DNA of 57,163 bases from positions 1 through 57,163 of the forward strand of contig SVPT01000001.1 in NCBI GenBank assembly GCA_015065695.1, given 5' to 3'. The DNA is from Oscillospiraceae bacterium. GTDB lineage: Bacteria; Bacillota; Clostridia; Oscillospirales; Acutalibacteraceae. Of this stretch, positions 1 to 57,163 are shown in pieces. How positions within the stretch are numbered: the first letter of the stretch is position 1; the number at the start of each line of letters is the position of its first letter. The notes under the pieces are model-generated. The model saw only the letters and a list, made by a program, of their open reading frames with translations, was not told the origin of the DNA and ran no database searches. Position numbers and translations under genes: made by a program.

Positions 1-1596
1 CAGACCCTTCTCAACAGCGGGGAAGAAGTTCTTGGGAACGGAGCCGCCAACGACCTCTTCCGCGAACTCAAGACCCTCGGACTCACAGGGCTCGAAGCGG
101 ATGTAAACATCACCGAACTGGCCATGTCCACCGGACTGCTTCTTGTGACGACCCTGCTGCTCGACCTTCTTACGGATGGTCTCGCGGTATGCAACACGGG
201 GAGTCTCCAGAACGACATCAACGCTGAACTTGCTCTTGAGCTTGGAAACGATAACGTCGATGTGCTGGTCGCCCTGACCGCTGACGATCATCTGCTTGGT
301 CTCGGGATTCTGACCATAGGTGATGGAGGGATCCTCCTCGCTCAGTCTTGCCAGACCGCCGGCAATCTTCTCTTCCTCGCCCTTCTTGGCGGGGAGCATT
401 GCCATGGACAGCAGCGGGGTGGGATAATCTACGCCGCGCAGAGTGATCTGACGTGCGGGAGCGCAGAAGGTATCGCCGGTACGGGCGTTGTTCAGCTTGG
501 TAACGGCTGCAATATCACCGGCAGTGATGCAGGAGGTATCTTCCTGCTTCTTGCCGCGGACGATAACGATCTTACCGATCTTCTCCTGAGAACCGGTGCG
601 CATATTTACCAGAGGAGCATCGGAGGACATCTTGCCAGCGATGACCTTGAAGAAGCTCATCTTGCCGACGAAGGGGTCAGCAACGGTCTTGAATACGATG
701 GCTGCGGTGGGAGCATTCTCGTCAACAGCAATCTCGTCGCCCTCTTCGGTGACCTCGGGACGAGCGTCAACGGGAGAGGGAGCAAAGGCAGACAGACCGT
801 TAAGCAGCAGCTCAACGCCGTCCAGAGTCAGTGCAGCGCCGCAGTATACGGGAGCAATGTCACCATTGCGCACGCCGGCGATAAGACCCTTCTTCAGTTC
901 GTCCTGAGTGAAAGCCTCACCCTCGAAGAACTTCTCCATGAGAGCCTCGTCGGTCTCTGCAATGGCCTCGCTCAGTGCGTTCATCAGATCGTCCATCTGA
1001 TCCAGAGCGGGCATGGCAACAGCGGAAGCCTTGCCGTTCTTGTATGCATAAGCCTTCTGCTCGATAAGGTCTATGTAGCCGCCAACATTCTCGCCCTCAT
1101 AGAAAGGAACGACAACGGGGCAGACAGAGGGACCGAATGAATCGCGCAGTGCGTCAAATGCCTGATAGAAGTTGGAGCCTTCGGCGTCCAGCTTGTTGAT
1201 GAAGAAGAAGCGGGAACGTCCGGTGGTCAGAGCCAGCTTGTTGGCCTTCTCTGCACCAACCTCAACGCCGCCCTTGCCCGATACGACTATAACAACGCTC
1301 TCCGCGGCGCGGAAGCCTTCGTTGACACCGCCCACATAGTCGAACAGACCCGGTGCGTCCAGCAGGTTGATCTTCAGTCCGTCTCTCTCGATGGGTGCAA
1401 TGGCAGTGGCTATGGAAGTCTTGCGTCTGATTTCTTCGGGATCGAAGTCACAGACGGTGTTGCCGTCCGCGGTCTTGCCCAGACGGTCAGATGCGCCGGA
1501 CAGCCAGAGCATTGCCTCTGCAAGGGAGGTCTTACCGGAACCGCCGTGACCGGCGAGAACTATGTTCCTGATGGATTTCGCAGGATACTGTTTCAA
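1..1596 (-). CDS. EF-G family translational GTPase (C-terminal end runs off the window)
   Basis: Absent from the ORF track because it is open to the window edge. My minus-strand translation starts at TTG 1596 with KQYPAKSIRNIVLAGHGGSGKTSLAEAMLW (P-loop). Near 60-190 it reads TIRKKVEQQGRHKKQSGGHGQFGDVYIRFEP (EF-G domain IV motif). The + ORF 124..1140 is its antisense shadow. Confidence 0.85.
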   Translation of the reverse strand, partial: MKQYPAKSIRNIVLAGHGGSGKTSLAEAMLWLSGASDRLGKTADGNTVCDFDPEEIRRKTSIATAIAPIERDGLKINLLDAPGLFDYVGGVNEGFRAAESVVIVVSGKGGVEVGAEKANKLALTTGRSRFFFINKLDAEGSNFYQAFDALRDSFGPSVCPVVVPFYEGENVGGYIDLIEQKAYAYKNGKASAVAMPALDQMDDLMNALSEAIAETDEALMEKFFEGEAFTQDELKKGLIAGVRNGDIAPVYCGAALTLDGVELLLNGLSAFAPSPVDARPEVTEEGDEIAVDENAPTAAIVFKTVADPFVGKMSFFKVIAGKMSSDAPLVNMRTGSQEKIGKIVIVRGKKQEDTSCITAGDIAAVTKLNNARTGDTFCAPARQITLRGVDYPTPLLSMAMLPAKKGEEEKIAGGLARLSEEDPSITYGQNPETKQMIVSGQGDQHIDVIVSKLKSKFSVDVVLETPRVAYRETIRKKVEQQGRHKKQSGGHGQFGDVYIRFEPCESEGLEFAEEVVGGSVPKNFFPAVEKGL

Positions 1597-1805
1597 GTTT
1601 ATATTGCCCCTTTCGTAACGATACCGCCGCTGCGGTATCTGTTGTCTTTTTGCACAACGATGCAGTAATAATATACATTTACTTTATCGCAGTCAACTCT
1701 TTAATTATAACTTATGCTTTATCTGATTGCAATATCTAGTTTACTTCACAAATAGAATTTACACGCTCTATTTTGTGCATTTTCTCCGACTCCCGAAACA
1801 TTTTG

Positions 1806-2798
1806 TTAACAATTTGCTGTATTGACGTTGTATGAAAAGCTGCGTTCCTCTGTATATTCCATAAATTCACGCAGCACGCGGGCAGTGCGTCCTTCTGCGG
1901 TGCCGTCGTCACGCTCACCCTCAGGGCGGCGCAGAATACGCAGGAAGGCATCAAACATTCCGCCGCAGTCCCGCTCGGCAATGTCGGCAAGCTGATAGAT
2001 GTCCTCGGTGCCGCTCTGTGCGGCGTCCATGGGGTTGACCCACCGTCCGTGGTTCATGTTGCCGTAGTCCCAGCGCAGGCTTTCGGTCAGGGGACGCATA
2101 TACGCGCTGACCATGCCGGTGTTCTTGCCGAAGAGCCGCTCGGCAGCCCTGAATATGGGCAGTCTTATCGTGCTGCGGTTGTCCAGCACGCGGAAGCACT
2201 GAAGGGTGTCGGAATAGAGCAGGTCGGCGTACTTATCCTCCAGCCGCATACCGTACATATCTATCAGCACCCTGCTCCACACCATTGCAAGCACATCCCT
2301 GATGCCGCTGCCCTCGGGCAGACAGTCGGTCAGTTTCATGTCCAGAAGCAGCCTGCCTGTGTCGTGGCGCAGCAGCATAACGTCCAGCATGGACTCAATC
2401 TCCCCGTGGTAGCTGAATTTCCCGCCTCTGGGGTCGGATTTCTTCATCTGCTTCTCCAGCCAGTTGACATAGGGGTGGGCTGTGCGGTCAAAGCAGTAGT
2501 GGCAGCACACACCCAGCGCGTAGCTGAGTATCTTGTTGTAATACTCGCCGCCGCATCTGTCCAGCAGCCCCACAATGGAGGTAAACAGCTTCGACGGGCT
2601 GTCATCGTGTATCCTGCTGCCGGTTTCCCTCATCTTGGGGCCCTTCATCCACGGCATCAGCCGCAGAAAGAACAGCACATCGGGGCCCTGACAGCCCCAA
2701 AGGAAGCAGGTTTCGTCAAGCTGTGCCATGTCCTCCCGCTTTTTCAGCAGGGGCAGCACACGCTTGCCAAGCAGCCAATGACTTACTAATGCAGGCAT
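1806..2798 (-). CDS. zinc-dependent phospholipase C-like family protein (putative)
   Basis: ORF 1806..2807. The N-terminus MPALVSHWLLG and several His/Asp-rich blocks resemble the clostridial Zn-dependent PLC-like family. ATG at 2798 lies 7 nt after GAGGTG. The product call is from memory of the family only. Confidence 0.55.
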   Translation of the reverse strand: MPALVSHWLLGKRVLPLLKKREDMAQLDETCFLWGCQGPDVLFFLRLMPWMKGPKMRETGSRIHDDSPSKLFTSIVGLLDRCGGEYYNKILSYALGVCCHYCFDRTAHPYVNWLEKQMKKSDPRGGKFSYHGEIESMLDVMLLRHDTGRLLLDMKLTDCLPEGSGIRDVLAMVWSRVLIDMYGMRLEDKYADLLYSDTLQCFRVLDNRSTIRLPIFRAAERLFGKNTGMVSAYMRPLTESLRWDYGNMNHGRWVNPMDAAQSGTEDIYQLADIAERDCGGMFDAFLRILRRPEGERDDGTAEGRTARVLREFMEYTEERSFSYNVNTANC

Positions 2799-2889
2799 AC
2801 TGCGCACCTCTTTAATCAGTTTCGGTTATCTGCCGCTGCGCAGCTAACCACTGTAATCACCGTAATATAGTTTGCCGATGCAGGCTGTT

Positions 2890-5004
2890 CTATTCCTTTC
2901 TTCTGGGAACGACCTGCACCCTCGGCACAGTGTTTCTTTCGGCAAACCGACGGATTGCGCCCTCCAGCCCTTTGTCCTCTGCCGGCTGCTGTGCGGTCAT
3001 CGGCTCATCGGTGATGACCTCCTGCGCCTCCGCAGTGTGCGGGGCGGTTTCCTCTGCGGTCTTTTCCTCCTCTGCCAAAACAGCTTCGGCAGTCTCTGCG
3101 GTCATTGCGGGGGCGGCTTCCGCGCTCTCCGCGGCGGTATCCTTGCGCAGTGCCGCCATCAGGCTTGCAAGCAGACCCTTTCTGTGGGGGTGGCGGTTCT
3201 TTCTGTGGGAGGGCTTCTCCTCCTGCGAGGGAATCTCCTCTGCGGAAACGACCTCCAGCTCCTCCACCGCCTCAAGCATGATGACCGGCTGCTCAGGCTG
3301 CTCGGCTGCTATGGGCTGTACGGGAACGGAGCGTCCCTTGAACTTCCTTGCGGTGGGGGCTGCCTGCTCCTCCGCGCCCGACTGCTGCTCATCGCTTATG
3401 ACCGACAGGGCTATATCACGCACAAGCTGCTCAAGCTGCTGCGGGCTTCCCACAGAGCGGGGCAGGCGCTCGTCCAGACGGCGCTGACGGCTGAAGTGGG
3501 TCACATGGTTGGGTGTGCTGTCCTCCACCACAGGGCGGACTATACTGCGCTCGATGGGCTTGACGCGCACGCCCGAACGCTGCTGACGGCGCACCAGCAC
3601 CGAAACAACGCTCTGGCGGCTTTCGCCAAAGTTATTTATGGTTTCAAATTCCAGCGGCTCCTGTCCGGAGCTGTTCTCTTCGCCAGTTTCCTGATTCTCA
3701 GCTTCCTGTTTTTCCTCTGCCGCCGCTTCCTCAGCCTCGGTTTTCTCCTGCTCTGCGGCAGGTGCGGGCTGCGGTGCGGCATTTATGGGCAGATAGGTTA
3801 TGGTAGGGCTGCCGTCGGTTTTCTGTGCAAGGGGAACGTAGATAATGGCGGCGCCGCCCTCCACCATGGGAATCTGCGGCAGCGTGCTGCCGTCGGGCAG
3901 GGTGATGAGAATGGGTGCCGCCGCAGGCTGTTCTGCGGTTTTTTCGGCAGTCTCGGCTTCTGCGGCAGTGTTTTCCTCTGCCTCTGCCGTATCCTCCGCA
4001 GGCTCCTCCTCGGGAGCCTCCGGTGTAATCACAATGTCGGTCTTGGGCTCAATTTGCGGCTCGGGGAATGCATCGTCATAGGCAGCCAGCTCCTCTGCGG
4101 TGGGCGGGGGCAGGGGCTGCTCACTGTACCACTTGGCGTCCAGTGCCATAGGCGGCGCGATATGTACGCCCGACCCCTGCTCCTGAGGGAAGGCGTAGCT
4201 GTGCGCCTCGATGATCTCCGACTGGCGGCTGACCGCCTTGTCTATCATATCCATGACCTCGTCATATTCCAGATCCTGATGGCTCTTTGCCGCACGGACG
4301 GTGCCGAGGGGAATATATACGCGATCGTCCTTCTCCGGCTGAATGTAGCCGGGCTGGTTGGGATAGCGTTCCGAATCGTCTGCGGGAGAGATTGCCTCCG
4401 CAGCCTCTTCCGTCTGTTGCTCCGGCTGCTCTTCGGTCTGCTCCGCCTCCTGCTGACCGCTCCCGTCAGAACCGATGATGCTCTCCAGCGAGCGGTATTC
4501 CTCGTCCATATTCTGTGCCGCCAGCTCCTCTGCGGTCATCTCACGCAGGGCGAGCTTCTTCTCCGGCCACGGGCCACGGCATCGCTCAAGCTGCTCGGAG
4601 CTGTAGGTGTACAGCCAGAATGCGGCATCCGAGCCGGGGTTGTAGCTGATGCAGTCGGGCACCGAGCGGGCAAAAAGGCTGTTGTCAAAGCGGCAGTCGT
4701 CAAGGGAAACGACGATGCGCAGCAGCGGGCTTTTCAGCACCGCAAGCATCTCCGGCTCGCCCCGACGGATAAGCTCCAGCATGGAGCGGGACATAAACAG
4801 CACCACGCAGGCACTGGAGGAGAGCCGCTGCACCGAGCGGAAATTGCTGCCGCTGACGCCACCCGCTCTGGCGCACCAGACACGGAAGCCCTCGTTGTAC
4901 ATACGGGCAAGTATGGGAAAAGCGAGGGTCTCATCGTCCTCGGTATAGCAGGCATAGAAAAAGGGCAGGTTACCCTCGTAAAGCGGAATAGTCTGGTGGA
5001 GCAT
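2890..5004 (-). CDS. TIR-like domain protein with a long acidic low-complexity C-terminal region
   Basis: The N-terminus LPFFYACYTEDDETLAFPILARMYNEGFRVW is parallel to the two TIR starts of the 19383 gene (PYIFISYAHDDKDKVFPIIKRIYEKGWHVW and PYVYCSYAHENADLVYPIMKRLHDDGFSIRY). The remaining ~550 aa are E/A/P/Q-rich. Confidence 0.6.
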   Translation of the reverse strand: MLHQTIPLYEGNLPFFYACYTEDDETLAFPILARMYNEGFRVWCARAGGVSGSNFRSVQRLSSSACVVLFMSRSMLELIRRGEPEMLAVLKSPLLRIVVSLDDCRFDNSLFARSVPDCISYNPGSDAAFWLYTYSSEQLERCRGPWPEKKLALREMTAEELAAQNMDEEYRSLESIIGSDGSGQQEAEQTEEQPEQQTEEAAEAISPADDSERYPNQPGYIQPEKDDRVYIPLGTVRAAKSHQDLEYDEVMDMIDKAVSRQSEIIEAHSYAFPQEQGSGVHIAPPMALDAKWYSEQPLPPPTAEELAAYDDAFPEPQIEPKTDIVITPEAPEEEPAEDTAEAEENTAAEAETAEKTAEQPAAAPILITLPDGSTLPQIPMVEGGAAIIYVPLAQKTDGSPTITYLPINAAPQPAPAAEQEKTEAEEAAAEEKQEAENQETGEENSSGQEPLEFETINNFGESRQSVVSVLVRRQQRSGVRVKPIERSIVRPVVEDSTPNHVTHFSRQRRLDERLPRSVGSPQQLEQLVRDIALSVISDEQQSGAEEQAAPTARKFKGRSVPVQPIAAEQPEQPVIMLEAVEELEVVSAEEIPSQEEKPSHRKNRHPHRKGLLASLMAALRKDTAAESAEAAPAMTAETAEAVLAEEEKTAEETAPHTAEAQEVITDEPMTAQQPAEDKGLEGAIRRFAERNTVPRVQVVPRRKE

Positions 5005-5245
5005 ATCTGCACGACCCGCAAGCGGTGCGGGTCTTCCTCCTTAACGGTTGGTGCGGCACTTTTCGTGCCGATTTCGTACCGATTATTATATCACGAAGTT
5101 TTCCAAAATTGATAAACGATTTGTGAACGACTTAGGGTATTATCCCCACTTTTTCTTTCCTGTTTTTTCTGTTGATTTATTACGGCAAGCTGCTTTCCCT
5201 GCCGGAGAAAAAGCCTGCACGCATCGGGCAAAATGCAAAATAATA

Positions 5246-5287
5246 CGCCCGCACCCTTGTTGTCGCGGGTGCGGGCGTGGTTTTTTC
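5246..5287. terminator. GC-rich hairpin between recX end and TIR-like gene start, U-tracts on both sides
   Basis: CGCCCGCACCC (5246-5256) pairs with GGGTGCGGGCG (5267-5277). TTTTTT follows on the + strand and TATTATTTTGCATTT follows on the - strand. Confidence 0.55.
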
Positions 5288-5311
5288 ATTTTTCCATACT
5301 ATCCTCGGGCG

Positions 5312-5923
5312 TTACTCCTGCCCCTCACGGCGGCGTATGGCGGCGTGTATGTCCGCCGGGTCGTAGCCGTAGCGGTTGAGGGTCATTGCGCAGCGGCGGC
5401 GGCCACTGTCGGTGTCAAGCTCATCGCCCAGCCGTCCCTCCAGCAGAAGGGAGAGGGTCTCTGCGGTGTCGGGTGCAAGGCGGTGCGCCGTTTCCTCCGC
5501 AAGCTCGCGGCTTATGCCCTTGTTGATAAGCTCGTGGGAAACCCTGCGAGGGGCATATTTCTTGACACGGTACAGCTCCTCGGCATACATCTCGGCGTAG
5601 CGGCTGTCGCTGACAAAGCCCAGCGTTTCCATCTCGGCAATAACATACTCACACGCCTCCCGGGAAAAGCCCGCGTCGCCCAGCTTCCTGCGCAGACCGG
5701 CACAGCACATCTCCCGCACAGCCACCAGCTTGAGCGACTTGCTCCGTGCCCTGCGGCACTCCGACTGGTACGCCAGCTCCGCCAGACGCTCGGGCGTTAC
5801 GCTGAAGCCCTGCGCCACGTCTGCCGCCTGCTCCAGCGTGCGAATGTCCACATCGGCACTGCCCTCGTCGGTCTCAACGGTGTAAAGGTCGCCCTTTTTT
5901 CTTTTTATCGCTGTTATAGTCAT
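5312..5923 (-). CDS. recX: recombination regulator RecX
   Basis: Lies immediately downstream of recA. It has RecX-like three-repeat helical content (FSREACEYVIAEMETLGFVSDSRYAEMYAEE...). Start MTITAIKRKKG sits 5 nt after the recA stop; the alternative start is 5944. Confidence 0.8.
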   Translation of the reverse strand: MTITAIKRKKGDLYTVETDEGSADVDIRTLEQAADVAQGFSVTPERLAELAYQSECRRARSKSLKLVAVREMCCAGLRRKLGDAGFSREACEYVIAEMETLGFVSDSRYAEMYAEELYRVKKYAPRRVSHELINKGISRELAEETAHRLAPDTAETLSLLLEGRLGDELDTDSGRRRCAMTLNRYGYDPADIHAAIRRREGQE

Positions 5924-5930
5924 AGCTCTC

Positions 5931-7136
5931 TCATTCCACATCAATATTTATATCTGCCGGCAGCTCAATCTCTATCTCCATGTCGTCCGACATACCGATA
6001 GCCTCGCCGGCGGGGGAAAGGTCAAAATCAAGGGGAATATCATCGTCCAGCACCACAGCGGGGCCCATGCTCTCCTGCCCTGCGGGCTTGGCGAGCTTTA
6101 CGGCATTCTCACGGATCTTCGCCTCAATCTCTGCCGCAATGTCAGGGTTGTCGGCAAGGAACTGGCGGGCATTGTCCCTGCCCTGTCCCAGCTTGCTGCC
6201 GTTGTAGCTGAACCACGCGCCGCTCTTCTGGACAATCTCCAGCGACACAGCCGCATCGAGCAGCTCACCCACACGGCTGATGCCCTTGCCGTAGATGATG
6301 TCGAAGTAAGCCTCACGGAAGGGGGGCGCAACCTTGTTCTTTGCCACCTTTGCGCGGGTACGCGCGCCGATGGTCTCGCTGCCCTGCTTGATGACCTCGT
6401 CCTTGCGCACCTCGATGCGCACCGAGGCGGCATATTTCAGCGCGCGACCGCCTGTGGTGACCTCAGGGCTGCCGTACATTACGCCGATCTTTTCGCGGAA
6501 CTGGTTGATGAAGATGGCGATGCACTTGGTCTTGCCCACAATACCGGTCAGCTTGCGCATGGCCTGGCTCATCAGACGTGCCAGCATACCCACCGAGGAT
6601 TCGCCCATGGCGCGGTCAATCTCCGCACGGGGGGTCAGTGCCGCAACCGAGTCAACGACAATCATATCCAGCGCACCGGAGCGCACCAGTGCCTCGGTTA
6701 TCTCCAGTGCATCGTCACCGGAGTCGGGCTGGGAAACCAGCAGTGTATCTATATTGACACCCAGAGCGGCGGCATATACCGGGTCGAGAGCGTGCTCAAC
6801 GTCCACGAATGCCACCTCGCCGCCCAGCTTCTGCGCCTCTGCGATGCAGTGCAGTGCCAGCGTTGTCTTACCGGAGGATTCCGGTCCGTATATCTCAACA
6901 ATGCGTCCGCGGGGCAAACCGCCAACGCCCAGAGCAATATCCAGCCCCATGGAGCCGGTGGAGATGACGTCCACATTCAGCGCAGACTGCTCTCCGAGGC
7001 GCATGACCGCACCCTTGCCAAACTGCTTCTCAATGGCGGAAAGAGCCGTGTCCAGTGCCTTTTTCTTCGCGTCCTGACCCACCGTCTCTGCGCCCTTTGC
7101 CGCAGCCGACTTAGGCGCACCCTTCTTTGCTGCCAT
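5931..7136 (-). CDS. recA: recombinase RecA
   Basis: [19 protein letters not shown] (Walker A), [20 protein letters not shown] and [32 protein letters not shown] are all canonical RecA blocks. Confidence 0.97.
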
Positions 7137-7189
7137 GCCTGAACCTCCGTTTTACATATGGTTTTTACACTTGCCTGTGTCCTTTTAGA

Positions 7190-7218
7190 ATTATATACTG
7201 CTTTGCCCGCAAGTACAA
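7190..7218 (-). promoter_or_regulatory. candidate sigma-A promoter of recA
   Basis: On the minus strand: TTGTAC (7218-7213), a 17-nt spacer, then TATAAT (7195-7190), about 55 nt upstream of the recA ATG. Confidence 0.4.
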
Positions 7219-7239
7219 GTGTGTTCAATATTTCTTTTC

Positions 7240-8145
7240 TTAAGATTTTGCGCCATCAGTACCATAAATCGCCCTGATAACCCCGTTAAAGTCGGTCTTT
7301 TGGTGGGGATTCATGGCAAGTTCTCGAACGTATATTCGCTCCACATCGCACTCCTGACCTGCGCCTATCTCCACCGCAAGCAGTCCTCCCTCACGCAGAA
7401 GCGGTGCCCAGTTACGGGCGATTGCGCGGTAGAAACACAGCCCGTCCTCGCCGCCGTCCAGTGCCATGCGGGGCTCCTGCCGCACCTCGCGTGCCAGACC
7501 ATCAATGTCCCCTGCGGGAATGTAGGGCGGGTTGGAACATATCACGTCAAGGCCCCTCGGAAAATCCTGCGGCGGCGGCGCAAGCACGTCCAGCTCCACG
7601 ATTTCTGTGCGTCCATCGCCCCAGCGGGCGGTGTTGCGACGCAGCCATGGCAGTGCGTCCTTGGAATACTCAACAAAGGTGCAGCTTACATTGGGGAAAG
7701 CACGCACTGCCGCAAGCCCCACCGCGCCGCTTCCCGCGCACAGGTCAAGCACCCTGACGGGTCGGGGCGGCTGCCCGCCTGAGCCCTTTGCATTTTCTTC
7801 CAATAGGCGGGATATATGTTCACAGACCACTTCCACAAGGGCGGCGGTGTCCTCTCTGGGGACAAGCACGCCCTCGCCTACCGCCAGCGGCATTCCGCAG
7901 AATTCCCACTCGCCCAGTATGTACTGCAGGGGGCGGTGGGAACGCTGCTCCAGTGCAGCCAAAAAGCCGGCGACCGCGTCCTTTTGGGGGACACTGTCGC
8001 CTCTGGCAGTAATATCAATGCGTCCGCCAATGCCCAGAAAGTGCTGACACAGCAGCAGTGCCTCGTGGTCGGGGGCATCAACGGGGAGGGCGGCGAGGGT
8101 GCGCCGCCCGTAGTCGTAAAGCTGTCGGAGGGTCATGGCACTCAT
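7240..8145 (-). CDS. prmC: peptide chain release factor N5-glutamine methyltransferase
   Basis: VLDLCAGSGAVGLA (SAM-binding motif) and ICSNPPYIP (NPPY catalytic motif). The ATG at 8145 overlaps the upstream stop as ATGA. Confidence 0.9.
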   Translation of the reverse strand: MSAMTLRQLYDYGRRTLAALPVDAPDHEALLLCQHFLGIGGRIDITARGDSVPQKDAVAGFLAALEQRSHRPLQYILGEWEFCGMPLAVGEGVLVPREDTAALVEVVCEHISRLLEENAKGSGGQPPRPVRVLDLCAGSGAVGLAAVRAFPNVSCTFVEYSKDALPWLRRNTARWGDGRTEIVELDVLAPPPQDFPRGLDVICSNPPYIPAGDIDGLAREVRQEPRMALDGGEDGLCFYRAIARNWAPLLREGGLLAVEIGAGQECDVERIYVRELAMNPHQKTDFNGVIRAIYGTDGAKS

Positions 8146-9584
8146 GCCATATCCTCGCCGTTTTCGGGGATTACCGGCTTGAGAGCAGCGATGGCGCACT
8201 CAATCTGGTCATCGGTGGGCTCTTTGGTGGTGATTCTCTGCATCCATATACCGGGTGCGGAAATGATGCGGGTGACGATGTTGTCGTGCTTGCCGGCAAA
8301 CTTCAGCAGCTCATAGCCCACGCCCATGATGAGGGGGATAAGTGCCAGCTTGATGAGGGGATACCACAGGCGGCTGTCGGCTATCTGCTGAGGCAGCACA
8401 GCCTTTGCCGCAACACCTGCCGCAATGCCCACAAGCATCATCAGAATGAGGAAGCTGGTGCCGCAGCGGGGGTGGAAACGCTTGTATTTGCGCACATTCT
8501 CCACCGTCAGCTCTTCGCCTGCCTCATAGCAGAAGATGGTCTTATGCTCCGCACCGTGGTACTGGAAAAGACGCTTGATTTCCTTCATCATGGAGCAGAG
8601 GGCGAAATATACAATAAATATAGCCAGCTTGACGATACCCTCAAAGATGGGACGCCATACAGTGCTGTTTTCCACAATGCGCTGCACAGTGTCCTCCGGC
8701 AGTATCTGCGGGAAGAGCCAGTTTATCATACCGTCAACCAACCATGTGGGCAGGAATATGAACAGCAGAATGGCAAGACCGAAGCCCAGCAGGGTGGAGC
8801 AGAAGAGCAGGAATCCGTTGTCGCTCTCTGCGCTCTCTGCGCCGCTGCGCTTTGCCGCACGCTTCTCGGCGCGCTTGTCAGCCTGCTTGCGCAGCTTCTC
8901 CGCTTTCTTGGGATTGCGCGCTGCCACCTTTTCTATTTTTGCATCTTCCTTGGCTCTGATGGCGGCTTCTTTGGCATCAGCCTTTGCCTTCCTTGCAGCC
9001 TCCTTGGCGGCTTCCTTTTCCCTTATGGCGGCCAGCTTTGCATCAAGCTTTGCCTGCTTCTTTTCCTTTCTGGTCAGCTTCGCAGGCTTTTCAGCCGGCT
9101 TTTCGGGGGCGGGTTGAGGGGCTTCTTTTACCGTCTCGGCTGCACTTTCCGCATTTTCCTCCGCAGGAACATCATTTCCGCAGCACACTTCCGCATTTTC
9201 ATTGTTATTCACGCATTCGCACACAGCAGCTTCTGCGGCAGCTTCACCTTCTGCGGCTGCTTCGGGAGCAGCCTCGGGAGCAGCTTCCGTATAATCAGGT
9301 ACCTTGGCACCCTCCGCAGCCATCTCGTCCTCTATGGCGATGTCCGCGGAGCGCATCAGCGTCCTTGTACCCATGGTCATGGACTGCACAAAGGCAACCA
9401 CACCGCGTATGATGGGTATTTTATTCCACACTGTGGTCTTGCTCTGTTTTACGTCCTCAAGCTGCAGTGAGCCATCGGCACGGCGCACACACATGACTGT
9501 CTTGTGCGGACCCCGCATCATTATGCCTTCCATCAGTGCCTGTCCGCCGATGGACGTATATTTCTTCTTTTCCTTTTTTGCCAT
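8142..9584 (-). CDS. DUF1385-family membrane protein with a K/A/E-rich insertion
   Basis: N-terminus YTSIGGQALMEGIMMRGP, plus YHGAEHKTI and RFHPRCGTSF, typical of DUF1385 proteins that precede prmC in Firmicutes. It carries a ~170-aa low-complexity insert. Confidence 0.8.
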   Translation of the reverse strand: MAKKEKKKYTSIGGQALMEGIMMRGPHKTVMCVRRADGSLQLEDVKQSKTTVWNKIPIIRGVVAFVQSMTMGTRTLMRSADIAIEDEMAAEGAKVPDYTEAAPEAAPEAAAEGEAAAEAAVCECVNNNENAEVCCGNDVPAEENAESAAETVKEAPQPAPEKPAEKPAKLTRKEKKQAKLDAKLAAIREKEAAKEAARKAKADAKEAAIRAKEDAKIEKVAARNPKKAEKLRKQADKRAEKRAAKRSGAESAESDNGFLLFCSTLLGFGLAILLFIFLPTWLVDGMINWLFPQILPEDTVQRIVENSTVWRPIFEGIVKLAIFIVYFALCSMMKEIKRLFQYHGAEHKTIFCYEAGEELTVENVRKYKRFHPRCGTSFLILMMLVGIAAGVAAKAVLPQQIADSRLWYPLIKLALIPLIMGVGYELLKFAGKHDNIVTRIISAPGIWMQRITTKEPTDDQIECAIAALKPVIPENGEDMA

Positions 9585-9740
9585 TGGAATCCTCCTGAAT
9601 TTTTTGCTGTTCGATTTACCTTATCATATATGGCTTGTCATTCTGAATATTCAGCCATAAACGGCGGCGGGAATCGTATTCCCGATTAGTATTCACCCGC
9701 CGCAGGTGGGTATGTCCCGCACAGTGGGGAAGAGGCGCGA

Positions 9741-10811
9741 TTACTCGGCGGCAGTCTCTTCCGGCGGTGCAATGGCCTCAAACACCCACAGCGGCACGCC
9801 CTCGTCGTCCAGCATACAGGTGATGGACACATACTTGATGCGCTCGTCGTAGATATTCTCCCGGCTTTTCTTCGACTGCATCCAGTCGCTGACAACGTGC
9901 TCGGCGGTATACTGACCGTAGGCAGCACTCTCGCAGCAGTAGGAATAGTCAATACCTGCCTCTGTCAGGGCAGAGGAGAATTTCCTGCCGTCATCGCGGG
10001 TGGTCTTGAAGCTGCGCATCACCTCGTCAAGGCGCAGCTTTGCCACCTTTTCCAGCTTTTCATCGCCCTTTTCCAGCGGGGGCTTGCCATACATGGCGCG
10101 AAGCTGATTGACCACCCACAGCGCGGCATCGGGATTGAGATAGCCGTCACCGTAGCTGGCGGGAAGGGTTATTCCCTCGATATGCACAACCTTATAATTC
10201 GCCCCTGACGGTGCTGTAGGTATGGCAGATGTGGGCGGGGTCAGGACAACAGTATGCTCGGAGGCGGCAGTGGTGGTTTCTGCCGCAGTTGTGGTTGTTT
10301 CCGCCGTTGTTGTTGTGGTTTCGGTTGCGGCTGTGGTCTCCGCAGGCTCGATCGCCTGACTGTCCGGAAGAACGACCTGCTCTGCGCCGCCCTCTGCGTC
10401 ATCAGAGGGAACGGTATCAACAATGGCACTCTCCGGCTGCTGTACAACGTCCTTGGGCTCGCTGATTCTGCCGAGGGCAAAGCCTCCGACACCCAGACTT
10501 ATCACCGCCGCAGCGGTGCCGATGATGACACCCACCCTGTTATTTTTCTTTGCCTTGGGTTTGACAGCAGGCAGAGCTGTCTCTGGGCTCTCGCTGAGCC
10601 ACTGATGAAGCTGCTGAATCTGCTGCTCCTGTGTATACTGCATGGACGGCACAGGCTGCACCGTCTGCACAGGCGGCGGGGGCGGCAGCACCGTATCGTT
10701 TATCAGCCGGTCGGCAAAGGACACCGCATTGGGGTCGTTGCTTTCCAGCGTATTGCCCGCTTCATATACTATTCCGTCCTGAAACAGCTTATCCGAGCTG
10801 GACATTTTCAT
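9741..10811 (-). CDS. membrane-anchored CAP/SCP-like domain protein
   Basis: One TM helix (VGVIIGTAAAVISLGVGGFAL), a T/A/E-rich linker, and a C-terminal block (WVVNQLRAMYG...CESAAYGQYTAEHVVSDWMQS) resembling CAP/SCP domains. ATG 10805 is an equally good start. Confidence 0.55.
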   Translation of the reverse strand: MKMSSSDKLFQDGIVYEAGNTLESNDPNAVSFADRLINDTVLPPPPPVQTVQPVPSMQYTQEQQIQQLHQWLSESPETALPAVKPKAKKNNRVGVIIGTAAAVISLGVGGFALGRISEPKDVVQQPESAIVDTVPSDDAEGGAEQVVLPDSQAIEPAETTAATETTTTTAETTTTAAETTTAASEHTVVLTPPTSAIPTAPSGANYKVVHIEGITLPASYGDGYLNPDAALWVVNQLRAMYGKPPLEKGDEKLEKVAKLRLDEVMRSFKTTRDDGRKFSSALTEAGIDYSYCCESAAYGQYTAEHVVSDWMQSKKSRENIYDERIKYVSITCMLDDEGVPLWVFEAIAPPEETAAE

Positions 10812-10873
10812 ACTCCTCCTCTTTTATGCACCTTTGCAATAATTCTATATACGAAATAATGACTATATATGAA

Positions 10874-11572
10874 CTAAATCTCCCACTTGTACCCAAGACC
10901 CCATACGGTGATTATGTGGCGGGGCACAGAGGGGTCGTCCTCTACCTTTATGCGCAGGCGGCGAATGTTTACATCGACAATCTTTTCCTCACCGAAGTAC
11001 CCCTCGCCCCAAACGTAGGTCAGAATATCGCGCCGCTCCAGTGCCTTGCCGGGATTCTCAAAGAAATATTCCATAATCTGAAATTCCACCTGAGTAAGCT
11101 CAATGGGCTTGCCCTGCTTTATCAGTGTCCTGCTGCGCAGGTTGAGGGCAAAATCGCCGGAGGTGATGACCTCCGCAAAGCCGCTGTTTGCCTGCTCTGC
11201 CAGCGTAACACGGCGGTGCAGCGCATCTATGCGCGCCACCAGCTCGCCCGGGCTGAAGGGCTTGGTTATGTAGTCGTCCGCGCCCATCATCAGGCCGCCC
11301 ACCTTGTCCATCTCCTGCGTCTTTGCGGTGAGCAGGATAATGCCCAGCTTGTCGTTGTCGGCACGCAGACGGCGGCACAGCGTTACGCCGTCCATGCCGG
11401 GCAGCATGATGTCCAGCAGAGCAATGTCTATCCTGCCCTGCTCCTTTTCATATATCTCCAGCGCGTCCTCTGCCGAGCCGGCCTCAAACACCTCGTAGCC
11501 CGCCCGCTGCAGATTGATGACAACAAATTCGCGGATATTTGTTTCGTCCTCCACGCACAGAATCCTCTTCAT
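10874..11572 (-). CDS. OmpR/PhoB-type response regulator (no adjacent histidine kinase)
   Basis: MKRILCVEDE...DIALLDIMLPGMDG (receiver domain) and a winged-helix C-terminus (LTQVEFQIMEYF...RRLRIKVE...ITVWGLGYKW). Confidence 0.9.
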   Translation of the reverse strand: MKRILCVEDETNIREFVVINLQRAGYEVFEAGSAEDALEIYEKEQGRIDIALLDIMLPGMDGVTLCRRLRADNDKLGIILLTAKTQEMDKVGGLMMGADDYITKPFSPGELVARIDALHRRVTLAEQANSGFAEVITSGDFALNLRSRTLIKQGKPIELTQVEFQIMEYFFENPGKALERRDILTYVWGEGYFGEEKIVDVNIRRLRIKVEDDPSVPRHIITVWGLGYKWEI

Positions 11573-11656
11573 AAAGTAACGCCGCTTCCTTTCAAACCAG
11601 CTTGACTGCTGTATTTTTTTCTTTCCGTTATTACTGTATGTATTGCACATCACCCG

Positions 11657-12382
11657 CTATGCCGCAGGCGCGATGCAAATGTGTATAAACTCGCCGTATG
11701 CAAAATATGGATAAACACCCGCGCCTCCCTGCTGATAATAAAACTCCGTGGGAATGGCGCCGTCCTTGTAGTCGGTAGTGGTGATGATGTCATCGGTCGC
11801 CACATACATACGGTCAAAAAGCTGTGCCGCCTGCTCCTCGTCCAGCTCAGGATAGAATGCAAAGAGGGCGCACAGGCTGTTTTCCCGGAACTGCCTGTAC
11901 AGGCTTTCGGAAAGCCCGTGGTCGTCAAAGTCCACCGTCAGCTCCAGAATGCGTCCGTCATTCGGCGCAGTGTACAGGGTAATGGAGCCGAGGGTCCAGA
12001 TTTCGTTGTCCTCCTTGAAGCGGTAGCAGCACACCTTCCCGCCGAAGCGGGCTGCCTCCGTTTCCTCATAGAGCCAGCCGTCCAGCGGACGCAGATAATC
12101 CTCTTGCCCGTACTGCCCGGCATAAACGGCATTGAACTGCTGTATAAACTGCTCTGCCGTGATGTCAAAGGCGGTGCGCCCATCGGGCAGGGTGCAGGTG
12201 CGCAGCTCTCACGGCGGTACTTCCTCAGCAGCGGTGTTGTGCTGCTCTGCGGCGGCAGTCGGCTCTGTGCCCACTGTCTGCTCCGCACTTCCGCTGCCAC
12301 ACCCGCTGGCGGCAAGCGCCGCACACAGGCACAGCAGCATGGCAAGACACAGCGCACTGTTTTTTATATACTTGATGCTCAT
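11657..12382 (-). pseudogene. lipoprotein gene interrupted by one in-frame TGA (12209-12211)
   Basis: ORFs 12209..12535 and 11657..12034 are in the same frame. Signal peptide and lipobox: MSIKYIKNSALCLAMLLCLCAALAASGC. Reading continues sensibly across the stop (..EEVPP*ELRTCTLPDGRTAFDITAEQFIQQFN..). Confidence 0.6.
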
Positions 12383-12434
12383 AGAAAATATCCTTGGAAA
12401 CAACACAGAAAAACCGATGAATGGGGAAGAGGGG

Positions 12435-13862
12435 TCAGGGCAGCAGGCGGAACATCTCTGCCACTTCCTCGTACTTCGGCACAGGAATATCCTTTTCCTC
12501 TTCGCCCTGCATGGGCAACAGCACCGCGTACACATAGTATTCGGTGGTCATCAGTTCCAGATAGCGGGGCGCGTCCTCTGCCAGAATGTCGCTGGGCTCC
12601 CAGGAGGATTCCGCCTCCCATTCGTCAAGGGTGAAAAGCTTGATACGCATAAGCTCCGTGCCGTCCTCTGTACGGCAGAAGTACACGATGTCCTGTATTG
12701 GGGATTCCTGCGTGGCGGGCAGCACCTCGCATTCGGCGGTGACGTTGGCTATCCACCTTTCGGGAAATTCCACATAATAGCCCTCGTCAAAGCGCATCAG
12801 TGCCGTTGTCTCCCTGCGCAGGCTGCCGTTGAATACCCTATGCCATGTGACAAGGTAAAGCGGGGCGGCATCATCGGCGGTATATCCTGCCATCAGCCGG
12901 TCGGTGGGAATATTGATAATGCCGTCGGCATCAATATCCTGCGAGGTGATGGGCTGTGCGCGGGTGCAGGTGCAGGCGAAGGTCTCCTCATCGTTGAGGG
13001 GGGCGGAAAGCTGCTGTTCCTCATCGTCCCAGCACACCACCTCGGTGGTGTATGTGCCGTCACCACGATGTCCGTCCAGCACCAGACCGTACTGCCCATG
13101 GGAGAGCAGACCCGCCTGCGCGCCGATATACTCCGCAATGCGTCCGTCAAGGGAAGCCCTGCCCTCTGCGCGCAGCATGGATTCACTGTAGGTATCCCGC
13201 TTCCACTTGAGCATTCGGGCGGTGGCACGACCGTCCACAGTGTTCAGGTACACCGACATTATCTCGCTGCGCCCGTCGTAGTCAAAGTCGGCAATAGCCA
13301 TCTCGGTATACATATCCGCACCGGCGGCAGCGTCTCCGCCGCCCTCGTCCGGCGCAAAGTGAATGTCCCGCAGTGCGCCGCCGATGAGCGTGTGGGCGGT
13401 TATCTTCCTGCTTGCGCCGGAAAATACGCTCCAGCCGGCAACGATGTCTGCCGCGCCGTCACCGTTAAGGTCACCGAAAAGCACTCGGTCAATCTCGCCC
13501 ACATTCTCGCCCTGACTGACCATCTGCCAGCTTCCCGCGCTGTCCATGTCCAGCACAGCCATGCGCGCACCCTTGTTCTCGGTGGCGGGGCGGTAAAACA
13601 CGATGGCCTCCTCCTGCTCGTCTCCGTCAATGTTTGCGCGGACAACGGCAGAGCGATGCTCCGCACGGCGCGGGTACCGCAGTGTAATCAGGGTGCCAAG
13701 GTGGGTTTCAATGGCCTTCTGCAGCCGTGCGCCGTCGCCGCCTGCAGCGGGCGGGCGCATAAGCGAGTCGGCAGAAAACGCCGCAGACTCGCAGCCGCAC
13801 AGCAGCAGCACCGACATACACATCAGCACAGCCAGCACGGCAAGCTTATATCTCTTCTTCAT
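12435..13862 (-). CDS. lipoprotein with FG-GAP/VCBS-like repeats
   Basis: Signal peptide and lipobox MKKRYKLAVLAVLMCMSVLLLCGC. Repeats FGDLNGDGAADIVAGW and IADFDYDGRSEIM are integrin-like FG-GAP motifs. Confidence 0.6.
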   Translation of the reverse strand: MKKRYKLAVLAVLMCMSVLLLCGCESAAFSADSLMRPPAAGGDGARLQKAIETHLGTLITLRYPRRAEHRSAVVRANIDGDEQEEAIVFYRPATENKGARMAVLDMDSAGSWQMVSQGENVGEIDRVLFGDLNGDGAADIVAGWSVFSGASRKITAHTLIGGALRDIHFAPDEGGGDAAAGADMYTEMAIADFDYDGRSEIMSVYLNTVDGRATARMLKWKRDTYSESMLRAEGRASLDGRIAEYIGAQAGLLSHGQYGLVLDGHRGDGTYTTEVVCWDDEEQQLSAPLNDEETFACTCTRAQPITSQDIDADGIINIPTDRLMAGYTADDAAPLYLVTWHRVFNGSLRRETTALMRFDEGYYVEFPERWIANVTAECEVLPATQESPIQDIVYFCRTEDGTELMRIKLFTLDEWEAESSWEPSDILAEDAPRYLELMTTEYYVYAVLLPMQGEEEKDIPVPKYEEVAEMFRLLP

Positions 13863-14093
13863 TGCACACTCACAACAAGATAGTTTGTCTTTTTCCTTTT
13901 GGGAATACTTTCAAGCCGCGTCCGCAGCTTGCTATACAGAATTAATTATATCACGTTGTACCGCAAAAGGCAATGATTTTGCGTGTTTTGGCGGGGCGGG
14001 TTTGCGGAATTTAACCCGCCCCCTATCCCTCCCGACAAAAAAGCCCCGAAAAACGGCAGCACCGCTCTTCGGGACTTTGGTATTCATCATTCT

Positions 14094-14957
14094 TTACTTG
14101 CGGGGCTTCTGGGGCTTGCCTGCGGACATGATGTCCACAGAGCCGTCATCGTCCTGCTGCACTATGGTAATCTTCGGGCGGGAAACCACCTTTGCGGAGG
14201 GCTTGACGATGGGGAAGTCGGTGGTGCGGGCATCGGGGTTGTAAGCGGGGGAGGGCTCATAGGAGGCACCCGAGTTGTTGTCGGAATAGGCAACGCCCGA
14301 CTTCTGGGCGTCCTCTGCGGGCTGTGCGCTCTCTGCCGCGGGGGTGTCCTGCGGGTCGCTCAGGTGGGGATTGGGCTTCTCCGCGGGGGCTTCGGCGGGC
14401 TGATTTGCGTTGTCCTGCACCTCTGCGACGTCAGCGGCGGTGTCCGCTGCTGCGGTCTCAGCCTCGGAAATATCGGTCACGGCTGCCTTCTTTTTCTTCT
14501 GGGAATTCTTCTGTGCGCCCTTCTTCTGCTGCTGATTGGGGCGGCGGTAGGGGTTGACATGGTTGCCGTCGTTTATCAGAGCCAGCACACATTCGTCAAG
14601 CAGCTGGCAGTTGAAGATGAAGCGGGTGACGTTGGACATGATGGGGCGGGTCTTCAGCTCCTCCACGCCGTCCACGACGTCGGTGTATTCCTCCTCGCCG
14701 GTCTGCTCAAGGGAGGTGACTGCCATAAAGGAGCCGTCCAGCAGACCCTCGGCACGCATATAATCCAGCTCCTTGAGGGACACGCCGATGTAGTCGGCCG
14801 CGTCAAACTCGGTCAGGTACTTGAGGGTGGGCTGCTGCAGGGGCTGGGGAGCAGACTCCTTGAGAGCCGCCGCCGCGCCGGAAATGGCAGCCGCCAGGAT
14901 AAATGCGCCCGCCAGCAGACACACGCCAAGAATGATAAATCCGATAATAGTGTTCAT
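14094..14957 (-). CDS. hypothetical N-terminally anchored protein with a disordered C-terminal half
   Basis: N-terminal TM helix MNTIIGFIILGVCLLAGAFILAAAI. The long ORF has normal codon texture. No recognisable domain. Confidence 0.55.
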   Translation of the reverse strand: MNTIIGFIILGVCLLAGAFILAAAISGAAAALKESAPQPLQQPTLKYLTEFDAADYIGVSLKELDYMRAEGLLDGSFMAVTSLEQTGEEEYTDVVDGVEELKTRPIMSNVTRFIFNCQLLDECVLALINDGNHVNPYRRPNQQQKKGAQKNSQKKKKAAVTDISEAETAAADTAADVAEVQDNANQPAEAPAEKPNPHLSDPQDTPAAESAQPAEDAQKSGVAYSDNNSGASYEPSPAYNPDARTTDFPIVKPSAKVVSRPKITIVQQDDDGSVDIMSAGKPQKPRK

Positions 14958-15433
14958 ATCAGCATCTCCTATTCAGTGTACAGGCAGTATACAGGTTTGG
15001 GCTTCCGTCCGATTATATACTCAAAAGCACCGAACAATATAAATATGTATTGATAATATTCCCTTGAATACCGCTGCGCATACCTTCGTCGTTTCCGTAT
15101 TTTTCCTCCGCCCGACGGTCTTCGGCAAATTTCGCCGTGACCCTTAGGGCTGTTTGGCCCCTTAGGACCGTTGGTCCTAGGCTAACATTTTTATTTTAAA
15201 GGCATTCTATAATATGTCAAGACAATTTTTGTTAACTTTCTTGCGGGTGATGATTATGTCGCTGTCCGTTTCCTGCCATTCCCATGTGTAATGCAGGCAG
15301 AAAGCCCGCCGCACAGCCATCTGCGGCCGACGGAATTTTCAAATTGCCACAAGCGTCCGAGGGCGTAAAACGGTGCACGAGCGAGTTTGAACGAGATATT
15401 CGCCTTTTCGGATATATTTCTTTCAAAAAACAC

Positions 15434-15462
15434 TTGACTGAAACCTTGCGGCGTGGTATCAT
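15434..15462 (+). promoter_or_regulatory. candidate sigma-A promoter of rplM-rpsI
   Basis: TTGACT (15434-15439), a 17-nt spacer, then TATCAT (15457-15462), 44 nt upstream of the rplM ATG. Confidence 0.5.
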
Positions 15463-15505
15463 TCCTCTTGCTGAAAAGTAAGAAATCTTTACGGAGGTAT
15501 TTGCA

Positions 15506-15934
15506 ATGAGCACCTTTATGCCCAAAGCGGCAGAGATCGAGCGCAGCTGGTACATCATCGATGCAGCCGGCAAGCCCCTCGGCCGTGTTGCTGTTCAGGC
15601 TGCGAACCTTCTTCGCGGCAAGCATAAGCCCATCTTCGCCCCCCACTGTGACTGCGGCGATCATGTAATCATCATCAACTGCGGTCAGGCCATCCTCACC
15701 GGCGCCAAGATGGAAAAGAAGATCTACTACCGTCACTCCGGCTACATCGGCCACCTGAAGGCTGTCAAGGCCGGTTCTCTGATGAAGTCCCGCCCCGAGC
15801 GCGCCATGATGATGGCCGTCAAGGGTATGCTGCCTGCCACCGTTATCGGCCGCAAGGCACTCACCAGACTGCGCGTTTACGCAGGTGCTACCCATAAGCA
15901 GGAAGCACAGAAGCCCGTCATGTGGGAAAACTAA
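15506..15934 (+). CDS. rplM: 50S ribosomal protein L13
   Basis: MSTFMPKAAEIERSWYIIDAAGKPLGRVA...HKPIFAPHCDCGDHVIIIN is canonical L13. Confidence 0.97.
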   Translation: MSTFMPKAAEIERSWYIIDAAGKPLGRVAVQAANLLRGKHKPIFAPHCDCGDHVIIINCGQAILTGAKMEKKIYYRHSGYIGHLKAVKAGSLMKSRPERAMMMAVKGMLPATVIGRKALTRLRVYAGATHKQEAQKPVMWEN

Positions 15935-15952
15935 AGAAGGAGGATACGCCAA

Positions 15953-16360
15953 ATGTCTATTTATGATAAGGGAACATACTTCTACGGCACCGGCCGCAGA
16001 AAGTCTTCTGTAGCGCGTGTCCGCCTCTATCCGGGCACCGGCAGAATCATCATCAACGATCGTCCCATCGACGATTACTTTGGTCTCGAGACCCTCAAGC
16101 TGATCGTCCGTCAGCCCCTGGAGCTGACCAAGACCATCGGTCAGTTTGACGTTATCTGCCGCGTTGCAGGCGGCGGTGTTACCGGTCAGGCCGGTGCAAT
16201 CCGTCACGGCGTCAGCCGTGCACTGCTCAAGTTCGACGGCGAGAAGCTCCGTCCCGCTCTGAAGAAGGCCGGCTTCCTCACCCGCGATCCGAGAATGAAG
16301 GAAAGAAAGAAGTACGGTCTCAAGGCCGCACGTCGTGCTCCCCAGTTCTCCAAGAGATAA
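15953..16360 (+). CDS. rpsI: 30S ribosomal protein S9
   Basis: [14 protein letters not shown]...[19 protein letters not shown]...[26 protein letters not shown] is canonical S9. Confidence 0.97.
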
Positions 16361-16381
16361 TTACATTATCGCTTACTCAAT

Positions 16382-16411
16382 CCCGCAGCCGTTGGGCTGC
16401 GGGATTTTTGC
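16382..16411 (+). terminator. rho-independent terminator after rpsI
   Basis: CCCGCAGCC-GTTG-GGCTGCGGG followed by ATTTTTG. Confidence 0.75.
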
Positions 16412-16508
16412 AGAACATAGATAAAGGCTGTGGATTCTTCAGGCGCAGTAATTTAGAAATTTATAGAAATCCATAACTAAAACATCAAAACAAAGAAAGG
16501 TGACAGCG

Positions 16509-17408
16509 ATGAAAAGAATAATTGCCATTTTGTGCATTATAGTGTCAATCTTCTGTCTGGCGGCGTGCTCGGCAAATGAGAACACGACCGGCAACACACA
16601 GCCCAAGCCACAGACACAGCACAAGTATGAGATAGTAGAGCTGTCCGGCAACGAAAAGGGCATGACCTTCTACCGTGACGATCTTATGATATACGGAGAA
16701 ATGAGCATGCCCGAGGGCGACGGTCCTTTCCCTGCTGTAATTATTTCCCCCGGTATGCAGGCCACCTTCTATGGGAACAAGCTCTACGCCAGAGAGCTTG
16801 CGAAAAACGGCATTGCCGCCCTGTCCTTTGAATTTACCGGCACCAACAACATAAGCACGGGTTCGTTCTCCCAGTCCTCGGTGCTTACCCATGCCGCCGA
16901 CCTCAATGTTGTAATAGATGTCGTTGCATCACTGCCCGAAATCGACAGTGACAACCTTTTCCTGTGGGGGCACAGCTTTGGCGGGCTTACCTCTGCATAC
17001 GTTGCCACACAGCGTCCCGAGGACATCAAGGGATTGATTCTCCTTGAACCGTCGCTCCAGATACCCGACCAGTACCGGGAGCTGTATCCGGAAGGAAGCG
17101 AGATTCCCGAAACACCCGATTCCGCATCGGACTTAAGCAAAAAATTTATCGAAGATGCTATTTCAATCGACATATTTGAATTGATGCCGTCCTTTGACAA
17201 AGAGGTGCTTATCTTCAGAGGTACTGCATTTCCAAAGAGGGAAGAGGATGAGCATGCTCAGTTCATGGCGGTGCTCGAGGCAGGTGCAGAAGCCTTCCCC
17301 AATGCACAGCTTGTAACCATTGACGGCGCTGACCATTTCTTTACCCCGCCCTACAGCAATGAGGTGACAAGCCGCGCGCTGGAGTTGCTGGAGGAAAACA
17401 TCGACTGA
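16509..17408 (+). CDS. alpha/beta hydrolase lipoprotein
   Basis: Lipobox MKRIIAILCIIVSIFCLAAC. Nucleophile elbow GHSFGG. C-terminal DGADHFF (catalytic His region). Confidence 0.75.
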   Translation: MKRIIAILCIIVSIFCLAACSANENTTGNTQPKPQTQHKYEIVELSGNEKGMTFYRDDLMIYGEMSMPEGDGPFPAVIISPGMQATFYGNKLYARELAKNGIAALSFEFTGTNNISTGSFSQSSVLTHAADLNVVIDVVASLPEIDSDNLFLWGHSFGGLTSAYVATQRPEDIKGLILLEPSLQIPDQYRELYPEGSEIPETPDSASDLSKKFIEDAISIDIFELMPSFDKEVLIFRGTAFPKREEDEHAQFMAVLEAGAEAFPNAQLVTIDGADHFFTPPYSNEVTSRALELLEENID

Positions 17409-17470
17409 TGCTCTCCTGCCCAAACGCCCGTTTTAGCGCTGAAAGATGATTTTCTTGTCGCAAGCCAGGA

Positions 17471-17500
17471 CCCGCAGCCGTATGGCTGCGGGATTTTTGC
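17471..17500 (+). terminator. rho-independent terminator, near-copy of the rpsI terminator
   Basis: CCCGCAGCC-GTAT-GGCTGCGGG followed by ATTTTTG. It differs from 16382-16411 only in the loop. Confidence 0.7.
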
Positions 17501-17770
17501 GTAGTGGGAAATTTCGGGCAGGGCGCGCCTCTGCTTATTGTTGATAAGGAAAAACAAATGGAATCAGCGGCGGTGGTGTGATATAATTGAAGATACGCAA
17601 GGAGAGCAACACTTTGAATTTTACATAGCTTTTGCCCGTAAATCAGGCGGTGCAACCGGGCTTAACAGGATTGTTAAAGAGCGTTGACAGATTGATTAAC
17701 ATGGTTGGTAGTGTTTTTAGAACAAAAGTAATACAATACCTTCATCAAATGACACGAGGAGGAAACATTG

Positions 17771-18700
17771 ATGAAGAAAGGTATTGTTTACAATCTAAAT
17801 CCGTTCAACAACGAAACAGATATGTCATCCGCTGAATACATCATAAAGAAATTATTGGCATTCATACTGATATATGTTATTTCGGCAGTCCTGGGAGAAG
17901 GAGTAATAATCGGGATTTTATATGGCATGGGCTATGACCCTTTGCACGGCATAATGCCGGCCGGAGAAATCAGTGAGCTGTTACCCTACTATGGTTTCCT
18001 GATATTTTCCCTGGTAACTCTGTTATATTGCAGATTTGTTGAGAAGAAAAATATTAAATCCGTAGGTTTTTCAGGGAATCCTGCAGACTATCTGACAGGA
18101 ATATCAGTTGCTGCGATTCTTTTGTTTGTAATATTGGGCATAGGTTGCCTCTGCGGTTCCATCAGCTTTTGCGGATTCAACACAAATGTCAGTATTACGG
18201 GTATTCTGTTATGGGCTTTGGCATTTGGCATTCAAGGTGCTGCAGAAGAAATCATGTGCAGAGGCTTCCTGCTCAATTCATTGAAAAACAGAATACCTAT
18301 ACCATTGGCAATTCTGATCAGTTCAACTGCATTTGTTTTTCCGCATTTGTCCAGCTTGGTTGAAGCGGATTCAGTATATGTTGTGGTTGGAATTATAAAC
18401 TTATATTTGGTTTCGATTGTCTTTTCAATGCTTGTTTTGTGGCGGTCTAATATATGGATTGCCTGTGGGTTGCACAGTGCATGGAATTTTATATTATATG
18501 TGATTATGGGTTTGTCCTTAAGCGGAAGCGAAAGTGTTTCAAAGGGTGTAGTTCTTTTCAGTGTAAAAGATGCCAGTATCCTCAACGGTGCAGAATACGG
18601 AATAGAAGCAAGTGTTATTACAACAGCAGTGTTAGGAATGTTGTTATTCTTCATGGTAAAAAGATGGAAAGGCAGGATTTGCAGAAATGACATTTCATGA
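17771..18700 (+). CDS. CPBP-family intramembrane glutamic protease (CAAX/Abi-like)
   Basis: Multi-TM protein with the motifs EEIMCRGF (EExxxR), FVFPHL and HSAWNF. AGGAGG lies 9 nt before ATG 17771. Confidence 0.8.
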   Translation: MKKGIVYNLNPFNNETDMSSAEYIIKKLLAFILIYVISAVLGEGVIIGILYGMGYDPLHGIMPAGEISELLPYYGFLIFSLVTLLYCRFVEKKNIKSVGFSGNPADYLTGISVAAILLFVILGIGCLCGSISFCGFNTNVSITGILLWALAFGIQGAAEEIMCRGFLLNSLKNRIPIPLAILISSTAFVFPHLSSLVEADSVYVVVGIINLYLVSIVFSMLVLWRSNIWIACGLHSAWNFILYVIMGLSLSGSESVSKGVVLFSVKDASILNGAEYGIEASVITTAVLGMLLFFMVKRWKGRICRNDIS

Positions 18701-19076
18701 TAAATTGTACAGTCTCCGAAAGCAAAAAGGATTATCGCAGGAAGAACTTGCTAACCGTTTGAATGTTTCCCGGCAAACTGTTTCAAAATGGGAAGTGGGA
18801 GACTCGACACCTGATATGCAAAAACTGATTGCTATCAGTGATATGTTCGAAATTTCTTTGGATGAGCTGGTAATGGATAAAGCACCAACTCAAAAAGAGG
18901 CAACTTCCTCTATGTCAGAAATTGCAAGCGAACTGAAGGAAAAAGTATTGACTGATGAAAACAAAAACAAGGCAAAAAAAGCCTTGAAGATTGCTGCAAT
19001 TATTCTGGGAATTATTCTTTTGATTGATGTTATTTCTTTTATTGTTTATGTTAGTTTGTATGGATTCCCTCAGTAA
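18687..19076 (+). CDS. XRE-family HTH regulator with a C-terminal TM helix
   Basis: LRKQKGLSQEELANRLNVSRQTVSKWEVGDSTPDMQKLIAISDMFEISLDEL (HTH_3) and a C-terminal helix IAAIILGIILLIDVISFIVYV. It overlaps the CPBP gene end. Confidence 0.85.
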   Translation: MTFHDKLYSLRKQKGLSQEELANRLNVSRQTVSKWEVGDSTPDMQKLIAISDMFEISLDELVMDKAPTQKEATSSMSEIASELKEKVLTDENKNKAKKALKIAAIILGIILLIDVISFIVYVSLYGFPQ

Positions 19077-19235
19077 GACGGAAGTTTCCGTCCGCGCCTT
19101 TGTCTGCCATAGTCCGGAAGAGCCCTGAGCAGCTCAACCTAGGACGCAGGCAGATAATAGAAGAATGCAGTGTTTTCGGTATGCTGCATTTCTCATAGCG
19201 ATAATAAAAGTTCTCCAAGAGATTGTTTTACTTTT

Positions 19236-19291
19236 TCGTTTGCAACGTCCCGCACCCACAAGGGTGCGGGACGTTTTCTTTTTTCTTTTTT
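19236..19291 (+). repeat. copy A of the LRR-gene cassette (hairpin part only)
   Basis: TTCGTTTGCAACGTCCCGCACCC-ACAA-GGGTGCGGGACGT plus a T-rich run. The same element occurs at 21990, 22718 and 41645. Confidence 0.85.
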
Positions 19292-19323
19292 GCCCCCCCC
19301 TCACAAATAATTCGGCACAATGG

Positions 19324-19352
19324 TTGAAACATTGAAAATCCCACTGTATAAT
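19324..19352 (+). promoter_or_regulatory. near-consensus sigma-A promoter of the TIR-LRR gene
   Basis: TTGAAA (19324-19329), a 17-nt spacer, then TATAAT (19347-19352). GGAGGG lies 8 nt before ATG 19383. Confidence 0.6.
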
Positions 19353-19382
19353 ATAAGTAAAATGACTATGGAGGGATTAACG

Positions 19383-21947
19383 ATGTCTGAAAATACCGAA
19401 ATGAAGAAAGTTCCGTTGAAAGTTCCGTTCAAGGCAGAGGAAACCAAGCCGTACATATTTATCAGCTACGCCCACGATGACAAGGACAAGGTTTTCCCCA
19501 TCATAAAAAGAATCTACGAAAAGGGCTGGCACGTTTGGTATGACCAGGGTATTGAGATAAACACCAACTACCACAACGTCATCGCCGACCATGTGCTGGG
19601 CTGCGCCATTCTGGTGCTGTTCGTGTCCAAAACCTCGGTCACCCGCGATTACGTCACCGACATCGAGGTGGGCTTTGCGCTGGAAAATAAAAAGCGTGTG
19701 ATTTTCTGTACTCTCGACGAAGATGCTGAACTTCCCAGCGGCATACGCTCTCGCACATACGACAGTGAACTCCACCCTCGCACCACCCCTGAGTGTATTC
19801 TCGATGTGCTTGAGGGCATTGAGGGGCTGACAAATGTAGGCGAGCGCGAAGCCCATGGCTTAGTGCTTAATGTCAGTGACGAAGGCGAGCTGCTTCTTTC
19901 CGACCCCGATGATGAATACGATTCCGAAGCCACTGCGGGCGGCGGTGTGCGCCTGACAAAGTACAAAGGAAGCGCCGAGTATGTGGTGATTCCGGCAAAG
20001 TGGAAGGGTCGCCCTGTGGTGGAGCTCAAGAGAACTTTTGATGGTAACGAGACCATAAAGTCCGTCACCATCCCCGACAGCGTGACCATCATTGGCGAAT
20101 ATGCATTCTCCCGCTGCAGCAGCCTTACTACCGTCACTATCCCCGACAACGTAACCAACATTGGCTATAGGGCATTCGACTGCTGCAGCAGCCTTACCTC
20201 CGTCACCATCCCCGACAGCGTAACCAACATTGGCTTGTGGGCATTCGACGGCTGCAAAAACCTCACCATAGAATGCGAAGAGAACTCCTATGCGCAGCAA
20301 TATGCAAAAAAGAAAAAAATACCAGTGCGCATAGTTGCCCTCGAGAAAAAAGAAAAGCCGAAAAAACGTGAAGCATCGGATAACATCCCCTTTGTCAGCG
20401 ATGAAGAGAATCCCTATGTCTACTGCAGCTATGCCCACGAAAACGCAGACCTTGTCTATCCCATAATGAAGAGGCTTCACGATGACGGCTTCAGCATCCG
20501 GTATGATGAGTTTGACGGAAAGAATAGCTTTGTTTGTTCAAGAGAAATCAACTCCTGCGCATATTTTCTCGCCTTCCTTACGCCAGAGTATGTTAAAGGT
20601 GATTGGTTGGAAGAGTTGCGACTTTCTTCACCGGACAAGCGCATACTGTACTGGCTGGAAAGCTGTGACCTACCACAAGACCTCCGCCTGCAGCAGGGCT
20701 GCATACAGGGATTGACCAGTGAGGGTCGCACATATGAAGACATCATAACCACCATCGAAAACGAGCTTATCAAAGGCAATTGCCGGGGTCATTATACCCC
20801 GACCATCCCCGGCTTTGACTACAAAGCAGACGACACCGGTATCACCCTTTTGAAATACACTGGACAGGATGAGGTCGTAGTTATAAAGCCCGAATACCAT
20901 GGTCGTCCGGTCGTATGCATTGGCAATATGGCATTCTACAACTGCAGCAACCTTACCTCCGTCGCCATCCCCGACAGCGTAACCACCATTGGCGATTGGG
21001 CATTCTACGACTGCAGCAGCCTTGCCTCCGTCATCATCCCCGACAGTGTGACCTCCATTGGCAATAGTGCATTCTCCAAATGCAGCAGCCTTACCTCCAT
21101 AAATGTTGATGATAATAACAATAACTATAAATCTGTCAATGGTGTGCTGTTTAGTAAAGACGGAAAAAAATTAATTGCATATCCGGGTGGAATAGAAGGA
21201 TGTTATTCCATCCCCGACAGCGTGACCGACATTGGCGATGATGCATTCTCCTACTGCAGCAGCCTTACCTCCGTCACCATCCCCGACAGCGTGACCTCCA
21301 TTGGCGATTGGGCATTTTCCGGCTGCAGCAGCCTTACCTCTGTCACCATCCCCGACAGCGTGACCTCCATTGGCAATTGGGCATTCTCCGGCTGCAGCAG
21401 CCTTACCTCTGTCACCATACCCGACAGCGTGACCATCATCGGCAATAGGGCATTCTCCTTCTGCAGCAGCCTTACCTCCGTCACCATCCCCGACAGCGTG
21501 ACCAACATTGGTGCAGAGGCATTCTCCGACTGCAGCAGCCTTACCTCTGTCACCATACCCGACAGCGTGACTGCCATTGGCGATAGGGCATTCTTCCTCT
21601 GCGAGGACCTCACCATCCTATGCCCCGAAAACTCCTACGCATGGCAATACTGCGAAGAAAACGACATTCCCCATAAGCCGCTCGAGGAAACCTCCCCCAC
21701 CACAGCAGCAGACACTGCACAGCCGTTGGCAAAAGCGGCTGCCGCCCCTGAAACCGACTCCGAAACTGCCCCCGAAATCACTGCCAAGCCCACTGTTGAA
21801 GCAGTCACGGAATCCCCCGCCAAAACAAAATCCCACCGCTGGCTCATCCCCCTCATTCTCGCCCTCGTGCTGCTGGCAGGCGGTGCGGCGGTGCAGCTTC
21901 TCGGCATCTTCGATATTCTCGGCTGGCTGGTCGGTCTGCTTGGGTAG
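19383..21947 (+). CDS. TIR - BspA-type LRR - TIR - BspA-type LRR protein with a C-terminal TM tail anchor
   Basis: Two TIR-like blocks (aa ~20-150 and ~340-470; each has the YAHxD start and a later acidic motif, TDIEVGFAL or DWLEELRL). Two runs of 23-aa repeats (CSSLTSVTIPDSVTxIGxxAFxx) are LRR_5/BspA type. The tail is RWLIPLILALVLLAGGAAVQLLGIF. No signal peptide. Confidence 0.75.
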   Translation: MSENTEMKKVPLKVPFKAEETKPYIFISYAHDDKDKVFPIIKRIYEKGWHVWYDQGIEINTNYHNVIADHVLGCAILVLFVSKTSVTRDYVTDIEVGFALENKKRVIFCTLDEDAELPSGIRSRTYDSELHPRTTPECILDVLEGIEGLTNVGEREAHGLVLNVSDEGELLLSDPDDEYDSEATAGGGVRLTKYKGSAEYVVIPAKWKGRPVVELKRTFDGNETIKSVTIPDSVTIIGEYAFSRCSSLTTVTIPDNVTNIGYRAFDCCSSLTSVTIPDSVTNIGLWAFDGCKNLTIECEENSYAQQYAKKKKIPVRIVALEKKEKPKKREASDNIPFVSDEENPYVYCSYAHENADLVYPIMKRLHDDGFSIRYDEFDGKNSFVCSREINSCAYFLAFLTPEYVKGDWLEELRLSSPDKRILYWLESCDLPQDLRLQQGCIQGLTSEGRTYEDIITTIENELIKGNCRGHYTPTIPGFDYKADDTGITLLKYTGQDEVVVIKPEYHGRPVVCIGNMAFYNCSNLTSVAIPDSVTTIGDWAFYDCSSLASVIIPDSVTSIGNSAFSKCSSLTSINVDDNNNNYKSVNGVLFSKDGKKLIAYPGGIEGCYSIPDSVTDIGDDAFSYCSSLTSVTIPDSVTSIGDWAFSGCSSLTSVTIPDSVTSIGNWAFSGCSSLTSVTIPDSVTIIGNRAFSFCSSLTSVTIPDSVTNIGAEAFSDCSSLTSVTIPDSVTAIGDRAFFLCEDLTILCPENSYAWQYCEENDIPHKPLEETSPTTAADTAQPLAKAAAAPETDSETAPEITAKPTVEAVTESPAKTKSHRWLIPLILALVLLAGGAAVQLLGIFDILGWLVGLLG

Positions 21948-21989
21948 CGGAATATGCCCGCAGCGGGAAGAGATAATATACCCACTACA

Positions 21990-22130
21990 AACAACGTCCC
22001 GCACCCACAAGGGTGCGGGACGTTTTCTTTTTTCTTTGCACCTCACCCTACCACAAAAAACTGCACAAAGCTTGCTATTCCGCAAAAACGAATGTATTAT
22101 TTCACTGGAACAACAAAGGAGGGTCAGACG
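21990..22130 (+). repeat. copy B of the cassette: terminator-like hairpin, promoter and 5' UTR
   Basis: The same hairpin and T-run, then TTGCTA (22072-22077), a 17-nt spacer, TATTAT (22095-22100), and AAGGAGGG before ATG 22131. Confidence 0.8.
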
Positions 22131-22706
22131 ATGTCAGACAATCACGACAAGAAAAACATTCCGCTTGCGGCAGAGGGAAACGAGCAGGCTCTTTCCAATT
22201 CCGATGACGAATACGAAGCAAAAATCACCGCAGACGGCAGCGTAATCCTCACAAGGTACAAGGGTAATGCCGAAAATGTGGTTGTTCCCGCTGCGTGGAA
22301 AGGTTGCCCTGTGGTGGAGCTGGAGAGAACTTTCTGCGAGAACGAGACAATAAAGTCCGTCACCATCCCCGACAGCGTGATCATCATTGGCTTTATGGCA
22401 TTCTACGGCTGCAGCAGCCTTACCTCCGTCACCATCCCCGACAGTGTGACGTCCATTGGCGATGGGGCATTCTTCTACTGCAGCAGCCTAACCATCGTAA
22501 CCATCCCTGACAGCGTGACGTCCATTGGCAGCTGGGCATTCTCTGGCTGCAGCAGCCTTACATCGGTCACCATCCCCGACAGCGTGACTGACATTGGCGA
22601 TTGGGTATTCTACGACTGCAATAACCTCACCGTCCTCTGCCCCCAAAACTCCCGCGCATGGCAATACTGCGAGGAAAACGACATTCCCCACCAGCCGCTT
22701 GGGTAA
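22131..22706 (+). CDS. BspA-type leucine-rich repeat protein (LRR only, no signal peptide)
   Basis: MSDNHDKKNIPLAAEGNEQ... leader module followed by TIPDSVxxIGxxAFxxCSSLTSV repeats. Confidence 0.8.
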   Translation: MSDNHDKKNIPLAAEGNEQALSNSDDEYEAKITADGSVILTRYKGNAENVVVPAAWKGCPVVELERTFCENETIKSVTIPDSVIIIGFMAFYGCSSLTSVTIPDSVTSIGDGAFFYCSSLTIVTIPDSVTSIGSWAFSGCSSLTSVTIPDSVTDIGDWVFYDCNNLTVLCPQNSRAWQYCEENDIPHQPLG

Positions 22707-22717
22707 ACCTGATACTG

Positions 22718-22854
22718 CAAACAACGTCCCGCACCCACAAGGGTGCGGGACGTTTTCTTTTTTCTTTGCACCTCACCACAAAAACCGCCCAAAGCTTGCT
22801 ATTCCGCAAAAACGAATGTATTATTTCACTGGAACAACAAAGGAGGGCAAAACG
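22718..22854 (+). repeat. copy C of the cassette: hairpin, promoter and 5' UTR
   Basis: Hairpin at 22723-22752. TTGCTA (22796-22801), a 17-nt spacer, then TATTAT (22819-22824). Near-identical to 41645-41786. Confidence 0.8.
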
Positions 22855-23766
22855 ATGTCAGACAATCATGAAGAGAAAAACATTCCGCTTGCGGCAGCGG
22901 GAAACGAGCAGGCTTTTTCTAATTCCGAGGACGAATACGAAGCAAAAATCACCGCAGACGGCGGCGTAATCCTTACAAGGTACAAGGGGAATGCCGAGAA
23001 CGTGGTGATTCCTGCTGTATGGGAGGGTCGCCCCGTGGTGGGGCTGCAGGGAACTTTTAGTAATAACGATGCAATAAAGTCTGTCACCATTCCCAACAGT
23101 GTGATCTGCATTGGTGATGGTGCATTCTACGTTTGCCGCAGCCTTGTTTCGGTCACCATTCCCGACAGCGTGACCACAATTGGCTATTGTGCATTCAACG
23201 TCTGCAGCAGCCTTACCTCCGTCACCATCCCCAGCAGCACGACCTCAATCGGCAATTTTGCATTCTGCGCCTGCAGCACCCTTACCACCGTCACCATTCC
23301 CGACAGCGTGACCTCACTGGGCGATGGGACATTCGCCGACTGCAGCAGCTTTACTTCCATAAATGTTGACAGTAACAACGGATACTACAAATCCGTCAAT
23401 GGTGTGCTGTTTAGCAAAGACGGAAAGGAATTGGTTGCATATCCGGGTGGAAATGAAAGGGATTATACCATCCCCGACAGCGTGATCTCAATTGGCGATT
23501 ATGCATTCGATGGCTGCCGCAGCCTCACATCCGTCACCATTCCTGAAAGCGTGACCTCAATTGGCTATTGTGCATTCTACGTCTGCAGCAGCCTTACCTC
23601 CATCACCATTCCCGACAGCGTGGTTCTCATTGATGATGAGGCTTTCTCCCGTTGTGAAAATCTCACCGTCCTCTGCCCCGAAAACTCCTGCGCATGGCAA
23701 TACTGCGAGAAAAACGACATTCCCCACAAACCGCTTGAGAAAACCGCTTGCGATGCAACAACGTAA
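22855..23766 (+). CDS. BspA-type leucine-rich repeat protein (LRR only)
   Basis: The first ~190 nt are almost identical to the gene at 41787. LRR_5 repeats run throughout and the end is CPENSCAWQYCEKNDIPHKPL. Confidence 0.8.
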   Translation: MSDNHEEKNIPLAAAGNEQAFSNSEDEYEAKITADGGVILTRYKGNAENVVIPAVWEGRPVVGLQGTFSNNDAIKSVTIPNSVICIGDGAFYVCRSLVSVTIPDSVTTIGYCAFNVCSSLTSVTIPSSTTSIGNFAFCACSTLTTVTIPDSVTSLGDGTFADCSSFTSINVDSNNGYYKSVNGVLFSKDGKELVAYPGGNERDYTIPDSVISIGDYAFDGCRSLTSVTIPESVTSIGYCAFYVCSSLTSITIPDSVVLIDDEAFSRCENLTVLCPENSCAWQYCEKNDIPHKPLEKTACDATT

Positions 23767-23951
23767 AGTCCGCAAATCCGGCGGCCTTTCAGCTTCCTGA
23801 GTGAACCGGACTGTCTTCGTTGGTCTTCAAGAGGGGTTATATGCTGAATCCTGCAATACTGTAGTGTCCATTCGCACAGAAAAAAGAAGTAGCTGAAAAT
23901 AAACACCGATCTGACGAAAGTGTTCGTTAGGTCGGTGTTTTTTCGTTATAT

Positions 23952-24662
23952 TCAGTTTTTCTGCTGCAGCAGACCGAAGCCCTGTGAATTCTTCGAGCCG
24001 AGCCCGGTGTTGTATATAAATTCGAGGGCCTTGCTGCTACCGGATATGCGGTAATCACCTTTCCAGCCAAGCAGCCGTGATTGCTTGAAATAGGTAGCGA
24101 CACGTCTGTGCCTGCCCAGAGGCTCAATGAGTATCTCATCCGGGTTTTGCCCGGTGACAGCCAAGTATTTGTGCTCGTAGTTTTTCGTGACCATTCCGAT
24201 AAATACATCGTCTTCCGGACCGAAAAAGTATCTGCGTTTGTTTTCGTCTGTGCTGTAGGCTATAACGGGCGATTGCGCAGTAAAGACTGCGCTGTCCGTA
24301 TTTATGTGAAGATTACCTGTTTGAATATCAGTAACATCCAGCACGGTCTGCACAAACTTAATTCTCGGGCTGAGTTCAAAGCTTCTCTGCAGAGTGTCGC
24401 AGAAGGCGGGTATAGGGCTTCTGATTTCCAGAGTAATCTCATCTCTGAAGTTAATCCGCTTGTCCTGGACTGTGTATTTTCCGCAAAGCGAACCGAAGAC
24501 AAAGGATTTGAACACCTTGCCGTTGACATATCCGGAGTCGTGCCAGAAATCCGATTCCCCGACCTCTCTGAGCTTTGCATAGATTGCGCTTTGCACCTGA
24601 TGATTATAGCTCAGCGGAATATCCAGACCGTTTTGTGCCTGCATTGTAATTCGAAGCTGCAT
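23952..24662 (-). CDS. cas6: CRISPR-associated endoribonuclease Cas6
   Basis: 236 aa. The C-terminal glycine-rich loop GLGSKNSQGFG fits the Cas6 GxGxxxxxGxG motif. Typical N-terminus MQLRITMQ...LSYNHQVQSAIY. Directly adjacent to a CRISPR array. Confidence 0.85.
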   Translation of the reverse strand: MQLRITMQAQNGLDIPLSYNHQVQSAIYAKLREVGESDFWHDSGYVNGKVFKSFVFGSLCGKYTVQDKRINFRDEITLEIRSPIPAFCDTLQRSFELSPRIKFVQTVLDVTDIQTGNLHINTDSAVFTAQSPVIAYSTDENKRRYFFGPEDDVFIGMVTKNYEHKYLAVTGQNPDEILIEPLGRHRRVATYFKQSRLLGWKGDYRISGSSKALEFIYNTGLGSKNSQGFGLLQQKN

Positions 24663-24829
24663 ATTGTGTTGCTCTCCTTGTACATAACGAAACAGCAGAA
24701 TATATAACGAAACAGCAGAGAAAGCCGCACGAGCTTTTCTGCTGTTTTTTAAGATTTAATCGAGTGGGGGGAGGGGGGAGATTTGAAATGCGAATAAACA
24801 TAACGCCATATTAGGTGAATTCGTATAAT

Positions 24830-25189
24830 ACGGCAATCCCCTATAGGGGTTAGCGTAGTTCTCTTTTTGCACTTTTTTACCTATCAGGTTCTCCGTATCC
24901 ATCCCCTATAGGGGTTAGCGTAGTTTGACCCAATACAGAGTGGCGTCTCTGCCTAGTGCGTATCCATCCCCCATAGGGGTTAATGTAGCTTTGCAAGATG
25001 AAAGGGAGGAATATAAGACCATATTGTTCCATCCCCTATAGGGGTTAGCGTAGTGTACAAGGTTGTACAGTTTGCACTCTCAGCGTTTTTGTATCCATCC
25101 CCTATAGGGGTTAGCGTAGTTGATCATATTTGGAGGTAATTAATATGATGAAGTACGACATTATCCATCCCCTATAGGGGTTAGCGTAG
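24830..25189 (-). CRISPR. CRISPR array, 6 repeats of ~29 bp and 5 spacers of 36-41 bp
   Basis: Repeat (+ strand) GTATCCATCCCCTATAGGGGTTAGCGTAG at 24830, 24895, 24960, 25025, 25091 and 25161. Internal palindrome CCCC-TATA-GGGG. The repeat at 24830 is degenerate in its first 6 nt and the one at 24960 has 3 substitutions. Strand is inferred from the 8-nt tail ATGGATAC on the minus strand. Confidence 0.9.
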
Positions 25190-25367
25190 AACAACAAATT
25201 GTATTCGCTCATATTATAACAACAATCTCTTGGGTTGGCAATCTGAAAAAGGCACAGACAGTTCAATTTCTTTAGTCACACGCACCCTGAGACAATAAAT
25301 CCCCAGTCCATTGCGCCGCAGCAATCAGGGTGTGGTTCAATCGCTTGTCCATACATAAGCCAAAAAT

Positions 25368-25739
25368 TTAAAAGCAAGTGCCTTTTACGCACACACTTTC
25401 TAAAACTGCATTGAAAAAATACGAAAGCAAATAAGCGGCAGGGACGAGCTGATCGGGCTCGCCGTGCTCGCCTATGCGAAACACATTGGCGACGATCAGC
25501 TCGTCAATGGTGCAGCCATAAAGGACAGCCAGGAACTTGAAATGAGGCATTGAGAAAAGACCGCGCCCCGTTTCGGCCCTGATAATTGCCCTGCGAGACA
25601 TGAAGTCACGCGCATTGGTAAACACATCAGCAAGCTGCTGCTGTGTCATATGATGCGCAAGACGCATCTCGCGAAGGCGCTTACCGGTCGCCACCTGGTT
25701 GATTTCCACGTACCAATCAATGTTGGTGTGTATAGACAT
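25368..25739 (-). CDS. XRE-family HTH transcriptional regulator
   Basis: GKRLREMRLAHHMTQQQLADVFTNARDFMSRRAIIRAETG is an HTH_3-type helix-turn-helix. It is divergent from the 26131 operon and co-oriented with the array and cas6. Confidence 0.75.
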   Translation of the reverse strand: MSIHTNIDWYVEINQVATGKRLREMRLAHHMTQQQLADVFTNARDFMSRRAIIRAETGRGLFSMPHFKFLAVLYGCTIDELIVANVFRIGEHGEPDQLVPAAYLLSYFFNAVLESVCVKGTCF

Positions 25740-26130
25740 AATGTCTACCTCCTAAGTAAAAATTTGGGCTATGCCCTTTTCCATATTACTGTTGGAGGGA
25801 TATCAACTGACAACCAATTGAAGTGTAGCACAATTTTGTCACATTGTCAATGATTCCGGCTAAATATAAATGTACAAATTGCTGATTATCGCTTTGTATT
25901 AATATGACTGGTATTTGAAATGCTCTTAGTTGCCAGAGGTCACTTCGGCTGTACTTGGTGGTGTAAAAGGCACCGATTGTGAGAAATTTCTTCCGATGTT
26001 ACCTTTTTGTGCACATAGATGTAACCTTTAGTGCACTTATGCTTTGCTGAATCCATGTTTATACTAAATGCATAACAGCGGTATTTCCGCTTTTGACCGA
26101 TACATTATTAGGTTTATGGAGGGCACTGCC

Positions 26131-26448
26131 ATGATCAAATTGACAAAGCTGCGTTCGACCAAGGACAGAATCATTTGCGTAGGTGAGGTTGAAAATCTGA
26201 TCTTCTACTATAACCCGTTCCAGACCAGCGATCGCATATATCTCTTTGAAACCAAGGCGTTTTATGGCAGCGTGTTTGCGTACTTCAGAAAGATGGGTCG
26301 CAATATGCAGGCTCGTGGTTTTTCCCTGACCATAAAGGAGCTCTATGAGTTCTGCGACTACAACAATCCGAGACTGACCGGAATTATCCACCGCATCTTT
26401 ATCGTCCTGAAGAGCGTATTGAGCGATGAAAACGACCGTGCAGCGTAG
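26131..26448 (+). CDS. hypothetical small protein, paralogue A
   Basis: GGAGGG lies 8 nt before the ATG. It is about 45-50% identical by eye to the next gene (LRSTKDRIICV...F.YYxP....RI.LF..KAF...VF..FRKMGR....RG.SLTI.ELY.F...NPRL). Confidence 0.7.
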   Translation: MIKLTKLRSTKDRIICVGEVENLIFYYNPFQTSDRIYLFETKAFYGSVFAYFRKMGRNMQARGFSLTIKELYEFCDYNNPRLTGIIHRIFIVLKSVLSDENDRAA

Positions 26449-26556
26449 TAAAAACCCAAATGTGAAGCATAAGTGTACATACACAGAATCGTTGGTGTGG
26501 TAAACTGTCTACACTCCCCCTGCGGGGGTGAATAAAAGAATTGAGAGGAAAAGCTT

Positions 26557-26871
26557 ATGAAGAGACTGGACAATCTGAGATCGACCAAGGACCGCATCAT
26601 CTGCGTCAGCGAACCCAACACCCTTTGTTTCTACTACCAGCCCGTCGGCAGCGGCGAACGCATTTTCCTCTTTAGGAGCAAGGCGTTCAATGCCACCGTG
26701 TTCAATCACTTCCGCAAGATGGGGCGCCGCGCTCCTGAGCGGGGCTACTCTCTGACCATTGGCGAGCTTTATTCGTTCCGCAAGGACAACCCCAGACTGC
26801 TCCAGACTATCAACCATATCTTTCTCGTGCTGAGAAGTCTTCTTCAGGACGAAGATTGCCGCTCGGCATAG
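26557..26871 (+). CDS. hypothetical small protein, paralogue B
   Basis: Tandem paralogue of 26131..26448. GAGAGGAAAAG precedes the ATG. Confidence 0.7.
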   Translation: MKRLDNLRSTKDRIICVSEPNTLCFYYQPVGSGERIFLFRSKAFNATVFNHFRKMGRRAPERGYSLTIGELYSFRKDNPRLLQTINHIFLVLRSLLQDEDCRSA

Positions 26872-27010
26872 GCTGCAGCACGATGTACACCTCAGGGTGT
26901 ACATACACAACCCGAAAGGTGTGCTATTCTTAACACAGGTTGAGGCATCGCCCCAGTCAGCTTGTTGCCTGAGGCGATGCAAGGCTAATCAATTGACAAG
27001 GAGATGACCA

Positions 27011-27574
27011 ATGGTGACCAGCAGGTTTATCGGACTTATGCTTCTCCCCGGCTTTGTGTTTCGTTTGCTGGGGCGCCGCGATGGTAAGCACAGCCCCAAG
27101 ACTGTTCCTCTCCGCATGAGTGGGTTTGAGGAAAGATGCAGTATGCTGATAAATTGCGAAATGCTGCTTTCCGAGAAAAGAACCAGAGATGCCGTGCAAC
27201 AGACGGTGGACGCACTTTTCCTCTTCAAGGTGAGCAATGCCGGTGAACCGGCAGCAAACACCATTCGCCGCAGACTGCAGGCAGCTTCGGCACTGGGTGA
27301 TGCCCTTAAGCAGACCAGGCGGGAGAGGCGTCGTCTTACCTCTGTGGCAGACACGATCTTCCGCAAGTACAAGAGCATTGCGGCCCAGTATCTTGTCGGT
27401 GTCAGCCGTTTTACGGAAGATGCTCCCACCCTGTCCGAGTCGTCCTATTTCTCTGCCGAAGAGTATCTCTGCGAGGCCGAATGCGAGCGGCTTTTCGGAT
27501 TTATCGAGAAATCGGCATCGGCACTGCTCAATGTCCCCGAAGTAAGTGTTAAAGGTTATGAAAGGAGTGCATGA
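27011..27574 (+). CDS. hypothetical protein
   Basis: AAGGAG lies 7 nt before ATG 27011. The stop overlaps the next start (ATGA). No recognisable domain. Confidence 0.6.
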   Translation: MVTSRFIGLMLLPGFVFRLLGRRDGKHSPKTVPLRMSGFEERCSMLINCEMLLSEKRTRDAVQQTVDALFLFKVSNAGEPAANTIRRRLQAASALGDALKQTRRERRRLTSVADTIFRKYKSIAAQYLVGVSRFTEDAPTLSESSYFSAEEYLCEAECERLFGFIEKSASALLNVPEVSVKGYERSA

Positions 27575-27984
27575 CCATGACCAACCGCAATCAGCCCGAG
27601 ACCACCACCGAATACCGCAGCCTGTGTTCTCCTGAGGAGCTGCTGGCGGGTATCGGCAGCTACAGCTTCAGCCCGGAGTTTTCCGCAGTACTCAGTGACC
27701 CCGCCGCATTCTTCAAGAGGAAGATAACAGGCGTGCCCGTTGACCAGTTTTCCGGAGATATTCTTGATGGCATGATTTGTTGCCTTATCGACAGCGAAAT
27801 CGCTCGTCTTGAGGACCAGATCGCCAGCAATGCTCACGCTATTCAGACTGCAGAGACCGCTATCCCTGCCTACATCAGACGTGTTCATGATGAACTCGAT
27901 TGTCTGGTGGACTATGACCGATTAATTGAGGAGGAGCTTGTAGCTCTCAGTGTGCTTGAACGGGCACAGAAAGGGGTCAAGTAA
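27571..27984 (+). CDS. hypothetical protein (predicted helical/coiled)
   Basis: Translationally coupled on both sides (ATGA at 27571, TAATG at 27982-27986). No recognisable domain. Confidence 0.6.
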   Translation: MTMTNRNQPETTTEYRSLCSPEELLAGIGSYSFSPEFSAVLSDPAAFFKRKITGVPVDQFSGDILDGMICCLIDSEIARLEDQIASNAHAIQTAETAIPAYIRRVHDELDCLVDYDRLIEEELVALSVLERAQKGVK

Positions 27985-28871
27985 TGGAGAAGAACACCGT
28001 ACGCACACCGCTGCTCAGCAGCATCACAGCTCGCTGTGCGAAGCGCATCAAGCGGCTGTACACCGACAACGACCTGCTTCCCAACAGCCCTCTTGCGCAG
28101 GCCTGTCTTGCGGTGTTTGTTGCGATCGACAGCACCAGTCTCTATCACTACTATGCATTGTTTAACACCGGTATCTTCACCGTAATTTTAAGATGCATAG
28201 CCGGTGCAGCACTGCTTAATCTGCCGGCATCGATAGCTTGTACCAGCGTTGTCAACGCAAGAGCAGGCATAACCAACGGAACCAAAGTAAAGCGCCGTGT
28301 CATTGCAGCCGTGTTGAGCTTTATGCTGGTGTTTTTCCCCTACGCAAGCGTAACTATGCTCAAAGCCTTTGATGAGGGTGTCCTGTATAAGGCAGAGGAG
28401 GAGTACACAGACCACGAATCCGTATATGGAATCATTCCTGCCATCAATGTCAGCAATGAAACGAGTATGATTGAGCAGGAAGAGGAGCCGACCGGTGTTG
28501 ACCCCATTGAGCTGTTCGCTGCGATTGGTCTTGCTTTTTTCCCCCTTTGCACCACTCTCCTTTCGATGTTTGTTTCACTCGCCTGTACCAAACCACTTCA
28601 GGAGAGGCGCAGGAAACTGCTCACACTGCAGAAAGAGAATGCAGATGATGTAGCTCAGATAGAGCAGATACTTGTTGTGCAGAACGCCTGTCACGGCAAG
28701 CTTGAGGGCATAAGGGCTGCCGATAAAGCTGCAGCAGAGCATCAGCGTGCGCTGATACTGGCCGAGGGCGAGCGTCTCAAGCAGGAAGCCCGTATGTATA
28801 TCTCCCGCAGCAGTAAGAATCCTTCCGAGGTGAGCAACGTCCTTGCCGCCCTTGGTCTGACAACTAACTAA
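27984..28871 (+). CDS. hypothetical polytopic membrane protein with a C-terminal coiled-coil
   Basis: About four hydrophobic helices (for example VIAAVLSFMLVFFPYASVTML and LFAAIGLAFFPLCTTLLSMFVSLA), then a charged heptad-like tail (RRRKLLTLQKENADDVAQIEQ...). Confidence 0.6.
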   Translation: MEKNTVRTPLLSSITARCAKRIKRLYTDNDLLPNSPLAQACLAVFVAIDSTSLYHYYALFNTGIFTVILRCIAGAALLNLPASIACTSVVNARAGITNGTKVKRRVIAAVLSFMLVFFPYASVTMLKAFDEGVLYKAEEEYTDHESVYGIIPAINVSNETSMIEQEEEPTGVDPIELFAAIGLAFFPLCTTLLSMFVSLACTKPLQERRRKLLTLQKENADDVAQIEQILVVQNACHGKLEGIRAADKAAAEHQRALILAEGERLKQEARMYISRSSKNPSEVSNVLAALGLTTN

Positions 28872-28887
28872 TAGGAGGAAAACGCTC

Positions 28888-30150
28888 ATGATGACTAAGA
28901 AGAACGGTTTCATTGTCCGCTGCATCGCAGCAGCTATCTCCATGCTGCTGCTCACTGCGCCGCTGTGTGGCTGCGGTAAGGCAGAACCTCCCGTAGACGC
29001 ACTGTTTATCGCCGGAGGAATCACTTCTGGCAACACTGTAATCGATGAAGACATACTTACCCCCCTTCTTGAATCCGCTGCGGACAACCCCGGCGCAGCA
29101 ATCTGCGCCAGCACGGTTGATGGTGCCCCCGAGGTAGTATACAGTACCACCATTGCCAAGCCCGACAAGAAGTACGCAGCCAAGATCGCCAAGCAGGAGC
29201 GCAGCAAGCTTGTAAGGCGCATCAACGCCGGCATATCCGGCTGTGTTGCTGCTGTCCCCGAGGTTGACATGATGAACGTCCTCTATCTTGCCGAGGACTT
29301 CTTCGGCAGCTTCCACGAGGACAAGCGCAAGGTGCTGTTCATTCATCACAACGGGCTCTCCACCACCGGTCTTATCAGCTTTTCCACTCCCTATAAAGCA
29401 GATGACGTCATGCTCATTATTGATGTTCCTGCCGAAGAAGTGGTAAAAAATCTCGCTGATAACGACCTGCTGCCTGATCTGGCAGATGTTCAGGTTATCT
29501 GGTCCGGCTTTGGCAAGGCCACCGACAAGCAGAGCCCTTTCAGCCGCAACTACGCCGGGAAGCTCGAGTGCCTCTGGGACAGCATCCTGTCCGCAAGCGG
29601 TGCAACTGTTGATTTTATCACTGAGCCCAAGCCCAACGATTCCGTATCCTACAGCAACACAGAGATATTCGGTGATCTTGGTCTGCCCCGCGTCACTCCG
29701 GTTGTGATTCCTCCCGATGAGCTGGACAGCTTCCACGTTGACCTCTCCGAGAACGATGCCGACTGCGCAGTGCGCTTCAACCCCGGAGAGGACACATTCA
29801 TTGATGAGTCCAAGGCAGTGAAGGAGCTGCAGACCATAGCGGGCGAGATGCTCAGGCATGGGCAGTGTGAGTATGTAATCGCAGGCAGCACAGCCAGCTT
29901 TGGTGATGGTGACGGCAAGACCCTGGCTCACGCACGCGCACAGCGCTGTGCAGATGTACTCATCAAAGCCGGCGTACCGGCCGACAGCATTGTGGTCATT
30001 GGACTCGGTAAGCTCTCACACAGCAAGCGAGCAAGCGACGTTGACGCAAATGGCAGATTTGTCGAGGGCGAAGCAGCGGCGAAGAACAGAGCCGTCTACA
30101 TCTACCCGACTGATTCAGATTTTGGCAAGGAGGTTCTTGGCGTATGCTGA
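28888..30150 (+). CDS. lipoprotein with a C-terminal OmpA/MotB-like peptidoglycan-binding domain
   Basis: Lipobox ...MLLLTAPLCGCG. The C-terminus FNPGEDTFIDES...VIAGSTASFGDGDGKTLAHARAQRCADVLIKAGVPADSIVVIGLG...AKNRAVYIY follows the OmpA_C pattern. The ~300-aa N-terminal domain is unassigned. Confidence 0.65.
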   Translation: MMTKKNGFIVRCIAAAISMLLLTAPLCGCGKAEPPVDALFIAGGITSGNTVIDEDILTPLLESAADNPGAAICASTVDGAPEVVYSTTIAKPDKKYAAKIAKQERSKLVRRINAGISGCVAAVPEVDMMNVLYLAEDFFGSFHEDKRKVLFIHHNGLSTTGLISFSTPYKADDVMLIIDVPAEEVVKNLADNDLLPDLADVQVIWSGFGKATDKQSPFSRNYAGKLECLWDSILSASGATVDFITEPKPNDSVSYSNTEIFGDLGLPRVTPVVIPPDELDSFHVDLSENDADCAVRFNPGEDTFIDESKAVKELQTIAGEMLRHGQCEYVIAGSTASFGDGDGKTLAHARAQRCADVLIKAGVPADSIVVIGLGKLSHSKRASDVDANGRFVEGEAAAKNRAVYIYPTDSDFGKEVLGVC

Positions 30151-30209
30151 CAACGGTTATTTTGGGCGGTTTTATTGACATCATCAACAACATCATTGGA
30201 GGTCATTCT

Positions 30210-30863
30210 ATGAACATCTTCAACACTGCAGTAACCACCGAGCAGGCAACCAATCAGTTCCCCTCCACTGCATTCTCCATTATCTTCTGTGTGGTTGTCA
30301 TAGCCATTGTGGTGGCTGCATTCGGCAGAACCAAGCGCGGCAGGGATGTGTTCAGCAGCCTGTTCAGGAACAAGGCTCCGGTCAGGGAGGAGAGAACCCC
30401 CATTGCTGAACCCAGAAAAAAAGCCGTAGATACCGACAGAGAAAATGACCGTGGTGTGACTACCATAGCAGCCAAGTACACCTGTTCCCTTTATCTCGAT
30501 GGTATCAAGATTGCCTCCAAGGCAGTAACCCTCAGTCCTGAAAAGCCCTTCTTTATCGGCAGCGCCCGTGATGACCACCTTCGTGTTGATGAACCTACCG
30601 TTTCCCGCCATCATCTCGTGGTTGCAGTGGACACCGATGGCACTGACTTCATAAGAGACTACGGCCGTGATGGTCAGGGCTCTTCCAACGGCACGTGGTT
30701 TGGCGGTAGCTTCTACCGCAACGCCAGCTTTGATCTCGTCCTTGACGAGAAAATCTACCTCGGCGAAGAGGACGGGCACTACATCGTGTTCGAGCGCCGC
30801 AAACGTCAGCGCGACTGCCACAATTCCAGTGAACAGTCGGGGGCTGTACGCATCTCCCGCTAA
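30210..30863 (+). CDS. membrane-anchored FHA domain protein
   Basis: GGAGG lies 8 nt before ATG 30210 (alternative ATG 30144 overlaps the upstream stop). TM helix AFSIIFCVVVIAIVVAAF. FHA core: FFIGSARDDHLRVDEPTVSRHHLVVAVD....IRDYG...SSNGTWFGG. Confidence 0.8.
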   Translation: MNIFNTAVTTEQATNQFPSTAFSIIFCVVVIAIVVAAFGRTKRGRDVFSSLFRNKAPVREERTPIAEPRKKAVDTDRENDRGVTTIAAKYTCSLYLDGIKIASKAVTLSPEKPFFIGSARDDHLRVDEPTVSRHHLVVAVDTDGTDFIRDYGRDGQGSSNGTWFGGSFYRNASFDLVLDEKIYLGEEDGHYIVFERRKRQRDCHNSSEQSGAVRISR

Positions 30864-30884
30864 ACTGAAGGAGGTAAGAATATT

Positions 30885-32324
30885 ATGATGCTCAAGAGCG
30901 TTAACAGCCGCCCTGTTATCAAGGCTGCATTCATGTTCCTCGTTCTTACCGCAATACTCGGTATGCTGTGCTTCAGCAAGAGTGTTTCTGCTCAGGTCAA
31001 TTTCATGAATTCGTTGACGCCTCTGCTTATTGTCTCCGGTGCTGCGTTCTTATACACGGCATATACCGCAGGGGACCTGCTCCTTACCTTCTCGCTGACC
31101 TCCCTCAACGCAGTGGGCGTTGCTTTCCAGTGTATGCTGCCCAGCGATTTTGCCACCATTAAACAGGATATGGTCTCATACCCCCTGCTCTTTAGTGCCT
31201 TCTCTATTCTACTAATCTTCTGCTACGACATTTCCCAAGGAGGGGAGCGAATTCAGTACATTTTCGGCAAGCTGTGTTCCCCCCTTGGGCTGACAATCAT
31301 CGCAGGCACAATTGTCCTGTCTACTGTTATACTGCTTGTTTTTTCCCGTGGCGAGGATAACAAGTCTTGGCTCAGAATTCCGGGTGTCTTCCAGATTCAG
31401 CTCACAGAGGTCTTTAAGGTGCTTCTGGTTGTGTTCTTTGCTCTGCTCAGCAAAGCCAATCTGGATGCTCTCCCGCTCAAGCTGCTGCGCAGCCGCTTTG
31501 TGTGGGCAGAGGGCGTTCTTATACTGACCATTGGCTGCTTAGGTATACTTGGCGAGTATGGCAGCATTATCCTCATCACTGCATTGGCTGTTGGCATGAC
31601 TTACCTGACCTTTGAAAAGAAGCGATACGCTTTATATATGCTTGCGAGCATAATCGCACTGATTGGCGTTGGTTGGTTGCTCCTGAATATGTTCGGCAAT
31701 GCATATGCAAATGCTGTTGCAAACGGTCAGGAGACCGGCTCTTTGCTTAAGCGTATTGCTTCTGCAAATTCACGTCTTAACGAAAGGTTTGCTCTCTGGA
31801 CTAAAGGCATTGATGACCCGGCACTTGAAGAGGTTTCGGGCCAACTGAAAGATGCACGCAGAGCAGCTATCAAGGGTGGCCTTACCGGGAATGTACATCC
31901 GGTCTATGTGTTGTACGAAGAGTCCGATTACGCATTTATCGGATTGCTCGCTCGCTGCGGCATACTCGTTGGTGCAGCCGTAATGATGCTCTTTTCAATC
32001 GTGCTGCGCCAGGGACTTGTCATTGCGTCTGAGCAGACCGACAAGGCAGCATCAGCCATTGCGGCTGGCATGGCAATGAGCATCTCCTTTGGCTTCATTA
32101 TTAATGCCAGCAGCGCCAGTGGGCTAATCCCTTTAGCGGGCCTCGCTGCTCCCTTTATCTCCAGAGGCGGCAGCAATATGCTCATAACATATATCGCATC
32201 TTCGATTCTTATTTATCTCAGCGGTAACCGCAACAGTTTGTTACGCTCGGTGGTCGATGCCTTTAAGCAGCCCCAGGAAGCACCTCAGCCCAAAGCTGAG
32301 TCCATCAACAGAATAACCCGCTGA
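30885..32324 (+). CDS. SEDS-family peptidoglycan polymerase (FtsW/RodA/SpoVE-like)
   Basis: About 10 TM segments. The C-terminal block SGLIPLAGLAAPFISRGGSNMLITY matches the conserved SEDS motif (G..P..G...PF.SYGGS). Confidence 0.8.
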   Translation: MMLKSVNSRPVIKAAFMFLVLTAILGMLCFSKSVSAQVNFMNSLTPLLIVSGAAFLYTAYTAGDLLLTFSLTSLNAVGVAFQCMLPSDFATIKQDMVSYPLLFSAFSILLIFCYDISQGGERIQYIFGKLCSPLGLTIIAGTIVLSTVILLVFSRGEDNKSWLRIPGVFQIQLTEVFKVLLVVFFALLSKANLDALPLKLLRSRFVWAEGVLILTIGCLGILGEYGSIILITALAVGMTYLTFEKKRYALYMLASIIALIGVGWLLLNMFGNAYANAVANGQETGSLLKRIASANSRLNERFALWTKGIDDPALEEVSGQLKDARRAAIKGGLTGNVHPVYVLYEESDYAFIGLLARCGILVGAAVMMLFSIVLRQGLVIASEQTDKAASAIAAGMAMSISFGFIINASSASGLIPLAGLAAPFISRGGSNMLITYIASSILIYLSGNRNSLLRSVVDAFKQPQEAPQPKAESINRITR

Positions 32325-32338
32325 CAGGGAGGTATACC

Positions 32339-33703
32339 ATGAATATCAAAGATCGTGCCATAATGTTTACTGCCGTCTTTATCTGCATAGAGGTCATACT
32401 TGTCGGGCATCTGTTGGGTTACGCTTCGGTCATCAACAATATTAATCCCAACTCTGATGCCGCTCAGGAAAGACTCATCAAACATGAGATACGAAACAGC
32501 ACCGTTCCAGGCCCCATTACAGACCGCGACGGCATTGCAATTACCTACGCAGAACAACCGGGGGACGACATAAAAATCGTATTCCCCGAGCCGTACAGTC
32601 TGCTGCTCGGCTATAACAACAGCAGGCAAGGTGATGCAGGAATGCTTGCCAACTCGCGTCTGGGCAAACACATTTTGACACCCGACAGCACGAGCTGCGG
32701 AGCAACAGTCCGGCTGACGCTTGACAACGATGTTCAGCAGGCAGCCTACAAGGCTATTCAGGGCTACGATGCCTGTGCAGTAGTTATCGAAGCAAAGACC
32801 GGTAAGGTGATTACCCTGGTAACCACCGATCCGGATATAGTCATTGATTACTCTACCGTGGACAGTATTGAGCAAAGTAATTCCAAAGCCGACAGCTACT
32901 CCGGCTCGCTTATAGCCAACTGGGATGTGTATCTGGCAACCGGCTCAGATATCAAGGCAGTTACGGCATGCGGAATCGTTGAGAGCGGTTGGGAAAATGA
33001 GATATACAGGGATACAGGCAGTGAAACCATAGGCTTTACCATCCACAACGCATATCGCGGCGGCAAGGGCAATATCAGTATGAAACAAGCTATGATCCAC
33101 TCCTGCAACTGTTACTTCTTTTATTACGCAGACCAGCTTGGTCTCGTGCAAATGAAAGACCTTTACGAACGCTTCGGTATAGGCGAGGACATTGAGCTGG
33201 ACTTCATGAGGCTCAGAGCAAGACACAACTTTGAGACCAGCACCCGCACTGAGGTTGCCTGTGCCGGATTCGGCCAGGGCAAGCTGGAGGTCAGCATCGT
33301 CAATATCGCAATGTTTGCGGCTGCCTTTGCCAATGACGGCGCAATGATGAAGCCCTACATGATTGACTGCGTCTATAACAATGACGGTGAAATCATGCAT
33401 ACTGAGCCTGCGGTGTACAAGCAAAGTGTGTCTGCCGAAACGGCTGAAATTATCAACGATGCCCTTGCTGCTACAGCCAAGAGCTACGGCTTTGGCGAGG
33501 GTATATATGCCAAGACCGGCACGGCTGACATCTGGGATGGGACAAACCGTGCCGTTTTGATGACGCACAACGGCGACTATGCAGTGGCAGTGTGCGTGGA
33601 CGAAACGCACATGGCAGGCAAGCAGCTTGTGCCTATGGTCAAGCAGATTTACAAGGCACTCGACGCGGCAGATGCCCGCGCCGAGGCTGTGCCTGCTGAA
33701 TAA
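32339..33703 (+). CDS. class B penicillin-binding protein (transpeptidase) with an N-terminal TM anchor
   Basis: Candidate SxxK (GSDIK), SxN (HSCN) and KTG (AKTGTA) motifs in the right order and spacing. N-terminal TM helix. Confidence 0.75.
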   Translation: MNIKDRAIMFTAVFICIEVILVGHLLGYASVINNINPNSDAAQERLIKHEIRNSTVPGPITDRDGIAITYAEQPGDDIKIVFPEPYSLLLGYNNSRQGDAGMLANSRLGKHILTPDSTSCGATVRLTLDNDVQQAAYKAIQGYDACAVVIEAKTGKVITLVTTDPDIVIDYSTVDSIEQSNSKADSYSGSLIANWDVYLATGSDIKAVTACGIVESGWENEIYRDTGSETIGFTIHNAYRGGKGNISMKQAMIHSCNCYFFYYADQLGLVQMKDLYERFGIGEDIELDFMRLRARHNFETSTRTEVACAGFGQGKLEVSIVNIAMFAAAFANDGAMMKPYMIDCVYNNDGEIMHTEPAVYKQSVSAETAEIINDALAATAKSYGFGEGIYAKTGTADIWDGTNRAVLMTHNGDYAVAVCVDETHMAGKQLVPMVKQIYKALDAADARAEAVPAE

Positions 33704-33726
33704 TAACGAATCAGGGGGACTGGCTG

Positions 33727-35742
33727 ATGAATACCAACAACGTAATCAAGGCAGCAAAGGCTATCATAGGCGAACACTTCCGTAGCGGTCTTTATGCGCA
33801 GCACCTTCCCGATTGGGTCAAGTACATCAATGTTGTGCGCACTCCGTTCAAAGAGTGCGGTCAGGCACAGATTTTTCTCATCAGGGGTGCAGGCAATAGA
33901 TTTTTCCTCAGGGCAGACAACGTCATGGTACTGAAGGTTTTCTCAGATGCCAATGAACAGCGTTGGATAGAAAGGGAACAGGCGATTCGGGGAAAGCTGA
34001 GAGATGATGAAGAGCTTCTTGCTCATCTTGTCCTGCCCATCGACAGCTTCGCGGTGTTCGATGACAGAAACCATATGCTGCATTGCCACGTTTACCTCTA
34101 CAAAACTCCTTTCTGCGATACAGTGGGCAACACTGATGAAGAGTGCGTCAGGGCTGCAATAAGGCTTAGCAGCCTGCTGCCCTGCCTGCACAGTCTGGCA
34201 GAGCTTCGTATCTTCAACAGGGACATCAAGAGAAGCAATCTGTATGCGGACCCCAAGAGCGGCTGTGTGATGATTGGTGACTGGTCGGTTTCCAACAACA
34301 CCCGAAATAATGCCACCCCCATCGGCACATTTCCTGAGATAGCACCCGAGGTAGTTGCCAGCTCTCCGGGCTGCGAAAACAACATCGCCAAGGCCGATCT
34401 CTACAGCCTGGCTATGACCATGATCTTCTACCTCAACGGCATGGAGTATCCGGATCACGACAGTGTGCTTGTTCCCCACAGCGAGGGCAAGATGCAGTTT
34501 CCCGAACCGAAGCTTGGTTGCTCCAGCCAGCTTAAACAGGCGGTTCTTCGTGCTGTTGAGCACAACCCGGAACGGCGTTATGATAACTGCCTTGAGTTTT
34601 ACGAGGCTGTGCGTCAGACACCTGAATATATGCTCTACGGCACCGAAGAAGGAAATGTTAGTTGCATTGAGGATTCGCCAGAATCTGTTGTGGAGAACAG
34701 CGAAATGCTCTGTGAAGCAGAAATCAAACTGGATGTTGATAACCTATCCGAGGATCAGCTTGAAGCAGTTGCCCAGCTTTACGCAAAAATCGCAAGAGGT
34801 CTCGACATTGAATGCGAGGAAGCAGAGCAGTGCAGTGATTCTCCTGCACTGCCCTCTCAGGAGGAATCCGTCATTGAGCAGGCAGAAAGCATTATTCCCG
34901 AGGGCTATGAGGAAGATGAGTGCTTTGACGTTTCCGAACTTTACCCTGAGCCCGCTAAGGAAGAGATAATTACTGAGGTAGAGGAAAGTGTTATTCCTGA
35001 GGGCTATGAGGAAGACAAGCACTTCGACGTTTCCGAGGCATATACCGAGCCCCCTGCCGAGCCCACCAGGCTTTACAACAGCTCCAAGGTGTACACAGGA
35101 CCCGGGCTCTATCCCGATGAGATGGAAGAGGACCTCTCCAACGCTTATACAGGCGAAAGCCTTGACATCACCGACTCGGCAGAGGTGGTTTGTGACCATT
35201 CGGCAGACTTCGCCGCGCTAAGAAGAACCATACGCAGCAGCGGGAAAAACGAACTGCTGTACAGCGGGGAAACCGTACCTCCTTCCGCTTTTTACCACAC
35301 TGCCCTCAAGAAAGCAGTGCTTAAAAACACTGTAACCATCGAGCGCAAGGCGTTCCGGGGCAGTGACATTCAGCACGTTGAGTTTGGCGAGAGGTTGGTG
35401 TCCATAGGCAGCGGGGCGTTTAACGGAACGCAGTTAAAGGAGGTCACCATGCCCGCTTCGCTGCAGCATATAGGCATGGGTGCATTCGCCTGCTGTGAGC
35501 ATCTTGCAACCCTGCGTCTTCCCTCCGGACTGCGCAGGATTGAACGCCGCGCATTTGCCTACTGCCCTTCGCTTAAGAGGCTTTATCTCCCCAAGGGCAT
35601 TGAATACATAGCACCCGATGCCTTTGCAGGAACCGAAATTCACATCTATTCGCCGGAGAATCCCATCAAATACTGGCAGCAGAAGCTGCCAGACAACATC
35701 ACATGGCACAAGCTTATTGAAAAACAAGGAGGCGCGGCATGA
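33727..35742 (+). CDS. Hanks-type Ser/Thr kinase fused to BspA-type LRRs (no TM segment)
   Basis: VLKV (candidate catalytic Lys), FNRDIKRSN (HRD-box variant), IGDWS (DFG variant), PEIAPEV (APE). An acidic linker contains a 33-aa duplication. The C-terminus has xIGxxAFxxCxxLxxL LRR_5 repeats. Confidence 0.75.
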   Translation: MNTNNVIKAAKAIIGEHFRSGLYAQHLPDWVKYINVVRTPFKECGQAQIFLIRGAGNRFFLRADNVMVLKVFSDANEQRWIEREQAIRGKLRDDEELLAHLVLPIDSFAVFDDRNHMLHCHVYLYKTPFCDTVGNTDEECVRAAIRLSSLLPCLHSLAELRIFNRDIKRSNLYADPKSGCVMIGDWSVSNNTRNNATPIGTFPEIAPEVVASSPGCENNIAKADLYSLAMTMIFYLNGMEYPDHDSVLVPHSEGKMQFPEPKLGCSSQLKQAVLRAVEHNPERRYDNCLEFYEAVRQTPEYMLYGTEEGNVSCIEDSPESVVENSEMLCEAEIKLDVDNLSEDQLEAVAQLYAKIARGLDIECEEAEQCSDSPALPSQEESVIEQAESIIPEGYEEDECFDVSELYPEPAKEEIITEVEESVIPEGYEEDKHFDVSEAYTEPPAEPTRLYNSSKVYTGPGLYPDEMEEDLSNAYTGESLDITDSAEVVCDHSADFAALRRTIRSSGKNELLYSGETVPPSAFYHTALKKAVLKNTVTIERKAFRGSDIQHVEFGERLVSIGSGAFNGTQLKEVTMPASLQHIGMGAFACCEHLATLRLPSGLRRIERRAFAYCPSLKRLYLPKGIEYIAPDAFAGTEIHIYSPENPIKYWQQKLPDNITWHKLIEKQGGAA

Positions 35743-36482
35743 CCATTTCCATAACCGCACTGACAGCAAAAGGTGCAAGAGCAAACAATCAGGACGCACT
35801 TCTTCTGGGAAACCATGTAATAACGGCGGGCGAGCACCCGTTTCTGATGACGGGTTGTATTGTGCAGTCCGACCCGCGGATTTCCGTGTTTGCTGTGGCA
35901 GACGGGGCTGGCGGCAACGAGGCAGGCGAGGTTGCCTCGGAGGCGGCACTGCGTTTGCTTGCCGCTGAAAGCTTTGCTGACATCAACGACTTCCGCGAAA
36001 AGGTGGACGAATGCTTTGAACGTATGCAGACGGCTGTGGAAGAGGCCCTGGGAAGCCGTTGGGGTGGCTCAACCATCAGTGTTCTCGCCATGGGTGAAGG
36101 GCAGTATGTCTGCGCAAACCTCGGCGACAGTCCTGTGTACAAAGCAAACTCCGGCAGACTCAATCTGATTTCCGAGATTCATACCGAGGCAGAGGAGAAG
36201 CTGATGGCAGGTGTCAGAAAGAAAGACATAACCGAACAGGAACGCCATAGTCTGACCCGATGCCTTGGCAGTGCAGGGTACGATATACCTTCGTTCAGTT
36301 CGGGTGTGTTTGCGCAGGGAGATGTATTTGTGCTTTGCTCAGACGGCTTTGCAGAAAGATTCCCCAAAAACAGGCTTCTGCGCGAGCTGCACAGACCGTC
36401 ACCCAAACTCTTTTCGCCGAATACCTATGCTGCCACCGATGACAACTGCAGCGCAATAATAATCTTCACAGGCAAGGCGTAA
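35739..36482 (+). CDS. PP2C-family Ser/Thr phosphatase
   Basis: KGARANNQDALL, VFAVADGAGGNEAGEVASE and LCSDGF motifs. The start overlaps the kinase stop (ATGA), preceded by AAGGAGG. Confidence 0.85.
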   Translation: MTISITALTAKGARANNQDALLLGNHVITAGEHPFLMTGCIVQSDPRISVFAVADGAGGNEAGEVASEAALRLLAAESFADINDFREKVDECFERMQTAVEEALGSRWGGSTISVLAMGEGQYVCANLGDSPVYKANSGRLNLISEIHTEAEEKLMAGVRKKDITEQERHSLTRCLGSAGYDIPSFSSGVFAQGDVFVLCSDGFAERFPKNRLLRELHRPSPKLFSPNTYAATDDNCSAIIIFTGKA

Positions 36483-36502
36483 TAGCCGATGGAGAATCCG
36501 GT

Positions 36503-37980
36503 ATGAATAAGCGTTTGCTCAAAAGAGCCATGAGGAAGTACATTGCAGCCTGCCGCAGTGAGAGCGAATTTCGCAGGCTGTACGACCCCGACCTGATGCC
36601 CTACAGCAGATTCATAAAGAGCAGAGATGCCCGATGGTGCAGGTTATTCTTTAACTATCGGGTGGGTACAGATGAGGAGATAGCGGCGATAACAGGGATT
36701 GCCGGAGCAGATTTGTACAGATCTGCTCCGTGCAGCCGCCATGACTGCGTCGCGCTCGCCTATGCTTTTCGGCTTACCACAAGGCAGACCAATCATCTGC
36801 TGAACACCTGCGGTTTTGGCAGGCTGAGAAAAAGCTGTGCAGACGATGCAGTATATATGCAGCTATTGAAAAGCCGCGCCGAGGACGAGGGTCAGTCAGA
36901 AAGTTTTGATGCAGCCTTCTGCCGCTTGCGCAGGGAATATGAGGAAAGCGTGCAGGCAGACTCCATACCCGTGTTCATGGGGCGCAGTACCGTTATTTGT
37001 GCAGAGAAAGCCATTGCTGCCATGAAAAAGTATGGTGCTGAGGTACAATACCTGCCTGCCAGAGAACAGATGATTTTCAGTCTGGCGGCATACGGAGCAG
37101 ACATTGACCGAATTAACAGTGTATTGCGCATTGCGGCACAGGAACCGCTGAATCCATATTGCGCAGAGGAGGCACGCCTGTTGTTTGAGTTAAGCAGGCG
37201 TGGTCAGTCGCAAGCACAGCACAGCGAAGATGGAATACCCATGAACAAAAATGATGATTTAAGGGCAAGCGCCTTTTGTGTTTGCGTTCCAGGGCAGAGA
37301 CACCTGACACATAGACAGCAGTGTCAGGACCGTGCAGTTACAGCCGCCTTTGATGGCGGGGCAATGGCAGTGCTTTCCGATGGAGCAGGCTCGTCACAAT
37401 ACAGCCAGTTTGCGGCAGAAGCCAACACCCAGACGGCGGCACAGTTCTTCCGCACACACGATATTGATGAATGGATAACGCAATCCGAAGAACAGATGGC
37501 AGAGGATATTGCCTTTGTGACGGGTGGGGCCTGTCGGGAGCAGGCAGACCTGCTAAGGGTCAGGCCTGAGCTGATGTCGGCAACCCTTGTCGGCGCGGTT
37601 GTCGCTTACAAAAAAAGACAGATTGTCATATTCCACACAGGCGATGGCGAGTGTGGGCACAGTATGCGGACGGTACAGCACAGCAAGTGTCTGCACCTGA
37701 AGGCCTTGGCAGAAGCACCTACTTTACCGTGTCCCAAAGCAGCAGACATACACGGATAAAAAAGCTGGACGCTGACAACATTGTGAGCTTGCTGCTGGTG
37801 ACAGACGGTGTTGCTGAGGGTTTGGGAAGCGCAAAGCAAGGATTTATGGGCTCTGTTCTGGACAAGACTGCAAAGGGGGAGATTTACGACAGCATATCAC
37901 TGGAGCAATTTATTGAAAACGGTCAGCAGGACGACCACACGGCAGCAATACTGACACTGCAAGGAGGAAAAACACGATGA
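36503..37980 (+). pseudogene. second PP2C-like (PP2C_2-type) protein gene, split by a 1-nt frameshift near 37649-37651
   Basis: ORF 36503..37759 contains QCQDRAVTAAFDGGAMAVLSDGAGSSQYSQFAAE. ORF 37651..37980 continues the fold (LLLVTDGVAEGL) in another frame. The downstream gene is coupled (ATGA) to the stop of the second frame. Confidence 0.6.
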
Positions 37981-38396
37981 CTGATACCAAAGCGTTTGAG
38001 AGTATTCTTGACAAAGAAAATGTAAAATACCGCAGTTTCAACCTGGCAGAGGGGAAGTTGTTCTTCTGCAGCGCAGAGGACGGTCTGACCTTCGATGCAT
38101 TCTGGGGCACAAACGGCGTATTGCGCATTTGGCGGTACGTTCTGACAAACCTGCCACTGGGGGTAAGGGGAAAATGCTTCCGAAGCAGTGTGCCCAACAG
38201 AGAGAACGCATTTGTTCGTCTGGAAATTACCGATGATGGCTGCCTGAATCTGACAGCAGAACAGCAGTTGACCGATGTGTCACAGGTTGGAGAACACATG
38301 GAAAAGCATTTATCAGGGTTCATTTCGTCAATAAGGCAGATTGATTTTCGCAGTATAATCAAGCCACTGGCTTTAGCAAAGGAGTCCAACGCATGA
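37977..38396 (+). CDS. hypothetical protein (possibly YbjN/chaperone-like; weak)
   Basis: GGAGGA lies before the ATG, which overlaps the upstream stop. A 139-aa alpha/beta-looking protein. The YbjN-like idea is an impression only. Confidence 0.55.
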   Translation: MTDTKAFESILDKENVKYRSFNLAEGKLFFCSAEDGLTFDAFWGTNGVLRIWRYVLTNLPLGVRGKCFRSSVPNRENAFVRLEITDDGCLNLTAEQQLTDVSQVGEHMEKHLSGFISSIRQIDFRSIIKPLALAKESNA

Positions 38397-38563
38397 AGAA
38401 ATCAGCACACGAAAGATTTATTGAAAGTCTGTATATTCCTCAGAAAGCAACACCCAGACCAACGGTTGTGCCGAAGGGAAACGACGCAGAGCGCAGAGAG
38501 ATGGTTGAGGAACTGAACAAAATTTTTGATGAGCTTTTTGGCGATAGCGAAGATGATGAGTGA
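38393..38563 (+). CDS. small acidic-tailed protein (56 aa, not listed in the ORF track)
   Basis: The ATG overlaps the upstream stop as ATGA. My translation: MKKSAHERFIESLYIPQKATPRPTVVPKGNDAERREMVEELNKIFDELFGDSEDDE. Confidence 0.45.
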   Translation: MKKSAHERFIESLYIPQKATPRPTVVPKGNDAERREMVEELNKIFDELFGDSEDDE

Positions 38564-38814
38564 TGGGAGAGTGGAATAAAGCAGCTCCGGCGCAGCGCAT
38601 ATTCCTGCTTGCCGGCTGCGGGAAAACAGCGTAAATATCTCTCTTTTCGGGCGAGTGCAAGGCAACGGTTGAGGTGTATTAAGCCAAGATAACTCCAGCT
38701 TTTCTCTACCAAGGGCAAATGTTACCTTAAGGGGCACTTTCTTCTATTCCATTTCGTGGTAATATGTCCATGCAATTAAGGCATTTTGGGTTAATGATTT
38801 GTGGAGGGTTGCTT

Positions 38815-39636
38815 ATGGCAGAGAGAAGTGTGTTTCTGATCAAGAACTGTTACCCCTTTTACGAGGAGGTAATCGTACCGTTTCCGTGGTTTGGCGGCTT
38901 TGCGCTCGCTCAGAAACAGCGCAATGCGTTGTCTCTGAAGATGAACCTTGAGGCAGCTTGCCCGCAGTACAATGTGTGTGAGATTTCCTCCGGTTCACTT
39001 GACCCTGTGGGCAGGTCACTCAGTGCAATGTCGCTGAGCAAGCGCATGAGCGATGGCACTGTTGTTGTAATGGAATCGGCATTCCAGTCGTCGCGGATAT
39101 ACTGCGTGCCGCAGACGGGTGAGGTGATTGGACCTTTCCCCGAGCTGCTGGGGCTTGATGGAAGAGCCTGCAAGAAGACAGTGAAGGAGGCATCGTGCGG
39201 CTTGCATAGCTGCGAGTATATGTTTGATGGAATGTCTTTCCCGACCCCGGATTTCCATCCCTCGCTCTTTTATGATTATCTTTACATCAATGCGTTGATG
39301 GAGCCGGAGAATGCTGAGGTGGCAGAGAACCTTCGCAGGAGCGGCTACAATGCTTTTTCTGATCTTGCGACAAAGTCACTCAACACGCAGGCACGAAGCT
39401 GTGCGATTTATCTGAGTCTTTGCGAAAACGGGCTGCTTGAGCAGGCGGCTGATTACGACAGCTTCATGAAGCTTTTTCGCGTTGACCTGACCGCACCGAA
39501 CTATGCAGCCACGGGTGCGTATGAAGATGTGCCGATGTCAGATGCGCAAAGCGGCTGCCGCAGACGGGTGTCAGCTAGGTTTTCAGAATGCGAGGTGAAA
39601 CAGAGATATGATGAACTGCGGAGAGTTCTTGTTTGA
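38815..39636 (+). CDS. hypothetical protein (273 aa, no domain recognised)
   Basis: GGAGGG lies 7 nt before ATG 38815. A 250-bp gap upstream holds an extended -10-like TGGTAATAT. Notable blocks are PFPWFGGFALAQKQRNALSL and PSLFYDYLYINAL. Confidence 0.65.
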   Translation: MAERSVFLIKNCYPFYEEVIVPFPWFGGFALAQKQRNALSLKMNLEAACPQYNVCEISSGSLDPVGRSLSAMSLSKRMSDGTVVVMESAFQSSRIYCVPQTGEVIGPFPELLGLDGRACKKTVKEASCGLHSCEYMFDGMSFPTPDFHPSLFYDYLYINALMEPENAEVAENLRRSGYNAFSDLATKSLNTQARSCAIYLSLCENGLLEQAADYDSFMKLFRVDLTAPNYAATGAYEDVPMSDAQSGCRRRVSARFSECEVKQRYDELRRVLV

Positions 39637-39678
39637 AGATGAGGAACAGATGATGTGATTTTACAGGAGGAAGAAAAT

Positions 39679-40257
39679 ATGCAGATTATTGTCAAGTCCT
39701 GCCACGGTATCAGCGTAGTGCCTCTGGAAAGCCGCTTGCTGGCGGACAGAAAAATCTACCTTCAGGGAGAAATAACCGATGCCTCTGCCTGTGATTTTGA
39801 GCAGAAAATTGATTATCTGCTCAGTGAGGATCCTGAGAAAGAAATAAATCTGTACATAAACTCACCCGGGGGGGTGGTTACAGGTGGTCTCCATATCTAT
39901 GACATTGTAAAAAGCATCAACGCTCCCCTGAATATGTGGTGCCGTGGTATGGCAGCGTCCATGGCGGCCATCATCTTTGCCGGCGGACAGAATGGGCGGC
40001 GGTTTATCCTGCCCCACTCCAAGGTGATGATACACGAGCCGCTCATACAGGGGGGAATCGGCGGCAGTGCATCGTCTATACACCGCACTGCCGAAAGCAT
40101 TATGGAGACCAGAAAGCTGACCATTGAACTGCTGGCTGCCGATACGGGCAAGTCCAGATTGGCGGTGGAAAAGGCAATCGCCTTTGATAACTACATGAAT
40201 GCACAGGAAGCGGTTGAGTTCGGTATTGCCGATAAGGTAGTCGGCTCGCTCAGATAA
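39679..40257 (+). CDS. clpP: ClpP-family serine protease paralogue
   Basis: INSPGGVVTGGLHIYD, GMAASMAA (catalytic Ser), VMIHEP (His) and FDNYMNAQEA (Asp region). The full triad appears intact. AGGAGG precedes the ATG. Confidence 0.85.
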   Translation: MQIIVKSCHGISVVPLESRLLADRKIYLQGEITDASACDFEQKIDYLLSEDPEKEINLYINSPGGVVTGGLHIYDIVKSINAPLNMWCRGMAASMAAIIFAGGQNGRRFILPHSKVMIHEPLIQGGIGGSASSIHRTAESIMETRKLTIELLAADTGKSRLAVEKAIAFDNYMNAQEAVEFGIADKVVGSLR

Positions 40258-40275
40258 ATTTGTGGAGGGACGTAT

Positions 40276-41523
40276 ATGGATAAAATAATACTCGGTCAGG
40301 GCGAAGTTATAGAAGATGGTCTTGGAACCATCAGACCCAACGATAATGTTGCGGTTTTTGGCGGTACCGGCTCCGGAAAGTCCATGAGTGTGCTGATTCC
40401 CACCCTGTGCCATGTTGAGGACAGCAGCATTCTGGCTACATACGCCAAGCGCGAGATCGTAAACACTGCGCTGAGTCACTTCAAAAGCAAGGGGTACAAG
40501 GGCTATGTGTGGAATCTCTCCAACCCCTCCGAGGGTGATGTTCTTCCTGACCCGATTTATTACATTGCCTCTGACAACGACGTTCAGGAGATAGCCAAAC
40601 AGATTGCCCGTGGCAACCCCGAGTATCAGCGTGCAACAAAATTCGACCCCTATTGGAGGGACGCCTCCGAAAGTCTTATCACCGGTCTTATCTACTATGT
40701 ACTGATGACTGAGAAAGAGCCCAGCATGAAAAAGGTCATTGACCTGTTCTATTCGATGAAGATAACCGAGGACGGAAAGGGCATCAGAACGACGCTTGAC
40801 CCTATCTTCGATAAGCTTGAGGCGAAAAAGCCCGACTGCGTTGCGGTGAGGAAGTTTTTCTCCTATCGTCAGCTCCCTTATGTCACAGCAGGCTGCGTCA
40901 GGGACGATTTGGAAAAAGCGATACAGAATATGTTCCCGCTCAGTGTGCAGGAGGCAATGAGCGCAGACGGTTATGTGGATTTTGAGGATTTTGCTTCCGA
41001 GCGAACAGCCATCTTCATTCTGACAAGCCCCGTCAACAGCACCCAGTATTGCTTTGCAAATCTCCTCTTCGGCATTGCGATACGCCAGCTCATGCAGTTT
41101 GCGGAAAGCCGTAAAGATGGTCGTTTGCCCCGCCCTGTGCGGCTTTTATTCGATGACTTCAGCTGTGGCTTCCCTGTAGCGAACTACGAAAAGTCGATTT
41201 CTACATTTCGTGCAGCCGGTATAAGTAGCATGATGCTGTGCCAGTCGATCTCCCAGTTAGACGCAACCTATGGTGAGGCCAATGCCATTACTATTATGGA
41301 TAACTGCTCTGCCATGGTGTATCTCCCGGGCGGTATGAATATCAAGTCAGCGCGATATTTCAGCGAGATGGCAAATCTCCCGCTGGATGAGATACTGTTC
41401 ATGGAGGTGGGAAACGCGGTGATTTTCCAAGCAGGTCAGAAGCCGAAGATAGTTCCCCGTTACGACACCCTGCATGACCCGAAGTACCTCACATTCATGC
41501 AGGCAGACGGAAACAGCAGGTAG
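40276..41523 (+). CDS. VirD4/TraG-like coupling-protein ATPase lacking the N-terminal TM domain
   Basis: Walker A FGGTGSGKSMSVLIPTL, Walker B-like VRLLFDDF, and the T4CP signature MLCQSISQLDATYG. Only 415 aa with no hydrophobic N-terminus. Confidence 0.7.
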   Translation: MDKIILGQGEVIEDGLGTIRPNDNVAVFGGTGSGKSMSVLIPTLCHVEDSSILATYAKREIVNTALSHFKSKGYKGYVWNLSNPSEGDVLPDPIYYIASDNDVQEIAKQIARGNPEYQRATKFDPYWRDASESLITGLIYYVLMTEKEPSMKKVIDLFYSMKITEDGKGIRTTLDPIFDKLEAKKPDCVAVRKFFSYRQLPYVTAGCVRDDLEKAIQNMFPLSVQEAMSADGYVDFEDFASERTAIFILTSPVNSTQYCFANLLFGIAIRQLMQFAESRKDGRLPRPVRLLFDDFSCGFPVANYEKSISTFRAAGISSMMLCQSISQLDATYGEANAITIMDNCSAMVYLPGGMNIKSARYFSEMANLPLDEILFMEVGNAVIFQAGQKPKIVPRYDTLHDPKYLTFMQADGNSR

Positions 41524-41644
41524 TGCGATAGGTTATGAGGAGAGCGGCTGCAGATGCTCGCATTGGCTGCTAATAGCTATATACAAAAATGAAGCTGTGA
41601 GATGTCTGTAGCCGTCAATAGTGTGCCATAAATCATTTTACATA

Positions 41645-41786
41645 TTCGTTTGCAACGTTCCGCACCCACAAGGGTGCGGGACGTTTTCTTTTTTCTTTGC
41701 ACCCTACCACAAAAAACCGCCCAAAGCTTGCTATTCCGCAAAAACGAATGTATTATTTCACTGGAACAACAAAGGAGGGCAAAACG
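41645..41786 (+). repeat. copy D of the cassette: hairpin, promoter and 5' UTR
   Basis: TTCGTTTGCAACGTTCCGCACCC-ACAA-GGGTGCGGGACGT plus a T-run. TTGCTA (41728-41733), a 17-nt spacer, then TATTAT (41751-41756). Confidence 0.8.
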
Positions 41787-43112
41787 ATGTCAGACAATCA
41801 TGAAGAGAAAAACATTCCGCTTGCGGCAGAGGGAAACGAGCAGGCTTTTTCTAATTCCGAGGACGAATACGAAGCAAAAATCACCGCAGACGGCGGCGTA
41901 ATCCTCACAAGGTACAAGGGTAATGCCGAGAACGTGGTGATTCCCGCTGTATGGGAGGGTCGCCCCGTGGTGGGGCTGCTTGAAACTTTCAACGGTAACG
42001 ATGAAATAAAGTCTGTCGTCATACCTGACAGCGTGACCGCTATTGGCGGTCATACATTCTTCGACTGCGGCAGCCTTGTCTACGTCACTATTCCCGACAG
42101 CGTGACTGCCATTGATGAAATGGCATTTGAAAGCTGCAGCAGTCTTTCCTCAATCACCATACCTGACAGCGTAACCCACATCGGCACCTTTGCCTTCTAC
42201 GGGTGCCGCAGTCTTACCTCCATCATCATACCCTCCGGCGTTACCGCCATTGGCGAGGAGGCATTCTACGGCTGCAGCAGTCTGACCTCCATAAATGTTG
42301 ACGAGAACAACAGCTTCTACAAATTTGTCAACGGTGTGCTGTTCACTAAAGACGGAAAAGCATTGATTGCATATCCTAATGGAATAAAAGGGGATTATTC
42401 CATTCCTGACGGCGTAACCCACATTGGCAGCTATGCATTCTGCGGCTGCAGCAGCCTTACCGCTGTTACTATCCCCGACAGCGTTACCGAGATTGGCGAA
42501 GGAGCTTTCTCAAAATGCAGCGGTCTTACCTCTGTCACTATCCCTGACAGCGTGACTATCATTGGCAAAGTAGCATTCTCCGGCTGCTACAACCTTATCT
42601 CCGTCACCATTCCTGACAGCGTAACTGCCATTGGCGAAGGCGCATTTGCCGGCTGCTACAGCCTTGCCTCCGTTACTATTCCCGCCAGCATGACCGCCAT
42701 CGACAACTATGTATTCTCCGACTGCCGCAGTCTGAAATCCGTTACCATACCCGCCAGCGTTGTCACCATTGGTGACGGGGCATTCTTCCGCTGCCCTAAA
42801 CTTACCTCCGTCACCATCCCCGACAGCGTAACCGCCATTGGTGTGTGGGCATTCAAAAACTGCAAAAAGCTCACTGTCATCTGCCCCAAAAACTCCTTCG
42901 CATGGCAATACTGCAAGGTTGAGGTAAACAGACTGCGCCGCAAGCCGCTTAAGACAGTTACCCCCAACACAGTAGCCGCCCCCGCCAAAACAAAATCCCA
43001 CCGCTGGCTTATCCCCCTCATTCTCGCCCTCGCGCTGCTGGCAGGCGGCGCGGCTGTGCAGCTTCTCGGCATCTTCGATATTCTCGGCTGGCTGGTCGGT
43101 CTGCTTGGGTAG
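41787..43112 (+). CDS. BspA-type LRR protein with a C-terminal TM tail anchor
   Basis: Same N-terminal module as 22855. About 12 LRR_5 repeats. The last ~45 aa, including RWLIPLILALALLAGGAAVQLLGIFDILGWLVGLLG, are nearly identical to the tail of the 19383 gene. Confidence 0.8.
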   Translation: MSDNHEEKNIPLAAEGNEQAFSNSEDEYEAKITADGGVILTRYKGNAENVVIPAVWEGRPVVGLLETFNGNDEIKSVVIPDSVTAIGGHTFFDCGSLVYVTIPDSVTAIDEMAFESCSSLSSITIPDSVTHIGTFAFYGCRSLTSIIIPSGVTAIGEEAFYGCSSLTSINVDENNSFYKFVNGVLFTKDGKALIAYPNGIKGDYSIPDGVTHIGSYAFCGCSSLTAVTIPDSVTEIGEGAFSKCSGLTSVTIPDSVTIIGKVAFSGCYNLISVTIPDSVTAIGEGAFAGCYSLASVTIPASMTAIDNYVFSDCRSLKSVTIPASVVTIGDGAFFRCPKLTSVTIPDSVTAIGVWAFKNCKKLTVICPKNSFAWQYCKVEVNRLRRKPLKTVTPNTVAAPAKTKSHRWLIPLILALALLAGGAAVQLLGIFDILGWLVGLLG

Positions 43113-43155
43113 CGGAATATGCCCGCAGCAACTTTCCTCATCTCAATAACCTCCA

Positions 43156-43187
43156 CGCCCGCTTCCCCAAGGGGAGGCGGGCGTTTT
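43156..43187 (+). terminator. rho-independent terminator
   Basis: CGCCCGCTTCCCC-AA-GGGGAGGCGGGCG followed by TTTTG. Confidence 0.65.
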
Positions 43188-43312
43188 GCACGAGGCTTCC
43201 GCAAAAATAACTCTCCGCCCCTTGATTTCCCCTGCAGATGTTGTATCATTAAATTGTGGAAACAAAAAAGAGGCGTTCCCTAGCCGCAAATCACGAAAGG
43301 TGACAAAGATAT

Positions 43313-45463
43313 ATGGAACAGAAGTTTGAATCGAATACCAAAGCCCTCGGGGAGGTCAATGAGACCGGCAATTTTGGCATGACGCAGGAAAAGGAAAAAA
43401 TATCCGAACTGTACGCCAGAGCCGCCGAGACCGGTGATGCCGATGCGATAAACAACCTCGGTCTGATGTACTACCACGGCGAATTCGTGCCGCAGGATTT
43501 TACAAAAGCCCTTGAGCTGTTCACCAAAGCCACCGGGCTGGGTCATGCCGGTGCGCTCTGCAACCTTGGCATGATGTACTCCAAGGGCGACGGCGTGCCG
43601 CAGGACAAGGCAAAAGCCCTCGAAATGTTCACCCAGGCGGCAGAGCAAGGAGATGCCGCCGCAATCCACAACCTCGGCGTGATGTACGACAAAGGCAACG
43701 GCGTGCCGCAGGACTCGGCAAAAGCCTTTGAGCTGTACGCCAGAGCCTCCGAAATGGGCATTGCCGATGCAATCTGCAATCTGGGCATGATGTACTACTT
43801 AGGCGAATTTGTGCCGCAGGACCTGGCAAAAGCCTTTGAGCTGTTCAGCAAGGCTGCGGAGCAAGGAGATGCCACCGCAATCAACAATCTCGGCTATGTG
43901 TACTATAAGGGCGAGGGCGTGCCGCAGGACTTTGCCAAAGCCTTTGAGCTGCTCTCCGAAGCTGCCGCGCTGGACGAGCCCAATGCTTTCTCCGCTCTCG
44001 GCGAGATGTACTACCACGGCGACGGTGTGCCGCTGGACAAGGAAAAAGCCTTTGAGCTGTTCACCAAGGCCGCAGAGCAGGGCATTGCCGATGCAATCTA
44101 CAAGCTCGGCAAGATGTACTGCAACGGCGAAGTGGTGCCGCAGGACAGGCAGAAGGCGGTCGAATTGTACACCAGAGCCGCCGAAGCCGGTGATGCCGAT
44201 GCGATAAACGACCTCGGTCTGATGTACTACCACGGCGAATTCGTCACACAGGATTTTGCAAAAGCCTTTGAGCTGTTCACCAAAGCCGCCGGGCTGGGTC
44301 ATGCCGGTGCGCTCTGCAACCTTGGTCTGATGTACGAAAGAGGCGATGGTGTGCCGCTGGACTTTGCCAAGGCCTTTGAATTATACACCCAAGCGGCAGA
44401 GCAAGGTGATGCCGCCGCCATCTGCAATCTCGGCGTGATGTACGACATCGGCAACGGCGTGCCGCTGGACAAGGCAAAGGCCTTTGAATTGTACTCCCAA
44501 GCCGCCGAGCTGGGCGATGCCGCCGCACTCAACAACCTCGGCTGGAAGCACCGGAGCGGCGATGGCGTGCCGCTGGACAAGGCAAAGGCGGTCGAACTGA
44601 TAACCAAAGCCCACGAGATGGGGTTTGCTCAGGCGACCTTCAATCTCGGCTGGATATACGCCCATGGCGACGGCGTGCCGCTGGACTTTGCAAAAGCGCT
44701 CGAATTGTTCACTCAAGCCGCCGCAATGGGTCATGTCGAAGGCATTTCCGCCCTCGGCTGGATGTACCGCAACGGCAACGGCGTACCGCAGGACTTTGCC
44801 AAAGCCTTTGAGCTGTGTTCTCAGGCCGCTGAGTTGGGTGAAGCCGCCGCAATCTGCAATCTGGGCATGATGTACTCCAACGGCGAGGGCGTGCCGCAGG
44901 ATTTTGCAAAAGCCTTTGAGCTGTTCAGCAAGGCCGCCGGGCTGGGTCATACCACCGCAATCAACAATCTCGGCTGGATGTACTACAAAGGCAACGGCGT
45001 ACCGCAGGACTTTGCCCAAGCCTTCAAGCTGTGTTCTCAAGCCGCCGAGCTGGGTGAGCTCAATGCCGTCTCATCAATCGGTGAGATGTACTACCACGGC
45101 GCCGGTGTGCCGCAGGACAAGGAAAAGGCCTTTGAGCTGTTTTCCAAGACCGCAGAGCAGGGCATCGTCGATTCCATCTACTATCTCGGCAGAATGTACT
45201 ACTTTGGTGAAGTCGTGCCGCAGGACAAGGCTAAGGCGGTCGAATTGTACACCAGAGCCGCCGATATGGGCTATGAAGATGCTAAAACGGCATTAGCGGA
45301 ACTTGCAGTAACGGAAACCCCTGCAGAAATCACTGCCGAAACCATTGTTGAAACACCCACGGAATCCCCCGCACCCCTCACCAAAAAGGAAGCCCGTGCC
45401 GCTCGCAGAGCCGCCAAAAAAGCGGAGAAAGAAGCCCGCCGAGCCGCCCGCAGGAACAAATAA
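43313..45463 (+). CDS. Sel1-like repeat (SLR/TPR) protein with a basic C-terminal tail
   Basis: About 18 tandem 36-aa units of the form A.ELF.KAAEQGDA.A...LG.MY..G.GVPQD..KA, then a T/E/P linker and KKEARAARRAAKKAEKEARRAARRNK. Confidence 0.85.
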   Translation: MEQKFESNTKALGEVNETGNFGMTQEKEKISELYARAAETGDADAINNLGLMYYHGEFVPQDFTKALELFTKATGLGHAGALCNLGMMYSKGDGVPQDKAKALEMFTQAAEQGDAAAIHNLGVMYDKGNGVPQDSAKAFELYARASEMGIADAICNLGMMYYLGEFVPQDLAKAFELFSKAAEQGDATAINNLGYVYYKGEGVPQDFAKAFELLSEAAALDEPNAFSALGEMYYHGDGVPLDKEKAFELFTKAAEQGIADAIYKLGKMYCNGEVVPQDRQKAVELYTRAAEAGDADAINDLGLMYYHGEFVTQDFAKAFELFTKAAGLGHAGALCNLGLMYERGDGVPLDFAKAFELYTQAAEQGDAAAICNLGVMYDIGNGVPLDKAKAFELYSQAAELGDAAALNNLGWKHRSGDGVPLDKAKAVELITKAHEMGFAQATFNLGWIYAHGDGVPLDFAKALELFTQAAAMGHVEGISALGWMYRNGNGVPQDFAKAFELCSQAAELGEAAAICNLGMMYSNGEGVPQDFAKAFELFSKAAGLGHTTAINNLGWMYYKGNGVPQDFAQAFKLCSQAAELGELNAVSSIGEMYYHGAGVPQDKEKAFELFSKTAEQGIVDSIYYLGRMYYFGEVVPQDKAKAVELYTRAADMGYEDAKTALAELAVTETPAEITAETIVETPTESPAPLTKKEARAARRAAKKAEKEARRAARRNK

Positions 45464-45617
45464 CCCCACGCCCGCCTTCCTCACCGGAGGCGGGCTTTCC
45501 TGCTCTCCGCACCCAGAAATCCTCCCTGCGCAGTCTGCGCAAAACTACGCCCTCAGGCGTGCTATAATATCGGCAGAAAGCAAAAACCGCACCAAGCGCC
45601 GGAAAGGAACGCCCCCC

Positions 45618-46931
45618 ATGAAAACCAACAGAAAGCCTGTCGTCTGCATTATCGCCGTACTGCTCGCTGCAGTGATGCTGTTTTCCCTTGCCGGGTGCGG
45701 CGGTGCCACTGACGAAGATTGCTGGACCACGTCCTACAGAGCAACCTTCGATGCGTACTTTATGGATCTGGCCGACACCACCCCGCAGGAATGGTACGAG
45801 TTTCTTGAGTCGGAGAACAAGGACGGCCGCGCAGCCATCTTCATCACCGGCGATACTGTGGAGCTCGATTATCCCACCGATGATTGGTATCACTGGACAG
45901 AACTGGGCGAAACCAATCTGGCAAAGGTGCGTGATGGGTTTGCCGCCCTCGGCGAGGGCTGTGCCATCGAGCTGTCCGAAAACAACACCGTCGCCGACGT
46001 GCACTGCGGTGAAGGCATCACCATAAAAACAGCGAGGGAATACATGGCACAGGTGATAAAGTGGTGCGCCTATCTCAACGCCTTGGGTGACTATATCTCC
46101 GGCGTACCCGAAGTCATCAACTACCCCGATGCAGAGTGGGTGTGTACCTGCTCCATCTTCCGCAGTAACCTACAGCCGGTGTACTACGTCCTCTTTGCCG
46201 ACAATACCGTTGACGTGGCGTACAGCAATGAGTCCAAACTGCTGACCACCATCACTGTAACCGACGAGCAGCGTCTCTCTGTAACCAACTCCCTGCGGCA
46301 TTACGATGTCCGGTGGGAGAGCGAATACGGCGACATAGAGGCTGACAGTGCTTTCATTGCCATCAACGATGCCGACGGCTCCGGTTTTCTCGCCTGTGGA
46401 GGCGGATACCCCCAGCCGGAGGCGTTCACCAGGACGCTGGAGGAGGTGCTAGCCGTGCTCACGGCGGAATACCCCATGCCGTCTATACCCGCCGATATGT
46501 CCCTCTGTTTCGGCAAGGATTTTATGGATCTGGCCGGGCTCACCTCCTATCAGTGGTACGACCTTCTGCAGTCCTACGGCGAGCTTCTGCCTGTCAGCGA
46601 GGACAGCTTCCACATTAAGCATCACAAAGACTTTGAGAGGGTCGAGCTTACGCTCTACGAGGCAAAGGGTTATGAGGAATGGAAGGCGCTGGGCGAAGCC
46701 AAACTGCAGGAAATCTGCAGCAGCTTCGCCTCCCTCGGCGAGGGCTGCCGCATAGAGGTTTCCGACGACAACGCTACAGTCGACATCCACTGCGGCGAGG
46801 GCATCTCCGAGGAAACTGCAGAGACCTACGCCGCACAGCTCAAGATATGGTGTACCTACCGCAGAATACTGGACAGAGAACGCTTCAGCCCGCTGAAGGA
46901 TATAAATTATCTTGATGCGTACGCGCAATAA
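45618..46931 (+). CDS. lipoprotein with an internal two-domain duplication
   Basis: Lipobox MKTNRKPVVCIIAVLLAAVMLFSLAGCGG. Two homologous halves (FMDLADTTPQEWY...LGEGCAIELSENNTVADVHCGEGI and FMDLAGLTSYQWY...LGEGCRIEVSDDNATVDIHCGEGI). Confidence 0.7.
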   Translation: MKTNRKPVVCIIAVLLAAVMLFSLAGCGGATDEDCWTTSYRATFDAYFMDLADTTPQEWYEFLESENKDGRAAIFITGDTVELDYPTDDWYHWTELGETNLAKVRDGFAALGEGCAIELSENNTVADVHCGEGITIKTAREYMAQVIKWCAYLNALGDYISGVPEVINYPDAEWVCTCSIFRSNLQPVYYVLFADNTVDVAYSNESKLLTTITVTDEQRLSVTNSLRHYDVRWESEYGDIEADSAFIAINDADGSGFLACGGGYPQPEAFTRTLEEVLAVLTAEYPMPSIPADMSLCFGKDFMDLAGLTSYQWYDLLQSYGELLPVSEDSFHIKHHKDFERVELTLYEAKGYEEWKALGEAKLQEICSSFASLGEGCRIEVSDDNATVDIHCGEGISEETAETYAAQLKIWCTYRRILDRERFSPLKDINYLDAYAQ

Positions 46932-46962
46932 CCACAGCCGACAAAGATAGGAACGAAACCCC

Positions 46963-47184
46963 ATGAAAACCAAAAGCAAGCCCGAAAATGAGTCCGACAA
47001 CGTCTTTATCTATTTTGATGAGCAACTGTTTGAGCGGACCGGCATCACCGAGCTACAGCTTTTCTCCCTTCTTATCGACTACATTGGCAAAGTGCCCGGG
47101 AATCTGTGCTTCAGTCTGGACGAAAAGGTTGGCGCCGACCGGCTGGGGATAGAGCTTCCCTGGGGTGTGGGTCTTGAGGAATAG
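46963..47184 (+). CDS. hypothetical small protein
   Basis: A 73-aa ORF followed by a terminator hairpin. No domain recognised. Confidence 0.4.
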   Translation: MKTKSKPENESDNVFIYFDEQLFERTGITELQLFSLLIDYIGKVPGNLCFSLDEKVGADRLGIELPWGVGLEE

Positions 47185-47210
47185 GGCGCGGAACAGGGAA
47201 GATGAAAAGA

Positions 47211-47242
47211 GCCTCCCCAAGGGTGTTTGGGGAGGCTTTATT
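47211..47242 (+). terminator. rho-independent terminator
   Basis: GCCTCCCC-AAGGGTGTTT-GGGGAGGC followed by TTTATT. Confidence 0.6.
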
Positions 47243-47293
47243 GCGCCGTCGGGGAGGGGAGCCCCTCGCCCTGTGCGGGTATACCCGCCGCTA

Positions 47294-47322
47294 TTGACTG
47301 ACGGGCGGCGGTGGGGTACAAT
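47294..47322 (+). promoter_or_regulatory. candidate sigma-A promoter
   Basis: TTGACT (47294-47299), a 17-nt spacer, then TACAAT (47317-47322), 70 nt upstream of ATG 47392. Confidence 0.5.
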
Positions 47323-47391
47323 TAACCTGACAGGCGAGTGGCTTATCAGCCCTTCCCACGAAATCTGCAACAGAGAGGAATGTAACGAAAA

Positions 47392-47811
47392 ATGAACGCC
47401 GAAAAAGCCAAAGAACTGCTTTCATATCATTCGTGCAGACACATGGATATTGATTCCCCCAAATGGGCAAACGGCTTTCTGGGCAGCCTGAGGCCATTCA
47501 AAGGTGAACTTATCGAGAGCAACTTCACCGAGGTCATGGAATGTCTGAAAGCTCTGCAGGGCGAGTTTGACGGCAGCACAGTTGATAGGGAGATTCTGGC
47601 AAACATCATCGGCATCATACATTCCGCCAGAGCATGGGCATCGCCCGACGGTATGCTTGGGTCAAACCACCTGCTTTCCGAGGCACAGACCGCAAGGCTT
47701 AACCTGTGGACAGATATTATAGAAGAGGCTCTAATGTGGCTTCTGGACGGCGTACCGGAGGAGGCATTCTCGTCTTATCAGATGTATCTGGACGGAGAAT
47801 TTGAGGTGTAG
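47392..47811 (+). CDS. hypothetical protein (immunity-protein-like context)
   Basis: A 139-aa ORF with its own promoter. No domain recognised. Confidence 0.55.
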   Translation: MNAEKAKELLSYHSCRHMDIDSPKWANGFLGSLRPFKGELIESNFTEVMECLKALQGEFDGSTVDREILANIIGIIHSARAWASPDGMLGSNHLLSEAQTARLNLWTDIIEEALMWLLDGVPEEAFSSYQMYLDGEFEV

Positions 47812-47921
47812 GGGGAGTTTTCCGCAAGCAGTTCGGAAAACTCCCGCCCCCTCCACCGCCTTGATATACCTGATTCCATGTGGTAGAATTTATACAGAGA
47901 ACAAACCAAAAGGAGAAAACC

Positions 47922-48473
47922 ATGAGCAAGACACTCCCCCTTGATACTTTCCGCTTCGGCAACATCGCCTTCTGGGCGGGATTCACCGCAAGTGCGTTTC
48001 CCACCGCACTGGACGAGGAAACCGACATGACCGCCGCCGAAATCCTTTCTGAAACCGACCTTGCGGACATGGGCTGGTGGGACGAATTTACCGGGTACTA
48101 CGACGGCGTCATGGACGATGCCGACGGCTATGTCGATGACCCCAACTGCTTTGAGTGCGCCCTTACCGATACGCAGACGCTGAAAATCGAGTTCCACCCG
48201 GGCGATATTGTGTACTTCGCGGGTGGCAATCAGATCGGCTGCACTGGCGGCGAGTACGACATTCAGAAATTCCCCTACAGTCAGCTTCGCGATTATTCCT
48301 CCGCACAGCAGGACGAGCTGCTCTATCTGCTGCTTCTGCCCCTTGCCGTAATAGAGGAGAGCGAGGCAGAGGACGCAAAGGCTGTAACCACCGCCATTCT
48401 GCGGAAGATATTTGAAGCACCCCTCGCCGAGCGGCTGGCGGGCTGCATCGTATTCGGTCTGACCGAAGAATAA
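47922..48473 (+). CDS. hypothetical acidic protein (immunity-protein-like context)
   Basis: AAGGAGAAAACC precedes ATG 47922. 183 aa, no signal peptide, acidic. Confidence 0.55.
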   Translation: MSKTLPLDTFRFGNIAFWAGFTASAFPTALDEETDMTAAEILSETDLADMGWWDEFTGYYDGVMDDADGYVDDPNCFECALTDTQTLKIEFHPGDIVYFAGGNQIGCTGGEYDIQKFPYSQLRDYSSAQQDELLYLLLLPLAVIEESEAEDAKAVTTAILRKIFEAPLAERLAGCIVFGLTEE

Positions 48474-48526
48474 CAGCCCCCCGCACTGTCGTGAAGGCAT
48501 ATAAGGAAAGAGAAAAGAAAAGAAAA

Positions 48527-49444
48527 ATGGAAAAGAAGCAAAAGAGGAAAATAACCATCGTCATTGCGGTGCTGTCCTGCGCGCTGCTGGCAAGCATCGG
48601 CGCGAATGTCTGGCAGGCTTTCCGGGGCTGGGACAGCTATCTGCAGGACCCTGAGGAAATCTACATAATGGAAGCGGGCATACTGAGCCAGAATCTGCAA
48701 TTCTCTGAGGGCGAGGACATCGACATCACCTACGACCTTTCCCACAGCGACTACGCAACACTGCGGGAAAAGTATCGGCTTGAGGAAATCGCCGGTGACG
48801 GCTCGGAGTTTGACAAGGCACTGCGCCTGATGGACCAATTTGCCCCGCGCCTTACCCACGCAAGCAACTACGACAACCACGTTGAGATGGCGGCACTGCC
48901 CCTGCTGGAATACAGCCTTGACCGCAAATCCCACGGCATCAACTGCCGTGCCAAGGCGCAGATACTCAACGAGTGCTGTCTCGCGCTGGGCATATACTCC
49001 CGCAAGGTGTGGATAATGCCCCTTTCGCCCTTCGACAACGACTGCCACGTCGTCAACGAGGTGTGGGACACCGCGCTGGACAAGTGGGTCATGCTGGACA
49101 TCACCAACAACCAGTATTGGGTTGACGAAAGCGGCACGCCGCTTTCCGTTCTGGAAATACGCACCAAGGGCGCAGAGCAGGAATTCTGCACACCTGTGGT
49201 CGTGGGTGAAAAGACCGACAATCTGCAGGCTCTGCGGGAAAAGCACATGGGCAGCTTCATCTACATCATGAAGAACATGGCGTACACCGAATACTGCACC
49301 GTCAATACGGTGGGGGAGGGGGAGACAATATACCTTCTCTTCCCCGAAAATCTGGAAAGCAGCTATCAGTACATCCTCTCCGAAAGCTCCGTCACCAAGT
49401 CCCCGATTGCGGTGGACAATATTCAGCATCTACTCAATTCTTAA
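48527..49444 (+). CDS. transglutaminase-like cysteine protease fold protein, N-terminally anchored
   Basis: TM helix ITIVIAVLSCALLASIG. Cys-His-Asp core spacing: GINCRAKAQILNE, NDCHVVNEVW, WVMLDIT. The start is uncertain (GTG 48491 or ATG 48527). Confidence 0.65.
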   Translation: MEKKQKRKITIVIAVLSCALLASIGANVWQAFRGWDSYLQDPEEIYIMEAGILSQNLQFSEGEDIDITYDLSHSDYATLREKYRLEEIAGDGSEFDKALRLMDQFAPRLTHASNYDNHVEMAALPLLEYSLDRKSHGINCRAKAQILNECCLALGIYSRKVWIMPLSPFDNDCHVVNEVWDTALDKWVMLDITNNQYWVDESGTPLSVLEIRTKGAEQEFCTPVVVGEKTDNLQALREKHMGSFIYIMKNMAYTEYCTVNTVGEGETIYLLFPENLESSYQYILSESSVTKSPIAVDNIQHLLNS

Positions 49445-49517
49445 TTTCACTTCCAACCCTTGAAATTCATTTTTCTTCATGGTATAACTTCATAAAACTT
49501 AAGGAGTGAATATTTGT

Positions 49518-49988
49518 ATGAAAAAAATCTGTTGTGTAATCCTTTCCGTTCTCTTGGTCTGCTCTCTCTTCTGCCTGTCCGGCTGCAAGGAGAAGGTTTC
49601 CGTTGACGCCGCCGCATTCACAAGTGCCATGGAAGAGCTGGGCTATACCGTCAAGTCCGAATCCTATCAGTTCCAGGGCGCAACAAAGGAAATCAAGGTT
49701 TATCTTGCCTATGACAACGATGGCAACGACCTGATCGAATTCTACGTCCTCGATTCCGCTGAAACCGCTGTTGCTCTGTTCAACGACAACAAGGCTTTCT
49801 TTGAAAGCTCTGTCTCCGGCGCGTCCTCCAAGTCCTCGGTTTCCGCTGCCAACTACAACACCTTCCGCCTCACCGCAGACGGCGAGTTCAAGGTGCTGTC
49901 CCGCATTGACAACACCATGGTTTTCGTCAGCGTCCCCACCGAGTACAAAGACGCTGTAAACACCGCCCTTGACAAGATCGGTTATTGA
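49518..49988 (+). CDS. hypothetical lipoprotein
   Basis: Lipobox MKKICCVILSVLLVCSLFCLSGC. AAGGAG lies upstream and a strong terminator downstream. Confidence 0.7.
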   Translation: MKKICCVILSVLLVCSLFCLSGCKEKVSVDAAAFTSAMEELGYTVKSESYQFQGATKEIKVYLAYDNDGNDLIEFYVLDSAETAVALFNDNKAFFESSVSGASSKSSVSAANYNTFRLTADGEFKVLSRIDNTMVFVSVPTEYKDAVNTALDKIGY

Positions 49989-50010
49989 TTTAGCGAAACA
50001 CTTTATTGGA

Positions 50011-50047
50011 CATAACACAAACAGCCGCCGAGGAGCAATCCTCGGCG
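50011..50047 (+). terminator. rho-independent terminator
   Basis: ACAGCCGCCGAGGA-GCAA-TCCTCGGCGGCTGT followed by TTTTC. Confidence 0.8.
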
Positions 50048-50153
50048 GCTGTTTTTCTGCGTTCGTCTCAGCCGCTCGACTTGCGTTGTGGCGGCGGGCG
50101 TGGTATAATTTCGCATGAACACCCATCATCAAAAACGCAAAGGGAGAATAAGC

Positions 50154-50822
50154 ATGGGAATATTTGACCGATTCAGAAAGAAGAAGCCCGAAAACACGCC
50201 GGAGCCCCTGACCCCCGACACTGCGGGCTGGGACGACATCAACAGGGAATGTGAGCGGGTCTACCCGGGACAAACCAATCCCAAGCATTACGGCACGCTC
50301 ATCAAGTGGTGCTTTGGCGGCAACGACCCCCTCGACGGCATCAGCATCTACGACGGCGGCGATTTCTGGCACTTTGTCACCTTCGGTCTGTCGGAGCTGT
50401 ATCAGAAGGAGTCCGACGACAAGGCTGTCAGCGGCTACGGCATGGAGTTCACCTTCCGTCTGAAAAAAGCCTGCTGTGAGGATCAGGAAGCCGAGATACG
50501 CTGCATATGCGGAATACTGCAGACCATCGCCCGCATCACCTTTACCAAGGGCGAGGTGTTCAGGGCATATGAGTACCTTTACACAGGACAGACAGAGGGC
50601 ATCGACACCAAGATGGCGTCCAACATCACAGGCTTCATCACCATTCCCGACAGCACCCTCAACTCCATCGACACCCGCAACGGCAGGCTGGACTTCGTGC
50701 AGTTTATCGGCGTGACAAATGCCGAGCTGCTGGCACTGAGAGAAAAGCAGATGACCGTCAAGGAGCTGTACGACAGGCTGGGCAGCGATGTGACCGACTA
50801 CTGCAGAGAATCGGTCGTGTAA
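50154..50822 (+). CDS. Suppressor-of-fused (SUFU)-like domain protein (polymorphic-toxin immunity family)
   Basis: GWDDINRECERVYPGQ..PKHYGT, DGISIYDGGDFWHFVTFGLSELY and GYGMEFTFRL match bacterial SUFU-like proteins as I remember them. Confidence 0.65.
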   Translation: MGIFDRFRKKKPENTPEPLTPDTAGWDDINRECERVYPGQTNPKHYGTLIKWCFGGNDPLDGISIYDGGDFWHFVTFGLSELYQKESDDKAVSGYGMEFTFRLKKACCEDQEAEIRCICGILQTIARITFTKGEVFRAYEYLYTGQTEGIDTKMASNITGFITIPDSTLNSIDTRNGRLDFVQFIGVTNAELLALREKQMTVKELYDRLGSDVTDYCRESVV

Positions 50823-50869
50823 TGCTGCGCTGACCGCACTCTTACGCGGCATTATTCGGAGGACTACCC

Positions 50870-51361
50870 ATGCACATGAAAAAATCGCGGGGTCAGCGGC
50901 GCAGGCTGAAAAGGCTGCTGGAAAGCATCGACCGCATAACCCCCTTTCAGCATACCGACCGCACACAGGAGCATTTTCACGTCCCCTGCGATGGGTGGAT
51001 TGGGCTTCCGAAAACCTCCGGCAGGGCAAAGACGCAGTTTATCAGGGCGTGGCTTGCCAAGACCGGGCAGATTATCGCGGACAAGCCGCCCCATCTGCCA
51101 TTCTGCCGCGTGGTCGCCTGCATAAATGAGCCTTATCTGTGGGACTCTCAGATAATAATTTTTTACGACGAGGACTACTACAGAAACTTCCGGCGCAGGC
51201 AGGGTCAGTACCAGACATGGGTTCCCATTGACGATAAAAAGCAGTCACCTGCCGCCCGCAGAGGCATTTTCACCGCCCTGCGCGGGGAAGGATATACCGA
51301 GATTCTGGAAGAAGAGGACTACACGCGAAAATCCCGCCTGTGGTTTTACGGAGAGGTATAA
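50870..51361 (+). CDS. hypothetical protein
   Basis: A 163-aa ORF with a basic N-terminus. No domain recognised. Confidence 0.5.
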   Translation: MHMKKSRGQRRRLKRLLESIDRITPFQHTDRTQEHFHVPCDGWIGLPKTSGRAKTQFIRAWLAKTGQIIADKPPHLPFCRVVACINEPYLWDSQIIIFYDEDYYRNFRRRQGQYQTWVPIDDKKQSPAARRGIFTALRGEGYTEILEEEDYTRKSRLWFYGEV

Positions 51362-51587
51362 TGCCGGCAGCACATACCGCCGCGACACGGAAGACAATAC
51401 CACCCTGCGGCCGTGCGGGGTGGTATTGCTTTGTGGGCGTGCCTTTGTTGATTGTTGGATTTTTGTGTAGTATAATTAGCTGTGAAAGCAGAGGATTTTC
51501 CGTTGGGCAAAAGATAATCCACAAAAAGACCCATATTTACACCAGAGCCGAACACACAGTGCGAATAAGCGGAAGAGGGTATAAACC

Positions 51588-52301
51588 TTGATAAAGATTT
51601 TTGATATATATCAGTACACTTGCAATCAAAACAGCAGTGAGGATTATTCCGAGCTTCAACGCTATATGGCAGAAAACCGCATTACAATACATGAGAATGA
51701 GATAGTTATTTCCGGCAGAATTACTGACGGTGTTATCGGGGTAAGCGACAGGCTGTTTGCGGACGGTACTGACCTGACAATATGCGTCAGAGATATTTAT
51801 AGCTACGGGCATGAACATGATTACCTGAGTGCGGGAATGACCTGCGCAATAAAGGCAGAAATGCCGGCATCATGTGATTGGGCAAACGCGGGATTTCTGT
51901 CCAAGGAAAGAAAGCGCAGTATTTTGGCAGCAGATTTTGAATATGGGGCTGTTTCCGCAGATGAATCAGCACACAAAGAGGTCGATGAGCCGAATGTCAC
52001 CGCACAGGTGGAGAAAATGGTTTCCTTTCTTGAGGATAACGGGGATTTGTTTATACAGAAGCTTCTGGACAACGGCGGGTTATATCATTCTCTTTCTCTT
52101 TGGAAGGACAAGCATAATTCAGTGCAGACCACATATCAGATATTGAATGGGCTGCAGGCGGATTCCATGAGCTTCTGGTCGGAAGATGGCGTTATCACTA
52201 TCATGTTTTCCGTACCCGACAATGAAAGCTGCCTGTTTGGACACTATGTGCAGACAGACTTTAACATGGAGTGGGAATTAATAAGCTGGAGCATTTGTTG
52301 A
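51588..52301 (+). CDS. hypothetical protein
   Basis: TTG start 9 nt after GGAAGAGGG. The start is uncertain and no domain was recognised. This stretch is AT-richer. Confidence 0.45.
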   Translation: MIKIFDIYQYTCNQNSSEDYSELQRYMAENRITIHENEIVISGRITDGVIGVSDRLFADGTDLTICVRDIYSYGHEHDYLSAGMTCAIKAEMPASCDWANAGFLSKERKRSILAADFEYGAVSADESAHKEVDEPNVTAQVEKMVSFLEDNGDLFIQKLLDNGGLYHSLSLWKDKHNSVQTTYQILNGLQADSMSFWSEDGVITIMFSVPDNESCLFGHYVQTDFNMEWELISWSIC

Positions 52302-52372
52302 ATATTTCTCCTATCGCAATACAAATAGTATAATCAGCAAGATTTATTACTTTCCAACAGAGGTAACCTATA

Positions 52373-52690
52373 ATGAAAAACTGGACTGAAACCGATTTCC
52401 TTTCGGGCGAAGTAGTGTGGCTGGAAGAATGTCGTGAGGAGGATATGCTGCAGGTCAGGTATCCGCATAATTACACTCTGGACATGGGCTGGTACGAGGG
52501 GGACGGCAAATATATCATCTATATCATCAAAGACCATGAATGGGGTGTGCCCGTTGTGCGGTATTCCGCGGAAAGCGAAGAGGACATGACCGTACTGCTT
52601 CAGCAGGCGGCAGAGAGAATCGAGCATGAATCGCAGACCAACAAAACCTATTACGGCGGTCTGTGGACAACGGAGGAAATATCCCTGTAG
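52373..52690 (+). CDS. hypothetical small protein (immunity-protein-like)
   Basis: A 105-aa ORF with no signal peptide, followed by a bidirectional terminator. Confidence 0.55.
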   Translation: MKNWTETDFLSGEVVWLEECREEDMLQVRYPHNYTLDMGWYEGDGKYIIYIIKDHEWGVPVVRYSAESEEDMTVLLQQAAERIEHESQTNKTYYGGLWTTEEISL

Positions 52691-52730
52691 GAATTATTTA
52701 TCTGCGTCACTACCCCCCCCGCCGCAAACA

Positions 52731-52768
52731 AAAAAGCCGCTTTTTCAAGCGGCTTTTTCTTATTTTTT
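52731..52768. terminator. bidirectional terminator between convergent genes
   Basis: AAAAAGCCGC-TTTTTCAA-GCGGCTTTTT, with T-runs readable on both strands. Confidence 0.6.
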
Positions 52769-52798
52769 TATTGTTGCGAAAGCTATGCGGTCGTCCGA

Positions 52799-54595
52799 TT
52801 ACTCAGCGTCCTCTGCTTCAACGGCTGCGGCAACAGCAGCAGCGGCGGCTTCTTCAGCAACCTCAGCAGCTTCCTCGGTAACCTCAGCGGCTTCCTCGGC
52901 GACCTCTGTAGCTTCTTCAGCAACCTCAGCGGCTTCCTCGGTAACCTCAGCGGTCTCTTCGGCGGCTACAGCCTCAACGGTCTCCTCAACAGCAGCTTCT
53001 TCTGCAGCAGCCTCTGCGGGGAGGTTCTTTGCAACTCTCTCGAACTCTTCCTGAATCTCCTTGGAGGGAGCGGGAGTGATGATGGAAACAAGGAAGATAA
53101 CGATGGTGGAAACGATGAATGCGGGGAGCAGCTCGTAGATGTTCCATACGCCGCCCAGAGGACGAACGAGGAGCTTCCAGACGAATACCATGATACCACC
53201 GGACAGCATACCTGCGATGGCACCGGCACGATTGACGCGCTTCCAGAACAGGCTCATCAGCATCAGAGGTCCGAATACAGCACCGAAACCAGCCCATGCG
53301 AAGCTGACGATGGTGAAGATAACGCTGTTCTCGTCAAGGGCGATGAGGACAGCGATAGCGGTGATGACAAGGAGGGTCAGACGGGAGACGGTCATGACCT
53401 GCTTGTCGGTGGCCTTCTTGCGGAAGATGCCCTGATAGAGGTTCTTGGAAAGGGCAGAGGATGCAATCAGCAGATATGAGTCAGAGGAGCTGATGGTTGC
53501 AGCCAGAATACCTGCCATGACAAAGCCGGCCAGCAGTGCGGGCAGCAGGCTCTGGGAAAGGACGATGAATACGCTCTCTGCCTCGGAAGCAGTGCCGAGA
53601 GCGGTGGGGAAGAGGGCGCGGCCCACGATGCCGATGAACACTGCAACGGCAAGGGAGATGACAACCCAGATGGTGGCAATGCGGCGGGAACGGGTAAGCT
53701 CCTTCTCGCTGCGGATAGCCATGAAGCGCAGGAGAACCTGAGGCATACCGAAGTAGCCAAGACCCCATGCCATGCAGGAGGCGATGGAAAGCAGACCGTA
53801 GCTGCCCTTCTCACCGAACAGGGGCAGACCCTCGGCGGAAACAGCCTGACGTCCTGCCTCGTCCAGAGTGGGGGTGGCAATGCCGAAGAAATCAAAGAAG
53901 CCGGGAATGGACTTTGCATTCTCGATAACTGCGCCCAGACCGCCGGCATGAATGGTGGCGGTGATAACGACAACAGTCAGAGCAACTATCATAACGATAG
54001 CCTGCATGAAGTCGGATACGCTCTCTGCAAGGAAGCCGCCCAGAATGGTGTACAGCAGAACAAATACCGCACCAATGATCATCATGGGAATGTAGGGCAT
54101 ATCAAACAGAGTGGAGAACAGCTTGCCGCAGGTAACGAGGCAGCTGGATGCGTAAACGGTGAAGAATATCAGGATAAATACAGCAGCGATGCTCATGATG
54201 ACCCTGTTCTTCTCCTTGAAGCGGTTGGAGAAGAATTCAGGCAGGGTGACTGCCTCGCCAGCAACCTCACTGTAGCGGCGCAGACGCTTGGAAACGATCA
54301 GCCAGTTGATGTATGTACCCACTGCAAGACCGATGGCAGTCCATGCCGCATCGGAAACGCCGCACCAGTAGGCGACGCCGGGCAGACCCATCAGCAGCCA
54401 GCCGGACATATCCGATGCCTCGGCACTCATTGCTGTGACCCAGGGGCCCAGCTTACGTCCGCCAAGGAAATACTCGCTCGAATTCTGGTTTGCTCGCTTA
54501 GCACACACGATGCCTATGATGATGACTGCGGTCATATAGACAACCATGGCAATGAGAATTTGCATTGTGCTGCTCATGTTACTCAGGAAACTCAT
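52799..54595 (-). CDS. putP: sodium:solute (proline) symporter, SSS family, with an E/A-rich C-terminal extension
   Basis: YFLGGRKLGPWVTAMSAEASDMSGWLLMGLPG is the PutP/SSS signature, with ~13 TM segments. ATG 54595 follows GGAGGT. The tail is an (EEAAEVT)n-like repeat. Confidence 0.8.
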   Translation of the reverse strand: MSFLSNMSSTMQILIAMVVYMTAVIIIGIVCAKRANQNSSEYFLGGRKLGPWVTAMSAEASDMSGWLLMGLPGVAYWCGVSDAAWTAIGLAVGTYINWLIVSKRLRRYSEVAGEAVTLPEFFSNRFKEKNRVIMSIAAVFILIFFTVYASSCLVTCGKLFSTLFDMPYIPMMIIGAVFVLLYTILGGFLAESVSDFMQAIVMIVALTVVVITATIHAGGLGAVIENAKSIPGFFDFFGIATPTLDEAGRQAVSAEGLPLFGEKGSYGLLSIASCMAWGLGYFGMPQVLLRFMAIRSEKELTRSRRIATIWVVISLAVAVFIGIVGRALFPTALGTASEAESVFIVLSQSLLPALLAGFVMAGILAATISSSDSYLLIASSALSKNLYQGIFRKKATDKQVMTVSRLTLLVITAIAVLIALDENSVIFTIVSFAWAGFGAVFGPLMLMSLFWKRVNRAGAIAGMLSGGIMVFVWKLLVRPLGGVWNIYELLPAFIVSTIVIFLVSIITPAPSKEIQEEFERVAKNLPAEAAAEEAAVEETVEAVAAEETAEVTEEAAEVAEEATEVAEEAAEVTEEAAEVAEEAAAAAVAAAVEAEDAE

Positions 54596-54959
54596 GTTTT
54601 TACCTCCGTTTTTTGTTTTTCTCAGGTTTAGCTTTTGACCGGAGCTGAGTAACACTCGCAGTCAGAAACAGTATTATCAGTTTAACGCATTAATACCAAA
54701 AAGTCAATAAAAATACACATTTGCTGTCCACTTTGCATATTTGACCAACGAACACTGCATTTTAATGCTTTTTTATACGTTTCAGGAGGCAATTATACCA
54801 AATACATGCCGCTGTTCATGCGGGCGGGGTGCGGGGGGTGCTTAGTAATTATTTAAGCAGTTGCATTTCCCGCGTTTACACGCTATTATAAACTCAGGTA
54901 ATTATACACTCTGTTATCCACCATCGCCTGCAACGACACGCAAAGGAGAGCATAAATAA

Positions 54960-55730
54960 ATGTTTGAAAAGAAAGATTTCCCCATACTGGAATACGACAC
55001 CGACCGAAAGGGCAAGATTGAGCCCTCCTACTTGGTAAACGGCAACGATGTGCCCGAATGCTGCGTCATCACCTTCTTCGGTGACATCATCGAGCAACTT
55101 CGTCAGGAGGGGCGGCTGGAGCAGATAAACACCTTCTACTGCTGCACTGTCCATCTGCCCATATGGGTCATTGAGCAGGACGGTCAGCGTGTTGGGCTGG
55201 TACAGGGCTTCCTCGGCGCGGCGGGGTGCGCCGGACTGCTTGAGGAGCTTATCGCAATGGGCTTCAAGAGATTCATCGTCTGTGGCGCGGCGGGTGTGCT
55301 GCAGCGGGGTATTCAGGTGGGGCATCTGGTAGTGCCCGCCTCTGCCGTCCGTGACGAGGGCACCTCCTACCACTACGCGCCCCCCTCCCGTGAGATGGAA
55401 TGCAATGCCCACGCACTGGAGAGCATCTGCGGTTTTCTGGGGGAAAAGGACATTCCCTATATCCGTGCCAAGACATGGACGACCGATGCTTTCTACCGCG
55501 AGACGGAGGCAAAGGTGGCACTACGTGTGGAGGAGGGCTGTGTAACGGTGGAGATGGAGGCAGCGGCACTTTTCGCTGTGTCGGCATTCCGTGGGGTGAC
55601 GCTGGGACAGATACTGTACGGCGGCGATGATTTAAGCGGGGAACAATGGGATTCGCGGTCATGGGCAAGCCGCACCGAAATACAGCGCAATCTGGTTGAG
55701 CTTTCGCTGGAAGCGGTGCTGCGGCTGTAA
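54960..55730 (+). CDS. nucleoside phosphorylase (PNP/UDP family)
   Basis: GFLGAAGCAGLLEELIAMGFKRFIVCGAAGVL and the conserved VEMEAAALFAV block. Confidence 0.75.
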   Translation: MFEKKDFPILEYDTDRKGKIEPSYLVNGNDVPECCVITFFGDIIEQLRQEGRLEQINTFYCCTVHLPIWVIEQDGQRVGLVQGFLGAAGCAGLLEELIAMGFKRFIVCGAAGVLQRGIQVGHLVVPASAVRDEGTSYHYAPPSREMECNAHALESICGFLGEKDIPYIRAKTWTTDAFYRETEAKVALRVEEGCVTVEMEAAALFAVSAFRGVTLGQILYGGDDLSGEQWDSRSWASRTEIQRNLVELSLEAVLRL

Positions 55731-56070
55731 AGTTCTCCGACAAAAAACAAGAAAAGCTTTAATCGACTTTTCTCGAAAAGTCGCGGGGTGCAGGGGCAGA
55801 GCCCCTGCGAAGCTAACCCCAAGCACCCAACCAAAGACAAGCCTCCCCTCGCGCCCGCAGAAACATCAGTAAGGTGCGCCAAAAGAAGAAAGCAGCACTC
55901 AACCAAGTCCGAGCAAATAAGGGCGCGACGGTACAACGTAGCGTTCCTTGCTTTTGCCGCAGGCAAAAGCGAGCAGCGGGAGATTTCCAAAAGCCCTGTG
56001 CGGGGTTTGCGCATATGTCTTGCTTGTGTTCAAATGGTCAGTTGCATAGGCTTGAGCGCCCACCCGCCCG

Positions 56071-57010
56071 CCCCTTTACGCTTGCGCGATTATCATTACG
56101 CTTGAAACCTTAAAGCTTCTGCGCCTGTGGAACATGGTTGTTGAGTGTGAACAAGGGGAGTTTGCCCTTTTTTCGCTTGCGCCTCTGTTTTGCGCCCGCA
56201 AAACGAATCACAGTGCGGGCGACCGATGGTCGCCCCTACGTTGAGAGCTGACGCTTCTGCGAGTGTCTGAAAGTTGCGGCAGTCCCCCAATAATGGGTGT
56301 CTGCGCCCCTTTACGCTTGCGCGAATGTCTTTACGCTTGAAAACCCAACTCTTCTGCGGCTGCGGAACATGGTTGTTGAATGAGAACAAGGGGAGTTTGC
56401 CCTTTTTTCGCTTGCGCCTCTGTTTTGCGCCCGCAAAATGAAGCACAGTGCGGGCGACCGATGGTCGCCCCTACGTTGAGAGCTGACGCTTCTGCGAGGG
56501 TCTGAAAGTTGCGGCAGTCCCCCAATAATGGGTGTCTGCGCCCCTTTACGCTTGCGCGAATGTCTTTACGCTTGAAACCTTAAAGCTTCTGCGGCTGCGG
56601 AACATGGTTGTTGAGTGAGAACAAGGGGAATTTGCCCTTTTTACGCTTGCGCCTCTGTTTTTGCGCCCGCAAAATGAATCACAGTGCGTGCGACCGATGG
56701 TCGCCCCTACGTTGAGAGCTGACGCTTCTGCGAGGGTCTGAAAGTTGCGGCAGTCCCCCAATAACGGGTGTCTGCGCCCCTTTACGCTTGCGCGAATGTC
56801 TTTACGCTTGAAAACCCAACTCTTCTGCGGCTGCGGAACATGGTTGTTGAATGAGAACAAGGGGAATTTGCCCTTTTTACGCTTGCGCCTCTGTTTTGCG
56901 CCCGCAAAACGAATCACAGTGCGGGCGACCGATGGTCGCCCCTACGTTGAAAATTGAAGCTTCTGCGATGGTTTTGAAGTTGCGGAAGACCCTCAGATAT
57001 GGGTGTTTGC
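56071..57010. repeat. tandem repeat, 4 units of ~235 bp with alternating subtypes
   Basis: Units start with CCCCTTTACGCTTGCGCG at 56071, 56306, 56541 and 56777. Each contains the hairpin GGGCGACC-GAT-GGTCGCCC. Units 1 and 3 read GAAACCTTAAAGCTTCTGC; units 2 and 4 read GAAAACCCAACTCTTCTGC. Confidence 0.9.
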
Positions 57011-57163
57011 CCCCCTTTTCGCCTGTCTGACGGCAAGCCGTAGGGGCGGCCATTGTGTCAAGAGCAACATGGTTTACACTTTGTGCAATAACATGGTTTA
57101 CACATTAATTCTTGGATCGCCCGATAGCAGATAAGCTCTTTTTAGAGTATAAACACGGTTTTC

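Follow-up and report, generated by a model that had tools for sequence, protein, structure and literature searches.

A compact cassette of a CRISPR array and cas6, remote from effector and adaptation genes, as a probable supplier of crRNAs to a type III system acting in trans

The 57,163-nt stretch of DNA analysed in this work (hereafter, the window) contains on its minus strand a short CRISPR array and an intact cas6 gene, with a leader on one side of the array, a hairpin between the array and cas6, and an intrinsic terminator behind the gene (Table 1). With its six 29-nt repeats, the array agrees with the definition of CRISPR as three or more near-identical direct repeats (23-47 nt) that alternate with unique spacers comparable in length; its five spacers measure 36-41 nt and the repeats follow each other with a start-to-start period of 65-70 nt. 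A 23-nt core of the repeat, allowing for up to three mismatches, occurs six times in the window, in all cases inside the array, compared to zero occurrences expected from 100 shuffles.

Table 1. Features of the locus in the window, and related loci in which cas6 adjoins an effector operon
Feature	Position or locus	Strand	Description
CRISPR array	24830-25189	minus	six 29-nt repeats and five spacers; repeat consensus CTACGCTAACCCCTATAGGGGATGGATAC on the minus strand
Repeat copies (n=6)	24830-24858, 24895-24923, 24960-24988, 25025-25053, 25091-25119, 25161-25189		
Spacers	S1 25120-25160, S2 25054-25090, S3 24989-25024, S4 24924-24959, S5 24859-24894		
Degenerate repeat CTACGCTAACCCCTATAGGGGATTGCCGT	24830-24858	minus	terminal copy at the trailer end, adjoins cas6
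Leader with predicted sigma-70-like promoter	25190-25241	minus	about 50 nt conserved; leader-repeat junction after the -10 box
Hairpin	24710-24747	minus	16-bp stem followed by UUUCGUU; between array and cas6
Bidirectional intrinsic terminator	23901-23940	.	ends cas6; distal edge of the conserved cassette
cas6	23952-24662	minus	236 aa, Cas6b-like endoribonuclease (predicted by profile)
HTH gene	25368-25739	minus	HTH_3 match at 27.4 bits (cut-off 23)
Csx19-containing III-D-like operon adjoining cas6	L015, L019, L021, L022, L024-L027, L029-L032, L036, L038, L060, L079, L102		
III-B-like operon adjoining cas6	L016, L017, L018, L020		

The repeat is predicted to fold better as RNA of the minus strand (-8.5 kcal/mol) than of the plus strand (-6.0 kcal/mol), and its hairpin has a 4-bp G-C stem (CCCC-TATA-GGGG). 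The 8-nt tag ATGGATAC is derived from the classic ATTGAAAC tag, and the repeat can be aligned with those of relatives that end in ATTGAAAC, which places it in the ATTGAAAC-tag family and supports the suggestion, made in an earlier note on this DNA, that the tail corresponds to a crRNA handle of the ATTGAAAC type. Within the Cas6b-type ATTGAAAC repeat family, known from arrays of subtype I-B and type III, it aligns with GTTTTTAGCCTACCTATAAGGGATTGAAAC-like repeats; however, its tag has diverged to ATGGATAC and its 5' half to CTACGCTAA. The repeats of the array are heterogeneous: R1 ends with ...GATAA, R3 has lost one base of the tag, and R4 carries three substitutions. Altogether, four of the six repeats of this short array depart from the consensus, and the heterogeneity fits a slow turnover in this strain. 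The terminal repeat is unchanged in all related contigs, including L008, whose Cas6 is 95% identical. Classification of the repeat had been recommended earlier, but a search of Rfam matched no CRISPR-DR family and no other RNA family. A 21-mer of the repeat is absent from the genome, viral and metagenome contig collections, and a degenerate 20-mer is absent from the metagenome collection; these collections evidently do not include the samples that carry the organism, namely JGI 3300032167, 3300018494, 3300018475, 3300024270, 3300024269 and 3300029705 and ENA ERZ27248436. Since the repeat is absent from the collections searched, no array with the same repeat beside a cas operon was recoverable from them.

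It had been predicted that the array is transcribed from the minus strand, in the direction of cas6, from a leader on the side of the HTH gene, and a conserved promoter-like site is indeed present there at 25241-25213, about 24 nt before repeat 1. The predicted -35 box TTGCCA (25241-25236) and -10 box TATAAT (25218-25213), the latter with a TG upstream, match 11 of the 12 consensus positions in the promoter scan. The leader is shorter than the interval 25190-25367 originally assigned to it, as only the part listed in Table 1 is conserved: in the related locus L006 both boxes and the junction are kept and the sequence further upstream is unrelated, while in L009 the leader, 74% identical to that of the window, lies beside an inverted array. 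Thus, the array is polarized, with the promoter-bearing leader at one end and the degenerate repeat at the other. In the interval between the array and cas6, no promoter-like site was found on the minus strand by the promoter scan. The 98-nt region around the hairpin located there has a predicted folding energy of -24.3 kcal/mol (z -2.7), its core was also caught by the terminator scan, and its sequence is kept in L006 and L008; possible roles are partial termination and stabilization of the cas6 mRNA at its 5' end. The terminator behind cas6 has an 18-pair stem followed by a T run (fold z -5.6).

The cas6 product matches the profiles TIGR01877 (cas_cas6; 99.7 bits, cut-off 58.65) and PF01881 (83.9 bits, cut-off 23), and its best profile in PADLOC is Cas6b (181.5 bits). 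It possesses a glycine-rich C-terminal loop, GLGSKNSQGFG, which matches the GxGxxxxxGxG pattern, and retains all columns that are invariant in an alignment of 25 sequences of the family, including His41, the putative catalytic residue. The nearest solved structures are those of Pyrococcus Cas6 proteins (PH0350, 3QJP, and PfCas6, 3PKM), to which the sequence identity is low. Comparison of cas6 with its homologs yields a dN/dS of 0.13 at dS 0.62 (L006) and of 0.30 (L008), a substitution pattern which indicates that the gene is under purifying selection. As the L006 lineage carries the same cassette, the low ratio maintained across this distance suggests that the selection has been acting for a long time.

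Apart from cas6, the searches of the window revealed no cas gene. Comparison of about 70 ORFs with Pfam, NCBIfam and PADLOC, in a scan that was systematic for ORFs of at least 110 aa (above the size of cas2), showed cas6 as the sole cas match, and tblastn searches of the window with 33 proteins from type III-D/III-B loci of the relatives recovered only cas6, all other matches having E > 0.05. In particular, Cas10 had no match in Pfam, and four Cas10-like tblastn queries found nothing in the window at E < 0.05; neither the Cas7/Cas5 RAMP subunits nor Csx19 were found in the window. Genes of the effector or the adaptation module were thus not detected within 24 kb on the cas6 side and 32 kb on the leader side, and as the effector genes are absent from the window, the locus itself cannot be classified as a type III system. 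The initial observation of an array and a Cas6 unaccompanied by any other cas gene is thus borne out by the profile scores, the shuffles, and the ORF scan and tblastn searches of the 57-kb window.

Homology to the related loci ends at 25241 on the leader side and at 23901 (L006) or 23878 (L008) on the cas6 side. The region 23901-25241 is a self-contained cassette of 1.34 kb, which occurs in at least three genomic contexts; its neighbors differ in L006 (86% identity), L008 (95%) and L009 (55%), with CWB2 proteins found in both L006 and L009. The HTH gene was considered as a further member of the cassette and rejected, because the homology ends at 25241. The earlier view of the HTH gene, leader, array and cas6 as one unit tied to the operon at 26131 is not supported, for the same reason, and the proposed comparison of relatives gave a negative answer: the linkage of the cassette to this operon is absent from the independent relatives L006, L008 and L009, and was observed only in the same-strain contigs L010 and L011.

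Among contigs whose cas6 genes differ at none of 708 nt, the array exists in three haplotypes: S1-S2-S3-S4-S5, S1-S5, and N0-N1-N2-N3-S4-S5. The common spacers are those close to cas6, and the spacers unique to a haplotype are near the leader, i.e. the turnover is polarized, which agrees with the interpretation of the degenerate repeat at 24830 as the terminal and oldest one. Six metagenome contigs terminate within the array, as expected if the spacers vary within the population. In L012 the leader-side repeats are of a different variant, hence some of the differences between haplotypes may have arisen by recombination of one array with another and not by the acquisition of new spacers. The search for spacer targets that had been called for revealed no phage or plasmid origin: eleven spacers compared by BLAST with phage and plasmid collections had no credible target, and three exact sub-spacers (20-25-mers) had no match in IMG/VR, herbivore-gut viruses being poorly covered in both searches. 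No spacer matches the 57-kb window itself. The spacers exhibit an orientation bias. A Shine-Dalgarno sequence with an ATG is found in the close clade in five of 61 spacers in the orientation in which the crRNA would be antisense to the mRNA and in none in the opposite orientation, and the corresponding counts for the wider family are 14 and 3 of 441. Antisense to the mRNA is the orientation required by RNA-targeting type III systems. A special enrichment of start-site spacers was also considered, but rejected with only five of 61 carrying the motif, which we retain as an orientation signal alone.

Relatives of this Cas6 at 30-58% identity are usually located beside type III effector operons, which are either III-D-like, with Csx19, or III-B-like; in about 20 related loci such an operon lies within 10 kb of cas6 (Table 1), and in L018 and L034 the array is directly upstream of cas6 and co-oriented with it. 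The homologs at this level of identity are encoded next to effector operons like those of III-D variants with fused Cas7 subunits and Csx19 (III-Dv/III-D2; PMC11026444, PMC13294483) and of III-B (Cmr) systems, and the repeats of the relatives share the ATTGA(A/T)AC tag, whereas the window is devoid of any effector gene. No effector is present in the short flanks of L009, L002, L100 and L006, which makes loss of the partner possible.

We consider it probable that 23901-25241 is a functional crRNA-supply cassette, which acts in trans for a type III effector as well as for an adaptation module, and of the explanations initially listed for the locus it is the one of an array serviced in trans that we favor. 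The anatomy of the locus, the conservation of the cassette, the selection on cas6, the polarized spacer turnover and the link between the Cas6 clade and type III effectors are observed. The mini-array with its own Cas6, far from effector genes, is real and apparently a working one, and it most likely supplies guides to a type III complex encoded elsewhere; such an arrangement is known and fairly ordinary. We infer that the leader promoter would drive a transcript of the six-repeat array, which probably continues through the hairpin into cas6, and that Cas6 would cut within each repeat, 8 nt upstream of the spacer that follows, yielding crRNAs with a 5' AUGGAUAC tag. These would be loaded into a III-D-like or III-B-like effector encoded in the same genome more than 24 kb away on the cas6 side or more than 32 kb away on the leader side, and new spacers would be inserted at the leader end by an adaptation module, likewise encoded at another site. 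The partner genes would thus be those of a type III operon, either III-B or III-D-like, together with cas1-cas2 (or RT-cas1), and the genome may also have a second array, with CTACATTAACCCCTATAGGGGATTGATAC repeats.

In Pyrococcus furiosus and Thermus thermophilus, a stand-alone Cas6 feeds crRNAs to separately encoded effector complexes. The locus described here resembles them in its canonical Cas6 and 8-nt tag, and differs in its host, a bacterium related to herbivore-gut Clostridia MAGs, in the low identity of its Cas6 to the solved proteins and in the G-C hairpin of its repeat. Of CRISPR arrays, 23% are separated by over 20 kb from the nearest cas cluster, and 75% of these match a cas subtype in trans (Bernheim et al. 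2020, PMC7145637). The array of the window is similar to such distant arrays in its separation by more than 20 kb from an effector or adaptation cluster, its shortness and its recognizable repeat family, but it differs in having its own cas6 and in forming a compact, sharp-edged cassette, and it may belong to either the "distant" or the "orphan" class. Many type III loci, on the other hand, have no array of their own (PMC12669027). The cassette reveals no new mechanism; it is a clean natural example of CRISPR modularity, in which guide production (promoter, array and Cas6) is packed in 1.3 kb, kept under selection with its spacers turning over, and physically uncoupled from the interference and adaptation genes, and in which one Cas6 clade is paired with two type III effector architectures. 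It is relevant to the interpretation of "orphan" arrays in metagenomes and to the source of guides for array-less type III loci.

We regard it as unlikely that the cassette is a recently orphaned remnant, whose effector and adaptation genes have been lost from the genome, with too little time since then for it to decay. Such a loss would account for the lack of other cas genes within 24 and 32 kb, the short array with four of six repeats off the consensus and the absence of detectable spacer targets, and orphan arrays are likewise small, with about 8 repeats on average (PMC7145637). However, the dN/dS of 0.13 across dS 0.62 testifies to prolonged selection, conservation extends to the promoter and the terminator, and the leader-end spacers differ among contigs with identical cas6. 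The purifying selection and the spacer turnover argue that the locus is not decaying, contrary to one of the explanations offered in the earlier note.

The sharp homology edges of the cassette in at least three contexts, together with a local drop of G+C to 0.45 from 0.50-0.53 in the flanks, recall the cargo of a mobile element, whose crRNAs would hijack a type III effector of the host against competing elements. Plasmid-borne isolated arrays that match chromosomal cas clusters have been documented (PMC7145637), and a VirD4-like coupling protein, ClpP and a NADAR antitoxin are encoded 14-17 kb from the cassette. We find this scenario quite improbable, as the window also encodes RecA, ribosomal protein S9 and PrmC, the analysis revealed no integrase, relaxase or transposase, no terminal repeats flank the cassette, and the collection of viral contigs does not contain the repeat.

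The start-site motif brings to mind an effector-independent role, in which Cas6-processed RNAs would act alone, e.g. as antisense RNAs to translation-initiation regions. According to the strict motif, S1 and N2 (two of the ten spacers known for the species) cover a Shine-Dalgarno sequence and ATG in antisense, and N0 and S3 appear similar by eye; on the other hand, the counts are low and the pattern was noticed post hoc, the motif is limited to five of 61 close-clade spacers, and RNA targeting by type III systems fully explains the orientation bias. To our knowledge, no effector-independent antisense mechanism of Cas6 has been established, and we judge this role extremely improbable. It is tempting, if very improbable, to imagine a genome without a canonical effector, in which the cassette has been kept because the Cas6-processed RNAs work alone or with an undescribed partner, e.g. 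in antisense silencing of phage or plasmid genes over their ribosome-binding sites. In a milder version, the cassette may be a portable crRNA plug-in, able to pass from one genome to another and to switch between III-B and III-D effectors.

Finally, the proposal that the neighboring genes (the HTH regulator, the 26131 operon, LRR proteins) use the crRNAs as an unrecognized effector can be all but dismissed and the operon rejected in this role, despite the adjacency, the co-orientation of the HTH gene with the cassette and the five operon proteins without any family match (a PADLOC search of the unknown proteins of the operon also returned nothing), because the homology stops at the cassette edges, the linkage is confined to contigs of the same strain with other neighbors in L006, L008 and L009, and the operon, which encodes FHA, FtsW/RodA, PBP transpeptidase, Ser/Thr kinase and PP2C proteins, is an envelope-signaling gene set without RNA-binding features.

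Judging from profile scores and kept invariant columns, the predicted product of the cas6 ORF is a bona fide Cas6, as the earlier note had claimed. It scores 99.7 bits against TIGR01877 (cut-off 58.65) and 83.9 bits against PF01881, its top PADLOC profile is Cas6b (181.5 bits), and, aligned with 24 relatives, it is intact at 22 of 22 invariant columns, His41 and the GLGSKNSQGFG loop among them; the closest solved structures are Pyrococcus Cas6 proteins. The absence of further cas genes, claimed from the same reading, is borne out within the window: profile searches of ~70 ORFs (Pfam, NCBIfam and PADLOC, with cas2-sized ORFs covered incompletely) found no second one, and 33 proteins of relatives' type III loci, run as tblastn queries, matched cas6 only. 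The window, which carries recA, prmC and the genes for ribosomal protein S9 and a response regulator, is chromosomal.

The CRISPR array is likewise real: the window has six copies of the 23-nt repeat core at up to three mismatches, each of them inside the array, against zero expected from shuffled sequence. The repeat, which reads CTACGCTAACCCCTATAGGGGATGGATAC on the minus strand, found no match in the genome, metagenome and viral collections searched. We infer that the array is transcribed from the minus strand, in the direction of cas6, with the leader at the HTH side, and five lines of evidence agree with the earlier proposal to this effect. A promoter-like site lies ~24 nt ahead of repeat 1; this site and the leader-repeat junction are kept in L006, an 86% relative, and the sequence upstream of both is unrelated. 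The repeat that adjoins cas6 is the degenerate one (...ATTGCCGT), with the same sequence in every related contig. The repeat aligns with relatives' repeats that terminate in ATTGAAAC or ATTGATAC, making ATGGATAC a diverged form of the 8-nt tag, which upholds the proposed crRNA handle. Finally, the predicted RNA fold of the repeat is more stable for the minus than for the plus strand (-8.5 vs -6.0 kcal/mol). Since no promoter-like site was found between the array and cas6, transcription from the leader promoter would continue into cas6. At 24681-24719, the 3' arm of the hairpin preceding cas6 recurs in a 19-nt direct duplication (TACATAACGAAACAGCAGA / TATATAACGAAACAGCAGA), which could permit alternative pairing; L008 (95% Cas6 identity) has the duplication as well, and L006 has one copy.

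Coordinates of the cassette and of adjacent features in the window
Feature	Position	Strand	Description
Strong bidirectional terminator	23901-23940		3' of cas6
cas6	23952-24662	minus	236 aa; TIGR01877, PF01881 and PADLOC Cas6b profiles
Conserved hairpin	24710-24747		16-bp stem, then UUUCGUU; between array and cas6
CRISPR array	24830-25189		six 29-nt repeats, start-to-start 65-70 nt
Promoter-like site	25241-25213	minus	TTGCCA, 17 nt, TG-TATAAT; 11/12 consensus positions
XRE-type HTH protein gene	25368-25739	minus	Pfam
Large operon	26068-37759	plus	five small proteins, OmpA-like, FHA, FtsW/RodA, PBP transpeptidase, LRR Ser/Thr kinase, two PP2C phosphatases

The HTH gene, the leader, the array and cas6 had been regarded as one unit linked to the large operon, and this does not hold in relatives. 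BLAST homology to L006 spans from the -35 box (25241) to the terminator (23901), with nothing outside, and homology to L008 stops at 23878. Upstream of the leader, L006 has a gene for a CWB2 cell-wall-binding protein in place of the HTH gene; in the 55% relative L009, too, the neighbour is a CWB2 protein, and there the array points opposite to cas6 but retains the same leader. The context with the HTH gene and the operon is common only to L010 and L011, contigs of the same strain. We therefore rejected both as members of the cassette; the predicted functional unit runs from the leader through array, hairpin and cas6 to the terminator, 1.34 kb in all, and occurs in at least three genomic contexts. 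The operon is an unrelated neighbour. Its kinase is fused to BspA-type LRRs, and its five small proteins have no family match in profile searches; by eye, the two encoded first, at 26131-26448 and 26557-26871, resemble paralogues.

The earlier note had also considered decay. cas6 has a dN/dS of 0.13 relative to L006 (dS 0.62) and 0.30 relative to L008. The arrays give the stronger argument that the locus is not decaying: in seven further metagenome contigs, which come from seven samples, cas6 is free of differences over 708 nt, yet the arrays vary. With spacers numbered from the leader end, the window and L010 carry S1-S2-S3-S4-S5, and L011 S1-S5. Four contigs start within the array: L095 and L096 within S3, followed by S4-S5, L013 within S4, followed by S5, and L014 with S5 alone. 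L012 has N0-N1-N2-N3-S4-S5, and its four leader-side repeats (1-294) are of a uniform, distinct variant, CTACATTAACCCCTATAGGGGATTGATAC, which suggests recent acquisitions there or recombination with another array of this family, a second one perhaps existing in the population. Spacers near cas6 are thus common across haplotypes and those near the leader vary, a pattern that reads as the classic signature of polarised acquisition with internal deletion. The repeats of the window itself are heterogeneous (R1 has A at its 3' end, R3 is short of one tag base, R4 has three substitutions), so that spacer turnover in this strain may be slow.

The closest Cas6 relatives among species-representative genomes come from Acutalibacteraceae, Ruminococcus and Oscillospiraceae MAGs, several of them ruminant-derived. 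Most relatives with enough flank have a type III effector operon within 10 kb of cas6. In L015, L004, L019, L021, L022, L024-L027, L029-L032, L036, L038, L060, L079 and L102 it is III-D-like (a ~500-aa Cas10-like protein, a ~670-aa RAMP fusion, a ~400-aa RAMP, Csx19 and a ~630-aa RAMP) and matches the fused-subunit III-Dv/III-D2 systems described previously (PMC11026444, PMC13294483). In L016, L017, L018 and L020 it is III-B-like (Cmr2, Cmr3 and RAMPs), and the first two of these also encode a Card1-like CARF nuclease. An array immediately upstream of cas6 in the same orientation also occurs in L018 and L034. No effector was found in 2-3 kb on each side in L009, in a one-sided 10-kb flank of housekeeping genes in L002, or within the limited flank of L100. 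In L002 (1-2530), a 46% Cas6 relative has a divergent HTH_3 gene on one side and a degenerate repeat series on the other, next to yabP, yabQ, divIC, uvrA and uvrB; this is possibly a further cas6-array unit in isolation. In L001/L015, L004 and many III-D-like loci of the clade, a ~560-600-aa protein weakly matching MJ1674_2nd adjoins cas6 and may be an ancillary effector. In L020 (10817-15776, an Oscillospiraceae MAG), the array, cas6 and III-B-like operon are followed directly by metallophosphatase, large terminase and portal genes, so that a prophage abuts the CRISPR locus.

We consider it probable that the cassette is a distant crRNA-supply unit serving a type III complex and an adaptation module in trans. 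It would yield pre-crRNA together with Cas6, which would process it to crRNAs bearing AUGGAUAC as their 5' tag; these would serve a type III complex whose genes lie elsewhere, and a distant adaptation module would insert spacers at the leader end. This corresponds to the situation of "distant arrays", which make up 23% of arrays in complete genomes, 75% of them matching a cas cluster in trans (PMC7145637), and fits the lack of an own array in many type III loci (PMC12669027). Spacers with a Shine-Dalgarno and ATG motif place the crRNA antisense to mRNA in 5 cases vs 0 in reverse orientation among 61 close-clade spacers, and in 14 vs 3 among 441 from other arrays of the family, the orientation required by RNA-targeting type III systems. 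The main rival, a recently orphaned remnant, would account for a cas6 standing alone in the window; given the spacer turnover among contigs with identical cas6, we regard it as rather improbable. It is unlikely that the cassette is mobile-element cargo, lying here as it does among chromosomal genes, that the crRNAs are used by neighbouring proteins, which are shared only within the strain, or that they have an effector-independent antisense role, the antisense bias being of the type III kind. The components are all of known kinds: a Cas6b-like Cas6, a ATTGAAAC-family repeat and an array far from its effector. Mildly noteworthy are the compactness and sharp bounds of this guide-production unit, its spacer turnover at the population level despite complete separation from effector genes, and the pairing of one Cas6 clade with two type III architectures.

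Elsewhere in the window (19320-23766 and 41697-45463), simple period scans can take other repeats for arrays: several BspA-type LRR genes are built on a 69-nt unit (34 copies), and in a Sel1 protein a 108-nt unit recurs 16-17 times. At 37977-41523, a homologue of the DarT1-associated NADAR antitoxin (160 bits) lies beside ClpP and a VirD4/TraG-like coupling protein; profile searches recognised no DarT toxin there, and the 139-aa ORF upstream has no family match. The cluster at 47880-51361 (Imm19, SUFU-like and DUF3916 immunity-protein-like genes with a transglutaminase-core protein) resembles a polymorphic-toxin immunity island. At the window end (56069-57022), an apparently non-coding tandem repeat of ~235 bp (4.1 copies, 92% identity) holds eight TTTACGCTTGCGC-like motifs at spacings alternating between 95 and 140 nt.

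Follow-up and report, generated by a model that had tools for sequence, protein, structure and literature searches.

The window analyzed here, a 57,163-nt stretch of DNA from an Oscillospiraceae bacterium, contains an island with two divergent arms: a minus-strand arm in which a mini CRISPR array lies between cas6b and the gene for an Xre-type regulator, and a plus-strand arm consisting of a 17-gene operon that joins an envelope cassette to a private pair of SEDS and PbpA-type transpeptidase genes and a signaling set. The combination of a private, putatively kinase-controlled pair of peptidoglycan synthases and an envelope cassette alongside a small CRISPR array is previously undescribed, and the earlier note's impression that this was not a known system was borne out by the lack of a match in PADLOC, Pfam, NCBIfam and PHROGs. 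The same note had envisaged a possible self-contained module. The island is instead a composite with a separable cassette; a NADAR gene is an indel, and the genes for ClpP and a VirD4-like coupling protein (T4CP) are deleted in the related contig L001. Its four parts are the envelope cassette, a FhaB-RodA-PbpA-kinase-PP2C cluster, two small family-less genes, and the ClpP and VirD4-like ATPase pair.

Operon organization and coding status

The operon (26131-41523) is composed of 17 tightly packed, co-directional plus-strand ORFs, all of which were verified at the coordinates previously assigned to them. The proposed start/stop overlaps are present at 27571 (ATGA), 27984 (TAATG), 35739 (ATGA), 38393 (ATGA) and 30144 (7 nt), and GGAGG-like Shine-Dalgarno sites precede nearly all starts. 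The gap at 38564-38814 also exists, but it is not the only sizeable one, as had been stated, because 108 nt and 139 nt follow the two paralogues at the 5' end. The operon is closed by a strong plus-strand terminator hairpin (41645..41708; stem-loop 41654-41685, 14-bp stem), which is part of a 64-nt element that is repeated ahead of each neighboring LRR gene.

Comparison with the orthologous L001 block yielded dN/dS values of 0.07-0.36 in 13/13 comparable genes, small ones included, indicating that the ORFs are real coding genes; these 13 genes are under purifying selection. Furthermore, Pfam confirmed the domains previously called from the letters of the sequence: OmpA_C, FHA, SEDS, transpeptidase, Pkinase with LRR_5, PP2C, PP2C_2, ClpP and T4SS-DNA_transf/TraG-D_C.

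The operon opens with two basic paralogues of 105 aa (26131..26448; dN/dS 0.24) and 104 aa (26557..26871; dN/dS 0.17) that are 56% identical to each other, the second being 74% identical to a 103-aa protein present as a single copy in their place in L001. The start of the first is fixed at 26131 by the 26131/26557 repeat. Its 126-aa form, starting at 26068, has no Pfam family match, and the second paralogue has no match in Pfam, NCBIfam, PHROGs or PADLOC.

A separable four-gene envelope cassette

The next four genes define the cassette, none of whose components has a characterized homologue. Protein A (27011..27574; 187 aa, dN/dS 0.11) is basic and soluble, carries an N-terminal LPGFxxRxxGxRDxK motif and shares this motif and a weak profile match with the 211-aa protein encoded at the equivalent place in L107 and L106. 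Protein B (27571..27984; 137 aa) is acidic, with a helical/coiled-coil C-terminus, and is related to a 139/140-aa family in L107 and L088 (hhalign probability 88%, E 3e-6; phmmer of e140 against a135, E 9e-6). Protein C (27984..28871; 295 aa) crosses the membrane four times, with Asp49 of TM1 being invariant, and ends in a C-terminal helix of ~70 residues; its AF2 model is of low confidence (pLDDT 54). The protein C profile recovers 12 clusters, and a lipoprotein gene adjoins in each cluster looked up.

In the window, this lipoprotein is protein D (28888..30150), composed of an alpha/beta N-domain of an unnamed family and a C-terminal OmpA-like domain, with an invariant lipobox Cys29. The OmpA-like fold is confirmed by AF2 and Foldseek (YfiB/MotB/OmpA/TagL, E ~1e-6), and the domain belongs to a peptidoglycan-binding type. 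The N-domain family encompasses 1,859 clusters; OmpA_C is present in 72 of 74 sampled members, none of which (0/74) shows a Pfam match over the N-domain. The best Foldseek match of the N-domain is vWA-like (E 3e-5) with a TM-score of only ~0.24, so that no confident structural match was found, and the sequence search was also blank.

The cassette is found again both on further Clostridial elements and on actinobacterial plasmids, with homologues in Rhodococcus and Nocardia, and often lies near kinases, phosphatases and TIR/STAND genes. Within the only about five independent contexts seen, the adjacent phospho-signaling genes are PP2C_2 in L088, Metallophos and Pkinase in L107, and, in the window, FHA, a Ser/Thr kinase and a pair of PP2C genes. 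TIR-STAND and TIR-Sel1 genes surround the other cassette type. The cassette is a widespread, separable four-gene unit that is also found without SEDS/PBP genes; the two were seen together in one lineage (the window, L001-3 and L087).

A divergent FhaB-RodA-PbpA-kinase-PP2C cluster

Downstream of the cassette lies a gene for a membrane-anchored, FhaB/FipA-like FHA protein (30144..30863; TM 37-65; FHA 138-193, Pfam E 8e-7), in whose sequence the phosphothreonine-binding residues R, SRxH and NGT can be read. It is followed by a highly divergent SEDS glycosyltransferase of FtsW/RodA type (30885..32324; Pfam 85 bits), which retains the catalytic Asp and aligns with a PDB FtsW chain at ESDYAF (HTDFVF) and PFISRGGS (PFLSYGGS), and for which a word-indexed search returned only 3 matches at E<1e-10. 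The adjoining gene encodes a short, TM-anchored class B PBP of PbpA type (32339..33703; 454 aa; Transpeptidase E 1e-31) with SDIK, SCN and KTG motifs and no PBP_dimer domain according to Pfam, whose best PDB relatives are PBPs of 453-482 aa (E 1e-19) and M. tuberculosis PBPA.

The Hanks-type Ser/Thr kinase (33727..35742; Pfam Pkinase and LRR_5) is a soluble protein with no TM segment. It carries VLK, NRDIKRSN, GDW and APE motifs, and a linker of acidic repeats leads to BspA-type LRRs at the C-terminus, which match LRR structures in the PDB. Next to it, a soluble 247-aa PP2C phosphatase (35739..36482; Pfam PP2C_2 and PP2C; DGxGG, SDG and DDN motifs) is the best-conserved gene of the block, with 86% amino acid identity to L001. 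Pfam also supports the second of the two phosphatases reported earlier (36503..37980; an N-terminal domain of ~250 aa, then PP2C_2), but not its gene as called (36503-37759), which is interrupted by a 1-nt deletion frameshift at ~37651; the L001 orthologue is intact (505 aa). Because the restored frame ends at 37980, the ATGA overlap reported at 37977 is accounted for and an apparent 217-nt gap disappears. The catalytic motifs that could be read are all intact.

Together, these genes make up a very divergent FhaB-RodA-PbpA-kinase-PP2C cluster. The likeness to the actinobacterial fhaB-rodA-pbpA-pknB-pstP cluster pointed out before is real, as attested by the TM-anchored FHA protein, the SEDS catalytic Asp and the short PbpA-type PBP. 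The SEDS and PBP proteins of the island score far below their NCBIfam equivalog cut-offs (91 versus 337 bits for ftsW and 127 versus 455 bits, respectively). As a precedent, mycobacterial PBPA and FipA are phosphorylated by Hanks kinases, and type VI secretion is also controlled through Thr-phosphorylation (reviewed in PMC6213207).

Genes at the 3' end of the operon

Two small genes follow, encoding a 139-aa protein (37977..38396; 76% identical to its L001 orthologue, dN/dS 0.36) without family matches in Pfam, NCBIfam or PHROGs, and a 56-aa peptide with an acidic C-terminus (38393..38563; 61-aa L001 orthologue, dN/dS 0.22) without matches in Pfam or PHROGs. The 273-aa protein previously listed as unknown (38815..39636) belongs to the DarT1-associated NADAR family (PF22397, E 5e-47). 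No adjoining DarT1 partner was detected, the two upstream genes lacking any Pfam match, and the gene is absent from L001, where the intergenic region shows no similarity.

The ClpP-family serine protease (39679..40257; CLP_protease E 6e-53) has the intact Ser-His-Asp triad attributed to it, and the L001 alignment and a Shine-Dalgarno site make ATG 39679 its most likely start. The last gene encodes a soluble VirD4-like coupling-protein ATPase (40276..41523; T4SS-DNA_transf E 5e-36; Walker A GGTGSGKS) with 25-28% identity to Gram-positive plasmid T4CPs. The reported lack of a TM segment holds in our predictions, but it is not an oddity, since the protein fits an established Gram-positive plasmid family, scoring 199 bits with the NCBIfam model "VirD4-like, CD1115 family" (cut-off 250 bits). 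Some type IV secretion systems of Gram-positive bacteria have coupling proteins that lack a TM segment, pIP501 TraJ being an example.

The regulator and CRISPR arm

The conserved unit extends leftwards past 26131 to a divergent HTH gene and a CRISPR mini-array, both syntenic in L001 and L002; the array is therefore part of the unit and not the mere neighbor that it had been taken for. The Xre-type regulator (25368..25739, minus strand; PHROG transcriptional repressor E 2e-8) has an L001 orthologue with 58% amino acid identity that carries Pfam HTH_3. Beside it, the mini-array (24830..25189, minus strand) is built of six 29-nt repeats (GTATCCATCCCCTATAGGGGTTAGCGTAG) that enclose five spacers, each 36-41 nt long, for which no protospacer was found, and a homologous 9-repeat array occupies the same position in L001 and L002. 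Between the two, a putative leader (25193..25367, minus strand) harbors a sigma-70-like promoter (TTGCCA-17-TATAAT, 25241-25213; 11/12 consensus matches, extended TG). This promoter and the location of the degenerate repeat at the end distal to the HTH gene suggest that the array is read on the minus strand. Downstream on the same strand lies cas6 (23952..24662), of Cas6b type (Cas_Cas6_C E 2e-23; PADLOC Cas6b E 6e-54, full length), which is absent from L001.

Distribution, mobility and proposed function

The island recurs in a few metagenome contigs: a 12-kb stretch matches L001-L003 at ~78% DNA identity. Pattern scans found the block in none of 185,579 GTDB species genomes, nor in IMG/VR or JGI. 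The window and L001 copies sit in unrelated flanks: repeated LRR-gene units on both sides and a nearby TIR-LRR gene in the window, and an adjoining large serine recombinase and ParB_N gene, with a Cas10-palm gene downstream, in L001. The unrelated flanks, the recombinase and the absence from the GTDB pattern scans argue against this being the housekeeping division cluster of the host, a possibility we reject, and uphold the accessory nature proposed earlier. The island thus appears to be rare and horizontally moving in an uncultured Oscillospirales bacterium, with the block as its cargo operon. The host is a gut Clostridium of this order, and its recA shares 74-77% identity with that of Acutalibacteraceae/Oscillospiraceae MAGs.

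A role in envelope remodeling, sensing or conflict is plausible, and its purpose is likely to be conflict or exclusion, in the service of either the mobile element or the host. The genomic company, in which TIR, STAND, CRISPR and Cas10-palm genes lie close by and other variants of the cassette adjoin kinases and phosphatases, backs this purpose weakly, because defense-gene neighbors are expected for any mobile-element cargo. The best reading of the block, at somewhat less than an even chance, is a mobile-element envelope-remodeling module gated by phosphorylation. In such a module, the kinase would bind a protein ligand through its cytoplasmic LRR domain and phosphorylate threonines of envelope partners. 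The cassette consists of two helical proteins that are soluble, a 4-TM protein that has an Asp within the membrane and a helical tail in the cytoplasm, and the OmpA-like lipoprotein; it would be anchored to the wall and mark a site for the local deposition of new peptidoglycan. The FHA protein would read the phospho-marks and recruit or activate the SEDS-PBP pair at that site, and the PP2C enzymes would reset the switch.

The frameshift of the second PP2C gene in the window and the loss of the ClpP-T4CP pair from the L001 lineage suggest that parts of the island may be decaying or dispensable. Next to the phosphorylation-gated module, ClpP and the VirD4-like hexameric ATPase would represent a separable output or legacy module, and NADAR would be added cargo.

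Organization and conservation of the block

An ORF scan recovered the seventeen plus-strand genes that the earlier note had placed between positions 26131 and 41523, together with the start/stop overlaps listed there: ATGA at 27571, 35739 and 38393, TAATG at 27984 and a 7-nt overlap at 30144. The further ATGA overlap proposed at 37977 also holds once the frame of the preceding PP2C_2 gene is restored. Relative to the orthologous block on metagenome contig L001, that gene is split by a 1-nt deletion at about position 37651 (GGCGA-GTGTGGG in the window versus GGTGAGGTGTGGG in L001), which could be a true pseudogene mutation or an assembly error. With the frame restored, the gene stops at 37980, overlapping the start of its downstream neighbour, so that the apparent 217-nt gap at this point is not intergenic. 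The interval 38564-38814, on the other hand, is not the only sizeable gap, as had been claimed, since gaps of 108 and 139 nt also follow the two paralogues at the head of the block. Almost all block starts carry a GGAGG-like ribosome site upstream, the stop/start overlaps suggest translational coupling, and a T-tailed hairpin with a 14-bp stem (41654-41685) lies 3' of the last gene.

Most of the domains previously assigned from the sequence alone were recovered by Pfam, all on the plus strand: OmpA_C (28888-30150), FHA (30144-30863), SEDS (30885-32324), Transpeptidase (32339-33703), Pkinase with BspA-type LRRs (33727-35742), PP2C (35739-36482), PP2C_2 (36503-37759), ClpP (39655-40257 as scanned, with 39679 as the most likely start) and T4SS-DNA_transf/TraG-D_C (40276-41523). 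The 273-aa protein encoded at 38815-39636, formerly listed as unknown, instead proved to be a NADAR protein of the DarT1-associated type (PF22397, E 5e-47), with the match covering 211 of the 212 profile positions. The products of the genes starting at 26131, 26557, 27011, 27571, 27984, 37977 and 38393 had no match in Pfam, NCBIfam, PHROGs or PADLOC, and the window as a whole gave no Rfam or tRNA match. No full gene set of any PADLOC v2 defence system was present among the block genes, and the PADLOC matches obtained in the block were generic only (PD-T4-6 for the kinase and PDC-M21C for PP2C, 39 bits each). Literature searches likewise returned no account of such a mobile cluster, in agreement with the initial view that the combination matches no described system.

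Across lineages that differ by 22% in DNA sequence, thirteen genes keep their order, their overlaps and the signature of purifying selection, with dN/dS values of 0.07-0.36 for every gene compared, the five unassignable ones included. A third lineage of the block (L087) is about 35-50% apart from the window in protein sequence (51-69% identical) and retains the gene order to the end of its contig.

Distribution and predicted mobility of the block

The window carries recA (5931-7136, minus strand) along with prmC and a response regulator gene. The recA product is 74-77% identical to proteins of Acutalibacteraceae/Oscillospiraceae MAGs, indicating that the host is a monoderm Clostridium of the order Oscillospirales. 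Close relatives of the block proteins are few: an exact look-up of the lipoprotein as translated gave no match, and a word-indexed search of 5.8 billion proteins returned only six relatives of the lipoprotein and, at E<1e-10, only three of the SEDS protein. The lipoprotein is 81% identical on three metagenome contigs (L001-L003), where the same genes occur in the same order: an HTH gene on the minus strand, then genes for proteins of 103, 186, 135 and 298 aa, the lipoprotein, FHA, SEDS, PBP, LRR-kinase, PP2C, an intact PP2C_2 (505 aa), and proteins of 139 and 61 aa. The stretch 26539-38559 shows 78% DNA identity to L001.

The flanks of the block are unrelated in the two lineages. In L001, genes for TetR, a hydrolase, ParB_N and a large serine recombinase lie on the left, and a Cas10-palm-like gene on the right. 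Pattern scans of 185,579 GTDB species genomes (sensitive to close relatives only), IMG/VR and JGI metagenomes yielded no further copy of the block. The single JGI match (L105) was examined as a candidate and set aside as an ordinary PBP accompanied by no other block gene. The unrelated flanks and the outcome of the pattern scans argue that the block is accessory and horizontally mobile, as judged from genomic context. The accessory status proposed in the earlier note is therefore upheld by these flanks and by the recombinase adjoining the block in L001; core synteny, which that note had named beforehand as counting against such status, was looked for and not found, as the flanks have nothing in common.

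A divergent FHA-SEDS-PBP-kinase-PP2C cluster

The central part of the block (30144-36482, plus strand) is identified by motifs and profiles as a FhaB-RodA-PbpA-kinase-PP2C cluster. The FHA protein (Pfam E 8e-7) is TM-anchored and keeps the phosphothreonine-binding residues R, SRxH and NGT. The SEDS protein retains the context of the catalytic Asp (ESDYAF, compared with HTDFVF in an FtsW chain from the PDB) as well as the PFISRGGS motif. The PBP is short and lacks a PBP_dimer domain, presents the SDIK, SCN and KTG motifs, and has as its closest solved relatives PBPs of 453-482 aa (E 1e-19) and M. tuberculosis PBPA. The set of catalytic motifs of the kinase is intact (VLK, NRDIKRSN, GDW and APE); the protein has neither a TM segment nor a PASTA domain and ends in Pfam LRR_5 repeats, bearing out the proposal that BspA-type LRRs take the place of TM and PASTA domains. 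In the linker (34900-35200) that joins the kinase and LRR domains, an acidic repeat of about 30 residues (ESxIPEGYEEDxxFDVSExYxEP) occurs twice.

The resemblance to the actinobacterial fhaB-pstP-rodA-pbpA-pknB cluster, noticed at the outset, extends to each of its FHA, SEDS, class B PBP, kinase and PP2C components, and the cluster is, on motif and profile grounds, homologous to that set and predicted to work like it. As in the actinobacterial fhaA-fhaB-pstP-rodA-pbpA-pknA-pknB arrangement, a TM-anchored FHA protein (FhaB/FipA-like), a SEDS protein with the catalytic Asp, an adjacent short PbpA-type PBP with SxxK, SxN and KTG motifs, a Hanks kinase and a PP2C phosphatase are encoded within one operon. 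In mycobacteria, PBPA and FipA are under kinase control by PknA/PknB (PMC6213207). In contrast to the actinobacterial cluster, here the PP2C gene comes last, FhaA and a second kinase are missing, and both the PP2C and the kinase, which has BspA-type LRRs rather than TM and PASTA domains, are soluble. Every protein of the set is extremely divergent, and the genes reside in a Firmicute, on a mobile island where an unrelated cassette is fused to them. Two defining features of the actinobacterial cluster, a PASTA receptor kinase and core synteny, are absent. Furthermore, the SEDS and PBP proteins score only a quarter of the NCBIfam equivalog cut-offs for FtsW, RodA and PBP2, which argues that they are not housekeeping copies. 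Taken together, these data suggest that the island is a mobile, re-wired copy of a kinase-controlled SEDS/class B PBP cluster joined to the cassette.

An envelope cassette that recurs in other architectures

Comparison with other contigs suggests that the block is a composite of separable parts, since a four-gene cassette (27011-30150, plus strand) occurs elsewhere without the SEDS and PBP genes. The cassette encodes two cytoplasmic, helical proteins of 187 aa (27011) and 137 aa (27571), a 295-aa protein (27984) with four TM helices, of which TM1 carries an invariant Asp, and a long helix at its C-terminus, and a 420-aa lipoprotein (28888) whose lipobox Cys is invariant. The AF2 model of the 4-TM protein, calculated from a 12-sequence alignment, reached a pLDDT of only 54 and was left out of the fold search. 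That of the lipoprotein (mean pLDDT 68) has an OmpA-like C-terminal domain, for which Foldseek returned YfiB, MotB, OmpA and TagL at E about 1e-6.

The N-terminal domain of the lipoprotein (28978-29637) adopts an alpha/beta fold in the model and has no match in Pfam and no significant profile match in the PDB (best GerBC, E 0.46). The sole structural clue is a weak Foldseek match to TFIIH chain E (E 3e-5, TM-score about 0.24), the vWA-containing p44 subunit; a DxSxS (MIDAS) motif is absent from the domain, where the family consensus reads DSGLSTTG and the window HHNGLS. An SGNH/GDSL hydrolase was considered for DSGLSTTG and rejected, as the Ser varies, being replaced by N both in the window and in cassettes of the FtsK/HerA type, and there is no conserved His. 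A MotB/ZorB-like assignment was likewise discarded, given the invariant lipobox Cys and the lack of a TM Asp. TPEVDTL and AIPDL are further consensus motifs of the domain family, and Thr159 and Gln215 are invariant in a sample of 74 sequences.

An exhaustive profile search with this domain gathered 1,859 clusters (50% identity) at E<=1e-3, or 1,140 at the stricter limit of E<=1e-10, and almost all of them are about 400 aa long. OmpA_C was found in 72 of the 74 sampled members, and the sole source name met in the family was "OmpA family protein [Frisingicoccus sp.]", for one cluster.

The cassette is present in several other contexts. On L088, genes for proteins of 140 and 313 aa and the lipoprotein are followed by PP2C_2. 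On L107, the series is 211 aa, 139 aa, 303 aa and lipoprotein, followed by a Metallophos gene and further genes, those of a NADAR protein and an SNF2 helicase among them, with a Pkinase gene and a Sel1 gene upstream. On L089, the lipoprotein gene precedes those of a 103-aa protein and a 389-aa protein with an HEHQH motif. Phosphatases or kinases adjoin the cassette in three independent variants. In a commoner element (L004 and L090-L098), one strand encodes proteins of 172, 198, 149 and 299 aa, the lipoprotein, a SprT-like protein, an M50 peptidase and a resolvase, and a soluble FtsK/HerA-family ATPase without TM segment is transcribed divergently; interchangeable TIR-STAND or TIR-Sel1 genes flank the whole. 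This element spans about 12 kb and is recurrent in gut metagenomes, the cluster of its 4-TM protein counting 93 member sequences. It also carries a Zn-ribbon membrane protein and an HEHEH zincin, and its SprT gene is SprT/Tox-MPTase3-like.

The 4-TM proteins of the cassette types match one another by phmmer. The 137-aa protein aligns with the 139/140-aa family (hhalign probability 88%, E 3e-6), and an LPGFxxRxxGxRDxK motif is common to the 187-aa protein and the 211-aa protein of L107. Profile comparison found no link between the 172-, 198- and 149-aa proteins of the FtsK/HerA type and the 104-, 187- and 137-aa proteins of the window, which leaves the 4-TM protein and the lipoprotein as the only demonstrable common components of these two types. 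Full-length lipoprotein homologues (26-35% identity) are also encoded on Rhodococcus and Nocardia plasmids, near 4-TM/coiled-coil proteins detected by hhalign (E 6e-4). On these plasmids (L099, L100 and L101), conserved proteins of about 240 and 300 aa accompany the same lipoprotein architecture. The cassette homologues lie amid several TPR genes and a CHAT gene on two Rhodococcus plasmids; on the Nocardia plasmid they are co-directional, and the region retrieved has a single TPR gene and lacks a CHAT gene. The cassette may itself be a new kind of system.

The distal genes

PP2C_2, which has an additional N-terminal domain of no assigned family, is conserved along with the block, as are the 139-aa (37977-38396) and 56-aa (38393-38563) proteins, for which Pfam, PADLOC, NCBIfam and PHROGs gave zero matches. 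The NADAR gene is an indel within the operon and is absent from L001. NADAR is the antitoxin of the DarT1-NADAR toxin-antitoxin pair and that of the block is of the DarT1 type, but no DarT1 ADP-ribosyltransferase gene adjoins it: the products of 37977-38396 and 38393-38563 have no Pfam match, and ClpP lies downstream. Two unrelated variants have NADAR-family genes in the vicinity of the cassette (PF08719 at 13939-14424 of L107, PF22397 in the window), which hints that they are more than chance cargo.

ClpP has the S14 fold (Pfam E 6e-53), and its Ser-His-Asp triad, previously described as intact, is present in GMAASMAA, MIHEP and AFDNYM. The VirD4-like ATPase is soluble, with no TM segment, as first proposed. 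Its Pfam domains are clear, and against the NCBIfam model "VirD4-like, CD1115 family" it scores 199 bits, below the cut-off of 250. It shares the soluble VirD4-like ATPase form, Walker motifs and TraG-D_C domain of Gram-positive type IV coupling proteins, among which TraJ of pIP501 is another without TM segment. It differs from them in its sub-threshold score, in being only 25-28% identical to Gram-positive plasmid coupling proteins, in the lack of any other T4SS gene and in having ClpP as a neighbour, a pairing not seen in four more distant T4CP loci. The reported lack of relaxase and VirB4 was confirmed among the seventeen genes and their immediate flanks with Pfam, NCBIfam and PHROGs, and VirB6/VirB8-like channel parts and a wall hydrolase were missing under the same searches. 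In L001-L003, a deletion fuses the 5' part of ClpP to the last 137 nt of the ATPase gene.

A syntenic CRISPR mini-array and divergent regulator

The conserved unit extends past the block, to a divergent Xre-type gene (25368-25739, minus strand) and a CRISPR array, both syntenic with the block. In the window, the minus-strand arm holds a mini-array (24830-25189) with six repeats of GTATCCATCCCCTATAGGGGTTAGCGTAG and five unique spacers, and a near-consensus promoter (25241-25213, minus strand) lies in its putative leader. In the corresponding position beside their HTH genes, the arrays of L001 (5326-5870) and L002 (1688-2232) comprise nine repeats of GTATCAATCCCTTATATAGGTTAATGTAG and eight spacers. 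The repeats are homologous to those of the window, the spacers are entirely different, and in both cases the degenerate repeat is at the end distal to the HTH gene. This synteny suggests that the island is a divergent pair, with HTH, array and cas6 on one strand and the seventeen-gene operon on the other.

A cas6b gene lies 3' of the array in the window alone, and no cas gene adjoins the L001 array. Effector and adaptation genes (cas1, cas2, cas3, cas7, cas10 and others) were absent from the subset of window ORFs scanned with Pfam or PADLOC, where cas6b was the sole cas gene. Searches of GenBank phages, PLSDB and IMG/VR returned no protospacers, and the repeat itself is absent from IMG/VR. The array thus resembles solitary mini CRISPR arrays of mobile elements in its short length, in being accompanied by cas6 only or by no cas gene, and in its retention on a mobile island while spacers turn over, but differs from them in that no targets were found in GenBank phages, PLSDB or IMG/VR. 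A gene located 3' of the block in L001-L003 (L001 19862-20596), whose product starts MVLAKYDIRGIQSYIF and has a faint precomputed match to the Cas10-Cmr2 palm, may encode a minimal CRISPR-polymerase-like cyclase.

Comparison with known systems, proposed mechanism and alternatives

Two known systems share parts of this gene set. In the threonine-phosphorylation control of type VI secretion (PpkA-PppA-Fha1, TagL), the genes for a Hanks kinase, a PP2C and an FHA protein accompany those of an envelope machine anchored to peptidoglycan by an OmpA-like protein, and TagL is among the Foldseek matches of the block lipoprotein. Here, in contrast, none of the seventeen gene products matches Pfam or PADLOC models of T6SS components, the organism is monoderm and the anchor is a lipoprotein with an extra N-terminal domain. 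The anti-phage system Zorya (ZorA/ZorB) likewise combines a multi-TM protein bearing a long cytoplasmic helical tail with an OmpA-like wall-binding partner in a defence-type neighbourhood. PADLOC found no ZorA, ZorB, ZorC, ZorD or ZorE match in 27984-28871, 28888-30150 or the other block genes. Furthermore, the protein that binds the wall is here a lipoprotein and has no TM Asp; it is the 4-TM protein that carries the invariant Asp, and the tail of the latter, with about 70 residues, is far shorter than that of ZorA. In the Pfam, PADLOC and NCBIfam searches, defining parts of Zorya, T6SS, T4SS and DarTG systems were missing from the block.

The reading we tentatively prefer, at somewhat less than even confidence, is that of private wall synthesis gated by a kinase at the site of the cassette. 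The cassette would form a wall-anchored, membrane-spanning complex, and the LRR domain of the soluble kinase would bind a cytoplasmic protein ligand. The kinase would then phosphorylate envelope partners, the TM-anchored FHA protein would read the phospho-marks and recruit or activate the private SEDS-class B PBP pair there, and the PP2C enzymes would reset the state. The Thr-phosphorylation switch of type VI secretion and the control of PBPA and FipA by PknA/PknB offer precedents (PMC6213207). A role in conflict or exclusion, for the mobile element or its host, is weakly favoured by the neighbouring genes: the TIR-LRR gene, the syntenic CRISPR array with cas6b and the Cas10-palm gene in L001, and further TIR-STAND/TIR-Sel1 genes in the other cassette type, CHAT/TPR genes on the Rhodococcus plasmids and NADAR in two variants. 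It is a more doubtful, if conceivable, proposition that the cassette represents the core of an undescribed class of envelope systems on mobile elements of Firmicutes and Actinobacteria, linking kinase/phosphatase signalling to interchangeable outputs, the output here being inducible, private SEDS-class B PBP wall building for immunity or exclusion.

The block might instead comprise no single system but be a chance accumulation, in a variable region, of unrelated modules that are transcribed together yet independent in function and in part decaying. The composite structure, with the cassette found elsewhere without SEDS/PBP genes, fits such an origin, as do the NADAR indel, the loss of ClpP-T4CP in L001 and the PP2C_2 frameshift in the window. 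We nevertheless consider it unlikely, because thirteen genes retain order, overlaps and purifying selection across lineages diverged by 22% in DNA and about 35-50% in protein, phosphatases or kinases recur by the cassette in three independent variants, and the stop/start overlaps suggest translational coupling. About equally unlikely is a remnant or variant of a Gram-positive transfer apparatus, in which the lipoprotein, 4-TM protein and VirD4-like ATPase, the last replaced by an FtsK/HerA-like ATPase in the other cassette type, would make up a DNA or protein channel and the SEDS-class B PBP pair would mend or shape the wall at the mating site. This would account for the CD1115-type ATPase with relatives on conjugative Gram-positive plasmids, the constant association of the other cassette type with an FtsK/HerA-family ATPase and a resolvase, the cassette homologues on relaxase-carrying Rhodococcus and Nocardia plasmids, and the serine recombinase and ParB_N genes adjoining the block in L001. 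OmpA-like lipoproteins are also part of some type IV systems, DotK being one such. It is at odds with the failure to recognise VirB4, relaxase, a VirB6/VirB8-like protein or a wall hydrolase in the island, with the deletion of ClpP and T4CP in L001-L003 while the remainder of the block is intact, with the separation of ClpP from T4CP in four more distant loci, and with the missing TM segment of the FtsK/HerA-like ATPase. Moreover, known conjugation systems employ hydrolases, not synthases.

The PBP could also point to a mobile cassette for tolerance of cell-wall antibiotics, in which an extra low-affinity transpeptidase and its SEDS partner, controlled by kinase and phosphatase, would travel on a serine-recombinase element, in the manner of mecA on SCCmec or of PBP5 with IreK/IreP in enterococci. 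The second-tier matches of the PBP (PBP5, PBP4(5) and PBP2a/MecA) and the large serine recombinase beside the block in L001 agree with this idea, and the theme of kinase, phosphatase and PBP is known from cell-wall stress responses (PMC6213207). The best matches, however, are of the PbpA and pbp2/MrdA types rather than the MecA or PBP5 families, and all PBP scores are far below every family cut-off. A MecR1/BlaR-like sensor is absent, the kinase has no PASTA or extracellular domain, and the cassette, ClpP, T4CP and array would be left unexplained; tolerance as the function is accordingly improbable. Least credible, and clearly disfavoured, is a housekeeping elongation or division cluster constituting the core rodA/pbpA/pknB locus of the bacterium. 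Its FHA, SEDS, class B PBP, Hanks kinase and PP2C content is that of the conserved actinobacterial cluster, but its flanks vary from one lineage to another, it adjoins a recombinase and a CRISPR array, and the pattern scan of GTDB species representatives gave no match. Extremely low scores were obtained with the FtsW, RodA and PBP2 equivalog models, the SEDS protein has only three close relatives among 5.8 billion proteins, and the kinase lacks TM and PASTA domains.

SEDS-class B PBP pairs and their Hanks-kinase/FHA/PP2C controllers are regarded as core machinery of growth and division. A complete, intact and selected copy on a mobile island, with a cytoplasmic LRR sensor on its kinase, would imply that the capacity for peptidoglycan synthesis is open to horizontal exchange, and that it could serve as an accessory, signal-triggered function, such as drug tolerance or keeping out phages and rival elements. 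The unnamed lipoprotein family (more than 1,800 clusters) and its partner genes define a recurrent cassette on mobile elements of two phyla and give tangible access to an envelope system of gut Clostridia that is as yet uncharacterised. The rarity and intactness of the island and the size of this family make the system worth experimental follow-up.

Genomic surroundings of the island

The island sits inside an array of paralogous LRR genes (19235-23766 and 41645-43129) of the BspA type without signal peptides, one of which (19320-21947) is fused to an N-terminal TIR domain. A 64-nt hairpin element, terminator-like and with a conserved leader, is repeated before each of these paralogues. Direct repeats of at least 300 nt with 85-93% identity occur at 22029, 22753 and 41685. 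The island is bracketed by these repeats, those at 22753 and 41685 sharing 93% identity over 300 nt, and by 21814-21964 and 42979-43129, which match at 97%. On the right flank (43313-45463 and 48491-51361) are encoded a 716-aa protein with 16 Sel1 repeats and transglutaminase-core, SUFU-like and DUF3916 proteins. SUFU-like and DUF3916 proteins have been reported as immunity proteins of polymorphic toxin systems, and this set of genes suggests that the island lies within a broader variable region of conflict type. Further to the left, a 704-aa ORF with no Pfam match (2890-5004, minus strand) has an N-terminal stretch resembling the TIR domain of the L004 TIR-Sel1 protein, with 49% identity over 37 residues.
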